From Phycisphaerales bacterium (GTDB taxonomy: Bacteria; Planctomycetota; Phycisphaerae; WQYP01): a stretch of 64,000 nucleotides of DNA. Positions 1-64,000 of this stretch are shown in pieces. Both the position numbers and the translations under genes were made by a program. The notes beneath the pieces were generated by a model, which saw only the letters and a program-made list of their open reading frames with translations, was not told the origin of the DNA and searched no databases. The DNA lies in contig DAIDJN010000059.1 of assembly GCA_027451365.1 (NCBI GenBank), positions 32,001 through 96,000 of the forward strand. The letters run 5' to 3'. Each line of letters starts with the position of its first letter. Position 1 is the stretch's first letter.

Positions 1-41
1 TCTTATCGGCATCGTGGTGCAAACGATGCGCCAATTTCTTA

Positions 42-1544
42 TCATTTAGCCGCAGGCGGTTCCGTTGCCGCGCTGCGCCTGTCGCTTAATGAATTAATAT
101 ACCAGATGATCGCATCCAGTTTTTTCGTTTGTTTCGCTCCGCCGGCCAATTGCGCCGCATACATGGCGGGCATAATAGGGGAATAAGTTTTCACTATCAG
201 TTGGTCGGGGTTGATGATCATATCGCGAAGGAATCCATAATTCGCAATTTCGGTTTTGCCGTTGGTCAGCGCCTGCGGGTAGCCGGCAAGGTTTTTCCAG
301 GAGGGACCAACCAGATGCGTTCCATTTACGGTATGGCAGGAATTACAACCCATTGAAAAATACAGCTTTTTTCCCATGGCCACCATCGCCGCTGGCAGGG
401 GGGGGGAATTGGCCGCTGCCGAAGTCTTGGTTGTGGTGGTGCCTTGGCCACCGGCGGGCGACGCTTGGGGCGCGGCCCCCGGTATATTCGGCACCTTCGG
501 ACGCGACGCCGCGTTGGCATGGGCGCTAAGCGTATTGATATACCAGATCATCGCATTCAGTCGCCGCTGTCGGGTATGAGCTGGTCCGGCGAAATCATTG
601 TAGAAATCTGGCATAATATTGCCGTAGTTCTTCACCAGCTTGCGACCGGGATACAAAATCGCCTGTTTAAGATATGCATAATCCGCTATCACTGTTTGCC
701 CGTTGGCCAGCAGCACCTGGCTGCCAGCGAGGTCTTTCCATGTCGGCCCGGTGCCTGCGCTTCCGTCTACCGTATGGCAGCCGTTGCAGCCGTAGGTGCT
801 GTAAAGGTCTTCGCCAACTTCGGAAAGTGGTACAGCTTTTCCGTTCTTCACCCAAATATTAGCGGCGGCCTTGAGATATTCGTTGAACTCTTCCGGCGCG
901 GCGACGATTACCGGCGACCGCATCAGCGAATGGCCATTGCCGCAATATTCCGCACATTGCAGTTCATAATGCCCCACGCGTGTCGGCTTGACCCAGATCG
1001 TCATCACGCGGCCGGGTACCACATCCTTCTGAATCGAAAGGCTCGGAATCCAGAAGCCGTGCAGCACATCCGATGAAGTCATCGAAAGCTTCACCGCCCG
1101 ATTCACCGGAAGATACAGCGTGCTTGATACGGCATGGTTCGGATAGGTGAAGGTCCAAGCCCATTTCTGCGCTTTAACGCCAATGTTATACGCGTTTGTC
1201 GGAGGGACGTTCATGTTCATGTAATACTTGAAACCAAGCGCAAAAATAACCATGACAATAATCAGCGGAATAATTGTCCAGGTTATTTCCAACGGCATGT
1301 TGTGGTCGGGGGATGGATCGGCGTGCTGGCGCGACGGCGTCCGCCGGTAGCGAATGCAAAAATAGACCGTCAATACCGTAATTAATGCGGTGAAGAAGAT
1401 CGTTATTACAAAGAACAATATCCACAGGAATCGCACCTCCGGGCTGAAGGTGGATGCACCTTTGGGCAGCCACCAGTCGCCCGCGATGCGCGACAGCGAT
1501 TGAAGCGATGGGGACAGTGCGTGGATTGAATTTAACAGATTCAA
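42..1544 (-). CDS. coxB: Cytochrome c oxidase subunit II with two C-terminal cytochrome c domains
   Basis: Two TM helices, LEITWTIIP, DVLHGFW and CuA motif CAEYCGNGHSLM; two CxxCH motifs (CNGCH, CNSCH); TTG start overlaps the SCO stop. Confidence 0.93.
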   Translation of the reverse strand: MNLLNSIHALSPSLQSLSRIAGDWWLPKGASTFSPEVRFLWILFFVITIFFTALITVLTVYFCIRYRRTPSRQHADPSPDHNMPLEITWTIIPLIIVMVIFALGFKYYMNMNVPPTNAYNIGVKAQKWAWTFTYPNHAVSSTLYLPVNRAVKLSMTSSDVLHGFWIPSLSIQKDVVPGRVMTIWVKPTRVGHYELQCAEYCGNGHSLMRSPVIVAAPEEFNEYLKAAANIWVKNGKAVPLSEVGEDLYSTYGCNGCHTVDGSAGTGPTWKDLAGSQVLLANGQTVIADYAYLKQAILYPGRKLVKNYGNIMPDFYNDFAGPAHTRQRRLNAMIWYINTLSAHANAASRPKVPNIPGAAPQASPAGGQGTTTTKTSAAANSPPLPAAMVAMGKKLYFSMGCNSCHTVNGTHLVGPSWKNLAGYPQALTNGKTEIANYGFLRDMIINPDQLIVKTYSPIMPAMYAAQLAGGAKQTKKLDAIIWYINSLSDRRSAATEPPAAK

Positions 1545-2455
1545 GGTTTTGCTCCCGTGGCAGACGGACCGCGATGCTTATGTTCCCAATAAAACAGTGA
1601 CCCGAACATGGCTCCCAGGCCCACCACAACGGCTACCCCCGCCAGCGTCATCACGCGAAGGGCAATCGGCGTGTATTTGCCGGTATTCGGATTAAATTGA
1701 CAGCATAAAAGCAGTATCTGATCAAAAATATTGGTAATTCGATTGTCGCCCGCTTGCACCAATGCCAGATTCACATTGGCGGGGTTGTATTTAATGCCAA
1801 AAAAATAATTGGAAAGTCGTCCACCAGGGGTGCAAATATATATGCACGCTGCATGGTTGTATTGCCCCAGTGCTGGATAATACACATAGTGAAATCCGAC
1901 CGCTTTGGTTATCTTTGCAATCGCAGCCTGATTTCCCACCAGAAAATGCCAGTGTTTTTCCAAACCGGCCGCATCGGACGACGCCGCCATGTAGCTGGCT
2001 TTTTTCAGCCGGGCGGCGTGGGGTGTATCCGTGGGGTCGAAGCTTATGGTTATGACATCATAATCTGACCCGATGCGGGCCGAAATTTTGTTAAGAGTGT
2101 GAACCAGACCCATCTGAACAAAATTGCATACGCCAGGGCAGCGAAAATATACAAAATCCAGAATGACCGGACGGCCTTTGTGAAAATAATCACCAAGCCG
2201 GACCTGCTGGCCGTGGCTGTTCGTGAATTCAAGGCTCAGTGGTAACTTTCCACCAGGATGTGGGGATATGCCCGCATGGACGCTATCTCGCGCGGTTTGA
2301 ACCGCATTCTGAATCGAGTTAAAATCCGCTTTGGCGGGGCTTGCACCAAAGACGCCAATCGTCAATCCCCCGATGGCCAGCCAAAGCGCAGCACCGATTC
2401 CAAAGCGACCTCGCCGCTTGGGTATCAGTTCATTCTGCACCCTTTTCTGTACCAT
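1541..2455 (-). CDS. SCO1/SenC family copper chaperone
   Basis: YFRCPGVC (CxxxC) motif, SFDP, conserved His (YNHAA), C-terminal TM; lies between act genes and coxB. Confidence 0.9.
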   Translation of the reverse strand: MVQKRVQNELIPKRRGRFGIGAALWLAIGGLTIGVFGASPAKADFNSIQNAVQTARDSVHAGISPHPGGKLPLSLEFTNSHGQQVRLGDYFHKGRPVILDFVYFRCPGVCNFVQMGLVHTLNKISARIGSDYDVITISFDPTDTPHAARLKKASYMAASSDAAGLEKHWHFLVGNQAAIAKITKAVGFHYVYYPALGQYNHAACIYICTPGGRLSNYFFGIKYNPANVNLALVQAGDNRITNIFDQILLLCCQFNPNTGKYTPIALRVMTLAGVAVVVGLGAMFGSLFYWEHKHRGPSATGAKP

Positions 2456-2663
2456 ATCGTTAAATGTTCCTTTGTCTTTTTGGCCCGGCGCAATCTGAAA
2501 CCGGCTGTTTAAAACCCGGATTGCTCTATTGGCCGGTCATTACCGCAACGCCTCTGATTATAGCCGCCAGAATCTTCAAAAACGGATCAGGACTCCTTTT
2601 TCGTCAGCCACAGGCAACTGGCCTGTGCGGCAGCGGTGCCGCTTCCCATTTGTTCCTATTTTA

Positions 2664-3428
2664 TCATTTTGCCGGGCCATCTGGAACTGGTGGCTGCGTG
2701 GCTTTACTGGATTTATTACTCAAAGTATTAATGTACCAGATAATGGCATTCAGCTTGGTTTCATGCGGATGTTTTGGACCGGAAAGTTGTGCCGCATACA
2801 TCGCGGGCATTATGGGAGGAACCCCTTTGACCACAAGTTTATTCGGATGCAGAATCATATACCGCATAAACTTATAATCCGCGACTACCGTCTTGCCATT
2901 CGTAAGCGCTTGCGGATAACCCGCCAGGTTCTTCCAGGTGGGACCAACCAAGGCCTTGCCATTTACCGTGTGGCACGCATTGCAGCCCATGGAAACATAA
3001 AGTTTGGCTCCTAGAATGTGCAAGGCAACTTTCGGAGCGGGGGCACCGGTCAACATTTTTTCCGGCTTTGTGGCCAATAATACCGGCGGCAATGCGGTGT
3101 TGTATTCTGCTAATTCCATATCGGTTGCCAGGGCTACGCCAACCGTCGCCTTTTTATGTGAAAAGCTCGTCCAGTGCGGCTGCAAATCAGCCAATTGTCG
3201 GGCCTCAATTTTCGCGGCCCAATCGCCAACCGACGCCATTCGTTCCCGTTGAACCTCATGACGGTAATGGTGGAAATAGGCGGAAACCGCAATAATCAGA
3301 AATGCGACAAACAACACCAGAAATGTGCCAATAAGGATGATACTTTTGGCATCTGTTCCGTCATTGGAAACAGAATTCGGATGTGCCTTCGCAATCGGGT
3401 CATGGTGTGGTTGGTTTGATTCAGACAT
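2664..3428 (-). CDS. Membrane-anchored monoheme cytochrome c in the ActG position of the ACIII operon
   Basis: Single N-terminal TM, then a CNACH heme domain closely similar to the last CoxB heme domain; located between actF and SCO. Confidence 0.75.
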   Translation of the reverse strand: MSESNQPHHDPIAKAHPNSVSNDGTDAKSIILIGTFLVLFVAFLIIAVSAYFHHYRHEVQRERMASVGDWAAKIEARQLADLQPHWTSFSHKKATVGVALATDMELAEYNTALPPVLLATKPEKMLTGAPAPKVALHILGAKLYVSMGCNACHTVNGKALVGPTWKNLAGYPQALTNGKTVVADYKFMRYMILHPNKLVVKGVPPIMPAMYAAQLSGPKHPHETKLNAIIWYINTLSNKSSKATQPPVPDGPAK

Positions 3429-3436
3429 AGGTCACC

Positions 3437-4759
3437 TCAAAAATTTTCAAACGCAAGGGATTCCGGAAGCTTTGGATCCTTAAGCGGAAGCAGTGATCCG
3501 CGTTGCAGTAAATAGCAAGTATGCGCCATAAACAATGAACCAATTCCCATCAGGCACAGCAAACTTGTTGCCAACGCCATCGGGTGCAGCGGCAGCCAGG
3601 CAATTTTCGCCAAATCGTGTGGCAGCACATACGGATTAAATTTGTGAATACCCGCCATCGCTTTTTGTCCGATTTTTGTCGCCGACCATACCTGAGGCTG
3701 GATTTGCTCAAAAAAGTCCAGATAGGCAAAGAATAGCAGCCATATACACCAGAACGCCAGCAATGGCTTTTTTCGCTTGGACTGTCGTGGCAGCATTCCG
3801 AAAAGCGGAATAATAAAGTGCCCAAGGAACAATGCAATCGTCAGCACCAGCCATGGGCCCATGTCGCGAACAAGATAGTTGAGAGTTTCATCCGGCTTGT
3901 TGGCGTACCAGATAAGCATGTACTGGGCAAATCCCAGATAGGTCCAGAACATGGCCCAGGCGAAAAGCCAGCGGCCCATATCCTCGTAATGCTCCGCACT
4001 TACCGCGTTCTTGAGCCTTCCGCCCGCCTGCAGGATCATCGTCAGAAGAGGAAGAACCGCATAAATCATCATCGCGGTGGCGGCGAAGAAGAACCCAGGA
4101 TCAATATACGTAATCCATGTTGGTTCCAGTGTCATAAGCAGGTCGGCACCCGCCATGTTTATCACCCAGAATATAGTCAGGTAGCACCAGGCGGAATTCC
4201 ATTGCAGGGTCAGCAGACGCCTGACCTTGCCATCCTGATCCTGTTTGAGCGAAGCAAATCGCATGTACACGCTGATTCCGATAAGGGCAACGGCGTAAAG
4301 CGCCATCCGGATGTAGAAAAACTGCGGATTCAGATAGCCGATCTTGTTGTGCAGGTCCGGCGTGGAATTCATGTACGTGGCGCTCATCCAAGGATACAAC
4401 TGCCGCATTCCGAAAATGATCGGGATAAACAGCACCAGCAGGGGCACAAAATTTCCCGCCAGTCCTTCGGCCAGTCGGCGAACCACCACACTCCAGGTTG
4501 ACCGGAATAAATGATGCCCGATTACAAACAACAATGCGCTCGCACCGATGGCAAAACAGAATACCCACGCCGTCAGGTAGCTGAAAAAGAATTGGCGCAG
4601 ATGGTCGTGCATCGCCATGCCAAGACCGAAAGCAATGCCCAGCGAAATCACCCCTAAGGCACCAAAAATGCCCATCCACCGGGTGCCGGCGCTTTCCAGG
4701 TATAACTCTTCACGAGTTCCCAGTCTGATGACCTGTTCTGATGATTCACTCATGGTCAC
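3437..4759 (-). CDS. actF: Alternative complex III subunit ActF (NrfD-like membrane protein)
   Basis: About 10 TM helices, WSVVVRRLAE and FWTYLGFAQYMLIWYANKPDE motifs; operon position. Confidence 0.88.
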   Translation of the reverse strand: MTMSESSEQVIRLGTREELYLESAGTRWMGIFGALGVISLGIAFGLGMAMHDHLRQFFFSYLTAWVFCFAIGASALLFVIGHHLFRSTWSVVVRRLAEGLAGNFVPLLVLFIPIIFGMRQLYPWMSATYMNSTPDLHNKIGYLNPQFFYIRMALYAVALIGISVYMRFASLKQDQDGKVRRLLTLQWNSAWCYLTIFWVINMAGADLLMTLEPTWITYIDPGFFFAATAMMIYAVLPLLTMILQAGGRLKNAVSAEHYEDMGRWLFAWAMFWTYLGFAQYMLIWYANKPDETLNYLVRDMGPWLVLTIALFLGHFIIPLFGMLPRQSKRKKPLLAFWCIWLLFFAYLDFFEQIQPQVWSATKIGQKAMAGIHKFNPYVLPHDLAKIAWLPLHPMALATSLLCLMGIGSLFMAHTCYLLQRGSLLPLKDPKLPESLAFENF

Positions 4760-4769
4760 TCATGCTCCG

Positions 4770-5552
4770 TTATTGGCCGCCTCGGGCGGGCATATCCTTT
4801 AATTCAGTTCTGGTTCCGGCAGGCAACCGCGCGGGGGCGACCACTTTTTGTGACATTCCCAACACACGGACGTAGGACACAATCGCCCAGCGGTCGACCA
4901 CGGGTATTTGATCCTTATACGCCGCCATCGCCGCAATGCCGTTTGTGATGACATTGTAGATGCCGCCATCCGGCAGGGCCTGTACACCTATCAGCGTCAG
5001 GTTACTGGGTTGAACCCATGTGCCCGCATCGCTGCTGTCGCCGCCCTGGCGAAGTTCCTTGTCATAAATATTCACCGTGCCGTTACCCTCACCGTTATAG
5101 CCGTGGCAGGGGGCACAGAATATGTCGAATTGCTCTTTACCGCGGGCAATCAGTCGCCGTGTGACCGGAATCGGAATGTGGTTGATAAAGTTCGCCTGTC
5201 CTTTGTTCAGAACCTCACCATACATGACGCGCTGATACTGGATTCCGTTCCCCAAGACCACGTGGTCTTGGGCCCAGTCCCGCGGGTGGGCTCTCTGCTC
5301 GGCCATGTTGTCAAACACAAAATCCTGCCATGCCAGCGTACCGGGAATATGTGGCCGCATGCCCCGATGATCGGCAAACAGATCACTGCTGCGCTGCGGC
5401 TTCAAATAAGCCATTTTGTCCATATCCTGAATAATCGCGATGCGCGGTATATCCGTGCGTTCATAGCGACGATCGGCGATGACGGCCAGCGGTATCAGCG
5501 CCGCCATCACGATACTGCCTATCAGGAAAAACAGCATTGCTTTGGGATTCAT
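4770..5552 (-). CDS. actE: Alternative complex III monoheme cytochrome c ActE
   Basis: CAPCH heme motif, FADHRGMR and DRWAIVSYVR motifs; operon position. Confidence 0.85.
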   Translation of the reverse strand: MNPKAMLFFLIGSIVMAALIPLAVIADRRYERTDIPRIAIIQDMDKMAYLKPQRSSDLFADHRGMRPHIPGTLAWQDFVFDNMAEQRAHPRDWAQDHVVLGNGIQYQRVMYGEVLNKGQANFINHIPIPVTRRLIARGKEQFDIFCAPCHGYNGEGNGTVNIYDKELRQGGDSSDAGTWVQPSNLTLIGVQALPDGGIYNVITNGIAAMAAYKDQIPVVDRWAIVSYVRVLGMSQKVVAPARLPAGTRTELKDMPARGGQ

Positions 5553-5554
5553 AC

Positions 5555-6139
5555 TTAGTCCTTCACCAGTTCCACGTCCACCGCGCCCAGACCTTTCAGC
5601 AGTTCGGCGGTATTCACCGGGCTGAAACAGGGGTCCGTTGCCTCAATGGCCAGGAAAAATCCGTCGTCTGTAACCCGGCGGAACTGCGGCATTTCAAACA
5701 GCGGGTGGTGAAACCGCGGTAATCCGCAAAATACCCATACACACATGAACGCCGTAACCACACCGGAAAGTATCAGGGCCATAAATCCGACAACGGTGTG
5801 CGCGGGCAGGCCCCAATATGGTTTGCCGGAAAAAATCATCGGATAATCATACGCATTGCAAAACCACGCCAGCGCCAGCGCCCCCAGAGCGCCGGATGCC
5901 GCTGCGCCGCCCACCACCATCGGCAGAATCGATTTGGGAATCGCCATCACCCGGTCAAGCCCATGTATCGGGAAGGGTGTATAGCAGTCCCATCGGCGGT
6001 AGCCAGCCTTACGGATATCCGCGGCCGCGTCCACCAGGGCCTGCGGACTGGCGAATTCGGCCAGAACACCGAACAGCTTCGCTTTGTCCGGGTGGGCGCT
6101 TGAAGGGTTTGTATAAATGGTTGTCATTATTGATTCCAT
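5555..6139 (-). CDS. actD: Alternative complex III subunit ActD (DUF3341)
   Basis: GVLAEF...YTPFPIHGLD motif, two TM helices, DDGFFLAIEA. Confidence 0.88.
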   Translation of the reverse strand: MESIMTTIYTNPSSAHPDKAKLFGVLAEFASPQALVDAAADIRKAGYRRWDCYTPFPIHGLDRVMAIPKSILPMVVGGAAASGALGALALAWFCNAYDYPMIFSGKPYWGLPAHTVVGFMALILSGVVTAFMCVWVFCGLPRFHHPLFEMPQFRRVTDDGFFLAIEATDPCFSPVNTAELLKGLGAVDVELVKD

Positions 6140-6175
6140 CCGAATTTCAACACATCGCGGCCGTTCGTGCCGGGT

Positions 6176-7606
6176 TTAAATTTTAACCCCCGCCATTTTC
6201 GGTAGGTGCACATGCGACTGCGGCAGAATGCTTTTTACCTCATACATGGCGACGACCGGCACAAACCGGCAGAATAGCAGGAATAGTGTGAAGAACAGGC
6301 CAAAACTTCCCGCCAGCATGCCGTAATCAACCCAAGTCGGCACAAAATGGTGCCACGCGGAAGGAAGAAAATCGTGCGTCATGGATCCAATGATGATCGT
6401 AAATCGTTCGCACCACATACCGGTCAGACAGAACAGTCCGATTGGCGCTGCAATCCACCACTTCGTGCGGGCATATTTGAACCAGAGAACTTGCGGGAGA
6501 ACGCCATTGAAAAACAGCATGGCCCACCCGGCCCACCAGTAGGGGCCGAACATCCAGTTCATATAAACGTAACGTTCATAAGGGTTGCCACTGTAATAGG
6601 CGATAAAAAATTCAATTAGATATATATATAGCATGATAGACGCGAAAAACAGGGTGATTTTCGCGATATTGTCCAGATGTCGGTCGGTGATCAGGCTCTT
6701 AAGACCGAAGATAGCCCGGACCGGGTACGCCAGAAACATAATCGTGGCAAAGCCGCTGAAAATTGCGCCCACCGTGAACAGGGGCGGGAAAATTGTCTCG
6801 TGCCAGCCTGGAATAAGGGAAACCGCGAAGTCCGTACTGACCGTCGAGCTGACACCAAGCACCAGGCAGGTGGCCAGACCGGCTATGACCAATAATGCGC
6901 GGTCGTAAATTTTCCAGTGTTTTGCCGAACCGCGCCAACCCATGGCCAAAATGCCAAACACCGTATGCCGCAAACGCGTGGTCGCACGATCACGCAATGT
7001 TGCAAGGTCCGGCACCATTCCCAAATACCAGAACAGAACACTGACTGTGGTATAGGTTCCCACGGCGATGGCATCCCATAACAGCGGACTGTAAAAGTTC
7101 GGCCAGTCACCCATAATGTTCGGATACGGTGCCAGCCAGTACGCCAGCCACGGACGACCAACGTGAATGGCAGGGAACACACCGGCACAAATCACTGCAA
7201 AAACCGTGGTCGCCTCGGCAAATCGGTTAATGCCGGTTCGCCACTTCTGACGGAACAGCAGCAGAATTGCGGATATAAGAGTGCCGGCATGTGCAATGCC
7301 GACCCAAAATACAAAGTTGACGATTGGGAAGCCCCACCCCTGTGGCGAATTATTACCCCATACGCCCACACCTGTGAATACTTCATAACCAATGAGCGCA
7401 AATAACAGCCCGGCCAGACTCGCTGAAAGGAAAAAGCACGGATACCAGATGGCCGGCGCTCGCGGCGCTTCAATAATCCGACTGACCAGCGATGTCACTC
7501 GCTTGTAACTCGCCTCGCCGGTCATCAGCACCGGCGGCTTCATGTCGGTTTCCCCGGTGTTGTCAAAATCGACAGGCACTGAAACTTCGTTCACTGCTAG
7601 CGTCAT
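6176..7606 (-). CDS. actC: Alternative complex III subunit ActC (NrfD/PsrC family, quinol-binding)
   Basis: WGFPIVNFVFWVGIAHAGTLISA, INRFAE, HVGRPW, SPLLWD motifs. Confidence 0.93.
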   Translation of the reverse strand: MTLAVNEVSVPVDFDNTGETDMKPPVLMTGEASYKRVTSLVSRIIEAPRAPAIWYPCFFLSASLAGLLFALIGYEVFTGVGVWGNNSPQGWGFPIVNFVFWVGIAHAGTLISAILLLFRQKWRTGINRFAEATTVFAVICAGVFPAIHVGRPWLAYWLAPYPNIMGDWPNFYSPLLWDAIAVGTYTTVSVLFWYLGMVPDLATLRDRATTRLRHTVFGILAMGWRGSAKHWKIYDRALLVIAGLATCLVLGVSSTVSTDFAVSLIPGWHETIFPPLFTVGAIFSGFATIMFLAYPVRAIFGLKSLITDRHLDNIAKITLFFASIMLYIYLIEFFIAYYSGNPYERYVYMNWMFGPYWWAGWAMLFFNGVLPQVLWFKYARTKWWIAAPIGLFCLTGMWCERFTIIIGSMTHDFLPSAWHHFVPTWVDYGMLAGSFGLFFTLFLLFCRFVPVVAMYEVKSILPQSHVHLPKMAGVKI

Positions 7607-7696
7607 GGGTCGAATTCCCGGTCTTTTCTAAAACTTTCTCATTCACAATTGCATGGCCGCAATCTAGCGGCCGCACACCATCGCTTGGCTGCGGAC

Positions 7697-10600
7697 TTAT
7701 TGTGTCCCCAGCGGCGACGTTTCCACCGCCACAAGCGATGGATTCGGATTGCTGATCTTCGGCATAAAACGCGTCCGTGGACGCGTGTTCAGTTCATCAT
7801 TCAATATTCCATACATCCGCGGCTGTTTGAACAGCTTGGCCACGCGGGATGCCTTGTCGCGCATGTCGCCGAAAATCAACGCCTGCGTCGGACATGCCTG
7901 TGCGCATGCCGGAGTAATTTCGCCGTCCCTTATCCGGCGGTTCTGTCGTTCCGCGGTCACGCGGGCATCGTCAATTCGCTGCACGCAGTACGTGCATTTT
8001 TCTATGACGCCGCGCATCCGGATCGATACCTGAGGGTTCTTCTGCATGGCCGCAAGATCGTTCATGTTCGATCTTAGAATGTTCGGCTTATACAGGTCCT
8101 TAAGCGTGCCGCTGTTGTAATCAAAGAAGTTAAAACGGCGGACTTTGTACGGGCAATTGTTGGCACAGTACCGAGTGCCGATGCAGCGGTTGTAAGTCAT
8201 CATGTTCAATCCATCGGCGCTGTGGCTCGTGGCGCCCACCGGACAAACAGCTTCACATGGCGCGTTTTCGCATTGCATGCACAAAATCGGCTCATGCACC
8301 GCTTCGGGGGAATCCGCATTTGGCCCACGGAAATACCGGTCAATGCGTATCCATTGCATTTCCCGCCCGTTCATGACCTGCTGTTTGCCTACAATCGGAA
8401 TATTATTTTCCGCCTGGCATGCCACCACACACGCCGAACAGCTTGTGCAGGTGGTCAGGTCCACTGCCATGGCCCATTGATAACCCGTATCATAACGGTG
8501 CATTTCCCAAAGCGAGACAGCTTTGGCTTTTTTGTGGCCAAGCGATGGATCTTTCTGAAACTCCGCGAAGGTAGCCTGGTGAATAAGGTCCGGAATGCGG
8601 GCCGCCACCGCCTCTTGACTTAAGGTGCTGATCGCGAAGTGGTCCTGTGTGTTGGCCAGTTCATAGCTTTCAGCGGTCACTTTGACCGTCGCACCAGTCT
8701 GAAAATTCATCGCCGCAACACTTCGCAGGCAATACACATTAAACCCGGCGCCGTCCGCCACCGATCCCACACCTTCCCGCCCGTAACCCAGTGCAAGAGA
8801 AATGGAAAACTCCGGTTGCCCGGGCATGATATATGCCGGCATTTTCAATGTTTTGCCACCCACCGTAATCGCCAGCATTTGCGTTTTATGGAAGCTAAGC
8901 CCGATCGTCTTGGCGAGTTTCGGACTGATCACTGCGGCGTTATCCCATGTCAGCCGCGTCATCGGGTCCGGCAGTTCCTGCAGCCATCCGTTGTTGGCGA
9001 AGCGTCCGTCGTAGATTTTACTGTCTGGCCGGAACACAATTTCAATGTTCCCGGCACCTAATGCGGCCCGCGGCCGGGCGTCGATTGCCTGTGTCAAGTC
9101 TTTGGAAATACTCGCATTCAGAGTCGGCGTCAGGGCTGACCAGCCGGTGTCTTTAATGTAGCCGTCAAACAGGGCCTTTTTCCATTTCCACTCGCCAGCT
9201 TTCAGACCAAGTGTACGCTGAACAATTTCATAACCTGATACGACGGCGGTTTTTGACCCGCTTGGTAAAAGCATCGCCAGCGTTTCGATGACGCTTTTGC
9301 CTCCAAAAATCGGCTCAATCATGGGCTGTACTATGCTGATCGTTCCATCAAACGTGCGGATGTCACCCCAGCTTTCGAGGTAATGCGCCGCCGGCAAGTG
9401 CCAGGTGCACAAACGTGCGGTCTCATCCACATAATTTGAGAGTTGTATACTTTCCGTTACGTTGGCCAGTGCGGAAGCAAAATCCAGGTCCGCTGGGGCG
9501 TTATAGGCCGGGTTTACATCCAGCATGACCAGGGTCCTGATTTCTTTGTTTCGCATTGCTGCGGTCAGGTTGGTAATCGACTGGTCATGAGCGGTCCGGT
9601 CAGCGGATGGATCTTTGTAGTATTCAACCGTTTTGCCTGTGTTGCCCAAGGCGCTGTTCATGGCGGCGGCCAGTGCATGTACCGCTGCCGGTTGCTGGCT
9701 GCCCGCGACCACCACGCATTCGCCCTTATGGGTCAGAAGATCGGCCACAATTGCGTCAATGACATCCTGCCGCATCGGCTCGGGCAGTGTGCCGCCCAGC
9801 GATGGCAACTCCGGTATGTTAATTCCACGTTTTTTTAATCCCGCCGCAATCGCCACCGTCGCAATTACAACGTCCTGGCCCGGCAAGGGAATCCGATGGA
9901 GTGCATTTTCCGCAAGCGAGCCAGTGGCGGAAAATGTCGATTCTATGACATAGAGCCGATTCATGTCCGTTGCCGCGTCGCCCGTGGCCGGATCCGTCAG
10001 ACGTCGTCCGGCGGAGAAATCCCGTGATAATTTGACGGACAGCGGGTCCCCAACCACAAAATCAAAATCCAGCGAAACAATTACCCTTGCTTTGGCAAGT
10101 TGCGGCACCACGCGCATTGGTTCACCAAACGCCATCAATGTGCCGGCGCGGGCATTATCAGAGGAAATTGGTTCATATTCAAAAAACCGGGCGGAAGGAA
10201 ACGCCTTGGCGGTCCGCTTCAGCATATCTTGCACACTTGGCGAAGATGAGGCACCCGTCAGAAACGCCAGACCCTGCCCCTGACTTTTCTGCAAATCTCC
10301 ACCAATTTTTCGCCATGCGGTGGAAAAATCGTCCCAATTGCCTGGTTCCAAGCCGCTTTTGCCCTTACGCATCACGGTGCGGCTGCGGTCCGGGTCGTAC
10401 ACACCTAGAACGCTGGCCTGGCCATATATGTCGCTGGCACCGCCATTCAGCGGATGCGTCGGATTGCCATCGACTTTGATCGGCCGACCATCCACGCTGG
10501 TTACCAGCATTCCCTGGCCAATCCCCCCAAGGTCCATGCCCGTGGCATAATACACCGGAGTGCCCGGATCACGGTTTGCCGGCCGATGCGCATAAGGAGC

Positions 10601-10822
10601 CAGCGTTTCGGCAGGCCATCTACGGCAGCCGGCCAGACCGGCCAGCGCGAACGACGCGCCCATAATTTTTAAAAAGCGCCGGCGGTCGCCATTAAGCCAT
10701 TCCGAAGCGCGGTTTGGGAACTCGCGCTGTACGAACTGCCGGAATTCCGGCGTATCCGCAAGTTCGTCCAAACTGCGCCAATATTCTTTACCGGTCAAAT
10801 TCTGATCGCTCAGTGATGACAT
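7697..10822 (-). CDS. actB: Alternative complex III subunit ActB (Tat-exported molybdopterin-oxidoreductase-like domain plus Fe-S domain)
   Basis: EYWRSL N-terminus, twin-arginine DRRRFLK followed by LAGC lipobox, C-terminal Fe-S motifs (CTSCSAC, CMQCENAPC, CIGTRYCANNCP, CTYC..CAQACP); ATG 10822 chosen as start. Confidence 0.93.
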   Translation of the reverse strand: MSSLSDQNLTGKEYWRSLDELADTPEFRQFVQREFPNRASEWLNGDRRRFLKIMGASFALAGLAGCRRWPAETLAPYAHRPANRDPGTPVYYATGMDLGGIGQGMLVTSVDGRPIKVDGNPTHPLNGGASDIYGQASVLGVYDPDRSRTVMRKGKSGLEPGNWDDFSTAWRKIGGDLQKSQGQGLAFLTGASSSPSVQDMLKRTAKAFPSARFFEYEPISSDNARAGTLMAFGEPMRVVPQLAKARVIVSLDFDFVVGDPLSVKLSRDFSAGRRLTDPATGDAATDMNRLYVIESTFSATGSLAENALHRIPLPGQDVVIATVAIAAGLKKRGINIPELPSLGGTLPEPMRQDVIDAIVADLLTHKGECVVVAGSQQPAAVHALAAAMNSALGNTGKTVEYYKDPSADRTAHDQSITNLTAAMRNKEIRTLVMLDVNPAYNAPADLDFASALANVTESIQLSNYVDETARLCTWHLPAAHYLESWGDIRTFDGTISIVQPMIEPIFGGKSVIETLAMLLPSGSKTAVVSGYEIVQRTLGLKAGEWKWKKALFDGYIKDTGWSALTPTLNASISKDLTQAIDARPRAALGAGNIEIVFRPDSKIYDGRFANNGWLQELPDPMTRLTWDNAAVISPKLAKTIGLSFHKTQMLAITVGGKTLKMPAYIMPGQPEFSISLALGYGREGVGSVADGAGFNVYCLRSVAAMNFQTGATVKVTAESYELANTQDHFAISTLSQEAVAARIPDLIHQATFAEFQKDPSLGHKKAKAVSLWEMHRYDTGYQWAMAVDLTTCTSCSACVVACQAENNIPIVGKQQVMNGREMQWIRIDRYFRGPNADSPEAVHEPILCMQCENAPCEAVCPVGATSHSADGLNMMTYNRCIGTRYCANNCPYKVRRFNFFDYNSGTLKDLYKPNILRSNMNDLAAMQKNPQVSIRMRGVIEKCTYCVQRIDDARVTAERQNRRIRDGEITPACAQACPTQALIFGDMRDKASRVAKLFKQPRMYGILNDELNTRPRTRFMPKISNPNPSLVAVETSPLGTQ

Positions 10823-11520
10823 AACTCGCAATCCGTTAAAAGCTTGCTGTTGGGAACGTGGTACCGCTTCACAAGATATTTGCCCAGATTTTTGGGCAAC
10901 GTGGCCACCGTAAGGCCCAGGTCCGAAGCCAGTTTGGTTTTGTCGGTCGGACTCCAGTTCATGTTTGTAACTTCATTCCGCGGCCGCAAGTAGGGGGCCG
11001 GATTCCGATGGCACTGCAAACACCAGGCCATGTTCAACGGCTTAGCCTGATATACATGGGTCATTTCATTCACCTGGCCATGGCATATCAGGCAACTTAC
11101 ACCCGCATTCACATGTGCAGCATGATTGAAGTACACATAGTCCGGCAGGTCATTGACTTTTTTCCACGGTACCGGCATGCCCGTTTTGTAGCTTTTGCGT
11201 ATCCAAGCCAGCGCTGCGCTATGCGGGGCAATTGCGGTGTGGCAGTTCATGCAGGTTTGGGTAGGGGGCAGAGCGGCAAAAGCCGCACGCTTTACATCGG
11301 TGTGGCAGTACTGGCAGTTAATGCCCAATTTTCCGGCATGAAAGGCGTGGCTGTAGGCAACGGGCTGCACGGGTTGGTAATTAACGTTTAATGTTCGCGC
11401 ATTCGCCCCATAACCGAGCAGTATTACCAAGTACACGGGCACAAGAACCCCACATGCCAGTATCACTTTTGTGGCCGTATCCGACCATCGGGGAAATACG
11501 AAAGATGGTTTGTCGCTCAT
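10810..11520 (-). CDS. actA: Alternative complex III pentaheme cytochrome c ActA
   Basis: Five CxxCH motifs (CQYCH, CMNCH, CLICH, CLQCH, CELCH) and QPVAYSHAFH; one N-terminal TM; ATG 11520 chosen as start. Confidence 0.92.
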   Translation of the reverse strand: MSDKPSFVFPRWSDTATKVILACGVLVPVYLVILLGYGANARTLNVNYQPVQPVAYSHAFHAGKLGINCQYCHTDVKRAAFAALPPTQTCMNCHTAIAPHSAALAWIRKSYKTGMPVPWKKVNDLPDYVYFNHAAHVNAGVSCLICHGQVNEMTHVYQAKPLNMAWCLQCHRNPAPYLRPRNEVTNMNWSPTDKTKLASDLGLTVATLPKNLGKYLVKRYHVPNSKLLTDCELCHH

Positions 11521-11849
11521 TGCTGTGGCCGCTATCCCAAGTCGTTCATACACCAACCACAAAACTTTCCAACCGCCCCGCAGGCAGGTTGTGAAAGATT
11601 GCACAAAGTTTTTAAGATACTAATGCCGACCCTTTTTTGAGTCAACATGCACCCGATTATTTTCCGGATATTTCATTTTGCCTATCCTTTTCAATCGGAT
11701 TTATCCAATTTCTCCATCCGGTAATACCGGCGTTCCGCCATCGGCTATTGTCCCATGGTCCGAAATTCCTCTCGGCGCAGCCCCGCCGCTTCTGTTATCA
11801 TGGCCATCTGGTTATTAAATGCGTGATTGAGTCTGTTACGAGGTATTTT

Positions 11850-12476
11850 GTGGCCCTTCGTCCGAATCTGGTGGTTGAACCCGTTCTTCTGGATGTTTCT
11901 GATGACTTGGGAATCCTTGATTGGCCCGGAATTTTCGGCAACAATAACCCGGTGGAACTTGAGATTGGCTCGGGTAAAGGAACCTTTCTGGTGTCCGTTG
12001 CTGAAAAGTCTCCGCAGACAAACTTTATTGGCATCGAATGGGCCAAAGCCTATGCAGATTTCTCCGCTGACCGCCTTCGTCGCCACGCGCTGCTGAATTG
12101 CCGCATCGTGCGAGCCGATGCCGTCTGGTGGATTCGCTGCCATGTTCCGGCGGATTCCATTTCCGCCCTGCATGTCTATTTTCCGGATCCTTGGCCAAAG
12201 GCCCGCCACCATAAGCGGCGGCTCATCGCGCCTGGCTTTATGGCGGAGGTGGCGCGCATCCTTATCCCTGGCGGAAAATTCCGTCTGGTCACCGATCACG
12301 CCGGCTATTTTGAGCATATTCAGCAGGTCTTGGCGGGCTTTTCAGGCCTTGTTCCGGCTGCGTTTGATTCCCCGGTGCAAACACCGGATGGGCTGATCGT
12401 GGGCACTAATTTTGAACGTAAATATCAGGCCGAAAATCGTGCCGCCTATTCCATCGCCGCCATAAAACCGGCTTAA
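11850..12476 (+). CDS. trmB: tRNA (guanine-N7)-methyltransferase
   Basis: ELEIGSGKG, FPDPWPKARHHKRR, TNFERKY; GTG start preceded by GAGGT. Confidence 0.93.
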   Translation: MALRPNLVVEPVLLDVSDDLGILDWPGIFGNNNPVELEIGSGKGTFLVSVAEKSPQTNFIGIEWAKAYADFSADRLRRHALLNCRIVRADAVWWIRCHVPADSISALHVYFPDPWPKARHHKRRLIAPGFMAEVARILIPGGKFRLVTDHAGYFEHIQQVLAGFSGLVPAAFDSPVQTPDGLIVGTNFERKYQAENRAAYSIAAIKPA

Positions 12477-12546
12477 CCGCGGCTTGGGAAAGTGCGATAA
12501 ACGCATCGCGGCATCATGCCTTTTTTGTAAATGCCTGCGCAAAATA

Positions 12547-12573
12547 GAAAAAGCCGGAACTTGTCGCTCCGGC
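12547..12573 (-). terminator. Probable intrinsic terminator downstream of xerC
   Basis: AGCCGGA/TCCGGCT stem next to an A-run (U-run on the minus strand), between convergent trmB and xerC. Confidence 0.55.
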
Positions 12574-12625
12574 TCGTGAGGAATTCCGTTTTCACCAGAT
12601 TTTTCGCAGCGGATCGGATCGCGGG

Positions 12626-13624
12626 TCAGGTCACTTCATGTGCCCGCGGATGCGCTGAATCATAGGCATCCTGAATGCGTTTCGTCGTCAGGTGGGTATA
12701 AATCTGGGTGGTGCTTAGACTCTGGTGCCCCAGCATTTCCTGAACCGACCGCAAATCGGCTCCATGGTTGAGCATGTGCGTCGCAAAGCTGTGCCGCAGC
12801 GTGTGCGGACTGATATCCGGATCCAGATGGGCTTCAATCAGGTATTTATCCAGCTTGCGCCGCACTGATCGCGTGCTTAGCCGCTGGCCATGCTTGTTGA
12901 TGAACAGCGCTGTGGCCAACTGGCTGGGCGGCACAATGTGATTACGCATCTCAATATATTTTCGCATTGCGGCTACCGCGGTCTCGCCGATGGGGCTCAG
13001 GCGTTCTTTGCGACCTTTGCCCCGCACTTTCAGCACGCCGCCCGCAAAGTCAATGTCTTCAATATTAAGCCCCACCAGTTCGCTGACGCGCATTCCAGTG
13101 CTGTAAATAACTTCCAGCATCGCCTTGTCGCGGCAGCCCAGCAGATCCGTGTCTTTGGGTGTCTGCAGCAGTTTTGTAACCTGTTCCTCGGTCATGAACT
13201 TGGGCAGGCGCTTTTCCAGCTTCGGCGTGCGGATTGTCAGCATCGGGTTGTTGCCGGTCAAACCTCGCTTGTTCAGGAACTTGAAAAAGCTTCGCAGAGT
13301 GGCCAGTTTCCGCGCCACTGTCGCCTTGGAATAGTTGTGCTCGCGCATGTGCTGAAGGTACGCTCGCACGTTGTCTGGACCGGCCGAAAGCAGCAGTCGG
13401 TCAAATTCTTCGGGCACCGGATCCGTTTCCGCCGTCTGCGGTTTGGAACCTGGCGCATGATTAGAGGTCGGTCCGAATGAATCTGGCAGACCGGCAAGGA
13501 AACGGCCGAACTGCTTAAGATCGGCCCCGTAGCATTTACTCGTATAGGTCGAAAAATGCCTCTCGAATTGCAGATAATTCAGGAAGTCCTGAATACGCTG
13601 TGGCTGGGGAACCTGGTTTTCCAT
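12626..13624 (-). CDS. xerC: Tyrosine recombinase XerC/XerD family
   Basis: GMRVSEL, KGRKER, HTLRHSFATH, LGHQSLSTTQIY; housekeeping context; ATG 13624 chosen as start. Confidence 0.85.
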   Translation of the reverse strand: MENQVPQPQRIQDFLNYLQFERHFSTYTSKCYGADLKQFGRFLAGLPDSFGPTSNHAPGSKPQTAETDPVPEEFDRLLLSAGPDNVRAYLQHMREHNYSKATVARKLATLRSFFKFLNKRGLTGNNPMLTIRTPKLEKRLPKFMTEEQVTKLLQTPKDTDLLGCRDKAMLEVIYSTGMRVSELVGLNIEDIDFAGGVLKVRGKGRKERLSPIGETAVAAMRKYIEMRNHIVPPSQLATALFINKHGQRLSTRSVRRKLDKYLIEAHLDPDISPHTLRHSFATHMLNHGADLRSVQEMLGHQSLSTTQIYTHLTTKRIQDAYDSAHPRAHEVT

Positions 13625-14025
13625 AATGCACTGAACCTTTCGACCGCGCACTGCCCGCCAGACGTCCACGAATGGCTGGGCCGATGCTGCTGTCATCGCC
13701 AAAAAACACCGGATCAATTCCATTGACCCGCCTTCAGTGCTCTCCATCCATCGTGCACGCCCCGGTCAACAGTTACCAGACCTCTTACAGCAGGCCCGAT
13801 CCCGGTTCCGACACCCGGCTTTTGACCGGCGTTGCCCCGATGGATTTCAAAGTATTTATCGGCGTTTTACGGAGCTAACGTGAACGGCATGCGATTATAT
13901 TTTTCAAGGGTTTGTTTTTTGCCAAGTAGGCGTATTTTAAGAGATTTTCAAGATTTATATCGGACGCCCCACAGTGTCTTTGGCTTGACGAAGCGTCGCT
14001 GGCGTTTTCGGTGTGCCCGGGGATT

Positions 14026-15591
14026 TCAGTTTTCGGCGACGGCAGCCTGTTCGCCCCGTTGCAGAAAGTGCTGTTTCGCCTCACCAATAAGGTAGAACGA
14101 ACCGGTTACCGTTACCAGGTCTTCGCGCGTAATCGCTCGCGAGGCAATTTCCATTGCTTCACGAAACGAGCCTGCAACCTGTGCCATTTTACCGAACCGT
14201 TCCACATAGGCAGCCGAAAGTTCCTCGGGTGCCGCACTCTTGGGATTGTTGGCACTGCGCGTAAAAATCACTTTATCCGCACCAAGTGAAATCTGTTCGA
14301 GCATTCCGTCGATATCTTTGTCGCAGTTACAGCCGAAAATAACCACCATGCTGTCATACGGAATGTACTGGCTGATGCCTTTGAATAGCGCCTGGACCGA
14401 GGCCGCATTGTGGGCACCGTCAATCACGACGCGCGGGTCGCGCCATATCAATTCCATCCGGCCGGAAATGGCCACGCGGGCCAGACCCTCGGCCGCTTTG
14501 GCATCGTGAATGGCTATTCCGCGTGTCTTGAGTTTGTCCAGCATCGCCAGAGCTAGACCGCAATTCACCGCCTGATGTTCGCCGATAAGAGGTACGGTTA
14601 AATGTTCGAATCTGGATGTGGGCGTCATCAGCGTTACCCGAACATGCGGGCCGATGGGACGGGTATTTTCAAAACGGTGCGAAAATTCAATATCTGATCC
14701 GACAAATGCCAGCGGTGCGTGCACCTGTTGTGCCACCCGGTTAAGGACCGCCATCACCTCCGGCGGCTGAAGCGAAGCGACCGCCGGCACGTCTTTTTTG
14801 AAAATTCCGGCCTTTTCCTCGGCTATTTTGGCCAGTGTGGATCCCAAAACCGCCATATGGTCATAACTGATTGAGCAGATGCCGGTCACTTCAGGAGTGA
14901 TGACATTGGTGGAATCCAGTCTGCCGCCCATACCAGTTTCAATGACTGCGATATCCACCTGCTGGTCGGCAAAATAACAGAAGCCAACCGCGGTCATTAT
15001 TTCAAAAAAAGTCGGTCGATCGCTGCCCATTTTGCGAATGGCCGCCTCTGCGCGCCGCACCAGCTTTACAAAATCGCCGTGTGAAATCATGCGGTCGTTG
15101 ATGGAAATCCGTTCCCGGATGTCAATTAAATGCGGACTGGTGTATAGCCCCACCTTCAGGCCACCGTGTTGGAGCATGGCCGCCAGCATTGCACAGGTGC
15201 TGCCCTTGCCCTTCGTGCCAGCTACATGAGCGGATTTGAATTTGGTGTGCGGATCGTCAAGCAATTTCAACAGACGCCGCATGCGGTCCAGGTTAAACGT
15301 GGTGGTGTTATACCGTACTATGCGCATACGTTCATAGTCAGTTTGCGCATTCAAGAATTCGATAACTTTATGGAATGAACGGACCTCACTAGACGGAACC
15401 AGCTTGGCCGCCACGGTAGCCCGGGCTTTTATCGCACCCTGAAGGGTTATCCGTCGCGATTCAACCCTTAACCCTCGCCGATTTGCGTGTGGCTTCAGGG
15501 AAAGTGTTGTCCGGCCAGTCTTCTTCCCGTTACTGGTCGCGGACTTCTTCCGTGCTTTGGGACGATTTTTAGACTTTCCAACCGTTACCAT
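14026..15591 (-). CDS. folC: Folylpolyglutamate synthase/dihydrofolate synthase
   Basis: HVAGTKGKGST, YTSPHL, ETGMGGRLDSTN, DGAHN, TGSFYLIG; basic N-terminal extension, start uncertain. Confidence 0.92.
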   Translation of the reverse strand: MVTVGKSKNRPKARKKSATSNGKKTGRTTLSLKPHANRRGLRVESRRITLQGAIKARATVAAKLVPSSEVRSFHKVIEFLNAQTDYERMRIVRYNTTTFNLDRMRRLLKLLDDPHTKFKSAHVAGTKGKGSTCAMLAAMLQHGGLKVGLYTSPHLIDIRERISINDRMISHGDFVKLVRRAEAAIRKMGSDRPTFFEIMTAVGFCYFADQQVDIAVIETGMGGRLDSTNVITPEVTGICSISYDHMAVLGSTLAKIAEEKAGIFKKDVPAVASLQPPEVMAVLNRVAQQVHAPLAFVGSDIEFSHRFENTRPIGPHVRVTLMTPTSRFEHLTVPLIGEHQAVNCGLALAMLDKLKTRGIAIHDAKAAEGLARVAISGRMELIWRDPRVVIDGAHNAASVQALFKGISQYIPYDSMVVIFGCNCDKDIDGMLEQISLGADKVIFTRSANNPKSAAPEELSAAYVERFGKMAQVAGSFREAMEIASRAITREDLVTVTGSFYLIGEAKQHFLQRGEQAAVAEN

Positions 15592-15835
15592 ACCATAGAT
15601 TGTATCAGACTGGTAAGCGGTTTACAATTCAACCCTATTTATTCGCATACGTATAAATAAAATTACGCATAGTAGATTAATGTTTACGTCTATGCGAAAT
15701 AACGTCCCATAACAATGCGCACCTGCCGTGTTCGATAAAAATGCCAGGCGCATTTTATTTAACAATAACCGACCAATCCGCGAACCTTTCACCCTGTAAT
15801 AACGAACGCCAATATGTCGCCATTGGCGATCTGGT

Positions 15836-16237
15836 TTAGGGTGTTTTCACCAGTTTAGTCTTTACGTAATTGCAAATTGTTTCAACAGTGAAAACATCTC
15901 GAAAATTATTGATATTGGGATCCTTCTCAAATGCGGAAAGGTCCGCAAACGGCATTCGTTTCTTCAGTTCTGCGATACCGGATTCGGTTACCTTTCCTTC
16001 GGAATTCACATATTCCTGATTGGAGAACACTGAATCCGGAATCATTTCACCGGTCGGTATTTTGATTCCGAACGCCTTTTCCAATTGAAAGGTAATATCC
16101 AAGTAATCTATCGATTCGGCACCCAAGTCTTTATTCAGCCGGGCTTCTGGCGTAACCTCATCCTCATCCACTGCCAGCGCCTGTGTTAAAACGTCGCGCA
16201 CCTTAATAAATACTGGGTCATCTGTGGCTATTGTCAT
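15836..16237 (-). CDS. Acyl carrier protein (extended type)
   Basis: DLGAESIDYLDITFQLEKAFGIKI phosphopantetheine motif; adjacent to fabZ-like gene. Confidence 0.85.
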   Translation of the reverse strand: MTIATDDPVFIKVRDVLTQALAVDEDEVTPEARLNKDLGAESIDYLDITFQLEKAFGIKIPTGEMIPDSVFSNQEYVNSEGKVTESGIAELKKRMPFADLSAFEKDPNINNFRDVFTVETICNYVKTKLVKTP

Positions 16238-16382
16238 TGATCTTATCCTTCTGCAACTCCGGAATTCTAAAATGTGCCCGTGGCCGCATTCGCCACACAA
16301 TCAGGCTGTACCCTGACTAGTTTCCGGTAAAATCGTCATTTAAGCAACCTTGCGGACCATCGGAAGGTACCCGTTTGTCCCA

Positions 16383-16868
16383 TTACACCGTCGGATCGTT
16401 GGACCGCCGTAATTGCCGCCATTGTCTGGCCATAGCCTCATTCACTGAGTTGTCCAGATTTTCCAGTGAACTTTCGAGATGGCCTAATTTCAGGTGGGCA
16501 AGTTCAATCCGACCGGTAATGGCCGCATCGTTGCCCACGCTGCCGCGTATTTTAAATTCACTCTGGTTCATATCCAGAGATACCACTTCGGACCGCATGA
16601 TGAGCGTCCGACCCGGTTCAACAAACGAACCATACCGGATTCCGCGGGCCTCTTTCAGTACCACCAGCGACGGCCGAAAGCCACTCCATTCCCGTACCAG
16701 CCAGGCTGACGCCTGCACCGCCGCCTCCAGCATCAGCACTCCCGGCAACACAGGAAATCCCGGAAAATGGTCCGCCAGATACTCTTCGGCGAGGCTCACA
16801 TTTTTGGCGGTGGTAATGTTTTTGGCTGATGTAAATTCCTCAATGCGGTCGACCAGACAGAATTTCAT
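16383..16868 (-). CDS. fabZ: FabZ/FabA-family beta-hydroxyacyl-ACP dehydratase
   Basis: LVDRI, KNVS, DHFPGFPVLPGVLMLEA. Confidence 0.8.
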   Translation of the reverse strand: MKFCLVDRIEEFTSAKNITTAKNVSLAEEYLADHFPGFPVLPGVLMLEAAVQASAWLVREWSGFRPSLVVLKEARGIRYGSFVEPGRTLIMRSEVVSLDMNQSEFKIRGSVGNDAAITGRIELAHLKLGHLESSLENLDNSVNEAMARQWRQLRRSNDPTV

Positions 16869-17226
16869 GGCTTATAATTCCTGAAAAAGAGACCAGCTTA
16901 TTTATCAAAACACGACTGATCAAACCATATTCGGCGTTTTACACAAATATCAGGATTTTGACAACTGCAAATTGTAACCTGATGGCGACAGGCCAGACCG
17001 CATTTCTTCAAATGGCATTTACGCCGCAATTTGTGGAGTCACAATTTCAGCCAAATGGTATGGCCCCGTACTATTTCCGGGTCAGGCTGAATTTGGCGAT
17101 TTTTCACCGCAATAAACGGCCTTTTTCAGGAATTATTTTCTTCGGCGAACTTCCGGACTCCGACGAGCGTATGTATCTAACTGAAAGGGACTCGAATAAA
17201 ATATGAAAAAAGTTTCGTATTTGCTG

Positions 17227-17254
17227 TTGACAAGTGTAACAATGTTCCTATCAT
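17227..17254 (+). promoter_or_regulatory. Sigma70-like promoter upstream of the ArsR gene
   Basis: TTGACA, 16-nt spacer, TATCAT in an AT-rich intergenic region. Confidence 0.55.
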
Positions 17255-17459
17255 CAAATAAGAATGCGGGCGGATGATTTTGCGGGTTCTTGTGAAACCA
17301 CTAGTACAACCCACTGGCATTATGGAAGTGTGTTGTCGCGTCCGGTCGTTTGCATGACGGCTTTTTTACCGTGCACTGTACTGCAAAAAAGGTGTAAAGT
17401 TTAGTTTTTCGAGCGCCGGTTGTACAACGGCCCGAGTCTATTTTAAGGAGTATCTACCC

Positions 17460-17777
17460 ATGGCTAAATCCAACTCATCTGAGCAGGGGCTTGCATCTGC
17501 GTGCTCGTTGTTCAAACTTCTGTCGGACAAGACCCGCCTTCAGATAGTTCTGCATCTGGCACAGAGCGAATGCACAGTGACCGGACTTTGCAAGGACCTT
17601 AAGCTTCCTCAGCCAACGGTCAGTCACCATCTGGGGCTGCTGCGGATGAACCGTCTGATCATCAACAAGCGCAATGGTAAGCAGGTGATTTATTCACTTG
17701 GGGCACAGGCAAAAAGCGTCAAAAGCGGCCTGAAATTTGCAGTCGCCCCTTATTCCGTTTCCCTTGATCTGAACTAA
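17460..17777 (+). CDS. ArsR/SmtB family transcriptional regulator
   Basis: FKLLSDKTRLQI...PQPTVSHHLGLLR..RNGKQVIYSL winged HTH; AAGGAG RBS. Confidence 0.9.
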   Translation: MAKSNSSEQGLASACSLFKLLSDKTRLQIVLHLAQSECTVTGLCKDLKLPQPTVSHHLGLLRMNRLIINKRNGKQVIYSLGAQAKSVKSGLKFAVAPYSVSLDLN

Positions 17778-18004
17778 GCCGCGTCAGTGGAATCGTCCTC
17801 TCACGATCTTCTCCATTTGAAACGCATGCGGTTCGGGTTAACTACCGCCATTTTAGCAAATGCTTCGCCCGCCCTGGATTTTTCCGGGGCGGGCATCGGC
17901 ATTGCGCAGGGTGAACGCATTTCATTCGCCTTTTGATATGTCGCGTTTAATTCGCTGCGCAGCGTAAATATGAATGCTGTTCGCACGGGTGCTGGCCTTG
18001 ACGG

Positions 18005-19348
18005 ATGGCCTCCTGTGCCTGCACCATAGTCACGATGCGATTGCCATCCGCAAAACCTGACGCCTACCAGCCGGAAAACAACGGCTGCACTGTTCCCACG
18101 CTCGAAATGCTGCTGACGCCTGACGGACAGCGCCTGCTTGAGGCCGCGCGCGCTCATATGGCCGATTGCCAGAACGAACAGCCCTCCATCGCTCAAATTG
18201 AACGCTGGCGTCGGGAATTTTCACCGGAATTGGTGCATACCGCATTGGTTGTCGCTCGGGCGGCAAACGCGGCCGGAGGCCAGCGCGGAAAATTTCCTCA
18301 TACGCCTCCTGACCTTCTGTTCTGGGCGGTTCCCGAAGCACTGGAACAGGCCACTTCAGCCGCAGTGGCCGATTACAAAGCACAAAAACTGCTTTCCCTT
18401 TTGCCCGCAACCACCACCATTTTTGACATATGCTGCGGCATCGGCGGTGACACCCTTTCTCTGGCCCGTTATGCGCCCGTGGAGGCTTGGGAAATCAATC
18501 CTCAGCGAGCCTGGATGGCCCGCAGAAATGTCCGCCGGAATGGGCTTTTTCCAGTGATTGTGCATCAGCGCGACATCCTTGAGGCGGATATTCCAGTGCT
18601 TCCACATTGCGCCTACCACTTGGACCCGGCTCGTCGCTCCGGCGGTCGAAGACTGAATGTAAATTCATCCATGGTTCCCGATCCGTGGCGAGTCATTCAG
18701 AGGCTGAATTTCTGCACCGGAGGAATGGTCAAACTTAGCCCCGCTATTGATTTTTCCACTCTCCCGCCCGGACATCTGGAAATTATCAGCCACGAGCGCA
18801 GCGTCGTGCAGGCGGTGCTCTGGACGCGCGCGGCTGGCGAATCGCTCGGTTGCAATCTGCGCACTGCGACCGGAATTACCCGAGACGGAAATATCTGGTC
18901 TTTTTCAGGATCGCCCGGTTTTCCGACCACTCTGCATGAGCCGGCGGAATGCGTTTATGAATTAGATGGCGCACTGACACGTTCTGGTCTTGCGGCCACA
19001 TTTATCATCCAGACAGGTCTTATGCCATTGACCGTAGATGGCGGCTACGCCACTGGGATTGCGCCATCGCCGCATGCCGCTCTGGCTGAGTTTAGGGTTC
19101 TCACCGTGATACCTTATAGCCCGCAACGAATTGTCCGCTGGCTCAAAAGTCAGCCGCCCGGTGCCATGACATCTGCGCCCGTAGTGGAAGTAAAAACCCG
19201 AGGCGGCCTCGGTCTGGATACAGATCGTCTACAGCGGGAGTGGTCTGGTGCCGCACGTGAATCATGTACTATTCTGATTTATTCCGCCCGCGGCGGGCAG
19301 ATGGCCATTGTAGCCCGCAGACCGACAGTCTGCGGGACATCGGCTTAA
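18005..19348 (+). CDS. Class I SAM-dependent methyltransferase with THUMP-like C-terminal domain
   Basis: ALEQATS, DICCGIGGD SAM-binding motif, LDPARR, VKLSP; start uncertain (could be about 18107). Confidence 0.75.
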   Translation: MASCACTIVTMRLPSAKPDAYQPENNGCTVPTLEMLLTPDGQRLLEAARAHMADCQNEQPSIAQIERWRREFSPELVHTALVVARAANAAGGQRGKFPHTPPDLLFWAVPEALEQATSAAVADYKAQKLLSLLPATTTIFDICCGIGGDTLSLARYAPVEAWEINPQRAWMARRNVRRNGLFPVIVHQRDILEADIPVLPHCAYHLDPARRSGGRRLNVNSSMVPDPWRVIQRLNFCTGGMVKLSPAIDFSTLPPGHLEIISHERSVVQAVLWTRAAGESLGCNLRTATGITRDGNIWSFSGSPGFPTTLHEPAECVYELDGALTRSGLAATFIIQTGLMPLTVDGGYATGIAPSPHAALAEFRVLTVIPYSPQRIVRWLKSQPPGAMTSAPVVEVKTRGGLGLDTDRLQREWSGAARESCTILIYSARGGQMAIVARRPTVCGTSA

Positions 19349-21102
19349 TACCAAGCCTTGCCGGCGCTATGCGGAAAGCCCTTAAAGCCGTAGCATTTCC
19401 ACAGGGCCAGCCCTTTCATGAAAACGCCATGGTAGTACAGATGAATCATTCGCATTTTTCCCACCCTTGTAAATGCGGGGAGAATCAGGTGATGAAATAC
19501 ACTGGGTGAAAACCAGCCAATGAGGACCGCGTTCCGGCCCGCGAAGCGCAATTTTCCGGTCGATGGGTTGATCTGATCAATGCCCGGCCAGAGGTTAAAT
19601 TGACTTTCGCGCCCGCCCGTCAGGCTTTGAATGCAATACACAAACGGGTGGCCCGGTAGATAGAAGCTGATGGAACTCGCCTCATCCCAACGGTCGGCTA
19701 TTACCAGTGGAAGTTGTCCGTTTCTGGTCCGCATGGACATTCGGACTTTATTCACCGCCAGCCCCCGAATGCGTAGATCGTGGAGGCGAAACGCCGGGTC
19801 CCACCGCACCGCGGGAAACTTTGTTCCTGTCGGATCAAGGCGGGCTGCCAGCGGATAGAATCGCTGTGTATTTTCCGCCAGCACATAAAGGCAGAATCCG
19901 AATACCACCGCCGTAATCAGCCATCGGCGGTAAAGCTTGTTTTCCCGCGGCCTATTCCAACGCAACGTCGCCACACCGGCCAATAGAATCATAGCTGAAA
20001 AATATCCTGCCGCCGGCCAATTCGGTTGAACTTTCGTCCATAAACTTAGAACAAAATAGAAGCCAAACAGCGGCAGAGCCAGGCTCAGCAAAAGCGCCCA
20101 ATGTGCCGTTTCCACCGCCGCAGGCTGCCTGCGGCAAATTTTGACCGCATCCACAAACGCCAGAATCAGCAGCACAAATACAATGCCGGCACAAATACCC
20201 GCCTGTGACCCGAGATATAGCCCGACCTGGGCGGGAATATGTTCCAGATGTTTAATCATATTGAAATGGCCTTCCAGGCCGCCCTCTCCTCCTATGTGGC
20301 GGAACATGACCCAGTTATGGGCTGCATTCCATACGAGTGTCGGAATCTGTATGGCCAGCATCAGGAGAACCGCGCCCAGGCTGTGCCATGTTGCCAGCTT
20401 CTGTCTTAAATAGCTGTTAAATATTGCCGCCAGGACCAGCGAAGGCACCAGAAAAAGCGGGATCGGCTTGCACAAAATTCCCAGACCGGCCAGTAATCCA
20501 GCCAGATAAAGCCACCACGCCGAGGCGTGCTTACCCGGCTGTTCCACCACGTTCCCTTCCTTGTCGCGGTTGGGTTCTACCGCCAGCCACACACACAGGC
20601 TTGCCAGCGCCCAACTTAAATACATTGGCGAATCAATTGTCATGAGAAGGGATCCAATCGCAAATACCGGCATACCCGCTGACAGCACCATCAGCATCAG
20701 GCAGGTGCGGTCGTCGCGGAACATCCGCCTCGCCAGTACCAGACTTGCCAATCCGCTTATACATGCAAATATGACCGCCGGCGTGCGAATGACCGGCATC
20801 GTGGCATGAGTCGCGCCAAACCAGCGGCCGACCACAATGGCCGCATGAATAATGGCGGCTATGCCCGGCCCTTTGGAATAGTAGCCCCACGCCAGGTGTT
20901 TCGACCAGAGCCAGTAATGGCTTTCATCCTCGGTCAGATCAAACGGGCAGTGATGATATAAAAACATCAGATTGGAAAACAGGCCGAATGCCAGAATTCC
21001 CAGTGCTGTGCGGAATGCCCATGGCCGCCGGATCGTTGGCCGCACCTTCTGGCCCCAAAATGAATCCGCCGCGATGCCCGACTCAGGTTGTGTGTCTGTC
21101 AT
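19345..21102 (-). CDS. ArnT/GT39-like membrane glycosyltransferase
   Basis: DESHYWLWSKHLAWGYYSKGP, multiple TM helices, MTIDSP, NWPAAGY. Confidence 0.82.
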   Translation of the reverse strand: MTDTQPESGIAADSFWGQKVRPTIRRPWAFRTALGILAFGLFSNLMFLYHHCPFDLTEDESHYWLWSKHLAWGYYSKGPGIAAIIHAAIVVGRWFGATHATMPVIRTPAVIFACISGLASLVLARRMFRDDRTCLMLMVLSAGMPVFAIGSLLMTIDSPMYLSWALASLCVWLAVEPNRDKEGNVVEQPGKHASAWWLYLAGLLAGLGILCKPIPLFLVPSLVLAAIFNSYLRQKLATWHSLGAVLLMLAIQIPTLVWNAAHNWVMFRHIGGEGGLEGHFNMIKHLEHIPAQVGLYLGSQAGICAGIVFVLLILAFVDAVKICRRQPAAVETAHWALLLSLALPLFGFYFVLSLWTKVQPNWPAAGYFSAMILLAGVATLRWNRPRENKLYRRWLITAVVFGFCLYVLAENTQRFYPLAARLDPTGTKFPAVRWDPAFRLHDLRIRGLAVNKVRMSMRTRNGQLPLVIADRWDEASSISFYLPGHPFVYCIQSLTGGRESQFNLWPGIDQINPSTGKLRFAGRNAVLIGWFSPSVFHHLILPAFTRVGKMRMIHLYYHGVFMKGLALWKCYGFKGFPHSAGKAWY

Positions 21103-21119
21103 GCCGTTGTATCCGTCTT

Positions 21120-21515
21120 TTAATCCTGGTTCGCCCGGTCCACAGGAGGCCGGTTCTCGATTGGCCGTGCGTAATGCCCCCGGAATTTCTCCACCGGATA
21201 TTTAACGCGGTTCCGTATCATTTTGGCTTCCGCGGCTGCGGAAAGATCAATGTCCAGCCTGTTTGCCAATGAAATAATATACATTAGAACATCTGACATT
21301 TCGTCGGCCACAGCCTGCCGGAATGCCCAGTCGCCCAAGCGAGCGGTCGACTCATCTTCGCCCAGCCATTGAAACAATTCCAGCAGTTCGCCCGCCTCTA
21401 CCGCCGCGCTGACCGCCAGATTCCGCGGCGTGTGAAATTTTTCCCATTGCCTCTCGGCTACAAATTCCTTCATCATGATCCGCAATTGAGCCACTGTCGT
21501 CTGGTCATCTGTCAT
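21120..21515 (-). CDS. MazG-like nucleotide pyrophosphohydrolase
   Basis: ERQWEKFHTPRNL, EAGELLELFQW, DEMSDV, NRVKYP. Confidence 0.88.
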   Translation of the reverse strand: MTDDQTTVAQLRIMMKEFVAERQWEKFHTPRNLAVSAAVEAGELLELFQWLGEDESTARLGDWAFRQAVADEMSDVLMYIISLANRLDIDLSAAAEAKMIRNRVKYPVEKFRGHYARPIENRPPVDRANQD

Positions 21516-21608
21516 AACGCCGCCAATATCATGAAATTCAATTTAAGCCTCTGTTGTCCGCGCATTCCGCTGGCTGCGGCGAAACGCCGCCCGTTGCCGC
21601 AGGATGTT

Positions 21609-22544
21609 TTACGGTTTGGCCTCTATCGGATCCACCGTCGCGACAGTATACCAGTCTGCCACACGCGATTGCTTTCGGCAGTCCAGACAGGGAATGCCGC
21701 CTTGGCTCAGGTCCGTACCGCAATGGCCGCACCGGCCATGGTTTTCAAACAGGTCCACTGGTTGCTGGCAATGGGCGCACGTCCAGCACGGACCTAGCGG
21801 TGGGTTTGCATGGCAATTAGGACAGGTTGGTCCCTGGCGACGCGCGATTTTCTGGATGGTCTTCATTGCCCCGCTGATGCGGAATCCCTGCCATGCGGTG
21901 AACATCAGAAACACCGCCATGAAGATGCTCCAGCTTTGATGGTATTGAATCGCCCAGAATAAAAAGGCAGCGGCGCCAATGATCCCGATAATTGCCGCGA
22001 TTCTAAGAGCGTTTGCCTCACCTATTACAAACCATAGACAACTCATAAGAATCTGCCCGCCATCCAGCGGATAGACCGGCATGACGTTGAAGACCAAAAT
22101 GACCAGATCAATGTTGAACATGGCGGCCATGAATCTTTGCACGCTGTACGAGATCCCAATATGAGCCGCCATCGGTGAATGTGCCGCAAGATACAGGATC
22201 GGCAGCAGTGCTACATTCACCAATGGCCCCGCCGCAATAGTCCAAAGCGTTGCTCCTGGCCGACGCGGGGTATCCACATACGCCACGCCGCCCAGCGGCC
22301 AGAGCACAATGGTATCCGCTTTGCCGCCCACACTCCGACAAGCCAGCGCATGTCCGAATTCGTGCATCAGGACAATACCAAACAGGCCCAGAAGCCCCGC
22401 GATATTTAATGCGGTATTGTGCCGGCTGATCAGGCCTGTCGTGACCAGATAATAGGCCGCCAGCAGCCACAACCAGTTCAAATAAACGTCAATTCCGAAT
22501 GCGCGGAACAGGCGGATAGATCCATTTCTTATGGCGCCAAACAT
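21609..22544 (-). CDS. Site-2 protease (M50) with C-terminal zinc-ribbon
   Basis: HEFGH, AGPLVN, NVMPVYPLDGG; four CxxC pairs at the C-terminus. Confidence 0.88.
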   Translation of the reverse strand: MFGAIRNGSIRLFRAFGIDVYLNWLWLLAAYYLVTTGLISRHNTALNIAGLLGLFGIVLMHEFGHALACRSVGGKADTIVLWPLGGVAYVDTPRRPGATLWTIAAGPLVNVALLPILYLAAHSPMAAHIGISYSVQRFMAAMFNIDLVILVFNVMPVYPLDGGQILMSCLWFVIGEANALRIAAIIGIIGAAAFLFWAIQYHQSWSIFMAVFLMFTAWQGFRISGAMKTIQKIARRQGPTCPNCHANPPLGPCWTCAHCQQPVDLFENHGRCGHCGTDLSQGGIPCLDCRKQSRVADWYTVATVDPIEAKP

Positions 22545-22722
22545 GGCAGACTCCTGTGCTTGCGTCGCAACGTGTCATGAAGAATGACGAATTCCGCCCA
22601 TGCCATGCGACCCAATTTAATTGTAGAGGCTTTATATCCGTCCGGCGAGTCCACAGGTGATTCTTTTTGGAGTCCGATGTGCCACCTTTCGGGTTTCCGC
22701 CATGACCGGAAATAATCCATGG

Positions 22723-23604
22723 CTATCCAATTGCGGGCGGAAGTTCAAACAAGCCAAGCTGTTCACCGGGCAGCGCCTGTCGGCGCTCGCTGGAAAGCCA
22801 TTCGGTTCGCTGGTTTTGATGTGCCAGTGTCAGAATGGGCGCAAGGCGCGGGTCCTGCCTGAACAGCCTCTGGACAATGGCCGGCGAATTGCATTGCCTG
22901 CTTCTATGCAAAAGCACCAGATGCCGCGGCCATCTACCTGCGCCGAGCCGCGCTTCAGTTAAATCCAGGATATCCTGCACCGCTTCAAATGCTTCCTCAT
23001 TGGACAAATGCCCGCGGCCGCCCATGATTCGCTTTTTCACCCGATCCGACCGGCGGCTGGCAAGCTGCATGTCCGGATCATAATTGCTTTCCATCGCCAG
23101 CAGGTCCACACCGGCGAACAAATCGATCAGTTCAACAGGCACCCGGCCCAGGTCTGTCGCAAATCCAAGTCGGCTGCCCCTGTATTCAAATACAAACCCC
23201 TGACTTCCCTGCTTATCATGTGGCAGTCGCAATGTGCGGCAATGCACTTCTGGAAATATGTTAAATGGTTCAGTTCCGAATAATGTGATCAGTGGCTGCA
23301 ATGGCTTAAGCAGCTTCTGCTGACGCGCCAGCCGTCGCAGGTCTTTGGCGTGTCTTTCCGGACAATACACCTTTATTTCCTGCCGACAAATGCTGCTTAG
23401 CCAGGCGGGGCTGAAATGATCTGAATCCAGGTGTGTCAGGCAGATCGCGCGAATGTCCGCAACCGCAATTCCCGTGCCGGTCATGCGTTTATCCGTCGCG
23501 CGCGGGCCAATGCCCGCGTCAATTAGCGCACACTGGCCATCGGCCCGCAGCAGTGTTGCGTTGCCCGCTGACCCACTGGCCAATACACAAAATTCCAAAG
23601 CCAT
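22723..23604 (-). CDS. Metallo-beta-lactamase fold hydrolase (YycJ/WalJ-like)
   Basis: LASGSAGNA, IDAG, THLDSDH, ATDLG, ESNYD, GHLSN. Confidence 0.82.
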   Translation of the reverse strand: MALEFCVLASGSAGNATLLRADGQCALIDAGIGPRATDKRMTGTGIAVADIRAICLTHLDSDHFSPAWLSSICRQEIKVYCPERHAKDLRRLARQQKLLKPLQPLITLFGTEPFNIFPEVHCRTLRLPHDKQGSQGFVFEYRGSRLGFATDLGRVPVELIDLFAGVDLLAMESNYDPDMQLASRRSDRVKKRIMGGRGHLSNEEAFEAVQDILDLTEARLGAGRWPRHLVLLHRSRQCNSPAIVQRLFRQDPRLAPILTLAHQNQRTEWLSSERRQALPGEQLGLFELPPAIG

Positions 23605-23615
23605 TCAGTGGTCCC

Positions 23616-24971
23616 TTATGCCGCTGGCAATACCGGTTGTGGTTGCCAGTTCCACATTGCCATCAGTCCGGCGCCCCACAGCACCAGCGCTCCGTACGTC
23701 ACCAGGCCCAGGTTCCGCAGAATATAAAATGGCGGCGGTAAAACCGTAAAAATATGTGACAATGCAAAAAATATCAGAACAAAGCCCAATCCCCGGCCGA
23801 TAGGAAGTTTCTGATCGTATTCCCATTTTGCCGCCAGCAATGTAAGCACCAGGGGCAGCACCATGCAAAAATAATGTGGATGGCATATTGGAATAATCGG
23901 CAGCATAATCACGATCAAGGTGCCCAGGAACAGATTCCGAAATATCGCATCGTCCTTTCGTCGCAGCCGCTCCACAAGAAGCGTCACAGCCACCAGCACA
24001 AAAGAAATAATCCAGTGCGCCAGTTTTTCGCCTTTATCCGGCGCGGGCGTTTTTTCACCTAAGTGCATGGTATGATCAATCATCGCCAGAAAGGATGTGG
24101 AATCGGTTTTGTTTACATCCAGCAGTTCGCGCCCACGGCTCTGGTTATGGTTCAGCCCCAATGCCGGCTCAAGCACCACTTGATTGAGCGTTTTATACGC
24201 GGCCATCATCGGCCGCGGTCCCATGACCGCCAGTGGAATGATTGCCACGCCCAATATCACTCCCGCCGTCGCGCCCAGTAAAACCTTCCAGCGCAGCCGC
24301 CAGATTCCATAAAGCACCAGAAACGCGGGAAATATTTTAATCGCCGCTGCAAGTCCCAGTGCAAAGCCGGCCCGCACTTCCTTGCGACAAGCCAGAGCCG
24401 CTCCGGCCATGCAGAACAGCATTAACAGAATGGAATTCACCTGTCCGCGCACCAGCGCTCGGCCCAGCGCCGGCAGGCAGACAAGAATCGGAATAATGCG
24501 CAAAGCCCACCACCGCCGACATAATCGCGGCTGGTTCCGCACCTGCGGGTCCTGGCTGGCTTTTTCCAGCGCGGCCGCCAAACTGCAGGCTCCCAGCCAG
24601 ACAGCTAGAATACCGACCACATACCATATAGCCACCGACACCGCATAAGGCAGCAGGCCTGCCCGGCTTTGTCCGGCCGGCGCATCAGCCAAAGGATATA
24701 GACCAATCGCCAGTAGCGGCGGATAATTATAATGCCAGTGATTCGTATCGGTAATATCATACGGATTCTGGTGCACGCGCACCGCCCATGCCGCGCGAAA
24801 ATAGGTGTCCACGTCCGTCATTCGTCGTTTCAGAAATGCGGACCGGATTTCCGTTACCGTGCCGAATGCAATGACTCCGATCAGAAGCGCGATCAGGCCA
24901 AGGCGTTCGAGCTTGCCGAGCGGGTCAAAAGCGCCGGTGGAATCAGATGGTGCTGTGGGTTGTGTCATCAC
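23616..24971 (-). CDS. GT87/DUF2029 family membrane glycosyltransferase
   Basis: YNYPPLLA, GQVN, IKIFPA; multiple TM helices. Confidence 0.78.
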   Translation of the reverse strand: MMTQPTAPSDSTGAFDPLGKLERLGLIALLIGVIAFGTVTEIRSAFLKRRMTDVDTYFRAAWAVRVHQNPYDITDTNHWHYNYPPLLAIGLYPLADAPAGQSRAGLLPYAVSVAIWYVVGILAVWLGACSLAAALEKASQDPQVRNQPRLCRRWWALRIIPILVCLPALGRALVRGQVNSILLMLFCMAGAALACRKEVRAGFALGLAAAIKIFPAFLVLYGIWRLRWKVLLGATAGVILGVAIIPLAVMGPRPMMAAYKTLNQVVLEPALGLNHNQSRGRELLDVNKTDSTSFLAMIDHTMHLGEKTPAPDKGEKLAHWIISFVLVAVTLLVERLRRKDDAIFRNLFLGTLIVIMLPIIPICHPHYFCMVLPLVLTLLAAKWEYDQKLPIGRGLGFVLIFFALSHIFTVLPPPFYILRNLGLVTYGALVLWGAGLMAMWNWQPQPVLPAA

Positions 24972-25047
24972 TCAAATTTCTTGTTGTTATGTCGCCCGTT
25001 ATCCGGAATCTTTATGCGAATATTTAGACCAATCAACGCACTGCTCG

Positions 25048-26142
25048 TTAAAGTGTTTCCGCCGCCCGCGGGAAACTGCCGAGCACCGCCAGTTGCAGGC
25101 AATGCTGTTTGGCTTCTGTCAGCGCGGCCTGCACCTTGGTATCCTCCACATGTCCAAGCAGGTCCGTGAAAAAATAATACTCAAAATTTCGTTTCTGGCT
25201 CGGCCGGGTGTCAATATTCGTCAGATTGATATCATGCCGCCGAAAAACATCCAGCACATCGACCAGAGCGCCGCTCTTATGAGCGGTCGTGAAAATGATT
25301 GAGGTTTTATCATCCCCGGTGCGCCGCGCCGGCTGTCGGCCAATGACCATGAAACGTGTGGCGTTATTCGGGTTATCTTCAATGTTGGCAAACAGCGTCT
25401 TAAGTGAATAAACTTCCGCCGCCAGGGATGAGCCGATGGCCGCAGCGCCCGATTCTTGCGCAGCGAGTTCAGCCGCCTTGCTGCTGGACCCGACCGGAAT
25501 CCGCCGCGATTCGGGCATGGTGGCATTCAGCCATTTGCGGCATTGGTCCAACACTTCGGGCTTGGAATAAATAATTTTCACCTGTTCTGGCGGGCACATT
25601 GCCAGCAAGTGGTGATGAACCGCTATTACCACTTCCGCCACGACGGTAACCTGTGGATGGTCGATGAACGCATCCATGGTTTCCATAATGCCGCCTATAA
25701 TGGAATTTTCGATTGGTGCCAGCCCTAAATCCGCGTGGGATCGCGAAATTTCATCGAATACCGTGGTAATATCGGTGACTGGAACGTGTGTGACTGATGA
25801 GCCGAATTTTTTTACTGACGCCAGATGAGAAAAACTTCCCGGCGGCCCAAGGAAGGCAATTCGCAATGGCTTTTCCAAGGCGAAGCTGCCCGACATTAAT
25901 TCGCGGTAAATAGCCTCCAGACATGAATCCGGCAGAGGACCGCCGACGGCCTTGTTTGAACGGCGTATTTTTTCCAGAACGATTTTTTCCCGGTCTGGCG
26001 CGTAAATGGGCGCATTGGACAGATGTTTGACTTTCCCGATTTGTACCACTATGCGCGCACGGGCATTCAAGAGTTCAACAAGTTTTTCGTCCAGTTCGTC
26101 GATCTGCCGGCGAAGCGGGGCCAATGATTCATCTTGTGACAT
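25048..26142 (-). CDS. pheA: Chorismate mutase/prephenate dehydratase
   Basis: N-terminal LRRQIDELD chorismate mutase domain, PIENS, NATRF, ACT domain. Confidence 0.95.
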   Translation of the reverse strand: MSQDESLAPLRRQIDELDEKLVELLNARARIVVQIGKVKHLSNAPIYAPDREKIVLEKIRRSNKAVGGPLPDSCLEAIYRELMSGSFALEKPLRIAFLGPPGSFSHLASVKKFGSSVTHVPVTDITTVFDEISRSHADLGLAPIENSIIGGIMETMDAFIDHPQVTVVAEVVIAVHHHLLAMCPPEQVKIIYSKPEVLDQCRKWLNATMPESRRIPVGSSSKAAELAAQESGAAAIGSSLAAEVYSLKTLFANIEDNPNNATRFMVIGRQPARRTGDDKTSIIFTTAHKSGALVDVLDVFRRHDINLTNIDTRPSQKRNFEYYFFTDLLGHVEDTKVQAALTEAKQHCLQLAVLGSFPRAAETL

Positions 26143-26350
26143 GCCTATCCTCTTGCGGACCCATGGCAGATTTCCGGTCCCTTCCGGTCTGCAAAATCCA
26201 TTTTATGTTACTGGCGGGGCGGGGGGGTGGCAAACCGGCGCTAATTGGTCTCAACACGCCGCCCATTACTTTGCCCGGCAACCGACCGGCCCGATAGCCG
26301 CGGCAAGGGCTTTCACCAAATGGCATAAAAAAAAATTGAGAACAGAACGG

Positions 26351-26379
26351 AAAAAGCCGGCACATTGGCCGGCTTTTTT
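26351..26379. terminator. Intrinsic (bidirectional-type) terminator ending the polysaccharide operon
   Basis: AAAAAGCCGG-cacattgg-CCGGCTTTTTT. Confidence 0.75.
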
Positions 26380-26444
26380 CAGGAGATGTCAGAATACGTT
26401 CAAATGGGATGGATGTTCCGGCAAACCCGCCGGATGAGGACAGC

Positions 26445-28832
26445 TTAATGCGCTGCTATGGATTCGTATAACGGCTGAATTGAATCAATGGTTGTTTGAA
26501 TGGTGAAATGTTCCAGATATCGCCGGCGGCCTGCTGTTCCCATCGCGGCGGCCTGCCCAGGGTTGGCCAGAATCATCAAAATAGCGGCGGCCATGGCATC
26601 GGCATCTCCCATTGGCACCAGCAATCCGGTTTCATATTCCGCCACAATTTCCACAACTCCGCCGCCACGCGTGGCCACAACGGGCTTGCCGGCGGCCATG
26701 GCTTGAACCACGACTTGGCCAAAAGGTTCCGGCGTGGTGGAGGCATGAACCAGAAGGTCTGCGGCATCAATCAATTCAGGTACGTCGTTACGGAAACCCA
26801 GGAATGAGACAACTTCCCGCAAGCCCAGGCTGTCAACCAATCCGCGAATGTGGGCGGCGTAGGCATCTTCATCAAAAAGTGCTGAACCGATAATTTCAAA
26901 TCGGGCCTCGGGTCTGGCTTGATGCACTAAGGAGGCCGCGCGAATAAATACTTCCTGCCCTTTCCATGGACTTATGCGGCCTACCATCACGACTTTTCCG
27001 CCGGTTCCTGCTGGCTGTTCCGCAACTGCCGGGACTGGAGCCGGTGACCACGGGGCTAACTGGGGATCGGGCAGTCCGGAATAAACGACGGCGGACGGTT
27101 TTGATTTCGGCAGGTTCAATGTTGCCAGTGTGGAGTGGGAATTGGCAATCACAAAATGTGGAGCACGCTTCGCCAGCTTGCTGAACGCTCCGGCGGCCTT
27201 TTTCGGAAGATAGCCCGCTTCGATTCTGTCACGTATATGCCATACCAATTTATGACCGGCCAGACGGGCCGCGGCACCACCTAAAATATCAGATTTCAGC
27301 GAGTTGGTGTGCACGATGTCGGGCTGAATTTCGCGAATAGTCCGCGTTAAAAACCGCACAAATCGGGCCAACTCCACAATTTTCCGCAACTCAAGAGAGA
27401 ATTTGCCTAATTCGTACCGGTTGAGCTTATTGATGGCCGGAATTAAGGTCACGATTCGGACTTTCAAACCTGCTTTGCGCAGTTCATCGGCCAGCGGACC
27501 GTCGCTGAATAATATGATCGTTATCTGATACAGGTTTTGATCCAGCCGGCGGGCAAGATTCAACAGGGCGTATTCGCCACCGCCTAATGCCGCAGTATGA
27601 TTTAAAAACAATAGATGCAACCGCCCGGTTCCCCGCCGTATGCCGGGGCCGTTTCTGTCGTCCCTCATGCGTTGATAAACTTTTTTTATTTCACTCACGG
27701 TGGTGTCTATGGTGAAATGTTTCAGATATCGCTGGCGGCCTGCTGTTCCCATCGCGGCGGCCTGCCCTGGGTTGGCCAGAATTGTCAAAATAGCGGCGGC
27801 CATGGCATCGGCATCTCCCATTGGCACCAGCAATCCGGTTTCATATTCCGCCACAATTTCCACAACTCCGCCGCCACGCGTGGCCACAACGGGCTTGCCT
27901 GCGGCCATCGCCTGCACCACAACCTGCCCGAAGGGTTCGGGACTGGTGGAGGCATGAACCAGCAGATCCGCCTTGGAGATTAAATCAGGCACATCTTTGC
28001 GAAATCCAAGAAAAGAGATGACCTTTTCCAGGCCAAGCTTTTGAACAAGCTGTCTGATTTCCGTTTCATACGCTTCTTCGCCAAAGAGAACTGAACCGAC
28101 GATATTAAAATGTACATCAGGTCGGGTCCGGTTCACGATGGCCGCGGCCCGAATAAATACGTCCTGCCCTTTCCATGGACTTATGCGCCCTACCAAAATA
28201 ACTGTGGCTCCGGAAACGGTCCGGGGCTGCCGGGCCGAAGGCTGTTCAGGGAAAGGCAAGCGACCCGCCATGGGATCGGGAATACCAGGATACGCAATAA
28301 TTTTGGGCTTAGACGTGGGCAGATACAGTGTCTCAAGCGTGGATTGCGAATTGGCTATAACAGCCTTGGGCACGTGACGGCTTAATCTGCGAAGCAGCCA
28401 GACCATGCGGCCGGGAAGGTAATCCGAGGCAATTCGATCGTGGATATGCCAGATGACGGGTATGCCCGCAAGGCGTGCCGCCAGACCACCAAGCAGATCG
28501 GCCTTTAGTGAATTGGTGTGGACAATATCGGGGCGATGGTGGCGAATAGCGCCGCGTAAACGCCAGATAAAAGCCGCGATTTGAAGAACCCTACCGGGGC
28601 TAAAAGCGCTGGCTTTTCCGGCGGCAATGCGGGTGGCCTTGTTGATGGCGGCATTCAGTTCAAGCACGTGAACAGGAATGTGCTCCTTCCGAAGCGCCTC
28701 GGCTAATGGCCCATCAGCAAAAAGCAGCACATGCGGGTCGAACTTTGTGCGATCAAGATGTTGCAGTAGATTAAGCAGGGCAAGTTCGCCGCCGCTTAAC
28801 TGAGCTGTGTGATTTATATAAAGAAGTTTCAT
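26445..28832 (-). CDS. Tandem double GT4 glycosyltransferase
   Basis: Two complete GT-B units, each with GGE, GRISPWKGQ and EPFGQVVVQAMA; ATG 28832 chosen as start. Confidence 0.88.
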   Translation of the reverse strand: MKLLYINHTAQLSGGELALLNLLQHLDRTKFDPHVLLFADGPLAEALRKEHIPVHVLELNAAINKATRIAAGKASAFSPGRVLQIAAFIWRLRGAIRHHRPDIVHTNSLKADLLGGLAARLAGIPVIWHIHDRIASDYLPGRMVWLLRRLSRHVPKAVIANSQSTLETLYLPTSKPKIIAYPGIPDPMAGRLPFPEQPSARQPRTVSGATVILVGRISPWKGQDVFIRAAAIVNRTRPDVHFNIVGSVLFGEEAYETEIRQLVQKLGLEKVISFLGFRKDVPDLISKADLLVHASTSPEPFGQVVVQAMAAGKPVVATRGGGVVEIVAEYETGLLVPMGDADAMAAAILTILANPGQAAAMGTAGRQRYLKHFTIDTTVSEIKKVYQRMRDDRNGPGIRRGTGRLHLLFLNHTAALGGGEYALLNLARRLDQNLYQITIILFSDGPLADELRKAGLKVRIVTLIPAINKLNRYELGKFSLELRKIVELARFVRFLTRTIREIQPDIVHTNSLKSDILGGAAARLAGHKLVWHIRDRIEAGYLPKKAAGAFSKLAKRAPHFVIANSHSTLATLNLPKSKPSAVVYSGLPDPQLAPWSPAPVPAVAEQPAGTGGKVVMVGRISPWKGQEVFIRAASLVHQARPEARFEIIGSALFDEDAYAAHIRGLVDSLGLREVVSFLGFRNDVPELIDAADLLVHASTTPEPFGQVVVQAMAAGKPVVATRGGGVVEIVAEYETGLLVPMGDADAMAAAILMILANPGQAAAMGTAGRRRYLEHFTIQTTIDSIQPLYESIAAH

Positions 28833-29047
28833 TGCAAAAGCCGGATAGTTAGCGCGGTGGAATACCAAAAATCGCCGCGGCCGAGCCCATGGCAACTGAT
28901 GTCAGTTGTGCATTCAACCGTTGAACAGTCCCGAAATGCCGAGTCATTTGGCATAGCAGGATTTCGTATATCGGCTCAACCGGCTGAAACACAAGGAATA
29001 CAATAATTATGATTGCAGCGCAATTTGCTTTCCATATTGATCAGCCA

Positions 29048-30223
29048 TCAGTGGTTTTTGTCGCCCCGGTTTACGGCGGCGTAAATGTCAGCCATCTGGT
29101 TGGCGATTTGCTGCCAGGAACACCAGGATTCCACGCGTTGTCGGCCAAGGCGGCCCATATCCGCGGCCAAGTCCGGGTTTTCGGCCAGTTTGGTTATGGC
29201 TGCGGCAAGCGATTGTGGATCGGCTTCCCGTGCGACCAGGCCGGCGTTGCCGATGACTTCGGGAATGGCACCAGAATCGGAGCCAATGACGGGTATTCCA
29301 CAGGCGTGGGCTTCAATAATGACGCGGCCGAATTGTTCTTTCCAGGTACGTGTGGTGCGCGATGGCAGGGCAAACACGTTCAGGCTGCGCATCCAGTCCG
29401 GAAGCCGCGCCAACGGTACGCCGGGCGAAATGCGGACACGGTCGGCGAGTTTTGCTTTTACGATGCGCCGCTGAAGTTCCGATTTAAATGGTCCATCACC
29501 AATAAGGGTAAGCTGAACGTTGGCAGGACATAATGCGATGGCATCCACAAGATCGCCAAGGCCTTTTTCTTCCACCAGACGGCCGGCATAGCCGACCAGA
29601 AAAGAACGACCGGCTTCGCTTGACCGGTGGGGGGAAGTGGCATTTGCTTTTCCGTCTGAATTTATTGATGGGGTGAACATATCGGCATCTACGCCATTGG
29701 GCACGGTGCAGGCGGGGCCGCCGTAGCCGTGGCGGCGCATGACTTCAATGGCTTCGCTGCTTCGGCCAATCAGGAAATCGGCGTTAGCAATGGTAAAACG
29801 GCGGAAGGAATCAAATGGAAACGGAAGCTTGCGGAAAATGTTCTGTTCTGTTTCTGAAATAATTTTAGCGTCGGGCAGGTATTTGTTCCGCAAATAACAG
29901 GTTTGGGCACTGACCATGCTCCAGGGTTCTTCCCACAGGTCAATGACATCCGGTTTGAAATCCAACAGTATTTGCCGGAGGTTCGGGTAATAATGCAGAA
30001 AAAACAGGGCCGGTCCCATGGACGGCCAGCGCACTTTACCGATTTCATAATCAGCTTTGGCATCGGGAAGAAATGCCACGGGCCGCCATTTGCCGTAGTG
30101 TTTCCAACGGTCCGGAATAAGAATTTTCAGAGTTAAATCGCCACGGGCATGAAGCAGTTCAGACTTCGGCTGGCCTTCGGCGGGAGACTGACAGGTATGA
30201 GATATAAGTAAAATTCGAAGCAT
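29048..30223 (-). CDS. GT4 glycosyltransferase
   Basis: GRLVEEKG, EQFGRVIIEA. Confidence 0.9.
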   Translation of the reverse strand: MLRILLISHTCQSPAEGQPKSELLHARGDLTLKILIPDRWKHYGKWRPVAFLPDAKADYEIGKVRWPSMGPALFFLHYYPNLRQILLDFKPDVIDLWEEPWSMVSAQTCYLRNKYLPDAKIISETEQNIFRKLPFPFDSFRRFTIANADFLIGRSSEAIEVMRRHGYGGPACTVPNGVDADMFTPSINSDGKANATSPHRSSEAGRSFLVGYAGRLVEEKGLGDLVDAIALCPANVQLTLIGDGPFKSELQRRIVKAKLADRVRISPGVPLARLPDWMRSLNVFALPSRTTRTWKEQFGRVIIEAHACGIPVIGSDSGAIPEVIGNAGLVAREADPQSLAAAITKLAENPDLAADMGRLGRQRVESWCSWQQIANQMADIYAAVNRGDKNH

Positions 30224-30253
30224 CGGGTCCTTTGGAATGCGGTTGCGCCGAAT

Positions 30254-31693
30254 TTATTTGCGGCTGGACAACAACGGAACGATCTGATCTACACGGGCCT
30301 GCCAGGTGTGGCTGGCCGCGGTGGCCTGGCGATGGGCGGCTTTGCTGGTGCCTTCGGCCAGGGCGGCCTGCAACTGCGCCAGGAATTCTTCAGGGGTTCG
30401 GGCAATGCGTACCAGATCGGGAAAGTCGCGAAAGCCGGCCACATCGGTGGAAACAATCGGCTTGCCTGCCGCCAGATATTCCCACAGTTTGATGGGATTA
30501 AGACTTTCCACAAATTCGGTCATGCAGTGCGGTGTCATGCAGACATCAAACGCGCGCATAAATTGCGGCAGATCATGATAAGGACGCGGTCCGGGCAGCG
30601 CCACCCGGCCGGTGGCCAGAAGCCGTTGCGAATCGGCGGTGCTTAACATATTTGGACCCAGCAGCACCAGTGTGCCGGGCAAATTTCGGGCGATAAGCAG
30701 GCGGGCAATGGCCGCAACCATGTCAACATCCACGCGGTCGGCATGAATGGAACCGGTGTAGCCATACACCGGCCGTGGCCAGGCGGCCGGGTCGGCATCC
30801 GGCGGCAGGGGACCGGTGCCTTTGAGCACGGCGGCGTAATGGGCGGCATCCACACCATTGGGAATTAAATGAAGGCGGCGGGCAAGTTCTTTTTTTGAAT
30901 CGTATAATGCCTGGGAACATACAATCACATCATCGGCCAATTGGCACAGGCGGGCGTCCTGCGCAATGGTTAACCGCCGCAGGGCGGGGCGGTCGGTAAA
31001 ATGACTGAATTTGGTCCAGTCATCTGTAATGTCATAAATAACTTTAGATTCCCCCATGCGGCCAACAAGATGCACCGCGTCGTGGGCGTTGATCCAGAGC
31101 AACGCCGAGTCGCTGCCTTCCAATGCGACAGCCGTCTGCGGCGGCTTTAATGCGTCGCCCGGCTGCGCCCCGCTAACTGAGGCAACAGGCGCATCACCTT
31201 TATTTACTGCTTCCGGCAAAGCGGTTTCATTCATGCGCAGCCGCCTGATAGATGCGGTGGCACGGCGAATTTGAAGGCGAATCAGCCATTCGTTAAAAAC
31301 ACGGGCGACCGAGAGTGAATTGGGCAGAAATTTAAGCGGGCGGAAAATGGTGATGTTGGGCAGGCCATCCGGGTGCCACGGTTTGCCGCCACGCAGGCTG
31401 GCAAAATTGCGGGTGCGGATGGCGTTGGAAACGTCGCGTGGGGGCGCAACGAAAAGAATGTGCATGTCAGGAAAGCGGCGGGCGAGTTCGGCGCAGATAA
31501 ACTGATTCCTTCGCCAGATGTCATCCCAATTTTCGAGCGAAAGAAAAAGCAAAAAAACTCCGCCTGTTGTTTTTAACGAAAGGAATTTCAGCGTCCGGTC
31601 CATGAAGGCCGACAGTGCGGCGGAACGGCCGCTTCGTTTCAGCGGCGGGGGCGAGCGGTTCGTTTTCGCCATGCCCGCGACCGCCTTAAGCAA
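30254..31693 (-). CDS. GT-B glycosyltransferase (GT4-like) with a short in-frame repeat insertion
   Basis: YDITDDW, NGVD, NPIKLWEYLAAGKPIV; start uncertain. Confidence 0.85.
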   Translation of the reverse strand: MLKAVAGMAKTNRSPPPLKRSGRSAALSAFMDRTLKFLSLKTTGGVFLLFLSLENWDDIWRRNQFICAELARRFPDMHILFVAPPRDVSNAIRTRNFASLRGGKPWHPDGLPNITIFRPLKFLPNSLSVARVFNEWLIRLQIRRATASIRRLRMNETALPEAVNKGDAPVASVSGAQPGDALKPPQTAVALEGSDSALLWINAHDAVHLVGRMGESKVIYDITDDWTKFSHFTDRPALRRLTIAQDARLCQLADDVIVCSQALYDSKKELARRLHLIPNGVDAAHYAAVLKGTGPLPPDADPAAWPRPVYGYTGSIHADRVDVDMVAAIARLLIARNLPGTLVLLGPNMLSTADSQRLLATGRVALPGPRPYHDLPQFMRAFDVCMTPHCMTEFVESLNPIKLWEYLAAGKPIVSTDVAGFRDFPDLVRIARTPEEFLAQLQAALAEGTSKAAHRQATAASHTWQARVDQIVPLLSSRK

Positions 31694-31736
31694 ACCGCTT
31701 CATTTGAATCCGGTGGGGGGGTGATTCTTATATTCT

Positions 31737-32699
31737 TTATTTATTGACGGGGGTGTTCCCATGAGTTTTGCACAGCAACGATCGCGATTGCTGAAGCGCG
31801 ATATATTTGTACAGGCTGATTTTTCCGGCGGCCTGTTGGCGGCGTGCGGATTTTGCCACGCGAATCAGTGTCCAGAATAAAATGCGGGCAATGGCCCCGC
31901 AAATGTTGGCAATCCGGAAACTGAAAAGACCCGCCCAGCCGTGGTGCTTGCGAATAAAGTAATTGTGGCTTTCCAGTGCCATGCGGCTTATTTTGGGTTT
32001 AGAGTTGGCGCTGCTGGCCCCACCCAAATGGGTGACAACCGCCCGGTGCGTAAAGGCAATTTTCCAGCCGGCGTTGGCGATTCTTTTCTGCCAATCGGTT
32101 TCTTCGGCATACATGAACATGGCTTCGTCAAAGCCGCCAACCTGGGTATAGACTTTTCGCCGCACCAGCATGCAGGCGCCGATAACCCATGGGCAAAGCC
32201 AATCCGAATCGTGCGGCCAGTGCCGCAGGTCATCCCAGCCACAGCGAACGGGGGCGATGGCGGTAATCCACAGGCTTTCCAGCCAGGCCCGCCCCGGTGA
32301 TGGGAAGTAATAAACGGACTGCTGAAGTTTTCCGGGCGCATATTCCAGCCGCGGGCCAACAAGGCCAACCGCCGGCTGGGCTTCCAGGATGGACATCATG
32401 GCTTTCAGCGCACCGGGTGAAAGGAACGCGTCGCTGTTAAGAAGCAGGAAAAAATCGGCGGAGGGATGGGCGGCGGCCATGGCAATATTGTTCGCCGCGC
32501 CAAATCCGGCGTTGGTCGGATTACGAATCAGCTTTACCTGCGGAAACTGCTGTTCAATAGCCTGGGGTGAACCGTCGGCCGAGGCGTTGTCCACCACGAT
32601 AACTTCCAGTTCGAAACCGTCGGCGCACGCAAAGACGGATTCTAGGCAACGGAGCGTCAGGTCGCGGGTGTTAAAAGATATAATTAATATGGATATCAT
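31737..32699 (-). CDS. GT2 glycosyltransferase
   Basis: VVDNASADGS, NAGFGAANN, LLNSD, YAEETD. Confidence 0.92.
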   Translation of the reverse strand: MISILIISFNTRDLTLRCLESVFACADGFELEVIVVDNASADGSPQAIEQQFPQVKLIRNPTNAGFGAANNIAMAAAHPSADFFLLLNSDAFLSPGALKAMMSILEAQPAVGLVGPRLEYAPGKLQQSVYYFPSPGRAWLESLWITAIAPVRCGWDDLRHWPHDSDWLCPWVIGACMLVRRKVYTQVGGFDEAMFMYAEETDWQKRIANAGWKIAFTHRAVVTHLGGASSANSKPKISRMALESHNYFIRKHHGWAGLFSFRIANICGAIARILFWTLIRVAKSARRQQAAGKISLYKYIALQQSRSLLCKTHGNTPVNK

Positions 32700-32750
32700 G
32701 ATGTGCGCTGCGATTCATAAAGCAAACAGGGGGCGAAGAGCATGTGACGG

Positions 32751-33295
32751 ATAATCCACAGATTTTCACAGATTCACACAGATTTAAATAAACAGCTAGA
32801 GAATCAGGGATAAAAAAAGTTGGCGGATGATTATCCACAGATTCGCACAGATTGACACAGATTTAAATAAACCGCGAGAGGATTAGGGATACGAATTTGG
32901 CGAACGATTATCCACAGATCTACACAGGGCTTTAGCCTGTAAAATATTAATTATGGTCGCCCTTAATCTGTGCAAATCTGTGTTCATCTGTGGATCAAAC
33001 CGTCTCTTCGTGGTAAATCCGTTCTCGTCGTTAATCTGTGAAAATCTGTGTCAATCTGTGGATGGCATCGTCTTTTTTTTTGTGTTAAATTTAGTCGTCG
33101 TTAATCTGTGTCCATCTGTGGATCAAACCGTCTCTTTGTGGTGAATCGTCCTCTTCTAACTTCTGACTTCTAACTTCTAAATCCTTCGCCGCGTCCTTCG
33201 TGTCTTCGTGCCTTCGTGGTAAATCAGTCGTCGTCGTTAATCTGTGCAAATCTGTGTAAATCTGTGGATGACGTCGTCTTTCTTCGTGGTGAATC
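32751..33295. repeat. Composite inverted-repeat element of 10-nt (ACACAGATTN), 8-nt and 7-nt units
   Basis: Forward ATCCACAGAT..ACACAGAT blocks at 32751-32930 and reverse ATCTGTG..ATCTGTGGAT blocks at 32964-33271; homologous to 51351-51757. Confidence 0.9.
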
Positions 33296-33310
33296 GCTCT
33301 TTTTCAGATT

Positions 33311-35221
33311 TTAGATGCCAGGTTCTTTATGCTTCCGTGTCGCCACGGCGGCATATATGGCCGCGACTTGTGCGGCCATTCTGCTGGCGGTGAAGTGCTC
33401 TTCAAACCGCTGGCGGCCCGCCGCACCCATGGCGCGGGCTTTTTCAGGATTGTTCAAGAGGTCCGCAATTGCGGCGGCCAAACTTTGGGGATTGCCCGGC
33501 TCAAACAGCAAGCCAGTTTGGCCGTGAACCACTATTTCGCACGGGCCGCCGGCGTTGGCGGCGATAACCGGTTTGCCCATGGCCATTGCCTCCAGCAGCA
33601 CCAGACCGAAAGGCTCGGCGGGCGCGGGCAGTACAAAAATATCGCAAGCAGACATAAGGGCCGGAATGTCGCGACGGAAGCCTAAAAGCCGCACGGGCGG
33701 CTTTTTAATGGGCAAAGAGCAATGATCAATTGTCAAATGTTTTTGAAGCGCTTCGCTTCCGTTTTCTTCTAGATGCAAGGTGCTGGGTGCTAGATTCTTT
33801 TCCGGCTGACTTTTGGTTAATCTGTGCGAATCTGTGTCAATCTGTGGATTATTCGCCGTATTCTCTGTGTCTAAGCCAATTTCTGTTTTTTGCCCTCTGG
33901 CTTTTTTCTCGTTCGCCGTCGTCAATCTGTGTTCATCTGTGTCAATCTGTGGATTATTCGTCGCATTCTCTGTGGCTAAACCATCTTCTGTTTTTTGCCC
34001 CTTGGCTTTTTTCTCGTTCGCCCCCGTTAATCTGTGCAAATCTGTGTTAATCTGTGGATTATTCGCCGTATTCTCTGTGTCTAAGCCAATTTCTGTTTTT
34101 TGCCCTCTGGCTTTTTTCTCGTTCGCCGTCGTCAATCTGTGATCATCTGTGTTAATCTGTGGATTATTCGTCGCATTCTCTGTGGCTAAATCGTCTTCTG
34201 CTTTCTTCATTCCCGCGAACAGTAATTCGATGAGTTTTTCGATTTCGGGCCGTTGGTCGCCTTCACCGGCGATAAGCAACGCGGGCAACGCCACAGCGTC
34301 GCAACCAACCGTTTGGCGTCGCGAGGAGCTAAAAAAGCTTTGAAGCGCGGCGCTTGCCGGCTTTTCTTTTGTCTCATCCGTCGCCCTCGTCGATCTGTGT
34401 TCATCTGTGTAAATCTGTGGATTATTCGTCGCATTCTCTGCGGCCAAGCCGGCATCTGTTTTCTGACTTCTGGCTTCTGTCTTCTTCTGCTGCTGCTGCA
34501 GCAGCGCAAACGCTTTGATCAGCGTGGGAATATCTTTTTCTTTTTGCAGGCGGGCCGCGCAAAAAACGTTGCGGCGTTTTTCATTGACCAATAATCGCTG
34601 ATCACTGGTCAATGAAAAGTCAGAAGGCAGAAGACTGGATGCAGAAGAATGCGGACGCGTTTGGCTTCCGTTTTCTTCTGTTTTCTTCACAACGGGATCC
34701 GCATCGCGAATTCCGTTATGCACGACGGTTATTTTATCTTGGGGCGCATCGTGCCGGGTCAGCATCGCGTCGCGCACGGCCTGCGAAATGGCGATAAACG
34801 CGGCGGTGTTATGTTCCGCCCAGCGGTGCAAACGTGTGGCCAGCCAGGCCTTCGGGCCGCGGCGGCCGGTGCGGTTGGGGGCAAGGAAATGCTGCGTGGC
34901 CACAACGCTGCCGCGGCCGGCGCGTTTCATGGCGGCCACGGCCAGCAGATGGGTGCGGCCGTTGTGTGCGTGAATAATGTCCACCCGACCGGCGCGAAGT
35001 TCAGCGGCCAGCGTTGTGATGGTTGTCAGTCCGGGAAATTTTTCGGCGGCTATGTGGGTCACCGGAATGCGCGCGTCTGTGGCACGCGACCACAAGGCAG
35101 ATTGGCGGGGGCACGCGATGGTAACGGAAACGCCCTCGGCAAGCAGAGCGGCGGAAAGGTCGAAAACGTGCGATTCAGTGCCGGCGAACGGAAGGGTGTC
35201 CAGGAATTCTATCACGTGCAT
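33311..35221 (-). CDS. GT4 glycosyltransferase with three in-frame repeat-derived insertions
   Basis: GT4 core (AGTE, HAHNGR, ARLQKEKD, EPFGLVLLEAMA) interrupted by repeat-encoded loops; frame stays open. Confidence 0.85.
   Translation of the reverse strand: MHVIEFLDTLPFAGTESHVFDLSAALLAEGVSVTIACPRQSALWSRATDARIPVTHIAAEKFPGLTTITTLAAELRAGRVDIIHAHNGRTHLLAVAAMKRAGRGSVVATQHFLAPNRTGRRGPKAWLATRLHRWAEHNTAAFIAISQAVRDAMLTRHDAPQDKITVVHNGIRDADPVVKKTEENGSQTRPHSSASSLLPSDFSLTSDQRLLVNEKRRNVFCAARLQKEKDIPTLIKAFALLQQQQKKTEARSQKTDAGLAAENATNNPQIYTDEHRSTRATDETKEKPASAALQSFFSSSRRQTVGCDAVALPALLIAGEGDQRPEIEKLIELLFAGMKKAEDDLATENATNNPQINTDDHRLTTANEKKARGQKTEIGLDTENTANNPQINTDLHRLTGANEKKAKGQKTEDGLATENATNNPQIDTDEHRLTTANEKKARGQKTEIGLDTENTANNPQIDTDSHRLTKSQPEKNLAPSTLHLEENGSEALQKHLTIDHCSLPIKKPPVRLLGFRRDIPALMSACDIFVLPAPAEPFGLVLLEAMAMGKPVIAANAGGPCEIVVHGQTGLLFEPGNPQSLAAAIADLLNNPEKARAMGAAGRQRFEEHFTASRMAAQVAAIYAAVATRKHKEPGI
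33818..34205. repeat. 105-bp tandem repeat (about 3.7 units, ABAB) inside the GT4 gene
   Basis: TCTGTGGATT at 33841, 33946, 34051 and 34156 (105-bp spacing); a further copy at 34414. Confidence 0.92.
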
Positions 35222-35231
35222 TTCAGGTATC

Positions 35232-35396
35232 CACAGACACGGGGTTTCACAAGAGGGAACGGAGATTTAAAAATATTATGACGATGAACGGGGATTCACA
35301 GGAGGTAACAGAGGATAAGCGAGGATTAAATAAATAATTATGACAAGGACGACGAACGGGAATTCACAGGAGGCAACAGAGGGAAAAAGAGGATTA
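35232..35396. repeat. 9-nt-period repeat blocks (TTCACAGGAGGTAACAGAGG type) downstream of the GxxExxY gene
   Basis: Three degenerate blocks, inverted relative to 35905-35930 and 36033-36058. Confidence 0.75.
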
Positions 35397-35476
35397 GGCA
35401 CCACGGTATTACTACCGATTTACGGGCGGGAACGGAGGATGGCCGAGGCCTGAATATTATTACGACGGGTGAGGCG

Positions 35477-35893
35477 TCACAAAGGGGAAACGGTGGGGCG
35501 ACTACCGGGGCGGTGGAAGCGGGATATGCCATCGCGCAGGTGTACCACATTGAAGTTAATTAATAATCCAACGGCTTTGCCACTGAGCTTCAGGTACGAG
35601 ATGATTTGCGCCTTGTGGATTGGCAGGAGCGCGTCAACTGCTTTCAGTTCCACGACAACCAGCTCCTCAACCAGCACGTCAATGCGATAGCCAACATCCA
35701 GCGTGGTGCCGTCGTACACCACAGGAAGTTCCACCTGGCTCCGCACTGAATGGCCGCTCGTTCGCAGTTCGTGGACCAGGCACGCTTCGTAAGCGCTTTC
35801 CAGAAGTCCCGGCCCCAAGGTGCTGTGTATCCGCATGGCGGCACCTATTATTTGTTCAGTCAGTTCCTTGTGCGCGGCCTCATTTTCGTTCAT
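35477..35893 (-). CDS. GxxExxY protein (PD-(D/E)XK nuclease superfamily)
   Basis: IIGAAMRIHSTLGPGLLESAYEACL (GxxExxY), RIDVLVEELVVVELKAV, AQIISYLK, GLLINF; GGAGG RBS before ATG 35893. Confidence 0.92.
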   Translation of the reverse strand: MNENEAAHKELTEQIIGAAMRIHSTLGPGLLESAYEACLVHELRTSGHSVRSQVELPVVYDGTTLDVGYRIDVLVEELVVVELKAVDALLPIHKAQIISYLKLSGKAVGLLINFNVVHLRDGISRFHRPGSRPTVSPL

Positions 35894-36103
35894 CGGTCCT
35901 CCGGTCCCCTCTGTTACCTCTGTGTGAATCAATTCCCGGTGTTTTCGTTTCTTTGTGGTCCTAGTGCACTTGTTGGCGGAGTCTATCTCGACGAATCGGG
36001 ATGGTGAACTCGGTCGTTCATCGGTCCTCCGGTCCCCTCTGTTACCTCTGTGTGAATCAATTCCCGGTGTTTTCGTTTCTTTGTGGTCTTGGTGCACTTG
36101 TTG
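35886..36103. repeat. 90-bp direct repeat (35886-35975 and 36014-36103)
   Basis: The two copies differ at two positions and are separated by a palindromic spacer. Confidence 0.92.
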
Positions 36104-37433
36104 TCTTAGTGTTGAATTTGATCGCCGGTGCTCGCTGGCGGGTGACTTCAAAATGCACCGCCGCCAACATGCCGACAGCGCACCAAGCCCATTCTATGCT
36201 GCCGCGCAGCCAATATTCGTCCACCATGCCGTGCGCAAAGCGGCCAAAGATAAGCGCGGCTCCCAAGGCCACCAGTGTAAAGCGTGGGTCGGCCGGCGAA
36301 AGCTTTTTGTGCGTATTCCAGGCGGTTAAAAGGGCCACGGCATATATTGCCAGAAATGCGGCAAGCCCCTGCACGCCGGTTTCGGCAAGGGTAATCAGAA
36401 ATACATTGGTTGGGTCCACTTGCTTGCGCAGCCCAACGCCCACGCCCAGCACCGGATGGTTTTCAAATTCATTAATCGCGTGGTGAATCAGTTGGATTCG
36501 CGGCTGGATGCTTCCCTTATTTGGATTAAAATCAAACGCATAATGCTGCTGCTTGTGCGGCAAAAACAAATAAAGCAAAACCAATAACGGCAACATGACC
36601 GCAGCCATGCGGGCCATTAAAATAAAGCGCCGGCGCAGCAGCAGAATTACCATGCATCCGGTGATGGCTTCCAGCCAGCCGCCGCGTGACAAGCTCATGA
36701 ATAGCGCCGCGCCGATAAGCAGCAAGGCCAAGCCCAGCCAACGGATCGCCCGTTTGCGGCCGACAATTTTGGCACCCAGCCACAACTCAAATGTAATGGC
36801 GAAGCCAGCACCAAAGGAAGATCCCCATGCGGCGTTTTTGTTGTTACCTGGTGGGTAGTGAAAATGGGTAGCCAGCACCAGAATCGCAAGAATCGCTAGT
36901 GCACCGACTGCCCCTTCCAAGGCAAAATGCAGGTCATCCGTTCCGCCAGGAAATGAAGCGCAGAGCATCGGGGCAATTATGATGAATACGAACATTTCCA
37001 CGAAGGCCTTAATGGCCTCCAGATGCCAATGCGGATAAAGGGCGCTGGAAACCAAGCAAAGGAAAAGATAAATAACGCTAGGCCACAGCGTGGGGCCAAT
37101 GCGCAATGGCTTTCCCATTTGGGCAGATTTCACCAGCACAATGGGCAGCAGAATTGCCATACACAATTCTGAAATTGAAAGGCGCAAGGGGATATGCAGT
37201 GGCACGGCTTGCAGCAGAGGAACTGTTGCAAAAGTAAGCAATAAACCAATTCGCGGCTGACTTGCGCTAAGGGCAATAAAAATGACAATAAAGCCCGCGC
37301 CGGCCACCAGCGGTGAAAAATGGGCCAAGACCGCGAGTACAACCGCTACGGGCAGCCCCCAGATAGCAACCTGGCCAAGGGATGTCCCCTTGGCCGGTGT
37401 CCGGCGTAAAATGTTATTGGGCATGGCTGTCAA
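36057..37433 (-). CDS. O-antigen ligase/Wzy polymerase family protein
   Basis: About 12 TM helices, SLSRGGW, HPVLGVGVG, NVFLITLAETGVQG. Confidence 0.82.
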   Translation of the reverse strand: MTAMPNNILRRTPAKGTSLGQVAIWGLPVAVVLAVLAHFSPLVAGAGFIVIFIALSASQPRIGLLLTFATVPLLQAVPLHIPLRLSISELCMAILLPIVLVKSAQMGKPLRIGPTLWPSVIYLFLCLVSSALYPHWHLEAIKAFVEMFVFIIIAPMLCASFPGGTDDLHFALEGAVGALAILAILVLATHFHYPPGNNKNAAWGSSFGAGFAITFELWLGAKIVGRKRAIRWLGLALLLIGAALFMSLSRGGWLEAITGCMVILLLRRRFILMARMAAVMLPLLVLLYLFLPHKQQHYAFDFNPNKGSIQPRIQLIHHAINEFENHPVLGVGVGLRKQVDPTNVFLITLAETGVQGLAAFLAIYAVALLTAWNTHKKLSPADPRFTLVALGAALIFGRFAHGMVDEYWLRGSIEWAWCAVGMLAAVHFEVTRQRAPAIKFNTKTTSAPRPQRNENTGN

Positions 37434-38824
37434 TTCGTGGGTGCTCCTATCGCTTGTCCGCTGGCGATAATTGGGTCGCGTGATTTTTCCGGGAAAAAGT
37501 TCTTAAGCTTAAGGAAATGCTTTTCATAAACGTGGTAGCTGATAAACGCCAACCCAAATGCGATAGCCACGGCGCTGGCGTAGTAGGCTAACAAGCCCAG
37601 CAGTGCGCTGTGCAGTATTTTTGAAAACAGAGAGTAGGGCAGCCAACGGATTTCTAGCGAAAGGTAAATATAATGGAACACGTACATGGCGTAACTGTAT
37701 TTGCCAATGGACCGGAGAAATTGAATGGACAGGAACCGCGACAGGATGGATGCAGGCTTGCAAGTCAGGACGTATCCCAGGGCGGCGCCAAACAGCAGCG
37801 GCGCCAGCGTGACATGGCCAATTACTGCCGTGGGCAGTCCATAAATGTAGCTGGGAACGAAGGCCAGATAGGCCGCAATGATAGCCACGGTAACCACGAA
37901 AGCCCCGCCAAAACAAATCCGCCATTCCATCAATTGGCCATTGGCCTGCAAAACCGCCAATGCCCCACCGATAAGCAATGAATCCGCCCGAAACAGCGTG
38001 AAGCTTGCCAAACCGTTGTAGATGACAAACGGGTTCCAGCCGGTTCCGGGCATCCATTGAACGGCAATGAAGCCTAATCTACTCAGGTTAATCGCCACTA
38101 TCCCAGCCACGGCCAGCCGCAGCAACCAGCGCGGCGGCAACAGGAATACAATCAGCGGCCAGACCAGATAAAATTGCTCTTCAATGGCCAGGGTCCAGAA
38201 GTGAAAAAAATTGCCAAACGGGCTGCCACCTTGGCTGGCGCTGTAAATATTGGTGGTATAGGTCCAAAGCCAAATCTGATGGTGGTAGGCGGCGGAAATC
38301 ATTTGCGGTACGCGGCCTAGCACCAGCGGTAAAATAACCAGAATTGCCAGCAATGTGCCGTAATATAGTGGGAATATACGCAGCGTGCGGCGGGCATAAA
38401 AATTGCGAAAATAATGTGCCTGCCCCTTGGATGAAAGCAATATTCCCGTAATAAGATAGCCGGAAAGCACGAAGAATAAATCCACACCCCATGCTCCGTG
38501 TGAGAACATTCTGGTAATAAATTCCACGGGGCGGCCGCCCGCGGCGATTTGGGAGGCGGGTATGCAGGCACAAAAATGCAGGCCGATAACGCCCAGAATC
38601 GCAAAGGCTCGCAGGCCGTCCAATTCGGGGTAATGCTTGCGGCCGCTGTATAACGGATCCGCCGAGCGCAGCTCTGCGGAGGAGTCAGAAATTAGGAGTT
38701 GGGGGTTAGGAGGGCTTTGAAGCACTTCGCTTCCTTTTCCTTCTAACTTTTGTCTTCTAACTTCTGGCTTCTTTTCCGTCCCCTGTCTTCCGCCTTCTGT
38801 CTTCTGATCGTCCATGTGGTTCAT
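37430..38824 (-). CDS. Acyltransferase-3 (OafA-like) O-acyltransferase with repeat-derived N-terminal extension
   Basis: LDGLRAFA, GVDLFFVLSGYLIT, FYARRTLRIFP, HFWTLAIEEQFY; ATG coupled to the upstream stop (TAATG). Confidence 0.9.
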   Translation of the reverse strand: MNHMDDQKTEGGRQGTEKKPEVRRQKLEGKGSEVLQSPPNPQLLISDSSAELRSADPLYSGRKHYPELDGLRAFAILGVIGLHFCACIPASQIAAGGRPVEFITRMFSHGAWGVDLFFVLSGYLITGILLSSKGQAHYFRNFYARRTLRIFPLYYGTLLAILVILPLVLGRVPQMISAAYHHQIWLWTYTTNIYSASQGGSPFGNFFHFWTLAIEEQFYLVWPLIVFLLPPRWLLRLAVAGIVAINLSRLGFIAVQWMPGTGWNPFVIYNGLASFTLFRADSLLIGGALAVLQANGQLMEWRICFGGAFVVTVAIIAAYLAFVPSYIYGLPTAVIGHVTLAPLLFGAALGYVLTCKPASILSRFLSIQFLRSIGKYSYAMYVFHYIYLSLEIRWLPYSLFSKILHSALLGLLAYYASAVAIAFGLAFISYHVYEKHFLKLKNFFPEKSRDPIIASGQAIGAPTN

Positions 38825-40290
38825 TATTCCTTGCTCGTGGAGTGTTCTATTGCCGCCCCGTAGGCCTCCAGATATTGCTTTGCAATTACCGGCCACGCGA
38901 ATTGGGCGGCGCGGGCTTTACCATTTTCGCCAAGTCTTGCACATAGCAACCTATCTGCCGCTAGTTTCTGCATGGCCGTGGCCAATTCAGGAACGTTGCT
39001 TCCTTCAACTAACACGCCATTTGTTCCATCGGCGATAATTTCCGGTACGCCGCCGACCCGGCTTGCAATCACCGCCTTGCCGGATGCCATTGCTTCCAGG
39101 TTGACGATACCAAGCGGTTCGTGGCGGGACGGAAGGACGAAGAATTCACTCCCGGCCATGAATTCAGCCACCTGGTTCCGATCAAGTCGCCCGGTGAAAC
39201 GCGTATTGGCTGAAATGCCGAGTTCCGCGGCCAGCGCCTTCAGATTTTCTCCTTCGGCGCCGGCTCCGCCAAGCACCAGATCGTGCGTTTTGCAGGTGCC
39301 CTGGGCAAAGGCCCTTAGCAGAATATCAAACCCCTTTTCCTTAACAAATCTGCCCATTGCGAACACGTAGCGGCGCGGGGCGCGGCCGCTCAATGAGACA
39401 GCCGCCTGCGGCGGCTTTGATGAGACGCTCGGCTGCGCCTCGCTTAATGAGACGCGATGCGGTGCGTCGCTTAATGTTTTAAAGGATTCGTTATTTATTT
39501 CATGGCCAGCGAGCTGGTCCGCTAAACGGACATCTTTGGCCGCTGATTCAGCCTTGGCGGAACCGTCGTCCTGTTTAAACATTCCTCCGTTTTCCTCTGT
39601 TACCTCCTTGTGAATCCTTCGTAGTCCGTTCTCCTTCGTGTCTTCGTGCCTTCGTGGTAAATCAGTCGTCGTCGTTAATCTGTGCGCATCTGTGTCAATC
39701 TGTGGATGAAAATCGCCCAAGTTTATCCCGTTATAGATGACCCGGCCTTTATCGCCAAATGGCTTGCCGAAAAAAGCTTGCGCCTCTTCCAGGGTCTGCC
39801 GGGAGCAGGCGGTTACAACCTGCGCGTTGTCCAATGCCCGCCGCAGGATATCTTGCGCCTGGGCCGATTTCTGGAAAATCTGATTGGCATCCATGGTCAA
39901 TTCGCCCTGCAGCGTAACCACCAAAGGCAGTTGCAGACGGTCCTGGGCGATCATGGCGTAATGTGCATTACTGCTGACGCATTGGACATGCAGCATATCA
40001 ATTTTATTTTCATGCAGAATCAGCAACATGCGTTGGGTAATCAGGTAATGCGACAAATGGTAGTTAATGGCGGCCTTGGCCGAGCCTTCGGGCAGGCGGA
40101 AGGCAAGGCGATAGATCGGGATGCCATCAATTGTTTCCGTCGCCGGCAAATCCCGTGGCCAGCGATTGGTCAAGATGATGACATGGTGGCCCTGGCGAAT
40201 AAGTTCCATTGCCAGTTGGCGGCAGAGTTCTTCCACACCGCCGAGGGAGGGGTGGAACGCGGAAGCGAAAAGCGCGATATTCATTTTCAA
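38824..40290 (-). CDS. GT4 glycosyltransferase with an in-frame repeat insertion of about 110 aa
   Basis: GGVE, YNGI, GRFVKEKG, EPLGIVNLEAMA; insertion at about 39370-39710. Confidence 0.88.
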   Translation of the reverse strand: MKMNIALFASAFHPSLGGVEELCRQLAMELIRQGHHVIILTNRWPRDLPATETIDGIPIYRLAFRLPEGSAKAAINYHLSHYLITQRMLLILHENKIDMLHVQCVSSNAHYAMIAQDRLQLPLVVTLQGELTMDANQIFQKSAQAQDILRRALDNAQVVTACSRQTLEEAQAFFGKPFGDKGRVIYNGINLGDFHPQIDTDAHRLTTTTDLPRRHEDTKENGLRRIHKEVTEENGGMFKQDDGSAKAESAAKDVRLADQLAGHEINNESFKTLSDAPHRVSLSEAQPSVSSKPPQAAVSLSGRAPRRYVFAMGRFVKEKGFDILLRAFAQGTCKTHDLVLGGAGAEGENLKALAAELGISANTRFTGRLDRNQVAEFMAGSEFFVLPSRHEPLGIVNLEAMASGKAVIASRVGGVPEIIADGTNGVLVEGSNVPELATAMQKLAADRLLCARLGENGKARAAQFAWPVIAKQYLEAYGAAIEHSTSKE

Positions 40291-40693
40291 TTCCGAACAG
40301 AAGCTAATGTTCCGTCACAGTAAAATTTTAGGGAGACTGACTCGCGAAAGACAAACCGCAAAACATCGGGATTCCTTGCCAATCCTAACATCCTGATGTG
40401 ACAGAGCACTAGAGCGTGGAAACGAGGACCTGGAACTTAGAATATTTTTGAGACTTTGCTGCCCTAATTTCCCTTGCGTTCGAGGCACCAGTTTTCTGTT
40501 TCTTTTCCAGGCTCTGATCGTTAAGGTTCCTCGAAATTTAAAAACAGGCCGGGACGGTCGCCGCAGCCTGCTTGGCCACCTCGATTAATTCCGTATCATC
40601 GCAAGCCCCCGCGGCTCCCAGAACATACCCCAAGACGGGAAGAGGAACGATTTCCTACCGTCCAAGTGCAATAGGTCATTCTTTACGAATTGG

Positions 40694-41716
40694 TTAAGCG
40701 CCGTCTGGGAAACTGCATATTTTTTTGGTGGCTGCCTGGACATTTTTCTCGCCGCAGAGCGAAAGCAACGCACAAAATGTGCCCTTGAACGACAACGAAG
40801 CCGCCTTTGCCTTGGCTCCTTCAGCCAACTTCCGGCGAAGCCCTTCATTCTCCATCGCCTGCCGAATGCGCTCACGCAACTGCTCGGCGTCTCGCGGTGC
40901 GACCAGCAGCGCGTCGACGCCATCCTCGGCATAGTCGCGGGTGCCGTTCACGTCGCTGGCCACGATAGGCTTACCGAAGGCCATCGCGTCAAGCAAGATC
41001 AGGGGGCCGCTAGGCAATTCGGTTTCCAGGAATGGTAGGACCACAAGCTTAGCGGACGCCATCAATCGTCGGCCTTGTCCGGGGGGGGGCATCGGGCGGA
41101 CCTTGATTCGATCTTGCGCATCAGCGGGAATCTCTACAGGACGACCCGGGCAGATAATGGCCCGATATGGCAAATTAGACAACGCTTGGATCAGGGTTGG
41201 CCAGTCGCGGTGGGCGTAGCCAGCGGAATAGATGTAATCGTCTTCGGGGCAGGTCGCCTCGGCGGACAAAGAAGGGGCCGGAAAGGGAAGAAAGACGCAC
41301 CTTCCCAGCGGATACCCAAATCGGCGGTTAAGCATGGGGGCATCGCCGCGTCTGATGACGGCTACGGTGTCCACACTCGCAATCCAGGTTCGGACAAAAT
41401 GCGCCAGTCGATTCTCTTTTGGGATCAGAAGGTCAAATACGACCAGCCGCAGGTGCCTCGCACCAAACCACCGTTTGAATTTGGCGATAATAAAGGCTTC
41501 GGTCCCAACCGTGCAGAGTACCAGGGAGTCGTAGGAACGTGCAGCCCGCAATATCTGCAACGACTGGAGTACGTGATGGAAGTGCTTTCGTGCTCCGCGT
41601 AAACCCCAATCGGAGGCGCGACGGCGTACGGCGACGGAGTGGTCACCGAATACGCCGGTGGGTGGCTCAAATGTCGGGTCATAGGGGACCGAAATAAGGA
41701 TACGCATAATTGACAC
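40694..41716 (-). CDS. GT4-like glycosyltransferase
   Basis: RDWPTL, SGPLILLDAMAFGKPIV. Confidence 0.82.
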   Translation of the reverse strand: MSIMRILISVPYDPTFEPPTGVFGDHSVAVRRRASDWGLRGARKHFHHVLQSLQILRAARSYDSLVLCTVGTEAFIIAKFKRWFGARHLRLVVFDLLIPKENRLAHFVRTWIASVDTVAVIRRGDAPMLNRRFGYPLGRCVFLPFPAPSLSAEATCPEDDYIYSAGYAHRDWPTLIQALSNLPYRAIICPGRPVEIPADAQDRIKVRPMPPPGQGRRLMASAKLVVLPFLETELPSGPLILLDAMAFGKPIVASDVNGTRDYAEDGVDALLVAPRDAEQLRERIRQAMENEGLRRKLAEGAKAKAASLSFKGTFCALLSLCGEKNVQAATKKICSFPDGA

Positions 41717-41940
41717 CGGTAGTGAAATTTCAGGGCATTATCATTGTTCGCAGTTAGCCGAGGGTCGCGACTGAGATCGAAGCGCCAGCTAATCTGTAAA
41801 ACGCCGGATAATGCTTTCGACTTGGTCCGGCGATTCCGCCGATGCCTTGCGCAGTTCCGAGCGCATCCCAACTGCTCATTTTTAGCCCGCGGCTCCCCGT
41901 TTGTGAATTCTAGCATTGATCGATGTTCATTGCTCTGTGT

Positions 41941-43357
41941 TCATTGGGGCGGCACGCCGGCCGCCGCCGTCTTCTCCGGGAAATATTTTTTCAGCTTCAG
42001 GAAGTGTTTCTCGTAAAGGTGGTAACTGGCGATCGCGACTCCAAATGTTAGCAACGCATTAGCCAGAATAAAAAACACCGAGCACCAAAGGTTGTTCTGG
42101 ATTGCGGTGCTCATCCGCGGGACTCTGAAACATACAGCTCCCGTTAATCCCAATATAATCAGATGGTAGACATATATGCCGTACGCGTAGCCGCCGGCAA
42201 TTCTAAACGGCCTCCACGAAATGGCCCGCTTAAGCATTCCCGTCCCCGGGAGGGATGAATAGAGCACCGTGGCCGCGAACCCAGGCGAGAGGAGGGTGGG
42301 AAGGGCATCCAAGCCCCACGGACTGGATAAGGCTCTTATTGCTTTGTGCGATGACGCGGCCCCATAGGCGATCACCTGAGGCGGAATCGGGCCAATGACC
42401 GACCCAAAGAGCGGCCCAGCAAGCAGAATTGCTCCAATCAACAGCAGAATGGTGACTGAAATCCATGCGATGTTCCTCTGCAGCGGGGCAAGCAGCACGG
42501 GGTCGCGGGCCACCGCTGCGGCGACCGCCCCCATTGCTAGGGAGTCAAGCTGGCAGGGCGTAAAAAAATAATTAGCTTCGTTTGGGGTAGCTGCCAGCGT
42601 CAGTCCGAGGCGGCACCCCAGGGCGAACACGGCCAACGCTAGACAAAATAGGACAAGCCGCCGCGGTGAAAGCAAGAATACTGCGACCGGCCAGAGGAGG
42701 TAGAACTGCTCCTCCACCGCCAGCGACCAGAAATGTGTGAGCCAACTGGGGTTGAGGGAAAAAAAAAGCGATCCCGATATTGGTTGTGTAGGACCAGAGC
42801 CACGGCATAGCGGAAAGTATCGCGTGGGCGTTATGGTCACGGCTGTAGAATCCGGGAAGCGCCGCACGCAGCGCGGTGATGATGAAAAGCACGGCAAACA
42901 ATACGCCGTAATAGAGCGGGAAGATACGCAGAAATCGCCGCGCGTAGAAATTGCGGTAATAGTTTAGCTGCCCTTTGCTATCCAAGAGTATCCCGGTGAT
43001 CAGGAAGCCGGAAAGGACAAAGAATAAATTGACGCCAATCCATCCCTGGAAGCTTGCAAGTTTGACGACGGCCACCGTACGGTTCGGCGGGGCCAGCCAA
43101 AAACCGTAGTGGCAAACTAATACCAATAACACAGCGATGCCGCGGAGGCCGTCGAGGGCGGGAAAATGTTTGCGGCCGCTAAAGAAGGGATCCGCAGATC
43201 GTGGCTCTGCGGAGGAGTTAGGGGTTAGGAGTTGGGATTTAGGAGAGCTTTGAAGCGCTTCGCTTCCTTTTTCTTCTAACTTCTGACTTCCAACTTCTAA
43301 CTTCTTTTCCGTCCCCTGGGTTCTGCCTTCTGTATTCTTATTATCTGTTTCGTTCAT
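41941..43357 (-). pseudogene. Acyltransferase-3 O-acyltransferase frameshifted at a T9 tract (phase-variable, or sequencing error)
   Basis: N-terminal half (LDGLRGIA, FFVLSGFLIT) is in ORF 42572..43357 and C-terminal half (HFWSLAVEEQFY) in ORF 41941..42897; removing one base from A9 at 42759-42767 fuses them. Confidence 0.85.
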
Positions 43358-43474
43358 TAAGTCTTGCCTATTGCCAATTGTTCTTTGTTGGGTGCCAGGT
43401 ATTTTCTGGGGGGGCGTCGCATGCTTAGTCGGCGTCCTGGGTGGCGAATATTTTGGGGTCTTTGCTCTCGGCTT

Positions 43475-44638
43475 TCACGGCTTGCCGGATGCGGAAAGCT
43501 CTACAAGGCGGGCCCAGGTTCGGTCCCAGGTGAATTGCTCCGCCCGGCGCCGCGCTTTTTGGCCGTAGGACGCACGCAAATTCTGGTCCAAGATTAGATT
43601 TTTCAGTTGTGCGGCCAATTCCGCGGGTGCGTTGGGGTTAAAGAGGAATCCGGCGTCGCCCACTACCTCTGGGCTGCCGCCCGTCCGGGATGCGATGGTG
43701 GCAAGGCCCGAGGCCATGGCTTCGATCGTGGCGAGCCCAAACTCTTCACGCTTGCGGGAGGGCGTAACGTGGATACTAGCCTTGCGGACCTCCGCCGCGA
43801 TCTGGCGTCGGTCAACATGACCCGGCCGTCGAACCTGGACGCCGCGGAGTTCCAGCTTTGCGACCAAGTCTAATATCTCCTGCTCGTAGGCATCTACGCA
43901 ACCTTGGGGAAGTTGACTGGTGCCGAGGAGCTGGATCGAGAAGGCGTTCGTGGATTCGCTTAGAATAAGCGCCGCTTTGAGAAGGATGTCCGGCGCCTTG
44001 TCGCAGCGGATTCGGCCAACGTAATTAATAATCGGCAATTCATTGGGCGGGGTCGGAGCGGGCTTGAAATGTTCCAGGTCCACGCCATTGTAAAGGGGCC
44101 GCACGGTATTGGGCTTGAGCTTGTAGGCTGTCTCAACTTCCCGCGCGGCTGCGGCGCTCACCGCCATCACCAGGTCGGCGGATTGGCTGAGGCTGCCGCG
44201 GAAGGCGTCCCGCATGTAGTGGTTTGCGTTATGGAACAGGAGCAGGATTCGTGCCGCCGGCAGGATGCGTCGGAGGTAAATGGCCATCTCGGGATCGTTA
44301 TGCAGTATTAGGCGGCCGTTTTCCATGCCGGCGTCCCTGACTGCTGCGGCAACGCGGCGAACATAGGTGCGCTGGCGCAAATAACGCCATCCGGTGACCT
44401 TTCGCTCCGCGCGAAACGCAAATTTTAGCAGGGCGTTTTCCGGTGGCGGCGGGAATGGGACGAATGAGATGCGCCGCCAAGGATAGGGCTCGGCGGGGCT
44501 TGCTTTCGCTATTACCAGCGGTTCTACCCCGGCTTTTTGCGCAGCCTGGCACATTTCCCACAACCACATGCTGATGGCCGCTCCGGCGGAGGTTGGTGAA
44601 AATGGCTCGTCTGAATAATTTATAAAGGTGAATTTCAT
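43475..44638 (-). CDS. GT4 glycosyltransferase
   Basis: YNGVD, GRIRCDK, EEFGLATIEAMA. Confidence 0.88.
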   Translation of the reverse strand: MKFTFINYSDEPFSPTSAGAAISMWLWEMCQAAQKAGVEPLVIAKASPAEPYPWRRISFVPFPPPPENALLKFAFRAERKVTGWRYLRQRTYVRRVAAAVRDAGMENGRLILHNDPEMAIYLRRILPAARILLLFHNANHYMRDAFRGSLSQSADLVMAVSAAAAREVETAYKLKPNTVRPLYNGVDLEHFKPAPTPPNELPIINYVGRIRCDKAPDILLKAALILSESTNAFSIQLLGTSQLPQGCVDAYEQEILDLVAKLELRGVQVRRPGHVDRRQIAAEVRKASIHVTPSRKREEFGLATIEAMASGLATIASRTGGSPEVVGDAGFLFNPNAPAELAAQLKNLILDQNLRASYGQKARRRAEQFTWDRTWARLVELSASGKP

Positions 44639-45780
44639 GGATATTGGTGCTCAGCTATTGCCTTTTTGTAAGTCTCCAACAGCCGCGGTGCGACGGCCTT
44701 GCAGCTGAAATGTTCATCGAATCGGCTGCGCGCGGCCTGGCGGAAACGCATGTTCGTGTCGGGGTCCAATAGCGCGATGATGTTTTCGGCCAGCTTTGCG
44801 TGATTGCCTACGGGCGAAACCATCCCCGCTTTGCCGTAGTCAACGGCTTCGGGCATGGACACATAGTCGCTGGTGGCGATGGCGCAGCCAGCGGCCATGG
44901 CTTCAAGCGTTACGTAAGAGAAGCAATCGCACGGGGTTGGATAGGCGAAAACATCGAAGCTGGGCATTATATCTCGCAACAGGCGGTCGCGATCAATCTG
45001 GCCCAGCCAGGTAACACCCGCGATTTCGCCGAGGTCAGCTGGTCGGCCTCCACCCACGATCCAGAGTTCCGCTCGTGGCACGGCGGCTTTTACCGCCTGG
45101 AAGGCCTTAAGCAGGACGCGGCCGCCCTTTGCATCGAAGTCGTTAGCCACGAAGCCGATGCGGGTGGGCAGGCGCGGTTCAATTGGCCGCAGGTCTGGCT
45201 CATGCATGATCGGGATTACGTCAATTTTTTCTGGGCCGATTACATGGTGCGACACCAGCCAGTCGCGGTAATATTCCGTGTAGACGGCAACGCGCGCCGC
45301 CTGGGGCAGCGCGGCCGCACAGCTATTGACCCCCAGCATACGCGCCAGGAGCGTATCCGTACGAAGCATCCGTGACACTCCCGCGCGCGAGCGGACCCTT
45401 CTATCGATGTAAAGGTCGGTCTGGGGAGCCCCGCTGGTGACGACCAGGGGGCAGTCTATGCGCCAGAAGCCAGCGCTGAAGACATGGAGATGCACAGCAT
45501 CGTAGGCGCCGGGGGCGAGGGAAAAATAGCGAAACGGTTCCCAGAATAGCCATCGCTTTGATCGCGCGATGTTAATAAGTTTATTGGCGGCCGTTGTGAC
45601 GGGCTCGCGCCAGAAGCGGTTGCGTTTGGCGTTTTCGACAAGCCGCCCCGCGGCCAATGCGGAGGCATGTGTTTCGTATTCGACACCGGGCGGCGGGTGC
45701 CGCAGCAAGGTTTCGGTGTAGGTAATGTCCCCGCAGGGGGGATCCAGATCGCGTAATGGGCTGATCAGCAATACCCTCAT
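44635..45780 (-). CDS. GT4 glycosyltransferase
   Basis: DFDAKGG, DCFSYVTLEAMAAG. Confidence 0.85.
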   Translation of the reverse strand: MRVLLISPLRDLDPPCGDITYTETLLRHPPPGVEYETHASALAAGRLVENAKRNRFWREPVTTAANKLINIARSKRWLFWEPFRYFSLAPGAYDAVHLHVFSAGFWRIDCPLVVTSGAPQTDLYIDRRVRSRAGVSRMLRTDTLLARMLGVNSCAAALPQAARVAVYTEYYRDWLVSHHVIGPEKIDVIPIMHEPDLRPIEPRLPTRIGFVANDFDAKGGRVLLKAFQAVKAAVPRAELWIVGGGRPADLGEIAGVTWLGQIDRDRLLRDIMPSFDVFAYPTPCDCFSYVTLEAMAAGCAIATSDYVSMPEAVDYGKAGMVSPVGNHAKLAENIIALLDPDTNMRFRQAARSRFDEHFSCKAVAPRLLETYKKAIAEHQYP

Positions 45781-45822
45781 CGCTTCAGTATCCTTGAGTT
45801 AGTTATACCGCCAGGCACCGGT

Positions 45823-46866
45823 CTATCCGCCTCGCGAGGCCGGGCTGGTCGAAGGGGCGAGTGGGGGCAGCCGTGCCGGCGCGGAATCTCCGGGACGAGT
45901 TCCGCTAAGTGGACTGCTCCAGTCGCGGCGGACGAGGCCGTGGTGTTCGTAATTTGGCTCGCGGCGCAGCTCGCGCAATAGACATCGGCGGGCGTGGAAC
46001 TTTTCCAAGGGTTCGAGTTCCCAGGCGGGCATCGTTGGGGCTGTGATCCAGCCCGGGAGATGCCGCAGCCGTTCCCAACCCAGTTTGCACGCGGCGCGGT
46101 AAAACGCCAGGCGAGGCCACCGGCGACGCTGGTGTTCCCAATGGTGTTCGACGTAGGCCGCGAATTCCCCGCGTTTATACGCCTGGCGTGCGAATGATTG
46201 CCGCGAAAGCCGCCCGGGTTCCAGGTGGTGTTCAACCTCTATGTCCAGGTGGGTGACGATGCGAAAGCCGGCCTGGCGAACCTGCAGCCAGAATAAGGTG
46301 TCCTCCGCGTGTCCCAGTGCGCCTGGGCCTACTTCGGGATCGAAGCCGGGCACGGCGGTTAAGACGCGGCGGCTAACCGCCATGTTCGCGCCGATGAGCG
46401 GCATATTGGTGTTTTTCGGCAAGTCCTCGGTGCTGGCGAGCCAGCCGCGCTGTGCGGCGGTCAGCCAGGGCCTGCGTAATGATGAGGCTAATCTGATGCC
46501 ACCGGCGACGGCATCGGCGCTTCCATCCAGAATCGGCCGGGTTAATTTTTCAATCCAATCTGCGGGGACGTGCACATCGTCGTCCGTAAACATAAGGACG
46601 TCGCCGGTCGCGGTCGAAAGGCCCTTGTTGAGGGCTACGGATTTTCCGGGGGTGCCCACGAATAAATGACGAAGCGTCAGCCTGCCGCACGAGTTGCCGA
46701 ATGCCTTGAGCACGTCGGCGGTCTGGTCACGCGATCCGTTGTCAATAACGATCAGTTCGGCCGACATCCCGGCGGGGATTTCGATATCCGCCAGCGCTTC
46801 CAATGTTGCCTGGAGATGCGTGGCGCGGTCCCGTGTGCAGATTAAGATTGATATTGTATGAGACAA
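45823..46866 (-). CDS. GT2 glycosyltransferase
   Basis: ICTRDR, IDNGSRD, FTDDD, GANM, AED. Confidence 0.9.
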   Translation of the reverse strand: MSHTISILICTRDRATHLQATLEALADIEIPAGMSAELIVIDNGSRDQTADVLKAFGNSCGRLTLRHLFVGTPGKSVALNKGLSTATGDVLMFTDDDVHVPADWIEKLTRPILDGSADAVAGGIRLASSLRRPWLTAAQRGWLASTEDLPKNTNMPLIGANMAVSRRVLTAVPGFDPEVGPGALGHAEDTLFWLQVRQAGFRIVTHLDIEVEHHLEPGRLSRQSFARQAYKRGEFAAYVEHHWEHQRRRWPRLAFYRAACKLGWERLRHLPGWITAPTMPAWELEPLEKFHARRCLLRELRREPNYEHHGLVRRDWSSPLSGTRPGDSAPARLPPLAPSTSPASRGG

Positions 46867-46919
46867 TTAACGGCAACCTCTATCGTTTCGCAAGTTTCAG
46901 GCCTCCTGGCTTGCCAAGT

Positions 46920-47711
46920 TCAGGCGTTGTTCCATTTGGCTTCTTCCCGCAGGTGGATTCCCAACGGGCCGTCGCAAAGCTGTGACTCGTCGGCGTAGAT
47001 CGCCGTGAGGCGGGTTCGCGCGACGAGGATGTAGCCCCGTTGCCGGAGGAAAGACGATATCTCTGAACTTCCCGGCTCGGAGAGCGATTTAAGGCCAATT
47101 TCCTCGGCCAATACAAAAGTGGGGTGGAATTGTTCCCAGTCGTTCGATTGCAGTGCCTCAAGGTCCATGCCTTCCACATCCACGGAGAGAAAATCAATCC
47201 GTTGCGATTCAGGCAGGTGTTCCTTTAGGATTATTGCGAGCGGCATGGCCGGTATTTCGCGCTTTCCAATGATTCGATGCTTACCAGAAAAATCCCGGCT
47301 CTCACAGAGTTCGCGGTCGAAGCCGTTGAGCAGCGGCTCGTCGAAGCAATGGTAGGTGAGCGATCCGGGGCTGCGAGCAATCGCCATTTCAAGGTTAATG
47401 TCGCGCGGTCGTTCGGGGTCGAAAAGAGCCTTCATTCCCGGGCGCGGATCGATGTTTATTCCGTGCCATCCGCGCTGGTAGAAATAGCAGGTGTTTGAAA
47501 ATCGCCATGGGTCGTGTGCGCCGACGTCGACGTAAAAGCCAGCGCGGCGATGAAGCACGGACCCGAGGAGCGCCCCTAAAATAAGATCTTCCCCTTCTTG
47601 CGCGTAGCTGAGCGCCGCATGCGGGCTGATATAGGCCTCACGCAGCGAGCGTTTCATCCAACCTGGGACGAAACTTTTTGCGGCTCGCACAAGGGGCGAA
47701 CTTCTCAACAT
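46920..47711 (-). CDS. FkbM family methyltransferase
   Basis: SYAQEGED, YVDVGAHDP, SNT, FLSVDVEGMD; ATG 47711 chosen as start. Confidence 0.88.
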   Translation of the reverse strand: MLRSSPLVRAAKSFVPGWMKRSLREAYISPHAALSYAQEGEDLILGALLGSVLHRRAGFYVDVGAHDPWRFSNTCYFYQRGWHGINIDPRPGMKALFDPERPRDINLEMAIARSPGSLTYHCFDEPLLNGFDRELCESRDFSGKHRIIGKREIPAMPLAIILKEHLPESQRIDFLSVDVEGMDLEALQSNDWEQFHPTFVLAEEIGLKSLSEPGSSEISSFLRQRGYILVARTRLTAIYADESQLCDGPLGIHLREEAKWNNA

Positions 47712-47721
47712 TTGGAAACTC

Positions 47722-48987
47722 CTAGATTGCTGAACCGGTGTTGGGTTGTGTCTGACTCCACTGGGCCTCCAAAAGCAGAGGTGCGTCGCCCTCGAATCCG
47801 CGTGAGCCAGTTCCGTAGAAATCTCCGGCCTCGACATCGAGCTGCGCGACAGGGTCCCTCGGGAAGTCCGCCTCGGTGCCGGCAACGACGATTCGCGCAT
47901 GCACGGCGTATCGACCGGCTGCCAACGGCAAACGCCCGACGGAGCACCGGAACTCGCTGACACCGGCGCCGGCCGTAAACGTGCGCGACTGGTACGATCC
48001 GTAAAAGACCGAGAGCAGTTGCCCGGTGTAGGAGGTAAAGGACATGCCGATGTCGACCTTGGGCACCGGACGCGAATCTGGATTTTCGCAGTTGAAGACG
48101 AATTGGAGGGCCATGCCGGAAAGGGCGGAGCGGATTGTCTTGCCGTGATCGTTCTCGAGCCGGAATTCAGTGATTCGCAAGGCCCCCGTTCCGCTGCGGG
48201 CGACGTCCTTTCTGATAGTTATGCGGTCGGCGGCTTGTGGATTGGCGGCCCGCAGGTAGGAGTCGATTGCGGTCCTGACTGGGCCCGAGCCTGCGACGTT
48301 GCCTCGCTCCAGAAAAATAGCCTTGTTGCAGAGACCGGCCACCGAGGCCATGTTGTGGCTGACAAACAATACGGTCCGGCCACTTTTGCTTACATCCTGC
48401 ATTTTGCCAAGGCATTTGTTCTGGAATTCGCTATCGCCCACGGACAGAACTTCATCCACAATTAAAATTTCGGAACTTAAATGGGCGGCTACCGCAAAGG
48501 CCAATCGCACATACATGCCGCTGGAATAACGCTTTACCGGAGTGTCCAGAAATTTTTCCACGCCCGCGAAATCCACTATGGCGTCGAACTGTTTTCGTAT
48601 TTCAGACTTTCGCATGCCCAGAATGGCGCCGTTAAGGAAAATATTTTCCCGGCCGGTAAGTTCCGGGTGAAAGCCCGTGCCTACCTCCAGCAGACTGCCG
48701 ACGCGGCCGAAAAGGTCGATCTGGCCACGGGTTGGTTCGGTGATGCGGCTTAAGATTTTAAGGAGTGTGCTTTTGCCCGCCCCGTTGCGGCCAATAACGC
48801 CCACGACATCGCCTTCCTGAACGTCAAAGGAGATATCGTTTAACGCCCAGAAGGTTTCGCGGGTGGGGCGGCGGAATGGGTTTTTAAGGCGCGCCAACGC
48901 GGCCTCGGCCAGGGTGACGTGGTCGGGGGCGTTGTGGCGAATGGTGTAGGATTTGGCTAAACCTTGGACGCTGATGGCGATAGACAT
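47722..48987 (-). CDS. wzt: Polysaccharide ABC exporter ATPase with Wzt C-terminal domain
   Basis: GRNGAGKST, YSSGMYVRLAFA, VDEVL; C-terminal extension. Confidence 0.93.
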   Translation of the reverse strand: MSIAISVQGLAKSYTIRHNAPDHVTLAEAALARLKNPFRRPTRETFWALNDISFDVQEGDVVGVIGRNGAGKSTLLKILSRITEPTRGQIDLFGRVGSLLEVGTGFHPELTGRENIFLNGAILGMRKSEIRKQFDAIVDFAGVEKFLDTPVKRYSSGMYVRLAFAVAAHLSSEILIVDEVLSVGDSEFQNKCLGKMQDVSKSGRTVLFVSHNMASVAGLCNKAIFLERGNVAGSGPVRTAIDSYLRAANPQAADRITIRKDVARSGTGALRITEFRLENDHGKTIRSALSGMALQFVFNCENPDSRPVPKVDIGMSFTSYTGQLLSVFYGSYQSRTFTAGAGVSEFRCSVGRLPLAAGRYAVHARIVVAGTEADFPRDPVAQLDVEAGDFYGTGSRGFEGDAPLLLEAQWSQTQPNTGSAI

Positions 48988-48997
48988 AGTGGGGGTC

Positions 48998-49196
48998 CAG
49001 AAAACAGAAGACAGAAAACAGAAGACAGAAGGCAGAAGACAGGAGGCAGAAGACGGAAGACGGAAAACAGAAGGCAGAAGACAGAAAACAGAAGGCAGAA
49101 GGCAGAAGACAGAAGACAGAAGACAGAAAACAGAAGACAGAAGGCAGAAGACAGAAGACGGAAGACAGAAGGCAGAAAACAGAAGACGGAAGACAG
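48998..49196 (+). repeat. Heptamer tandem array C(A/G)G(A/G)A(G/A)(A/G), 28 units
   Basis: Uninterrupted 7-nt phase of CAGAAGA/CAGAAGG/CAGAAAA/CGGAAGA/CAGGAGG. Confidence 0.95.
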
Positions 49197-49233
49197 TTTG
49201 AGGCGCCGGGCTTGTGTTTTGGTTCCTGATTTC

Positions 49234-49611
49234 TTATTCACCTATTTTTGATACATTCGCAAGGATGGCGGCACGGTAGCTGTGCAACAATCGGGCAACT
49301 TCCTGACAGTTTTGCCATAGGGCTTCTTTATTCAGATGGCCCAGGTCGTGGGAAAGGATTAAATAATAGCGACATTCTTCAAGTGATCCTTCTGCGGTAT
49401 TAAGGAATTTGGCCTTGTCGGGTCTGGTTTGCTTGCCGAAGCCTTCAGCAATATTGGCGGAAATTGACACCGCGGCACGGCGAAATTGTGATACAAGGCC
49501 GTAGAGTTCATCCTTGGGGAATTTTCTGGTGGCAATATATACTTGAAGCGTGAACGCGTGTGCTTTTTGCCAGACAATTAGATCTTGAAAGGAAGAAGCG
49601 GGCGGCGGCAT
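49234..49611 (-). CDS. Four-helix-bundle protein (23S rRNA intervening-sequence protein family, Avd-like)
   Basis: FQDLIVWQKA, FPKDELYGLVSQFRRAAVSISANIAEG, FLNTAEGSLEE; AGAAAGG RBS before ATG 49611. Confidence 0.93.
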   Translation of the reverse strand: MPPPASSFQDLIVWQKAHAFTLQVYIATRKFPKDELYGLVSQFRRAAVSISANIAEGFGKQTRPDKAKFLNTAEGSLEECRYYLILSHDLGHLNKEALWQNCQEVARLLHSYRAAILANVSKIGE

Positions 49612-49626
49612 GGGGGACCTTTCTAA

Positions 49627-49717
49627 AAGAAGACAGAAGGCAGAAGACAGAAAACAGAAGGCAGAAGACAGGAGGCAGAAGACAGGAGGCAGAAGACGGA
49701 AGACAGAAGGCAGAAGA
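49627..49717 (+). repeat. Heptamer tandem array, about 13 units
   Basis: Same units and orientation as 48998-49196. Confidence 0.93.
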
Positions 49718-49748
49718 GTTTTGAAGCGCTTCGCTTCCGTTTTCTTCT

Positions 49749-50124
49749 CTTTTCTGGCTTCTTCGTCGCCGGGTTCTTCGTGTCTTCGTGGTGAACTCGG
49801 TCGTATCGTTGCGTCGTCGTGCCGTTGTGGTGAAATCCGTCGCCTTCTGCCTTCTGTCTTCTGTCTTCTGTTTTCTGGCTTCTTCGTCGCCGGGTTCTTC
49901 GTGCCTTGGTGCCTTCGTGGTGAATCGTCATCTTCTGTTTTCTGTTTTCTGACTTCTGCCTTCTGTTTTCTCTTTTCTGGCTTCTTCGTCACCGGGTTCT
50001 TCGTGACTTCGCGTCGGAGTTTATCCCGACGCATCGGGATGGTGAATCGTCGTCTTCTGTTTTCTGTTTTCTAGCTTCTGTTTTCTGACTTCTGCCTTCT
50101 GTTTTCTCTTTTCTGGCTTCTTCG
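49749..50124 (-). repeat. Inverted heptamer blocks interspersed with 8-nt CACGAAG(G/A) modules
   Basis: TTCTG/CTTCTG blocks on the + strand; TTTTCTGGCTTCTTCGT recurs four times (about 49750, 49871, 49973, 50110). Confidence 0.88.
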
Positions 50125-51066
50125 TTAAATAACGTCCGCGAAACGGCGTTCCATTTTCTTAAACAGCATCAGCCCGCTGGCGAACAGGATAATGGCGCAC
50201 GCGGCGCTCCAGACGGTGGGGCCGACCAGAAGATGCCCACGGCCCAACAGCGACCAGCGAATGGCGGACAACATGCCCGTAAGGGGGTTGGCACAGTACC
50301 AGGGATAAACCCAAAGTTTGTGGTCTTTAAGGAGCTTGGCGTGAACCGAGGCCAGCGAATAGCCAACCGGGCTGGCATACATAAGCATCTGCATGAATAC
50401 CGGCAGAATGTATTGAATATCGCGATAGCTGACGGCCAACGCGCTGGTGACCATGCCGATGCCCAGCGCGGCCATAAGCATAATTGCGATCCAGATCGGG
50501 AGCAGCAGAATGCCGACGCCGGGGTTCACACGGTAAATCAGCAGCAGGATAAGCAATACGGAAAAGGCACAGCAGAAGTCCACAATAACGGAAAGACTGC
50601 TGGCGACCGGAAGAATAACCCGTGGGAAAAAGACCTTGGAAACCAGGTTGGAATTTGCGACCATGCAGGTGCTGGACCGGCTGATGGTGTTGGCGAACAG
50701 GTTCCAGCCCAGCAGGCCGGCGAAGGAAAGGACGAAGTAGGGGGTTCCGGAGCTTTTCATGTGGCCCAGAACGCCGAACACGAACGTGAAAATTAACGCG
50801 CCCAGCAGGGGCTGCAACACGACCCAGGCGACGCCAAGAATCGTTTGCTTGTAGCGGAGTTTCAGGTCGCGGCCGGCGAGGGAAAAAAGCAGGTCGCGGA
50901 ATTCCCAGACTTCAATAAGGTCTACAAATTTCCAGGGCTTGCTGGGCCGAATGGTAAGGTGCGCGCGGCGCGCGGGCGCAGCGGGGGAAGGCGCCGCGAC
51001 CACGGCGACTGCCGATGGCGACGATTGGGCGGGATCGTTGGTAAGTGAATTCGGAAGTTCAGTCAT
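50125..51066 (-). CDS. wzm: Polysaccharide ABC exporter permease
   Basis: RDLKLRYKQTILGVAWVVLQP, KVFFPR, RDIQY, NPL, ERRFADVI. Confidence 0.93.
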   Translation of the reverse strand: MTELPNSLTNDPAQSSPSAVAVVAAPSPAAPARRAHLTIRPSKPWKFVDLIEVWEFRDLLFSLAGRDLKLRYKQTILGVAWVVLQPLLGALIFTFVFGVLGHMKSSGTPYFVLSFAGLLGWNLFANTISRSSTCMVANSNLVSKVFFPRVILPVASSLSVIVDFCCAFSVLLILLLIYRVNPGVGILLLPIWIAIMLMAALGIGMVTSALAVSYRDIQYILPVFMQMLMYASPVGYSLASVHAKLLKDHKLWVYPWYCANPLTGMLSAIRWSLLGRGHLLVGPTVWSAACAIILFASGLMLFKKMERRFADVI

Positions 51067-51090
51067 GGTTATCCAAAGAGGTTAGGGTGA

Positions 51091-51757
51091 TAGAAGGCAG
51101 AAGACGGAAAACAGAAGACAGAAGGCAGAAGACAGAAAACAGAAGGCGGAAGACAGAAGGCAGAAGGCGACGATTTTTACCACGAAGGCACGAAGACACG
51201 AAGAACGAGACAGAAGATAACGATTTAGCCACAGAGGGCACGGAGAATCCACAGATTAACACAGATTTACACAGATTAACGGCAACGACGGATTTACCAC
51301 GAAGGTACGAATGGCACCAAGGCCAAAGAGGGCACAGAGAATTACACGAATAATCCACAGATTGACACAGATTTACACAGATTTACACAGATTTAATTAA
51401 CCAGCCAGACAATCAGGGATACGAATTTGGCGAACGATTATCCACAGATTAACACAGATGAACACAGAGACGACGAACGCAGGGGGTATTGACCAATAAG
51501 ACCACCAAGGAAACTAAGGACACAGAGAACAACACATTTAATCCACAGATTTACACAGATTGACACAGAGACGACAACGAGGCGATTAGCCACAGATTCT
51601 CACGGGGCTATAGCCTGTAAAATATTAATTATGGTCGTGGTTAATCTATGAAAATCTGTGTAAATCTGTGGACAGCATCGTCTTTCTTTGCGCTAAATTT
51701 AGTCGTCGTTAATCTGTGAAAATCTGTGTCCATCTGTGGATCAAACCGTCTCTTTGT
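51091..51757. repeat. Composite repeat region: 7-nt array (11 units, 51091-51167), then 8-, 9- and 10-nt blocks and an inverted 10-nt arm
   Basis: Directly visible; 51351-51757 is homologous to 32751-33140. Confidence 0.9.
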
Positions 51758-51799
51758 TGTCCTCGCGAAACGGCTTTCCATTAGATTTCCCTGGCGAGG

Positions 51800-54700
51800 C
51801 TAAGCGGATTCGTTGCTTGCCGCAGCGGGTCCCGGAATCGGGATGGCCGCGGTGGGCGGAATCTGCTTTTCAGAAGCTGCCTGGGCCAGGCGTGTGGTAT
51901 CCACGGTGGCGATGCGGCTTTGGCCGAATTCCCGCCAGCGGACTTCCACAAATTCCCGCAGCTTTTCGCGAAACACCGGGCGGCTGAACCGCATGGCGTT
52001 GGCGCGAATGGCGTGCGGGTCCCATTTTAAGCGTTCAAACCGATCTACCGCTTCGTTTAAGCTTTCCGCGGTATGTTCCATAAAGAACATTCCCGTGGCA
52101 CCATCCACAACCGTTTCCGTGGCCCCGCCATGGCCGAAGGCGATAACGGGCGTGCCGCAGGCCTGGGCCTCCACCGGCACAATGCCGAAGTCTTCTTCGG
52201 CGGCGAAAATGAAGGCCCTGGCGTGCTGCATGTAATGGCGGAGTTCGGCTTCGGGCAATCGGCCGACCAATTTCACATTCGGACCGGCCAGAGCTTGAAT
52301 TTTGTTGAATTCCGGGCCTTCGCCAACCACCACCAGGCGGCGGTTGGGCCTGCGGGAAAACGCTTCCACAATCAGGTCCATGCGTTTGTAGGGCACCATG
52401 CGGGACGCGGTTAAATAATAATCCGCTTTCTGGCTGTCCAGCGAAAATGTATCTGTATCCACGGGCGGATATAGCGTGGTGGCCGATCGACCATATACCT
52501 TGTTAATGCGGCGGCCGACAAAATCGGAATTGGCTATAAACGCATCCACGCCATGGCTGGTGCGGACATCCCATAGTCGCAGGTAATGAAGAATGGCCCG
52601 CGCGGCCAGGCTTTTTATTCCCGCCGTTAAGGAGGCTTCCTTAAGGTACTGGTGCTGCAGGTCCCAGGCGAAACGCACCGGGCTGTGGCAGTAGCAGATG
52701 TGAAGCTGGTCGGGCCGTGTCAGAATTCCTTTGGCCACCAGATACGAACTGGATAACACAATGTCGTATTGCGATACGTTAATTTGTTCAATCGCCATGG
52801 GCATCAGCGGCAGATAGGCGCGGTGTTTGCGGCGGGCCAGCGGCATTTTCTGCAGAAAGCTGGTGGTGACGGGTTTGTTCTTTATGAACGCCCGGTTTTC
52901 CGGTGGAAGGAAATCAAACAGGCTGAAAAGGTCCGCACTGGGGAAAACCTCCAGCATCTGTTCCAGCACCCTTTCGGCTCCGCCACAGGTGTACAGGAAA
53001 TCGTGAACAATGGCGATTTTAAGATCACCGACCGGACGGGTATAGCGGTGGCGCAATGGGTCGATATTTTCCAGTGGCGGCGTAATGCGGCCGGCGATGG
53101 GTGGGGGAATTTCAGCGATCAATCCCGGCGGGGGGGAAAGTGCCGGGACCGGGTCTTCGGCTTTCTGACTTTTTGCATCCATGTTCTTACCGGTGTCCTT
53201 GAATTCTTCTTTATTCCGCGTTCTTTGTTCGCCGAAGTTTATGGCCTTGAAAATGCCCGAGCCGGTATTTTTCTGTCCTTTTCCGGGTGGATTGGGCTTG
53301 CCGGAACCAAAAATACGTATTCGGAACGGACCGGGGTTCTGGTCTGGCAGGCTGGCCAGAGAATTTTCTTCCATCAGCCGCGCAAACAGCGCCAGCCGAT
53401 GCCCGGCGGATTCCAGAAACGTGGTGCTGGGAATGGTGAGTTCAAGTGTCATGTGCGGGCCGATGCGCCGATGGCGAATGGGCAAAGAAGCCTGCAGCAG
53501 CGGGGCACCGGCGAAATCTTCCTCCGGGGCGGTCCAGAAGCGCGGTTCCGTGGTGCCATCTCGCCGGGTAATGGTCATGGCCACCCGGCTGAAGTGCAGC
53601 ATTTGCGCGCCTTGGCATACGCTTTCCCACCAGGCATCAAACGTGCCGGCGCGGCTTAAACGAAGCTGCAGCATTTCAAACGCCTGCCGGTATTGTTTGC
53701 TTTCGCGGGCCAGTTGCCGATTGCGCCGAATGGCGTGAATAAGGTCGAAGAATCGCGTGGACCCGGCGGAACGGAACAGTACCAGCAGCAGAAACGCCAG
53801 AATCAACAGGTACAAGACCCGCAGATTGCGGCCGCAATTCAGGATTAATATCGCCAGCAGGCCGGAGGCTGCGCTGAAAACATACAGGAAATAGACCGCA
53901 TGTTTATGACTCAGGCCAAGGTCAAGCAACCGGTGATGAATATGGCCGCGTTCAGCCGCAAAAAGGGATCGGCGGTGCAGAATGCCGCGGCGTAAAAGAG
54001 TGGCCACGGTATCCAGCAGGGGGACGCAAAGGGCAATGGCGGGCACCAGGACGCCTTCCAGATTTCCGGTTTTGCCGGCCAGAGCCACCGTGCCGGCGGC
54101 AATAACAAAGCCAATAAACAGGCTGCCGCCATCGCCCATGAACACCCGTGCCGGATTAAAATTAAACAGCAGAAACGCGGTAATGGACCCGGCCATGGCC
54201 AGCATAAGAATGGCAATGCTTACTTCACCAAGCGCCGCGGCGGTAATGGCGACAACGAGTGCCGCAACGCCGGAAATACCGCCGGCCAGGCCATCAAGCC
54301 CGTCGGTAAAATTCAGGCTGATGGGCACGGTTATAAGCCAGAACATGGTTACTGGCCACGCAAGCCAGGAAAGGTGCGTCAGCCAGGCGGGCGCGTTCCA
54401 GGCGGCCGGCAGGATCAGATTCGGAATCGGTATCTGCGCGCCGTAGGCGGTAAAAAGCCATGCGATAACCAGCAGCCCAATAAGCTTGAGTTTGGCCGGA
54501 ATATTAATCAGATCATCCACCACGCCCAGCGCCAGCAGCATAAGGGAAGCGGCTATCAGGGCGGCCATGGGAGTGCGAATAAGGTGGCCAACCATTTCGG
54601 AACTGCGATAGACAATCAGCACCGGAATGGCGACGGCCATGGCGGCCAGTGCGATGGCCAGCCCGCCGACGCGGGGAATGGGTCGCTGATGCACTTTGCG

Positions 54701-54820
54701 CGCATCGGGTACATCCACCAGGCCAAGGTGCTTGGCCATGATAATAACGGGCGGCAGCAGCAGCACGCCGGCGCAGATCCCACCCACGTAGGAAATGCCG
54801 TACCATGATGAATGATCCAT
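51800..54820 (-). CDS. Fusion of a WecA/MraY-family phosphoglycosyltransferase and a GT4 glycosyltransferase
   Basis: N-terminal RKVH..PRVGG, GVVDD, NFTDGLDGL, FMGDGG, HIHH; C-terminal VHDFL..GGAE, SRMVPYK, EDFGIVPVEAQA. Confidence 0.88.
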   Translation of the reverse strand: MDHSSWYGISYVGGICAGVLLLPPVIIMAKHLGLVDVPDARKVHQRPIPRVGGLAIALAAMAVAIPVLIVYRSSEMVGHLIRTPMAALIAASLMLLALGVVDDLINIPAKLKLIGLLVIAWLFTAYGAQIPIPNLILPAAWNAPAWLTHLSWLAWPVTMFWLITVPISLNFTDGLDGLAGGISGVAALVVAITAAALGEVSIAILMLAMAGSITAFLLFNFNPARVFMGDGGSLFIGFVIAAGTVALAGKTGNLEGVLVPAIALCVPLLDTVATLLRRGILHRRSLFAAERGHIHHRLLDLGLSHKHAVYFLYVFSAASGLLAILILNCGRNLRVLYLLILAFLLLVLFRSAGSTRFFDLIHAIRRNRQLARESKQYRQAFEMLQLRLSRAGTFDAWWESVCQGAQMLHFSRVAMTITRRDGTTEPRFWTAPEEDFAGAPLLQASLPIRHRRIGPHMTLELTIPSTTFLESAGHRLALFARLMEENSLASLPDQNPGPFRIRIFGSGKPNPPGKGQKNTGSGIFKAINFGEQRTRNKEEFKDTGKNMDAKSQKAEDPVPALSPPPGLIAEIPPPIAGRITPPLENIDPLRHRYTRPVGDLKIAIVHDFLYTCGGAERVLEQMLEVFPSADLFSLFDFLPPENRAFIKNKPVTTSFLQKMPLARRKHRAYLPLMPMAIEQINVSQYDIVLSSSYLVAKGILTRPDQLHICYCHSPVRFAWDLQHQYLKEASLTAGIKSLAARAILHYLRLWDVRTSHGVDAFIANSDFVGRRINKVYGRSATTLYPPVDTDTFSLDSQKADYYLTASRMVPYKRMDLIVEAFSRRPNRRLVVVGEGPEFNKIQALAGPNVKLVGRLPEAELRHYMQHARAFIFAAEEDFGIVPVEAQACGTPVIAFGHGGATETVVDGATGMFFMEHTAESLNEAVDRFERLKWDPHAIRANAMRFSRPVFREKLREFVEVRWREFGQSRIATVDTTRLAQAASEKQIPPTAAIPIPGPAAASNESA

Positions 54821-54977
54821 AAATTATCCGTTGGAAATCATAGGATTGGTTACCCGTGGCATAGCGCCGAAAAGCCGCGGCCTTATAGTGCAATCAGCGG
54901 TAACAGCATGATTTGGCCAGTCAAGTCTGAATACCGCGCGCTGGCCGGAAAAAGTTGATCATCTTCCGCCGGGCGGC

Positions 54978-57900
54978 TTATTGAATTCGCAATTGGGCTT
55001 GCAATTGCCGGTAATGTTTGCGGGCGTTCACGGAAAGTTCCTGCAACTGTGTGGCATCGGGGCGGAAACCTGCCAGAACCGAACGCGCCTGGGCTGTATT
55101 GCCGGAGGCCAGAAGAATTGCCGCCGTATCCACCGGCCATAGCGGGTTGTTCGGGTCCAGCGCCTTGGCCTTGGCCATAGATGTCAGTGCCTGCGGATAT
55201 TTTCCTTCGGCGGCTTGTACCCGCGCCAGGGTATCCCACAGTGTGGGGCTTTGGGGCGCAAGATTGATCGCCTGATGGGCCAGGGTCGCGGCCCGTTCAA
55301 TGTCGGCCGGCGACAGGGGGGATTGCCGCAGCAGAAGAATGGCCAGATTGTTCAAAGCGATGGTCTGTTTGGGATCCAGGGTCAACACCTGGTTATAAAT
55401 TCCGATGGCCGGGGCATTTTGTCCGCTGACCAGTTCAATGGTGGCCAGGTCTGATAGCAGATTGATTTTCTGGGCCTTGTTGAAATTCTGACCGCTGGCC
55501 AGCAAAGAGCGGATCAGCGATTCGGCGCGTGCCGTGGCGGCGGCGTTGTGAAACCGCTGCCCAATCGCCCACCAGCCCTGGGCCAGAGCCAGTTGTTCAC
55601 GATTGCCTTTTGGTCCAGTAGTTATGTATTTAGATATATAATTAATCCAGTTCGTGGCGGACCGCAACGGCAGGGTTTCGGCGGCCAGCGGCATGGCTCC
55701 TATGCGGACACTTGCGGATATTTTCGCCAGGGGCCATAACAGCTGGCGCGCCGCGATGGGGTCTGCGTTCAAAATGTCGGCTTGCGCCGCAAGAATTAAA
55801 AGCTGGTGCAACTGATCGGGATTTTGTTTTGCCTGGGCCAGATACGGCTTTATCCGGCTGATCGCGCTGGCGGGGTCTTCCAGATTAATATCGGCGGTTG
55901 CCATCACCACATCCGCCGCCACACGGTTGCCGCTCATGCGTTTCCGCCACTGTTGTGCCGCGTTAAGGCAGCTTGCCCATTGTCGCAACTGTAAATAGGC
56001 CAGCGCGGCGATACGCGCACTGGAAGGGTCCGCTGGAAATTTTGCCATTGTGCGAATCGCCAGGGATGCCGCATCCGCGGCCTGTCCGGTGGCCAGCAGA
56101 ACTTTTGCGGTGGCGTTTCGCAGATCAAGGTCATGCGGATATTCCACCACCAGCGATTGAAGCCGTGCGCTTATGGCTGTATTGCTCGGCTTGCCGGTAA
56201 GTGCGTCGGCAAGTGCCAGCACCACCGGCTGGGTGCCATCGGGGGCGGGGGTTTGCAGCAGAGCGGACACTAGCCGCCGAAAAAGGACTAATTTGTTTAC
56301 TTTCAGCACGGCTGCCAGATTGTTGTTCAGGAACCGCAGCGTGGTGTTGTGCGGCAATTCGGCTGTTGCCGCCGCAAGCGTTGCTTTCACCGCCGAAGTG
56401 TCGTTCAGGGCAAGTTCAAAATTCAGGAGGGAAAGCCATGGCGACGAACGCTTGGGAGCCGCCTGCACGGCGGCATTGTACGCGTCTCTGGCTTGCGCAC
56501 CCAAATTGTGATTCATATAAAAGTCGCCGGCAATAAGATCGGCCTCTCCAGCGGGAAGTTTTATTGTGGCCAGCCGATCAAGCAGCGCCTGGGCGCGCTT
56601 CAAATTTCCCTGATCTCCGTAAAAGTTGGCGGCCGCGGCCAGCACCGCCGCATCGGGTTTTTTCAGGAGTTGGTCAAACAGTGTTGCGGCCGCCGCGGTA
56701 TTTCCCGCACGTTGATAGAGTTGTGCCAGCAGCAGCGACCGGGCGAGTCCCAGTTTGTGGCTTTGGGCCTGCTTTTCCAGCAGGGTAATGGCCTGACTGT
56801 TATGTCCGTCTATGGCAAAAAGCGTCGCGGCTTGTTTCTGTTGTGCGGGTGTGGCATAACTGGAATCAGCCACATCGGCCAGGTACTGTTGAGCATGGCT
56901 CGTGCGCCCCTGTTTTTGATACAGTTGTGCCAGCGTGAGTGCCAGACCGGGATTTCGCGGAGTAAGTGCATATGCCACTTGAAGCTGATTGATCGCCTGG
57001 GTAATTTTTCCCTGTTTCTGGTATACGGAAGCAAGCAGCAAATGCGGCCCCAGCACGCCGTTAGATTCCTGAATATCTTCATGAAGCAGTTTCACCACAA
57101 GTTTGAGATCCGCCGGTGTCGGCTTGTGGCTTAGCAGCCAGCCAGCCTTGCTTAGCTTCCATGCGAAACCGCGATTGCCGATAATTTTTTCCAAGCGGTT
57201 AAAAGCACCGAGTACAAACTTCCGGTCATTCTGCATGATGGGGGATTCAATCGCCAGCCATTGGGCCCGTGTGTTGTCCGGACTGGCGGCGACCGCTTTT
57301 TTCCATGCTTTTGCGGCCGCCGGATTTTTCTGTATCGACAGATATTCCGCCAGTGCAAGCCGCCATTGTGCCGCATCGGGTCCGGTTCTCTGGCTGTTCT
57401 GCCGCAGCAGAGTGAACCCCTGGTTGGGATGTTTAGCCTGGGCCAACAGCAGCGCACGGGCCAGCACGATGGCGGGCGTTTTTCCATACGCATGTTCGGC
57501 CTGCGCCAGAACGGTGGTGCCAAGGCCTAATTTGGCATTATGGCTGATACTATACAGGGCTAAAAAGGCCGTCTGGGGCAGCGGCGGCTTTTGCCGCAGT
57601 GCTTGAATCAGCAGTTGTTTTGCCTTGGCGGTCTGGCCCAGTTGCAGATAAACCCGTATACGCGTAATCACCAGATCGCTGTCAACCGGCTGCTGGTGGG
57701 CCAGCTTGGCCAGATCTGTCAGCAGGGCAACGGGAGGGTGCTTTGGATTAAGTGGTGTGCTGGCCACCCGTACAATTGCCTGGGCGGCCTGAAGCCGAGG
57801 CGAATCCGGTGCCAGTTTTACAGCCTTGTGCATAATGGCCCGCGCAAAGGCGGCGTCGCCGCCCCTGACAGATTCCATGGCCAGGCGTTCCAGGGGCTTC

Positions 57901-59156
57901 GGCCAGGTAAGTGCGGCGCTGGCGGCCACCAGCCAGTATTGCCGGGCAACTTCAGGCTCGCCGGCCCGCTGATAGGCGTTGCCCAGGCGATATAGAAAAT
58001 ATGGCTGATCGGGAAACGTGGCCTGGGCTGTTTTTAAAACGGAAATTCGGGTTGCGTCCGTCACCTGTTTATTCAGTCGCAGGGCCAATACCGCGGCCCA
58101 GTTCTGGGCGGCCGGCGTGGATATCTTTTTGAGTGCCGCGATGATCTTCCGGGCGGCGGATTTTTCATGCAGGGCCAGCAGCGAACGGGCCTTGTAGGCC
58201 GCCAGAACTTCGTTCTCCATCGGGTTGACGGTTTTGGTGATGGCCAGCACCTGATGGTTGTGGCCATGCTGGTAAAGACGCTCGCAAAGCGCCCGCAAAA
58301 TATCTTTTTGCGCGCCGTCGGCCACCGCATTGCGCAACACCACGGTGGCGCGTTTCGAGAGGTTTAACCGATCCAGTTGATTGACCAGGGGCAGAATCAG
58401 GACTTGCGGCAGGTGTCGCAGCCGTGACAGCCGCAGAATAATGGTGGTGGCGCGGGACACATGGCCGGACACCAGATTCGCCACGGCCTGCAGGAATTGA
58501 TACGCGGGCGCGGAGGGGTTTTTCTTCACAAGATTTTGCGCCCAGATCGTAATCTGGCGGTTGGGGAGCTGTTGCTGGCGCATCAGTTCTATTGCCAGGA
58601 GGCCTTCCCTGAGCCGATCTGGAGAAAGTTCTACACATCTAGATGCGTAAGTAAAAGCCTCTGAAAGCTTGCGAAGCCGTGTGAGCGCCTGGGCCAATGC
58701 GCTAAGCGCGGTCAGATTCCGCGGGTCTTTTTGCAAAATGGTATGGGCCAGGGTGACCGCTTCCACGTTGGCGTTGGTCTGAATCAGCAGTTTCAGAAGC
58801 ATCGTCTGATATTTCAGATCGCCCGGAACCTGATACAGAATCTGGTGGAGCACGCCGATCGCCTGGAACAGATTGCGTCCCCGCGGCTGCGGTACTTTCA
58901 AACTGGCTTTTGCATAAGCCTTCAGGCTTGCCAGATCCGAAGGGTTCTGCCCGAGATAGGCGCCCAGGTCATTGACACCGGTCGGATAATTACCGGCTTT
59001 TACCGCGGCCAGCCCGGCGGCGCGTAAATGCAGGAAATGCTCCGCAATCCGGTGTTTCCGGTAGATATAAAGTGACCCAAGCACGAAAACCAGAATCAAA
59101 AACGACGTCGCCAGTATTAAAAGACGGCGTTTCATTCTGCTGCGGGGAGGAGCCAT
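54978..59156 (-). CDS. Large TPR-repeat protein (PrsT-like, exosortase/EPS-associated)
   Basis: N-terminal TM anchor followed by Ala/Leu-rich helical repeats (ALNNLA, WDTLA); ATG 59156 chosen as start. Confidence 0.8.
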   Translation of the reverse strand: MAPPRSRMKRRLLILATSFLILVFVLGSLYIYRKHRIAEHFLHLRAAGLAAVKAGNYPTGVNDLGAYLGQNPSDLASLKAYAKASLKVPQPRGRNLFQAIGVLHQILYQVPGDLKYQTMLLKLLIQTNANVEAVTLAHTILQKDPRNLTALSALAQALTRLRKLSEAFTYASRCVELSPDRLREGLLAIELMRQQQLPNRQITIWAQNLVKKNPSAPAYQFLQAVANLVSGHVSRATTIILRLSRLRHLPQVLILPLVNQLDRLNLSKRATVVLRNAVADGAQKDILRALCERLYQHGHNHQVLAITKTVNPMENEVLAAYKARSLLALHEKSAARKIIAALKKISTPAAQNWAAVLALRLNKQVTDATRISVLKTAQATFPDQPYFLYRLGNAYQRAGEPEVARQYWLVAASAALTWPKPLERLAMESVRGGDAAFARAIMHKAVKLAPDSPRLQAAQAIVRVASTPLNPKHPPVALLTDLAKLAHQQPVDSDLVITRIRVYLQLGQTAKAKQLLIQALRQKPPLPQTAFLALYSISHNAKLGLGTTVLAQAEHAYGKTPAIVLARALLLAQAKHPNQGFTLLRQNSQRTGPDAAQWRLALAEYLSIQKNPAAAKAWKKAVAASPDNTRAQWLAIESPIMQNDRKFVLGAFNRLEKIIGNRGFAWKLSKAGWLLSHKPTPADLKLVVKLLHEDIQESNGVLGPHLLLASVYQKQGKITQAINQLQVAYALTPRNPGLALTLAQLYQKQGRTSHAQQYLADVADSSYATPAQQKQAATLFAIDGHNSQAITLLEKQAQSHKLGLARSLLLAQLYQRAGNTAAAATLFDQLLKKPDAAVLAAAANFYGDQGNLKRAQALLDRLATIKLPAGEADLIAGDFYMNHNLGAQARDAYNAAVQAAPKRSSPWLSLLNFELALNDTSAVKATLAAATAELPHNTTLRFLNNNLAAVLKVNKLVLFRRLVSALLQTPAPDGTQPVVLALADALTGKPSNTAISARLQSLVVEYPHDLDLRNATAKVLLATGQAADAASLAIRTMAKFPADPSSARIAALAYLQLRQWASCLNAAQQWRKRMSGNRVAADVVMATADINLEDPASAISRIKPYLAQAKQNPDQLHQLLILAAQADILNADPIAARQLLWPLAKISASVRIGAMPLAAETLPLRSATNWINYISKYITTGPKGNREQLALAQGWWAIGQRFHNAAATARAESLIRSLLASGQNFNKAQKINLLSDLATIELVSGQNAPAIGIYNQVLTLDPKQTIALNNLAILLLRQSPLSPADIERAATLAHQAINLAPQSPTLWDTLARVQAAEGKYPQALTSMAKAKALDPNNPLWPVDTAAILLASGNTAQARSVLAGFRPDATQLQELSVNARKHYRQLQAQLRIQ

Positions 59157-59205
59157 ATGGTTCTCCAGAAAATACCTGCCATGCCAAATGTGTTCGGCAG
59201 TTTGT

Positions 59206-59835
59206 TCAGCGGTCAAAAATGGCGGTTTGACGGGGCAATGCTGTGCCATTCCATTGTTCGTGACCAAGACCGATCCAGAGCGGGCGTGCCGGCGATTGCA
59301 TCAATCGAGCATCGGCATTGGCCGGACCGCGGATCTTGCGGCCCAGCTTGGTGACGCCCTCTATGGTCAGTTCCGGATCGTTCCAGTCGCGCGCCAGTGA
59401 TCCGACATATTCCTCAGCTTGTTCCGGACCATAGACACGACCAGGAATTCGGATGGCTGCATTATCCGGAAAAGCGGCTCGCAAAGCCATCCAAGGACGT
59501 GATTTTGCCGCCATACCCGCCCAGAATTCCGCCACAGTTGGCAATACGGTCATGGCCAGTCGCAGGGGTTTGTCATATCCGGCCTGCGGCTTTAACCCGA
59601 TCAGATAAAGCGAATGATGCACCCAGTAATGCCGTTCCAGAACCGCGTGCAAATGCAGTCGCACCAGTGCGGAACCTTCCGTAAGCAGATAGACCCTTGT
59701 CGCGCCCGCCGCGGGCAAGTGGCCTCCGCGACGCACCACGGCCACTTCGCGAGCCATCCAGTATCGGTCGTGAAGGTCAACGACCGAAAGCCCCCAAAGC
59801 TGCAGTGGCTGGTTATTCATTGGCGGATTTGTCAC
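59206..59835 (-). CDS. Hypothetical protein
   Basis: 209-aa ORF filling the gap between wzc and the TPR gene on the operon strand; no motif recognised with confidence. Confidence 0.6.
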   Translation of the reverse strand: MTNPPMNNQPLQLWGLSVVDLHDRYWMAREVAVVRRGGHLPAAGATRVYLLTEGSALVRLHLHAVLERHYWVHHSLYLIGLKPQAGYDKPLRLAMTVLPTVAEFWAGMAAKSRPWMALRAAFPDNAAIRIPGRVYGPEQAEEYVGSLARDWNDPELTIEGVTKLGRKIRGPANADARLMQSPARPLWIGLGHEQWNGTALPRQTAIFDR

Positions 59836-62326
59836 TGGCAGTTCCTGTATGTCCGGATTCGTGTTTTATATCTTCATCAGAAGACTGCACGGAAACGCCC
59901 ACTGCGCATGCCAAAGGCCCAAGCTTTCGCAGCGATTCCAACGCCGCGGGGTCCGGATCGGTTACCGGCACAGATGAGCTGTCCTGCGCGCGGTAACTGC
60001 TGTTATATGAATATTCATGACGCGAGACATCTTTTTCGCTGGCCCTGTTGAAAATCACACCTTCCAGTCGCGCGCCGACGGAAGTCAGGTAGCTGGTGGT
60101 GCGTTCAATCAGGCCGCGGGTTTCACCGCGCGCCACCACCAGTACCACGCCATCCACCTGTCCGGCGATGAGTGCGGATTCAAGGGAACCCAGCACTGGT
60201 CCGGAATCCAGCAGAATCATGTCATAGGTCGATTTGGCATTCTGAATCATCAGGCGAATTGCCGCCGGCGAAAGATGATTGGCGTGATGCGGCCTCGCCC
60301 GCCCCAGTGCCAGCACATCCAGGTTTTTAATCTTGGTTTTGCTGACGCAGTTATCCAGCGGTTTGCCCAGCGCGGCATCCAGCAATCCACGGCGCGACCG
60401 TCTTTGCGATGCCAGCACTTTGTCCAGATTTTCCGGGGTGATAAGCCCGCGCTGCAGCAGTTCCCACCCGATCGGCCTTCGCGATTCCCTGGCCGCGGCG
60501 ATGGCATCCTGGAGTTGTTCGGGGCTGATCATTTTTTCTTCCACCATGATTTCCCCGAGCCGTCGGCTTCGGGGAATACCCATGCGGTCGGTCAGCGTGC
60601 CGGTCACAAGGTCCGCATCTATCAACAGTGTGCGGGCACCGGATGCCGCATACGACATCGCCAGGGCAATGGCCAGACTTGTTTTGCCGGCTCCAGCCGT
60701 CGGGCTGGTGAATGCCAATGCCCGTGGCCCGGGCGCGCTGGCCTGAACCTGCAGCAATCCGCGGATTCGGTGAATCACACTGGCGCCCAAGGCCAGGTCC
60801 AATGGCATGGCCGCTCCGTTGGCCGGCAATTGGGGAACAATTCCCAGCATGCGCCGGGAACCAAGCGTCGTAATATTCACATCCCCCGAATCACGCATGT
60901 TTCCGCCAATAAATCCGACCAGGGCCATCACCCCGAATCCCAGGAGAATGCCCAGCAGTCCCAGCGCTGCGGCTATAGGTTTGCGCATGTCTTTGGAAGG
61001 TGATCCCGGCTCGCTGCCCGTACTGATGATCCGCACGCGCCCGCCGGTGGCTGCCTCCATATTAATTGCTTCAACGCGCTGTTTAATGTGCTGAAGCTGC
61101 TGGCGCACATAATCCGCATGTTGCTGCAGACTAAGGACTTTGGAATAGCGGGTGCCCAGTTCCAGAGTTTGAGCTTTGACGGTCTGATACAGCTTACCGA
61201 GTTGATGTTCGCTGGCCTTAAGCATAGCCAGTGAAACCGGCATTCCGGAAACGTCAGTGGTGGGTCCGGACAAATTAACCGGTACTTTTCCCTTAAGACT
61301 TTCACGGTAAAGAGCCTCTTCCTGCCGAACCGAGTCAAGTTTCGCCTGCTCGGTCAGAACCTCGTGATTGTATTTTCCCAGCCCTTCCAGTTTCAGTGCA
61401 TGAATGTGCTGGGCAATGCCCATGGCCTGCAGATGCATTTGCTGCAGGGTGGAATCGGTCAGTTCGGCGGGCGGCGGTGCCTTAACGCCTTTCTTTTTAT
61501 TGGCTTTTTCACTTGCCGCCGCCGCGCCCACCTTCGCCAGGGCGATGCGCGACTGCTGCCATTGGCTGTCAATTTTGGTCATCAGATTCAGTTTGTAGTT
61601 GTACACCACTCCCAAACCATTGACGCCATACTGGCTGGACAACGCACTGATCTGGGTCAGGGTGCTTTGAAGATCATTTTCCAGGACCGTTTGCCGGTCG
61701 CGCAAGGCCCGCATCTGCAGGTTCTGAGTCACGTAATCGCCCTGGCCGTAAAGTTTGTTATAGGCTTCCACAATGGCGTGGGCACCAATCACCGCGACTT
61801 GCGGATTCAGGGCGGAAAAATCAATCGTAATAATTTCACTTCCCGGAACACGTACCACTTTCAGGCTTTTGGCGAAGGCCTCTTTTGCCTCCGGGGTAAG
61901 GCCTCGCTTAAGCGCCGCCCATTTCGGGTCCTGCATGGCCAGGTCAATGGTGTCGCGGCTTTGAATCAGCGCGGTTTGTGAGGCGACATAGGCACTGAAC
62001 ATCGGCATCGCCTGGTTTTCCGATGTCGTGTACAAAATTCTGGGCAGGTAGGGCAGAATGCGGATTTCCGCCGTGCTGGTGTAAATCGGCTTGATTGCCT
62101 TGAGTCCCACCACTATGCCCACCACCGCCAGCACCAGGCCGATGATTAAAGCCTTCACATATCTGCCGCGCAGTAACTGGTGCGCCACCAGCAATGGATT
62201 GGCGGCCGGTTCATTGGTCATTCCGGAGGTCGCGGCATATGAATCAACCATTGGTTCGCCCTGCCACAAGGCTGGAGAATTATCATTTTGCGTGATCATT
62301 GGAAACTCCGTGTAGGATCGCATCAA
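59813..62326 (-). CDS. wzc: Wzc-like polysaccharide co-polymerase/tyrosine kinase with an inserted MshEN-like domain
   Basis: Two TM helices flanking a coiled-coil region, Walker A TSPTAGAGKTS, LLIDAD, LLDSGP, C-terminal YSYNSSY; start may be 62299. Confidence 0.85.
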   Translation of the reverse strand: MMRSYTEFPMITQNDNSPALWQGEPMVDSYAATSGMTNEPAANPLLVAHQLLRGRYVKALIIGLVLAVVGIVVGLKAIKPIYTSTAEIRILPYLPRILYTTSENQAMPMFSAYVASQTALIQSRDTIDLAMQDPKWAALKRGLTPEAKEAFAKSLKVVRVPGSEIITIDFSALNPQVAVIGAHAIVEAYNKLYGQGDYVTQNLQMRALRDRQTVLENDLQSTLTQISALSSQYGVNGLGVVYNYKLNLMTKIDSQWQQSRIALAKVGAAAASEKANKKKGVKAPPPAELTDSTLQQMHLQAMGIAQHIHALKLEGLGKYNHEVLTEQAKLDSVRQEEALYRESLKGKVPVNLSGPTTDVSGMPVSLAMLKASEHQLGKLYQTVKAQTLELGTRYSKVLSLQQHADYVRQQLQHIKQRVEAINMEAATGGRVRIISTGSEPGSPSKDMRKPIAAALGLLGILLGFGVMALVGFIGGNMRDSGDVNITTLGSRRMLGIVPQLPANGAAMPLDLALGASVIHRIRGLLQVQASAPGPRALAFTSPTAGAGKTSLAIALAMSYAASGARTLLIDADLVTGTLTDRMGIPRSRRLGEIMVEEKMISPEQLQDAIAAARESRRPIGWELLQRGLITPENLDKVLASQRRSRRGLLDAALGKPLDNCVSKTKIKNLDVLALGRARPHHANHLSPAAIRLMIQNAKSTYDMILLDSGPVLGSLESALIAGQVDGVVLVVARGETRGLIERTTSYLTSVGARLEGVIFNRASEKDVSRHEYSYNSSYRAQDSSSVPVTDPDPAALESLRKLGPLACAVGVSVQSSDEDIKHESGHTGTASDKSANE

Positions 62327-63035
62327 TCAGCTTCCAGTTCGGTTTTAGAAGCTGATAAAAAACCTTCATCCGATCCGTCGGAAGCATGTTGCCGGGCAGT
62401 GTCAGTTCCAACTGCGCGGCACCGAAAAATCGATCATTAAAAGTACCGGCATGACGGATAAATTCCTGTTCCGTGGGCAGGAATCGTCCATCCGGCATTA
62501 CGAAAAAGTCCTCAACATAAATTTGCGTTTCTGTATCAAAACTTCCCCGACGAAATTTGTATTCCATTCCCGGTATGCGGTATCCGGCAATTTTCCAAAT
62601 TCGCTTGGTTGATTTTTCCAGAATCCACCCATTGCCTGGATAGCAATTGGGGGGATAATGCCCCGTCAGGTTACGTGTGTCGGAACAGTCAATTATCATC
62701 AGGGTTGCAGCTTGCCCGGTCCGATTGTTGGTAAACTCCCTGCAGAAATCAACAGTGGGCTGCAACAGCGAAACGGCAGATCGCGGCAACGGAACATCAC
62801 GGCCGTGCCAATTGCCGAAATGATGCGGCAGGCTTGCGGCGATCGCCATGACATGCGCCCGGTATTTTCGTGCCCCATGCGGAACGGGCCGGAAATAGCC
62901 GCGAACATTGATCGCCAACAGCAGCAGCAGCGCCAGAATCAGTGGTGCGGCCCGCCAGAGGCGATCCCGTCCGGAAACGGCGCGGCACCTGCCCGACGCA
63001 TTTTCTGCGGAACGTTTACTCATATCCCAACCCAT
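62283..63035 (-). CDS. epsI: Exosortase-associated EpsI family protein
   Basis: LPHHFGNWHG, HYPPNCYPGNGW; adjacent to exosortase. Confidence 0.8.
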   Translation of the reverse strand: MGWDMSKRSAENASGRCRAVSGRDRLWRAAPLILALLLLLAINVRGYFRPVPHGARKYRAHVMAIAASLPHHFGNWHGRDVPLPRSAVSLLQPTVDFCREFTNNRTGQAATLMIIDCSDTRNLTGHYPPNCYPGNGWILEKSTKRIWKIAGYRIPGMEYKFRRGSFDTETQIYVEDFFVMPDGRFLPTEQEFIRHAGTFNDRFFGAAQLELTLPGNMLPTDRMKVFYQLLKPNWKLIDAILHGVSNDHAK

Positions 63036-63948
63036 AAGGCGTAACCGGTACTGCCGCCCACCGCAGCAGTTTCAATGTGCTCCAGAATAGCAGAAATGCG
63101 ACCGGAAGCATCAACCAGCCGGCGGTATCGTGAAATAATTCGGCAGTCGCATGCGGATAGTTGCCAAAAACCCACACAGAGGGGACCAGACGCACAATAT
63201 TGCAGAAAAGTGCCACAAACGGACTGCTGATGATAAAAATAGCCCGCGCCACGCGATTCATGGGTGTCGCCAGGGCATACGTCGCCACCAGAATCATAAG
63301 GGCGATCGCCATTCGCAGGCCATCACAGGCTTCCGCGACTTCCACTTTAATATGATTGACAATCAGCACATTACCGGCCCGCGCCACCGGTACGCCAATA
63401 ATTTCCAGCACCTGCTGGCTGATGCGGCTGGAAAGCTGCTCCAGCGGAACGGAGATTTCCTGCCGCACCGTTGCCGGTACGGGCACCAGAAAAAGCAATA
63501 CCAGAATGGCCGGGAAGAACTTCTTCACAACATCAGTGCCCAAGGCCGCCATTCCCGCCCCAAACGCCATAAGTAATGAACCAAATTGCCAGAAAACCGC
63601 CATGCCGTGCCTGACGCCAAAATGGCTCACAAGAAACCCGCAAGCAATCACCAGCGGTCCCCACCAGCGCCCGGTCAGACGGCAATCGCGCCAGCGAAGC
63701 CGCCGAACCCATGTTAGCCAAATAAAAAACAGCGGTACCAGCAGGATGTGGCTGGAATCCTGGTCATTCATAGCAATATGGTAAATGTCTTTCCAGGCGG
63801 GCAATTGCACAAATACCGCTACGGTAATCATGCCGGCTGCCGCCAGCAGATTCCACCAGCCCAGCCTGTCCCGAGGTGCGATGCGGGTCGCTCTGGCGAG
63901 AGGCCAAGATTTTGTCTTGGCATCTGGAACGGTCATTGTGTTTGTCAT
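63016..63948 (-). CDS. Exosortase (EpsH family)
   Basis: SHILLVP, VAEACDGLR (catalytic Cys), NIVR, FHD; about 8 TM helices. Confidence 0.92.
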   Translation of the reverse strand: MTNTMTVPDAKTKSWPLARATRIAPRDRLGWWNLLAAAGMITVAVFVQLPAWKDIYHIAMNDQDSSHILLVPLFFIWLTWVRRLRWRDCRLTGRWWGPLVIACGFLVSHFGVRHGMAVFWQFGSLLMAFGAGMAALGTDVVKKFFPAILVLLFLVPVPATVRQEISVPLEQLSSRISQQVLEIIGVPVARAGNVLIVNHIKVEVAEACDGLRMAIALMILVATYALATPMNRVARAIFIISSPFVALFCNIVRLVPSVWVFGNYPHATAELFHDTAGWLMLPVAFLLFWSTLKLLRWAAVPVTPYGLGYE

Positions 63949-64000
63949 GGTCACACAAATATAGTACGTCTATGGCAATCCGTTTGGCGGTAATTTCCGC

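What the first reader, a model, noticed from the sequence alone, without database searches (positions are those of the whole stretch)
31121..53200. Candidate system: short-period repeat families and small passenger genes (GxxExxY nuclease-like, Avd-like four-helix bundle) colonising a polysaccharide operon
Seen: repeats with 7-nt (CAGAAGA), 8-nt (CACGAAGG), 9-nt (ACAGAGGTA), 10-nt (ACACAGATTN) and 27-nt periods occur only inside the EPS locus, and none were seen in 0-31 kb. They are assembled into shared modules, usually as inverted arms around conserved pivot motifs. They occur between genes and in frame inside at least five enzymes. The only two non-polysaccharide genes here each sit inside such repeats. 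Established: GxxExxY proteins (TIGR04256) belong to the PD-(D/E)XK nuclease superfamily. The four-helix-bundle family (TIGR02436/PF05635) is structurally related to the DGR accessory protein Avd and was first found in the loop of an excised 23S rRNA intervening sequence. Neither family has a function known to me. Inference: the repeats and these proteins form one selfish or regulatory system without a transposase that spreads, recombines or processes transcripts in glycan loci and so diversifies the surface polysaccharide.
Basis: partly seen in the sequence, partly recalled or inferred. Interest (0 to 1): 0.88.

Follow-up and report, generated by a model that had tools for sequence, protein, structure and literature searches.

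The report
Selfish hairpin cassettes in sugar operon
Two tiny genes of unknown function sit in many bacteria between mirror-image runs of short repeats; here these cassettes and their gene-less remains have piled up in one surface-sugar operon, even inside enzyme genes that stay readable, which looks like tolerated selfish DNA rather than a device for varying the sugar coat.

Summary
The repeats and both passenger genes are real. They are about 75-fold denser in the operon core than in the rest of the genome, but a pilin cluster is as dense. Across genomes, 76 of 106 GxxExxY and 20 of 28 four-helix-bundle genes lie between inverted repeat arms (controls 1 of 198, 0 of 51). Most sit at stop-start junctions of ordinary operons; only 6 of 138 have a glycan gene nearby. 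Arm words track the nuclease tree. Relatives show one junction gene-filled, or the whole operon repeat-free. In-frame arrays avoid stops (0 of 32 versus 85 of 91). Arms show no G.U bias, arguing against selection for an RNA stem. Best reading: selfish cassettes built like rRNA intervening sequences, their debris collecting in a long operon headed by an UpxY-like gene. The mobility mechanism is inferred, not shown. This scan noted the class before on other DNA (at least 14 notes); ten paper searches found no description outside rRNA.

The parts
51067..51799 (-). Gene-less nested stack at the junction between the MraY-like/GT4 fusion and wzm: two 10-nt 5' arms, pivot B (51613-51634), then 10-, 9-, 8- and 7-nt 3' arms
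   Evidence: folds with z -8.3 (sense) and -6.4 (antisense)
48988..50124 (-). Four-helix-bundle cassette between wzm and wzt: purine-rich 5' arms (7- and 8-nt units, 49740-50121), pivot A (49724-49736), 3' arm 49628-49717, the gene, 3' arm 48998-49196 (28 heptamers)
   Evidence: I3: 89% complementary over 70 nt; z -11.6/-14.1
49234..49611 (-). Four-helix-bundle gene, 125 aa (S23p / 23S_rRNA_IVP family)
   Evidence: PF05635 E 5e-36, TIGR02436; matches PDB 2GSC, five chains; purifying selection
43200..43310 (-). Heptamer-pivot A-heptamer hairpin in frame in the N-terminal extension of acyltransferase 2
   Evidence: (both in-frame stop positions changed)
39376..39709 (-). In-frame insert in the inter-domain linker of GT4 38824-40290: 10-, 8- and 9-nt 5' arms, then the 27-nt palindromic module
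38680..38815 (-). Heptamer-pivot A-heptamer hairpin in frame in the N-terminal extension of acyltransferase 1
   Evidence: (D9)
35222..36110 (-). GxxExxY cassette between wzy and GT4b: duplicated 9-nt 5' arms (35886-35982, 36014-36110), the gene, 3' arms (35280-35328, 35348-35396)
   Evidence: D16, D20; z -3.0/-1.6; weaker than the other stacks
35477..35893 (-). GxxExxY gene, 138 aa, PD-(D/E)XK fold with E32, D72, E82-x-K84 and Q96-xxx-Y100
33700..34690 (-). In-frame inserts in GT4 33311-35221 (636 aa versus 380 aa in a repeat-free orthologue): heptamer hairpins, five 10-nt arms (four at 105-nt spacing), pivot A
   Evidence: strain indels of -120, -168, +3 and -3 nt
32700..33310 (-). Gene-less nested stack at the GT4b-GT2 junction: 10-, 8- and 7-nt 5' arms, pivot B (32935-32956), three 10-nt 3' arms. 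The same junction holds a four-helix-bundle gene in G053
   Evidence: (z -6.4/-7.0)
31106..31181 (-). Decayed 27-nt palindromic module in frame in GT4 30254-31693
   Evidence: (D17, 80% to 39376-39451)
26445..63954 (-). Host operon: exosortase, EpsI-like, Wzc-like, TPR protein, MraY-like/GT4 fusion, wzm/wzt, FkbM, GT2/GT4s, two acyltransferases, wzy. An UpxY-like NusG paralogue lies directly upstream, just beyond the window end (G000:C59:96227-96814)
   Evidence: paralogue: (76.6 bits, under the cut-off of 100)

Best explanation
The locus is a sink for two families of small selfish cassettes that share one design: 5' arm, small gene, inverted 3' arm, placed between the stop codon of one gene and the start codon of the next. 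GxxExxY cassettes have arms of about 3 units of 8-10 nt; four-helix-bundle cassettes have arms of about 5 heptamers. SHOWN: this anatomy in many phyla; arms matched within a cassette; arm word following the protein clade; both proteins under purifying selection; presence and absence at orthologous junctions; gene-less arms stacked inside one another; arms kept open in frame in enzyme loops and prepilin leaders. INFERRED: each protein recognises its own arm words in DNA, as a transposase reads iterated end sites. The nuclease nicks at or near the hairpin/cruciform, and host recombination between similar arms copies, nests and deletes cassettes. The four-helix-bundle pentamer may bind one heptamer per subunit. 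The long operon tolerates the load because an UpxY-like antiterminator heads it and its enzymes have dispensable loops. Polysaccharide change, if any, is a by-product.
For: Inverted arms in 76 of 106 and 20 of 28 loci versus 1 of 198 and 0 of 51 shifted controls; the own arm is strictly the best partner in 38 of 106 and 19 of 28. 5' arm within 40 nt of the upstream stop in 54 of 79 and 14 of 19. Neighbours are mostly housekeeping genes: ruvA, motA, trpD, thiolase, mlaE, nusG. Arm word needs 15 changes on the tree versus a shuffled mean of 25.7, 0 of 200 as low; phyla are mixed on the tree. At one shared thiolase junction both arms change together. pN 0.15-0.19 with saturated pS; dN/dS about 0.12 for the one close pair. 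Catalytic residues invariant in 101 sequences. Filled, gene-less and repeat-free states in the orthologous operon. G.U versus A.C 109:96 and 36:25 against 37:3 in tRNA stems; the antisense strand has the lower z-score in 5 of 7 regions folded. Median arm 2.7 and 4.8 units. In-frame stops 0 of 32 versus 85 of 91 out of frame.
Against: No movement, cleavage or binding was observed. No target-site duplication or exact empty allele was defined. The four-helix bundle has no catalytic activity known to me, so what moves its cassette is open. 30 of 106 GxxExxY and 8 of 28 four-helix-bundle loci fall under the arm threshold, including both window genes on the 150-nt test (scores 29 and 15; the second has direct flanks, score 135). 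The three other four-helix-bundle genes of this genome show only short, degenerate arms by eye (not scored). Some sites are shared by distant taxa (ruvA-ruvB, after trpD, thiolase), which fits long vertical residence and possible host use as much as active spread. The tree has few columns, is the quick search, and kin share labels. G014 has the UpxY-like gene but no arrays, so antitermination is at most permissive. Strict 5'-arm-first polarity along the mRNA could reflect an RNA role, and the sense strand has the lower z-score in 2 of 7 regions, one of them the GxxExxY cassette.
Confidence: 0.6

Rival explanations
1. mRNA intervening sequences. The arms pair in the transcript, RNase III cuts the stem as it does for the 23S rRNA IVS, and the operon mRNA is split or its segments tuned. 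The passenger gene is silenced by the stem.
For: The Coxiella IVS has the same gene family in the loop of a 28-bp stem with GACAGAT/GACAGAA heptamers, and RNase III excises it (PMC4990558, passages). Three stacks fold with z -6 to -12 on the sense strand. RNase III is encoded. Polarity is fixed relative to transcription. The 5' arm holds the likely ribosome-binding site in the predicted fold.
Against: No G.U excess (109:96, p 0.40; 36:25, p 0.20) where tRNA stems give 37:3. The antisense strand has the lower z-score in 5 of 7 regions. 5' arms without a nearby 3' arm are kept inside ORFs. No Rfam match.
Confidence: 0.2
2. Adaptive diversifier of the surface polysaccharide: recombination between arms or array slippage rearranges, switches or re-tunes glycosyltransferases.
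For: 75-fold local enrichment. The orthologous operon is also colonised in another genus of the family, with other words at other junctions. Linker length varies among strains. The second hotspot is also a surface locus. 4 of 14 annotated upstream neighbours of four-helix-bundle genes are glycan-related.
Against: 6 of 138 cassette loci have a glycan-gene homologue nearby. G014 has a repeat-free operon with compact enzymes. Matched genes are co-oriented within each orthologous operon fragment examined, so no inversion is seen. Coding arrays keep the frame, unlike phase-variable repeats.
Confidence: 0.1
3. Protein-independent sequence turnover: slippage builds short arrays and hairpin-mediated template switching mirrors them; the small genes are passive cargo.
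For: Heptamer arrays are common in bacteria (PMC4692102, PMC4679880). Words drift fast among close four-helix-bundle relatives. Absence of G.U bias fits conversion between arms.
Against: The period is family-specific: of periods 7-10 tested, 16 of 19 four-helix-bundle arm pairs have period 7, and 79 of 79 GxxExxY pairs period 8-10. The word tracks the nuclease clade across phyla. The proteins are conserved.
Confidence: 0.1

Closest known systems
ORF-bearing 23S rRNA intervening sequence (Coxiella burnetii IVS, PMC4990558; CPR rRNA insertions, PMC11270868)
   Same: Same PF05635 gene family inside terminal inverted repeats. Tandem heptamers (GACAGAT/GACAGAA) before the start codon are nearly the word of the window's array. 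Patchy, horizontally spread.
   Different: Here the cassettes lie at mRNA gene junctions and inside proteins, not in rRNA. A second, unrelated passenger (GxxExxY) uses the same layout. RNase III excision is untested and there is no G.U bias.
RAYT/REP/REPIN systems (PMC3337134, abstract)
   Same: A small gene associated with inverted repeats, plus many gene-less inverted doublets that form hairpins.
   Different: No Y1 HUH transposase found. Arms are tandem short words rather than single palindromes. Passengers are a PD-(D/E)XK protein or a helical bundle.
GGGAATC heptamer repeats of Xanthomonas (PMC4692102) and TAACTGA repeats of Beggiatoaceae/Bacteroidetes (PMC4679880)
   Same: Heptamer arrays, mostly four units in Xanthomonas, often as inverted pairs, close to stop and start codons between co-oriented genes.
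   Different: Described as G-quadruplex or regulatory sites. The passages read link them to no passenger gene.
Rickettsia palindromic elements (as reviewed in PMC10969869)
   Same: Palindromic selfish DNA inserted in frame in enzymes and apparently tolerated.
   Different: RPEs are ~150-bp families encoding a conserved peptide. Here the inserts are mosaics of short-word arms with recoded stops and a candidate source cassette.
DGR Avd (10.1101/2023.10.23.563531) and Cas4/RecB-type nucleases (PDB 4IC1)
   Same: Avd is a pentameric RNA-binding barrel similar to S23 proteins. GxxExxY has a PD-(D/E)XK fold with a QxxxY motif (motif name recalled); best Foldseek hit Cas4 SSO0001, E 6e-4.
   Different: No reverse transcriptase in the locus; Avd model score 28.6 versus cut-off 80. 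No cysteine among the conserved columns, unlike Cas4 (recalled). Fold matches are tied and generic (Z 6-8).

Membership tests
23S rRNA IVS with S23p ORF | lies within an rRNA gene | tested here: not met
   lies between wzm and wzt; no Rfam match in 30-64 kb
23S rRNA IVS with S23p ORF | PF05635 ORF enclosed by terminal inverted repeats with heptamers | tested here: met
   (I3); 20 of 28 loci
23S rRNA IVS with S23p ORF | excised from RNA by RNase III | not testable with these tools
   no RNA data available; RNase III gene present; no G.U bias
RAYT/REPIN | Y1 (HUH) transposase gene | tested here: not met
   PF01797 not found in the 93% complete genome; passengers are PF13366 and PF05635
RAYT/REPIN | gene-less inverted doublets beside gene-carrying copies | tested here: met
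   junction stacks and pivot-A hairpins
MITE / Rickettsia palindromic element | terminal inverted repeats and in-frame insertion in genes | tested here: met
MITE / Rickettsia palindromic element | target-site duplication and a cognate transposase | not tested
   no close empty allele was available; G001 gave no DNA match to 33.0-52.9 kb
PD-(D/E)XK nuclease superfamily (GxxExxY) | alpha/beta core with E, D, E-x-K residues | tested here: met
   E32, E82, K84 invariant and D72 in at least 90% of 101 sequences; model pLDDT 93.6, matches to 4IC1, BpuSI, Hjc
PD-(D/E)XK nuclease superfamily (GxxExxY) | nuclease activity and substrate | not testable with these tools
   no assay
Diversity-generating retroelement | reverse transcriptase next to avd, with template and variable repeats | tested here: not met
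   the only PF00078 match is on another contig; NF033474 28.6 bits, cut-off 80
Phase-variable SSR contingency locus | unit gain or loss shifts the reading frame | tested here: not met
   the 5 simple coding indels listed for the related strain are multiples of 3 (further joints were not shown); stops are recoded at fixed units. The A9 tract in acyltransferase 2 is a separate, untested case
UpxY antiterminator | NusG paralogue at the head of a polysaccharide operon | tested here: inconclusive
   position met; 76.6 bits is under the NF033644 cut-off of 100

The most novel reading that the evidence does not exclude
A widespread, undescribed class of transposase-free mobile elements in which a 120-140-aa protein reads iterated words at both ends of its own gene, with the unit count matching the oligomer (about five heptamers for the pentameric four-helix bundle). 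The class would be the common source of rRNA intervening sequences, of orphan heptamer repeats in many bacteria, and of new in-frame protein loops, and would offer small natural repeat-reading protein-nucleic acid pairs.
Probability: 0.3. Interest if true: 0.85.

Novelty: new variant of a known kind. Interest (0 to 1): 0.66.

Why it matters
GxxExxY and four-helix-bundle genes are very common (31 and 34 of 41 genomes here), and I found no described function for either. Tying each to its own inverted repeat arms gives a direct substrate to test. It also offers an origin for rRNA intervening sequences and for orphan heptamer repeats. This locus adds three testable points: a filled / gene-less / repeat-free series in one operon; codon-level evidence that the repeats are translated inside glycosyltransferases; and a mismatch spectrum that favours DNA over RNA pairing.

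Tried and rejected
RNA evidence: no RNA holder listed. Homotrimer prediction for GxxExxY: no answer, score 0.28 under the mark of 0.42, no evidence either way. Genome-wide co-location with GT4 genes: the list was cut (480 matches not shown), so I used flank searches instead. Those loci are mostly one best hit per genome and under-sample cassette-rich operons. Empty allele in the same genus: G001 gave no DNA match, and its operon contig ends within the TPR gene. Low cover of 35.1-37.8 kb and the 'opposite strand' joints were not used: they can come from repeats or other organisms. Pivot A as a phylum-wide element: 2 of 151 genomes, equal to the reversed control; it is a local module. Single pivot-A and 27-nt modules fold no better than shuffles as DNA (z -1.9 to 0.05 in 6 of 7). 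RAYT, DGR and Rfam families: not found. The ESM Atlas returned only GxxExxY clusters. The folding run timed out after 7 of 10 regions, before the GT4b insert and the two coding controls. The careful tree did not finish; the quick tree was used, and row L021 was misframed and ignored. No chance control was computed for the distances to stop and start codons. PMC10392669 and the myRT preprint (passages) held nothing on these cassettes. Supplements were not read.
Full report
What is there. The window holds a long minus-strand exopolysaccharide operon from an exosortase gene (63016-63954) down to a double GT4 (26445-28895). A NusG paralogue most like UpxY lies directly upstream, just outside the window. 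It is also within 1.5 kb of the exosortase gene in all 5 relatives tested. Between 31.1 and 51.8 kb the operon carries arrays of period 7, 8, 9 and 10 and a 27-nt palindromic module. It also carries one GxxExxY gene (35477-35893) and one four-helix-bundle gene (49234-49611). Earlier scan notes call the organism a Phycisphaerae planctomycete; I did not check this.

More than chance, and real. Period-7/8/10 arrays number 30 in 22 kb of the core (13.6 per 10 kb) and 73 in the remaining 4.03 Mb (0.18 per 10 kb). A 7-kb pilin cluster on C18 has 11 (15.7 per 10 kb). There the same modules lie in frame in prepilin leader peptides, before the GFxxxE motif. Contigs of a related strain from four DNA runs of one study cover the arrays with substitutions, so they are not an assembly artefact.

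The repeats are the arms of gene cassettes. I fetched 110 GxxExxY loci (30 from the relatives search, including the window's own, and 80 from the named-genome scan) and 30 four-helix-bundle loci. 138 of 140 were mapped; 106 and 28 had enough flank. An inverted match of score 30 or more between the 150 nt upstream and the downstream flank was found in 76 of 106 and 20 of 28, against 1 of 198 and 0 of 51 for the same geometry shifted by 1 kb. The own downstream arm was strictly the best partner in 38 of 106 and 19 of 28. The window's two genes fall under the threshold on this test (29; and 15 inverted, 135 direct). Their partner arms are degenerate or lie further out, as the folds show. Of periods 7-10 tested, all 79 GxxExxY arm pairs have period 8-10, and 16 of 19 four-helix-bundle pairs have period 7. 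Median arm length is 2.7 and 4.8 units. The 5' arm starts within 40 nt of the upstream stop codon in 54 of 79 and 14 of 19, and the 3' arm ends within 40 nt of the next start in 45 of 79 and 7 of 19 (no chance control).

Not glycan-specific. Of 106 upstream neighbours of GxxExxY genes, 78 had a Pfam match: 2 GT4, 3 weak mannosyltransferase hits, the rest ruvA, motA, trpD, thiolase, mlaE and the like. Of 26 neighbours of four-helix-bundle genes, 14 matched and 4 were glycan-related. A search of all flanks with the window's glycan proteins hit 2 of 29, 1 of 29 and 3 of 80 loci; background 1.8-2.5%. A mild enrichment is not excluded.

Arms travel with the protein. On a quick IQ-TREE of 75 GxxExxY proteins, the arm word needs 15 changes against a shuffled mean of 25.7 (0 of 200 as low). 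Six of seven CACAGAT-type arms lie on one branch of support 97, and phyla are interleaved (few columns, kin share labels). The genome's single GxxExxY gene has 9-nt arms, so the window's many 10-nt CACAGAT arms are orphans. Relatives carry genes of about 42-44% identity with such arms in the same operon. At a thiolase junction shared by Acidobacteria both arms change together. Both proteins are under purifying selection. The nuclease keeps E32, D72, E82-x-K84 and Q96-xxx-Y100 and folds as a minimal PD-(D/E)XK domain (pLDDT 93.6). Its best matches are Cas4 SSO0001 (E 6e-4) and, tied at Z 6-8, restriction-type nucleases and Hjc. The helix bundle matches PDB 2GSC, a five-chain entry.

Filled, gene-less and repeat-free states in one operon. 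The GT4b-GT2 junction, a gene-less stack in the window (32700-33310), holds a four-helix-bundle gene in G053. G059 has one before the same GT2 gene, G019 at the next junction, and G003 and G058 have GxxExxY genes elsewhere in the operon. G014 has the operon with no arrays in 43.5 kb and mostly abutting genes (GT4b 380 aa versus 636; GT4a 394 versus 479), although it has 4 GxxExxY and 10 four-helix-bundle matches elsewhere. In the window the junction stacks run 5' arms, pivot, 3' arms along the mRNA, with arms of different families nested.

The inserts are probably translated. Orthologues in another genus of the family have inserts of other lengths and words at some of the same loops. Heptamer words that contain a stop triplet must meet the reading frame once in three units. 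Among 56 coding sequences examined, 11 held 32 such arrays. At in-frame positions 0 of 32 triplets are stops, at out-of-frame positions 85 of 91 are; in 60 arrays outside matched ORFs 208 of 266 are. Twelve different replacement codons occur. Caveats: the ORFs were taken as open, and several arrays are copies of one module. Strain indels in GT4b net -120, -168, +3 and -3 nt, and -6 in wzm, while four of six intergenic ones are single-base (contigs, likeness 90, tables cut).

DNA or RNA? Three junction stacks fold with z -6 to -14 on both strands; the antisense strand has the lower z-score in 5 of 7 regions folded and the sense strand in 2. If the mRNA stem were selected, G.U pairs should exceed A.C mismatches. 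They do not clearly: 109 versus 96 and 36 versus 25, against 37 versus 3 in tRNA stems. This favours iterated protein sites or conversion between arms at the DNA level, but does not exclude incidental RNase III cutting.

How it most likely works (inference, 0.6). A cassette is copied to gene junctions, where it borrows the host promoter and interrupts no gene. Its protein recognises the arm words. The nuclease nicks near the hairpin, and recombination between like arms nests, duplicates and deletes cassettes, leaving gene-less arms. A long operon with an antiterminator of the NusG-paralogue type (PMC7819879, passages) and loop-tolerant enzymes or cleaved leader peptides is a permissive sink. 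How four-helix-bundle cassettes move is unexplained.

Relation to what is known. The Coxiella IVS already shows the S23p gene inside a 28-bp stem with GACAGAT/GACAGAA heptamers and RNase III excision (PMC4990558, passages). Xanthomonas heptamer arrays are mostly four units, often in inverted pairs near stop and start codons (PMC4692102, passages). In-frame palindromes are known from Rickettsia (PMC10969869, passages), and gene-plus-doublet systems from RAYT/REPIN (PMC3337134, abstract). I also saw PMC4679880 (abstract and section 10), PMC11270868, PMC5524665, PMC10392669 and two preprints (passages). Ten searches found no paper describing these cassettes outside rRNA; 'GxxExxY' occurs in 3 library papers (2 listed), and most subscription papers are not covered. 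My reading was noted before I opened the scan's notes. Those notes report the same class at least 14 times on other DNA, and once in a glycosyltransferase operon; they are not independent support.

Verdict. Observation largely right; interpretation half right. New variant of a known kind, interest 0.66.

Noticed in passing
window 42759-42767: Acyltransferase 2 is split into two overlapping ORFs (42572-43357, 41941-42897), with an A9 tract in the overlap: pseudogene, phase variation or assembly slip.
   Followed up: no
G000:C59:96227-96814 (L172:1728-2315), just beyond the window end: UpxY-like NusG paralogue at the head of the operon, also present near the exosortase gene in five relatives.
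   Followed up: partly
G000:C18:3000-16000 (L173): Pilin/pseudopilin cluster with the same 7/8/9-nt modules in frame in long prepilin leaders (45 to about 100 aa or more, starts inferred) and no passenger gene found there.
   Followed up: partly
G000:C19:74500-75900, C83:31400-32400; same 9-nt doublet also on C1, C6, C34, C56, C63, C67, C68, C84: A dispersed, often tandem unit of about 330 nt holding 9-nt TCCACAGAT arrays and a REP-like GC palindrome.
   Followed up: no
G000:C77:27100-27900 and C63:1-450: Two closely similar four-helix-bundle genes of another subfamily; the C77 copy is preceded by ~200-nt duplicated units with short purine-rich arms.
   Followed up: no
G000:C37:18900-20400, C53:5400-5750, C63:8 kb: 27-nt modules made of small three-base-loop hairpins between TCTCATTAA spacers, mixed with heptamer arrays; no associated gene identified.
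   Followed up: partly
window 51800-54820: MraY/WecA-like transferase fused to a GT4 (1006 aa) through a low-complexity linker; the GT4 is a separate 397-aa ORF in G014.
   Followed up: partly
L004, L011, L017 (after ruvA); L085, L105, L110 (after trpD); L025, L121 (after motA); seven thiolase loci: The same junction is occupied by GxxExxY cassettes in distant taxa: long residence or site preference.
   Followed up: partly
L161:11837-12547 (G003): A four-helix-bundle gene flanked by inverted 9-nt arrays rather than heptamers, next to a GxxExxY cassette.
   Followed up: no
window 42-11604: Respiratory operon with cytochrome oxidase subunit II and Qrc/Dsr-like hits, resembling alternative complex III (name recalled); xerC at 12626-13747.
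   Followed up: no
G000:C41:140000-141100: Nested 14-nt repeat array with REP-like palindromes (probably the array noted by the scan as e1-1360407).
   Followed up: no
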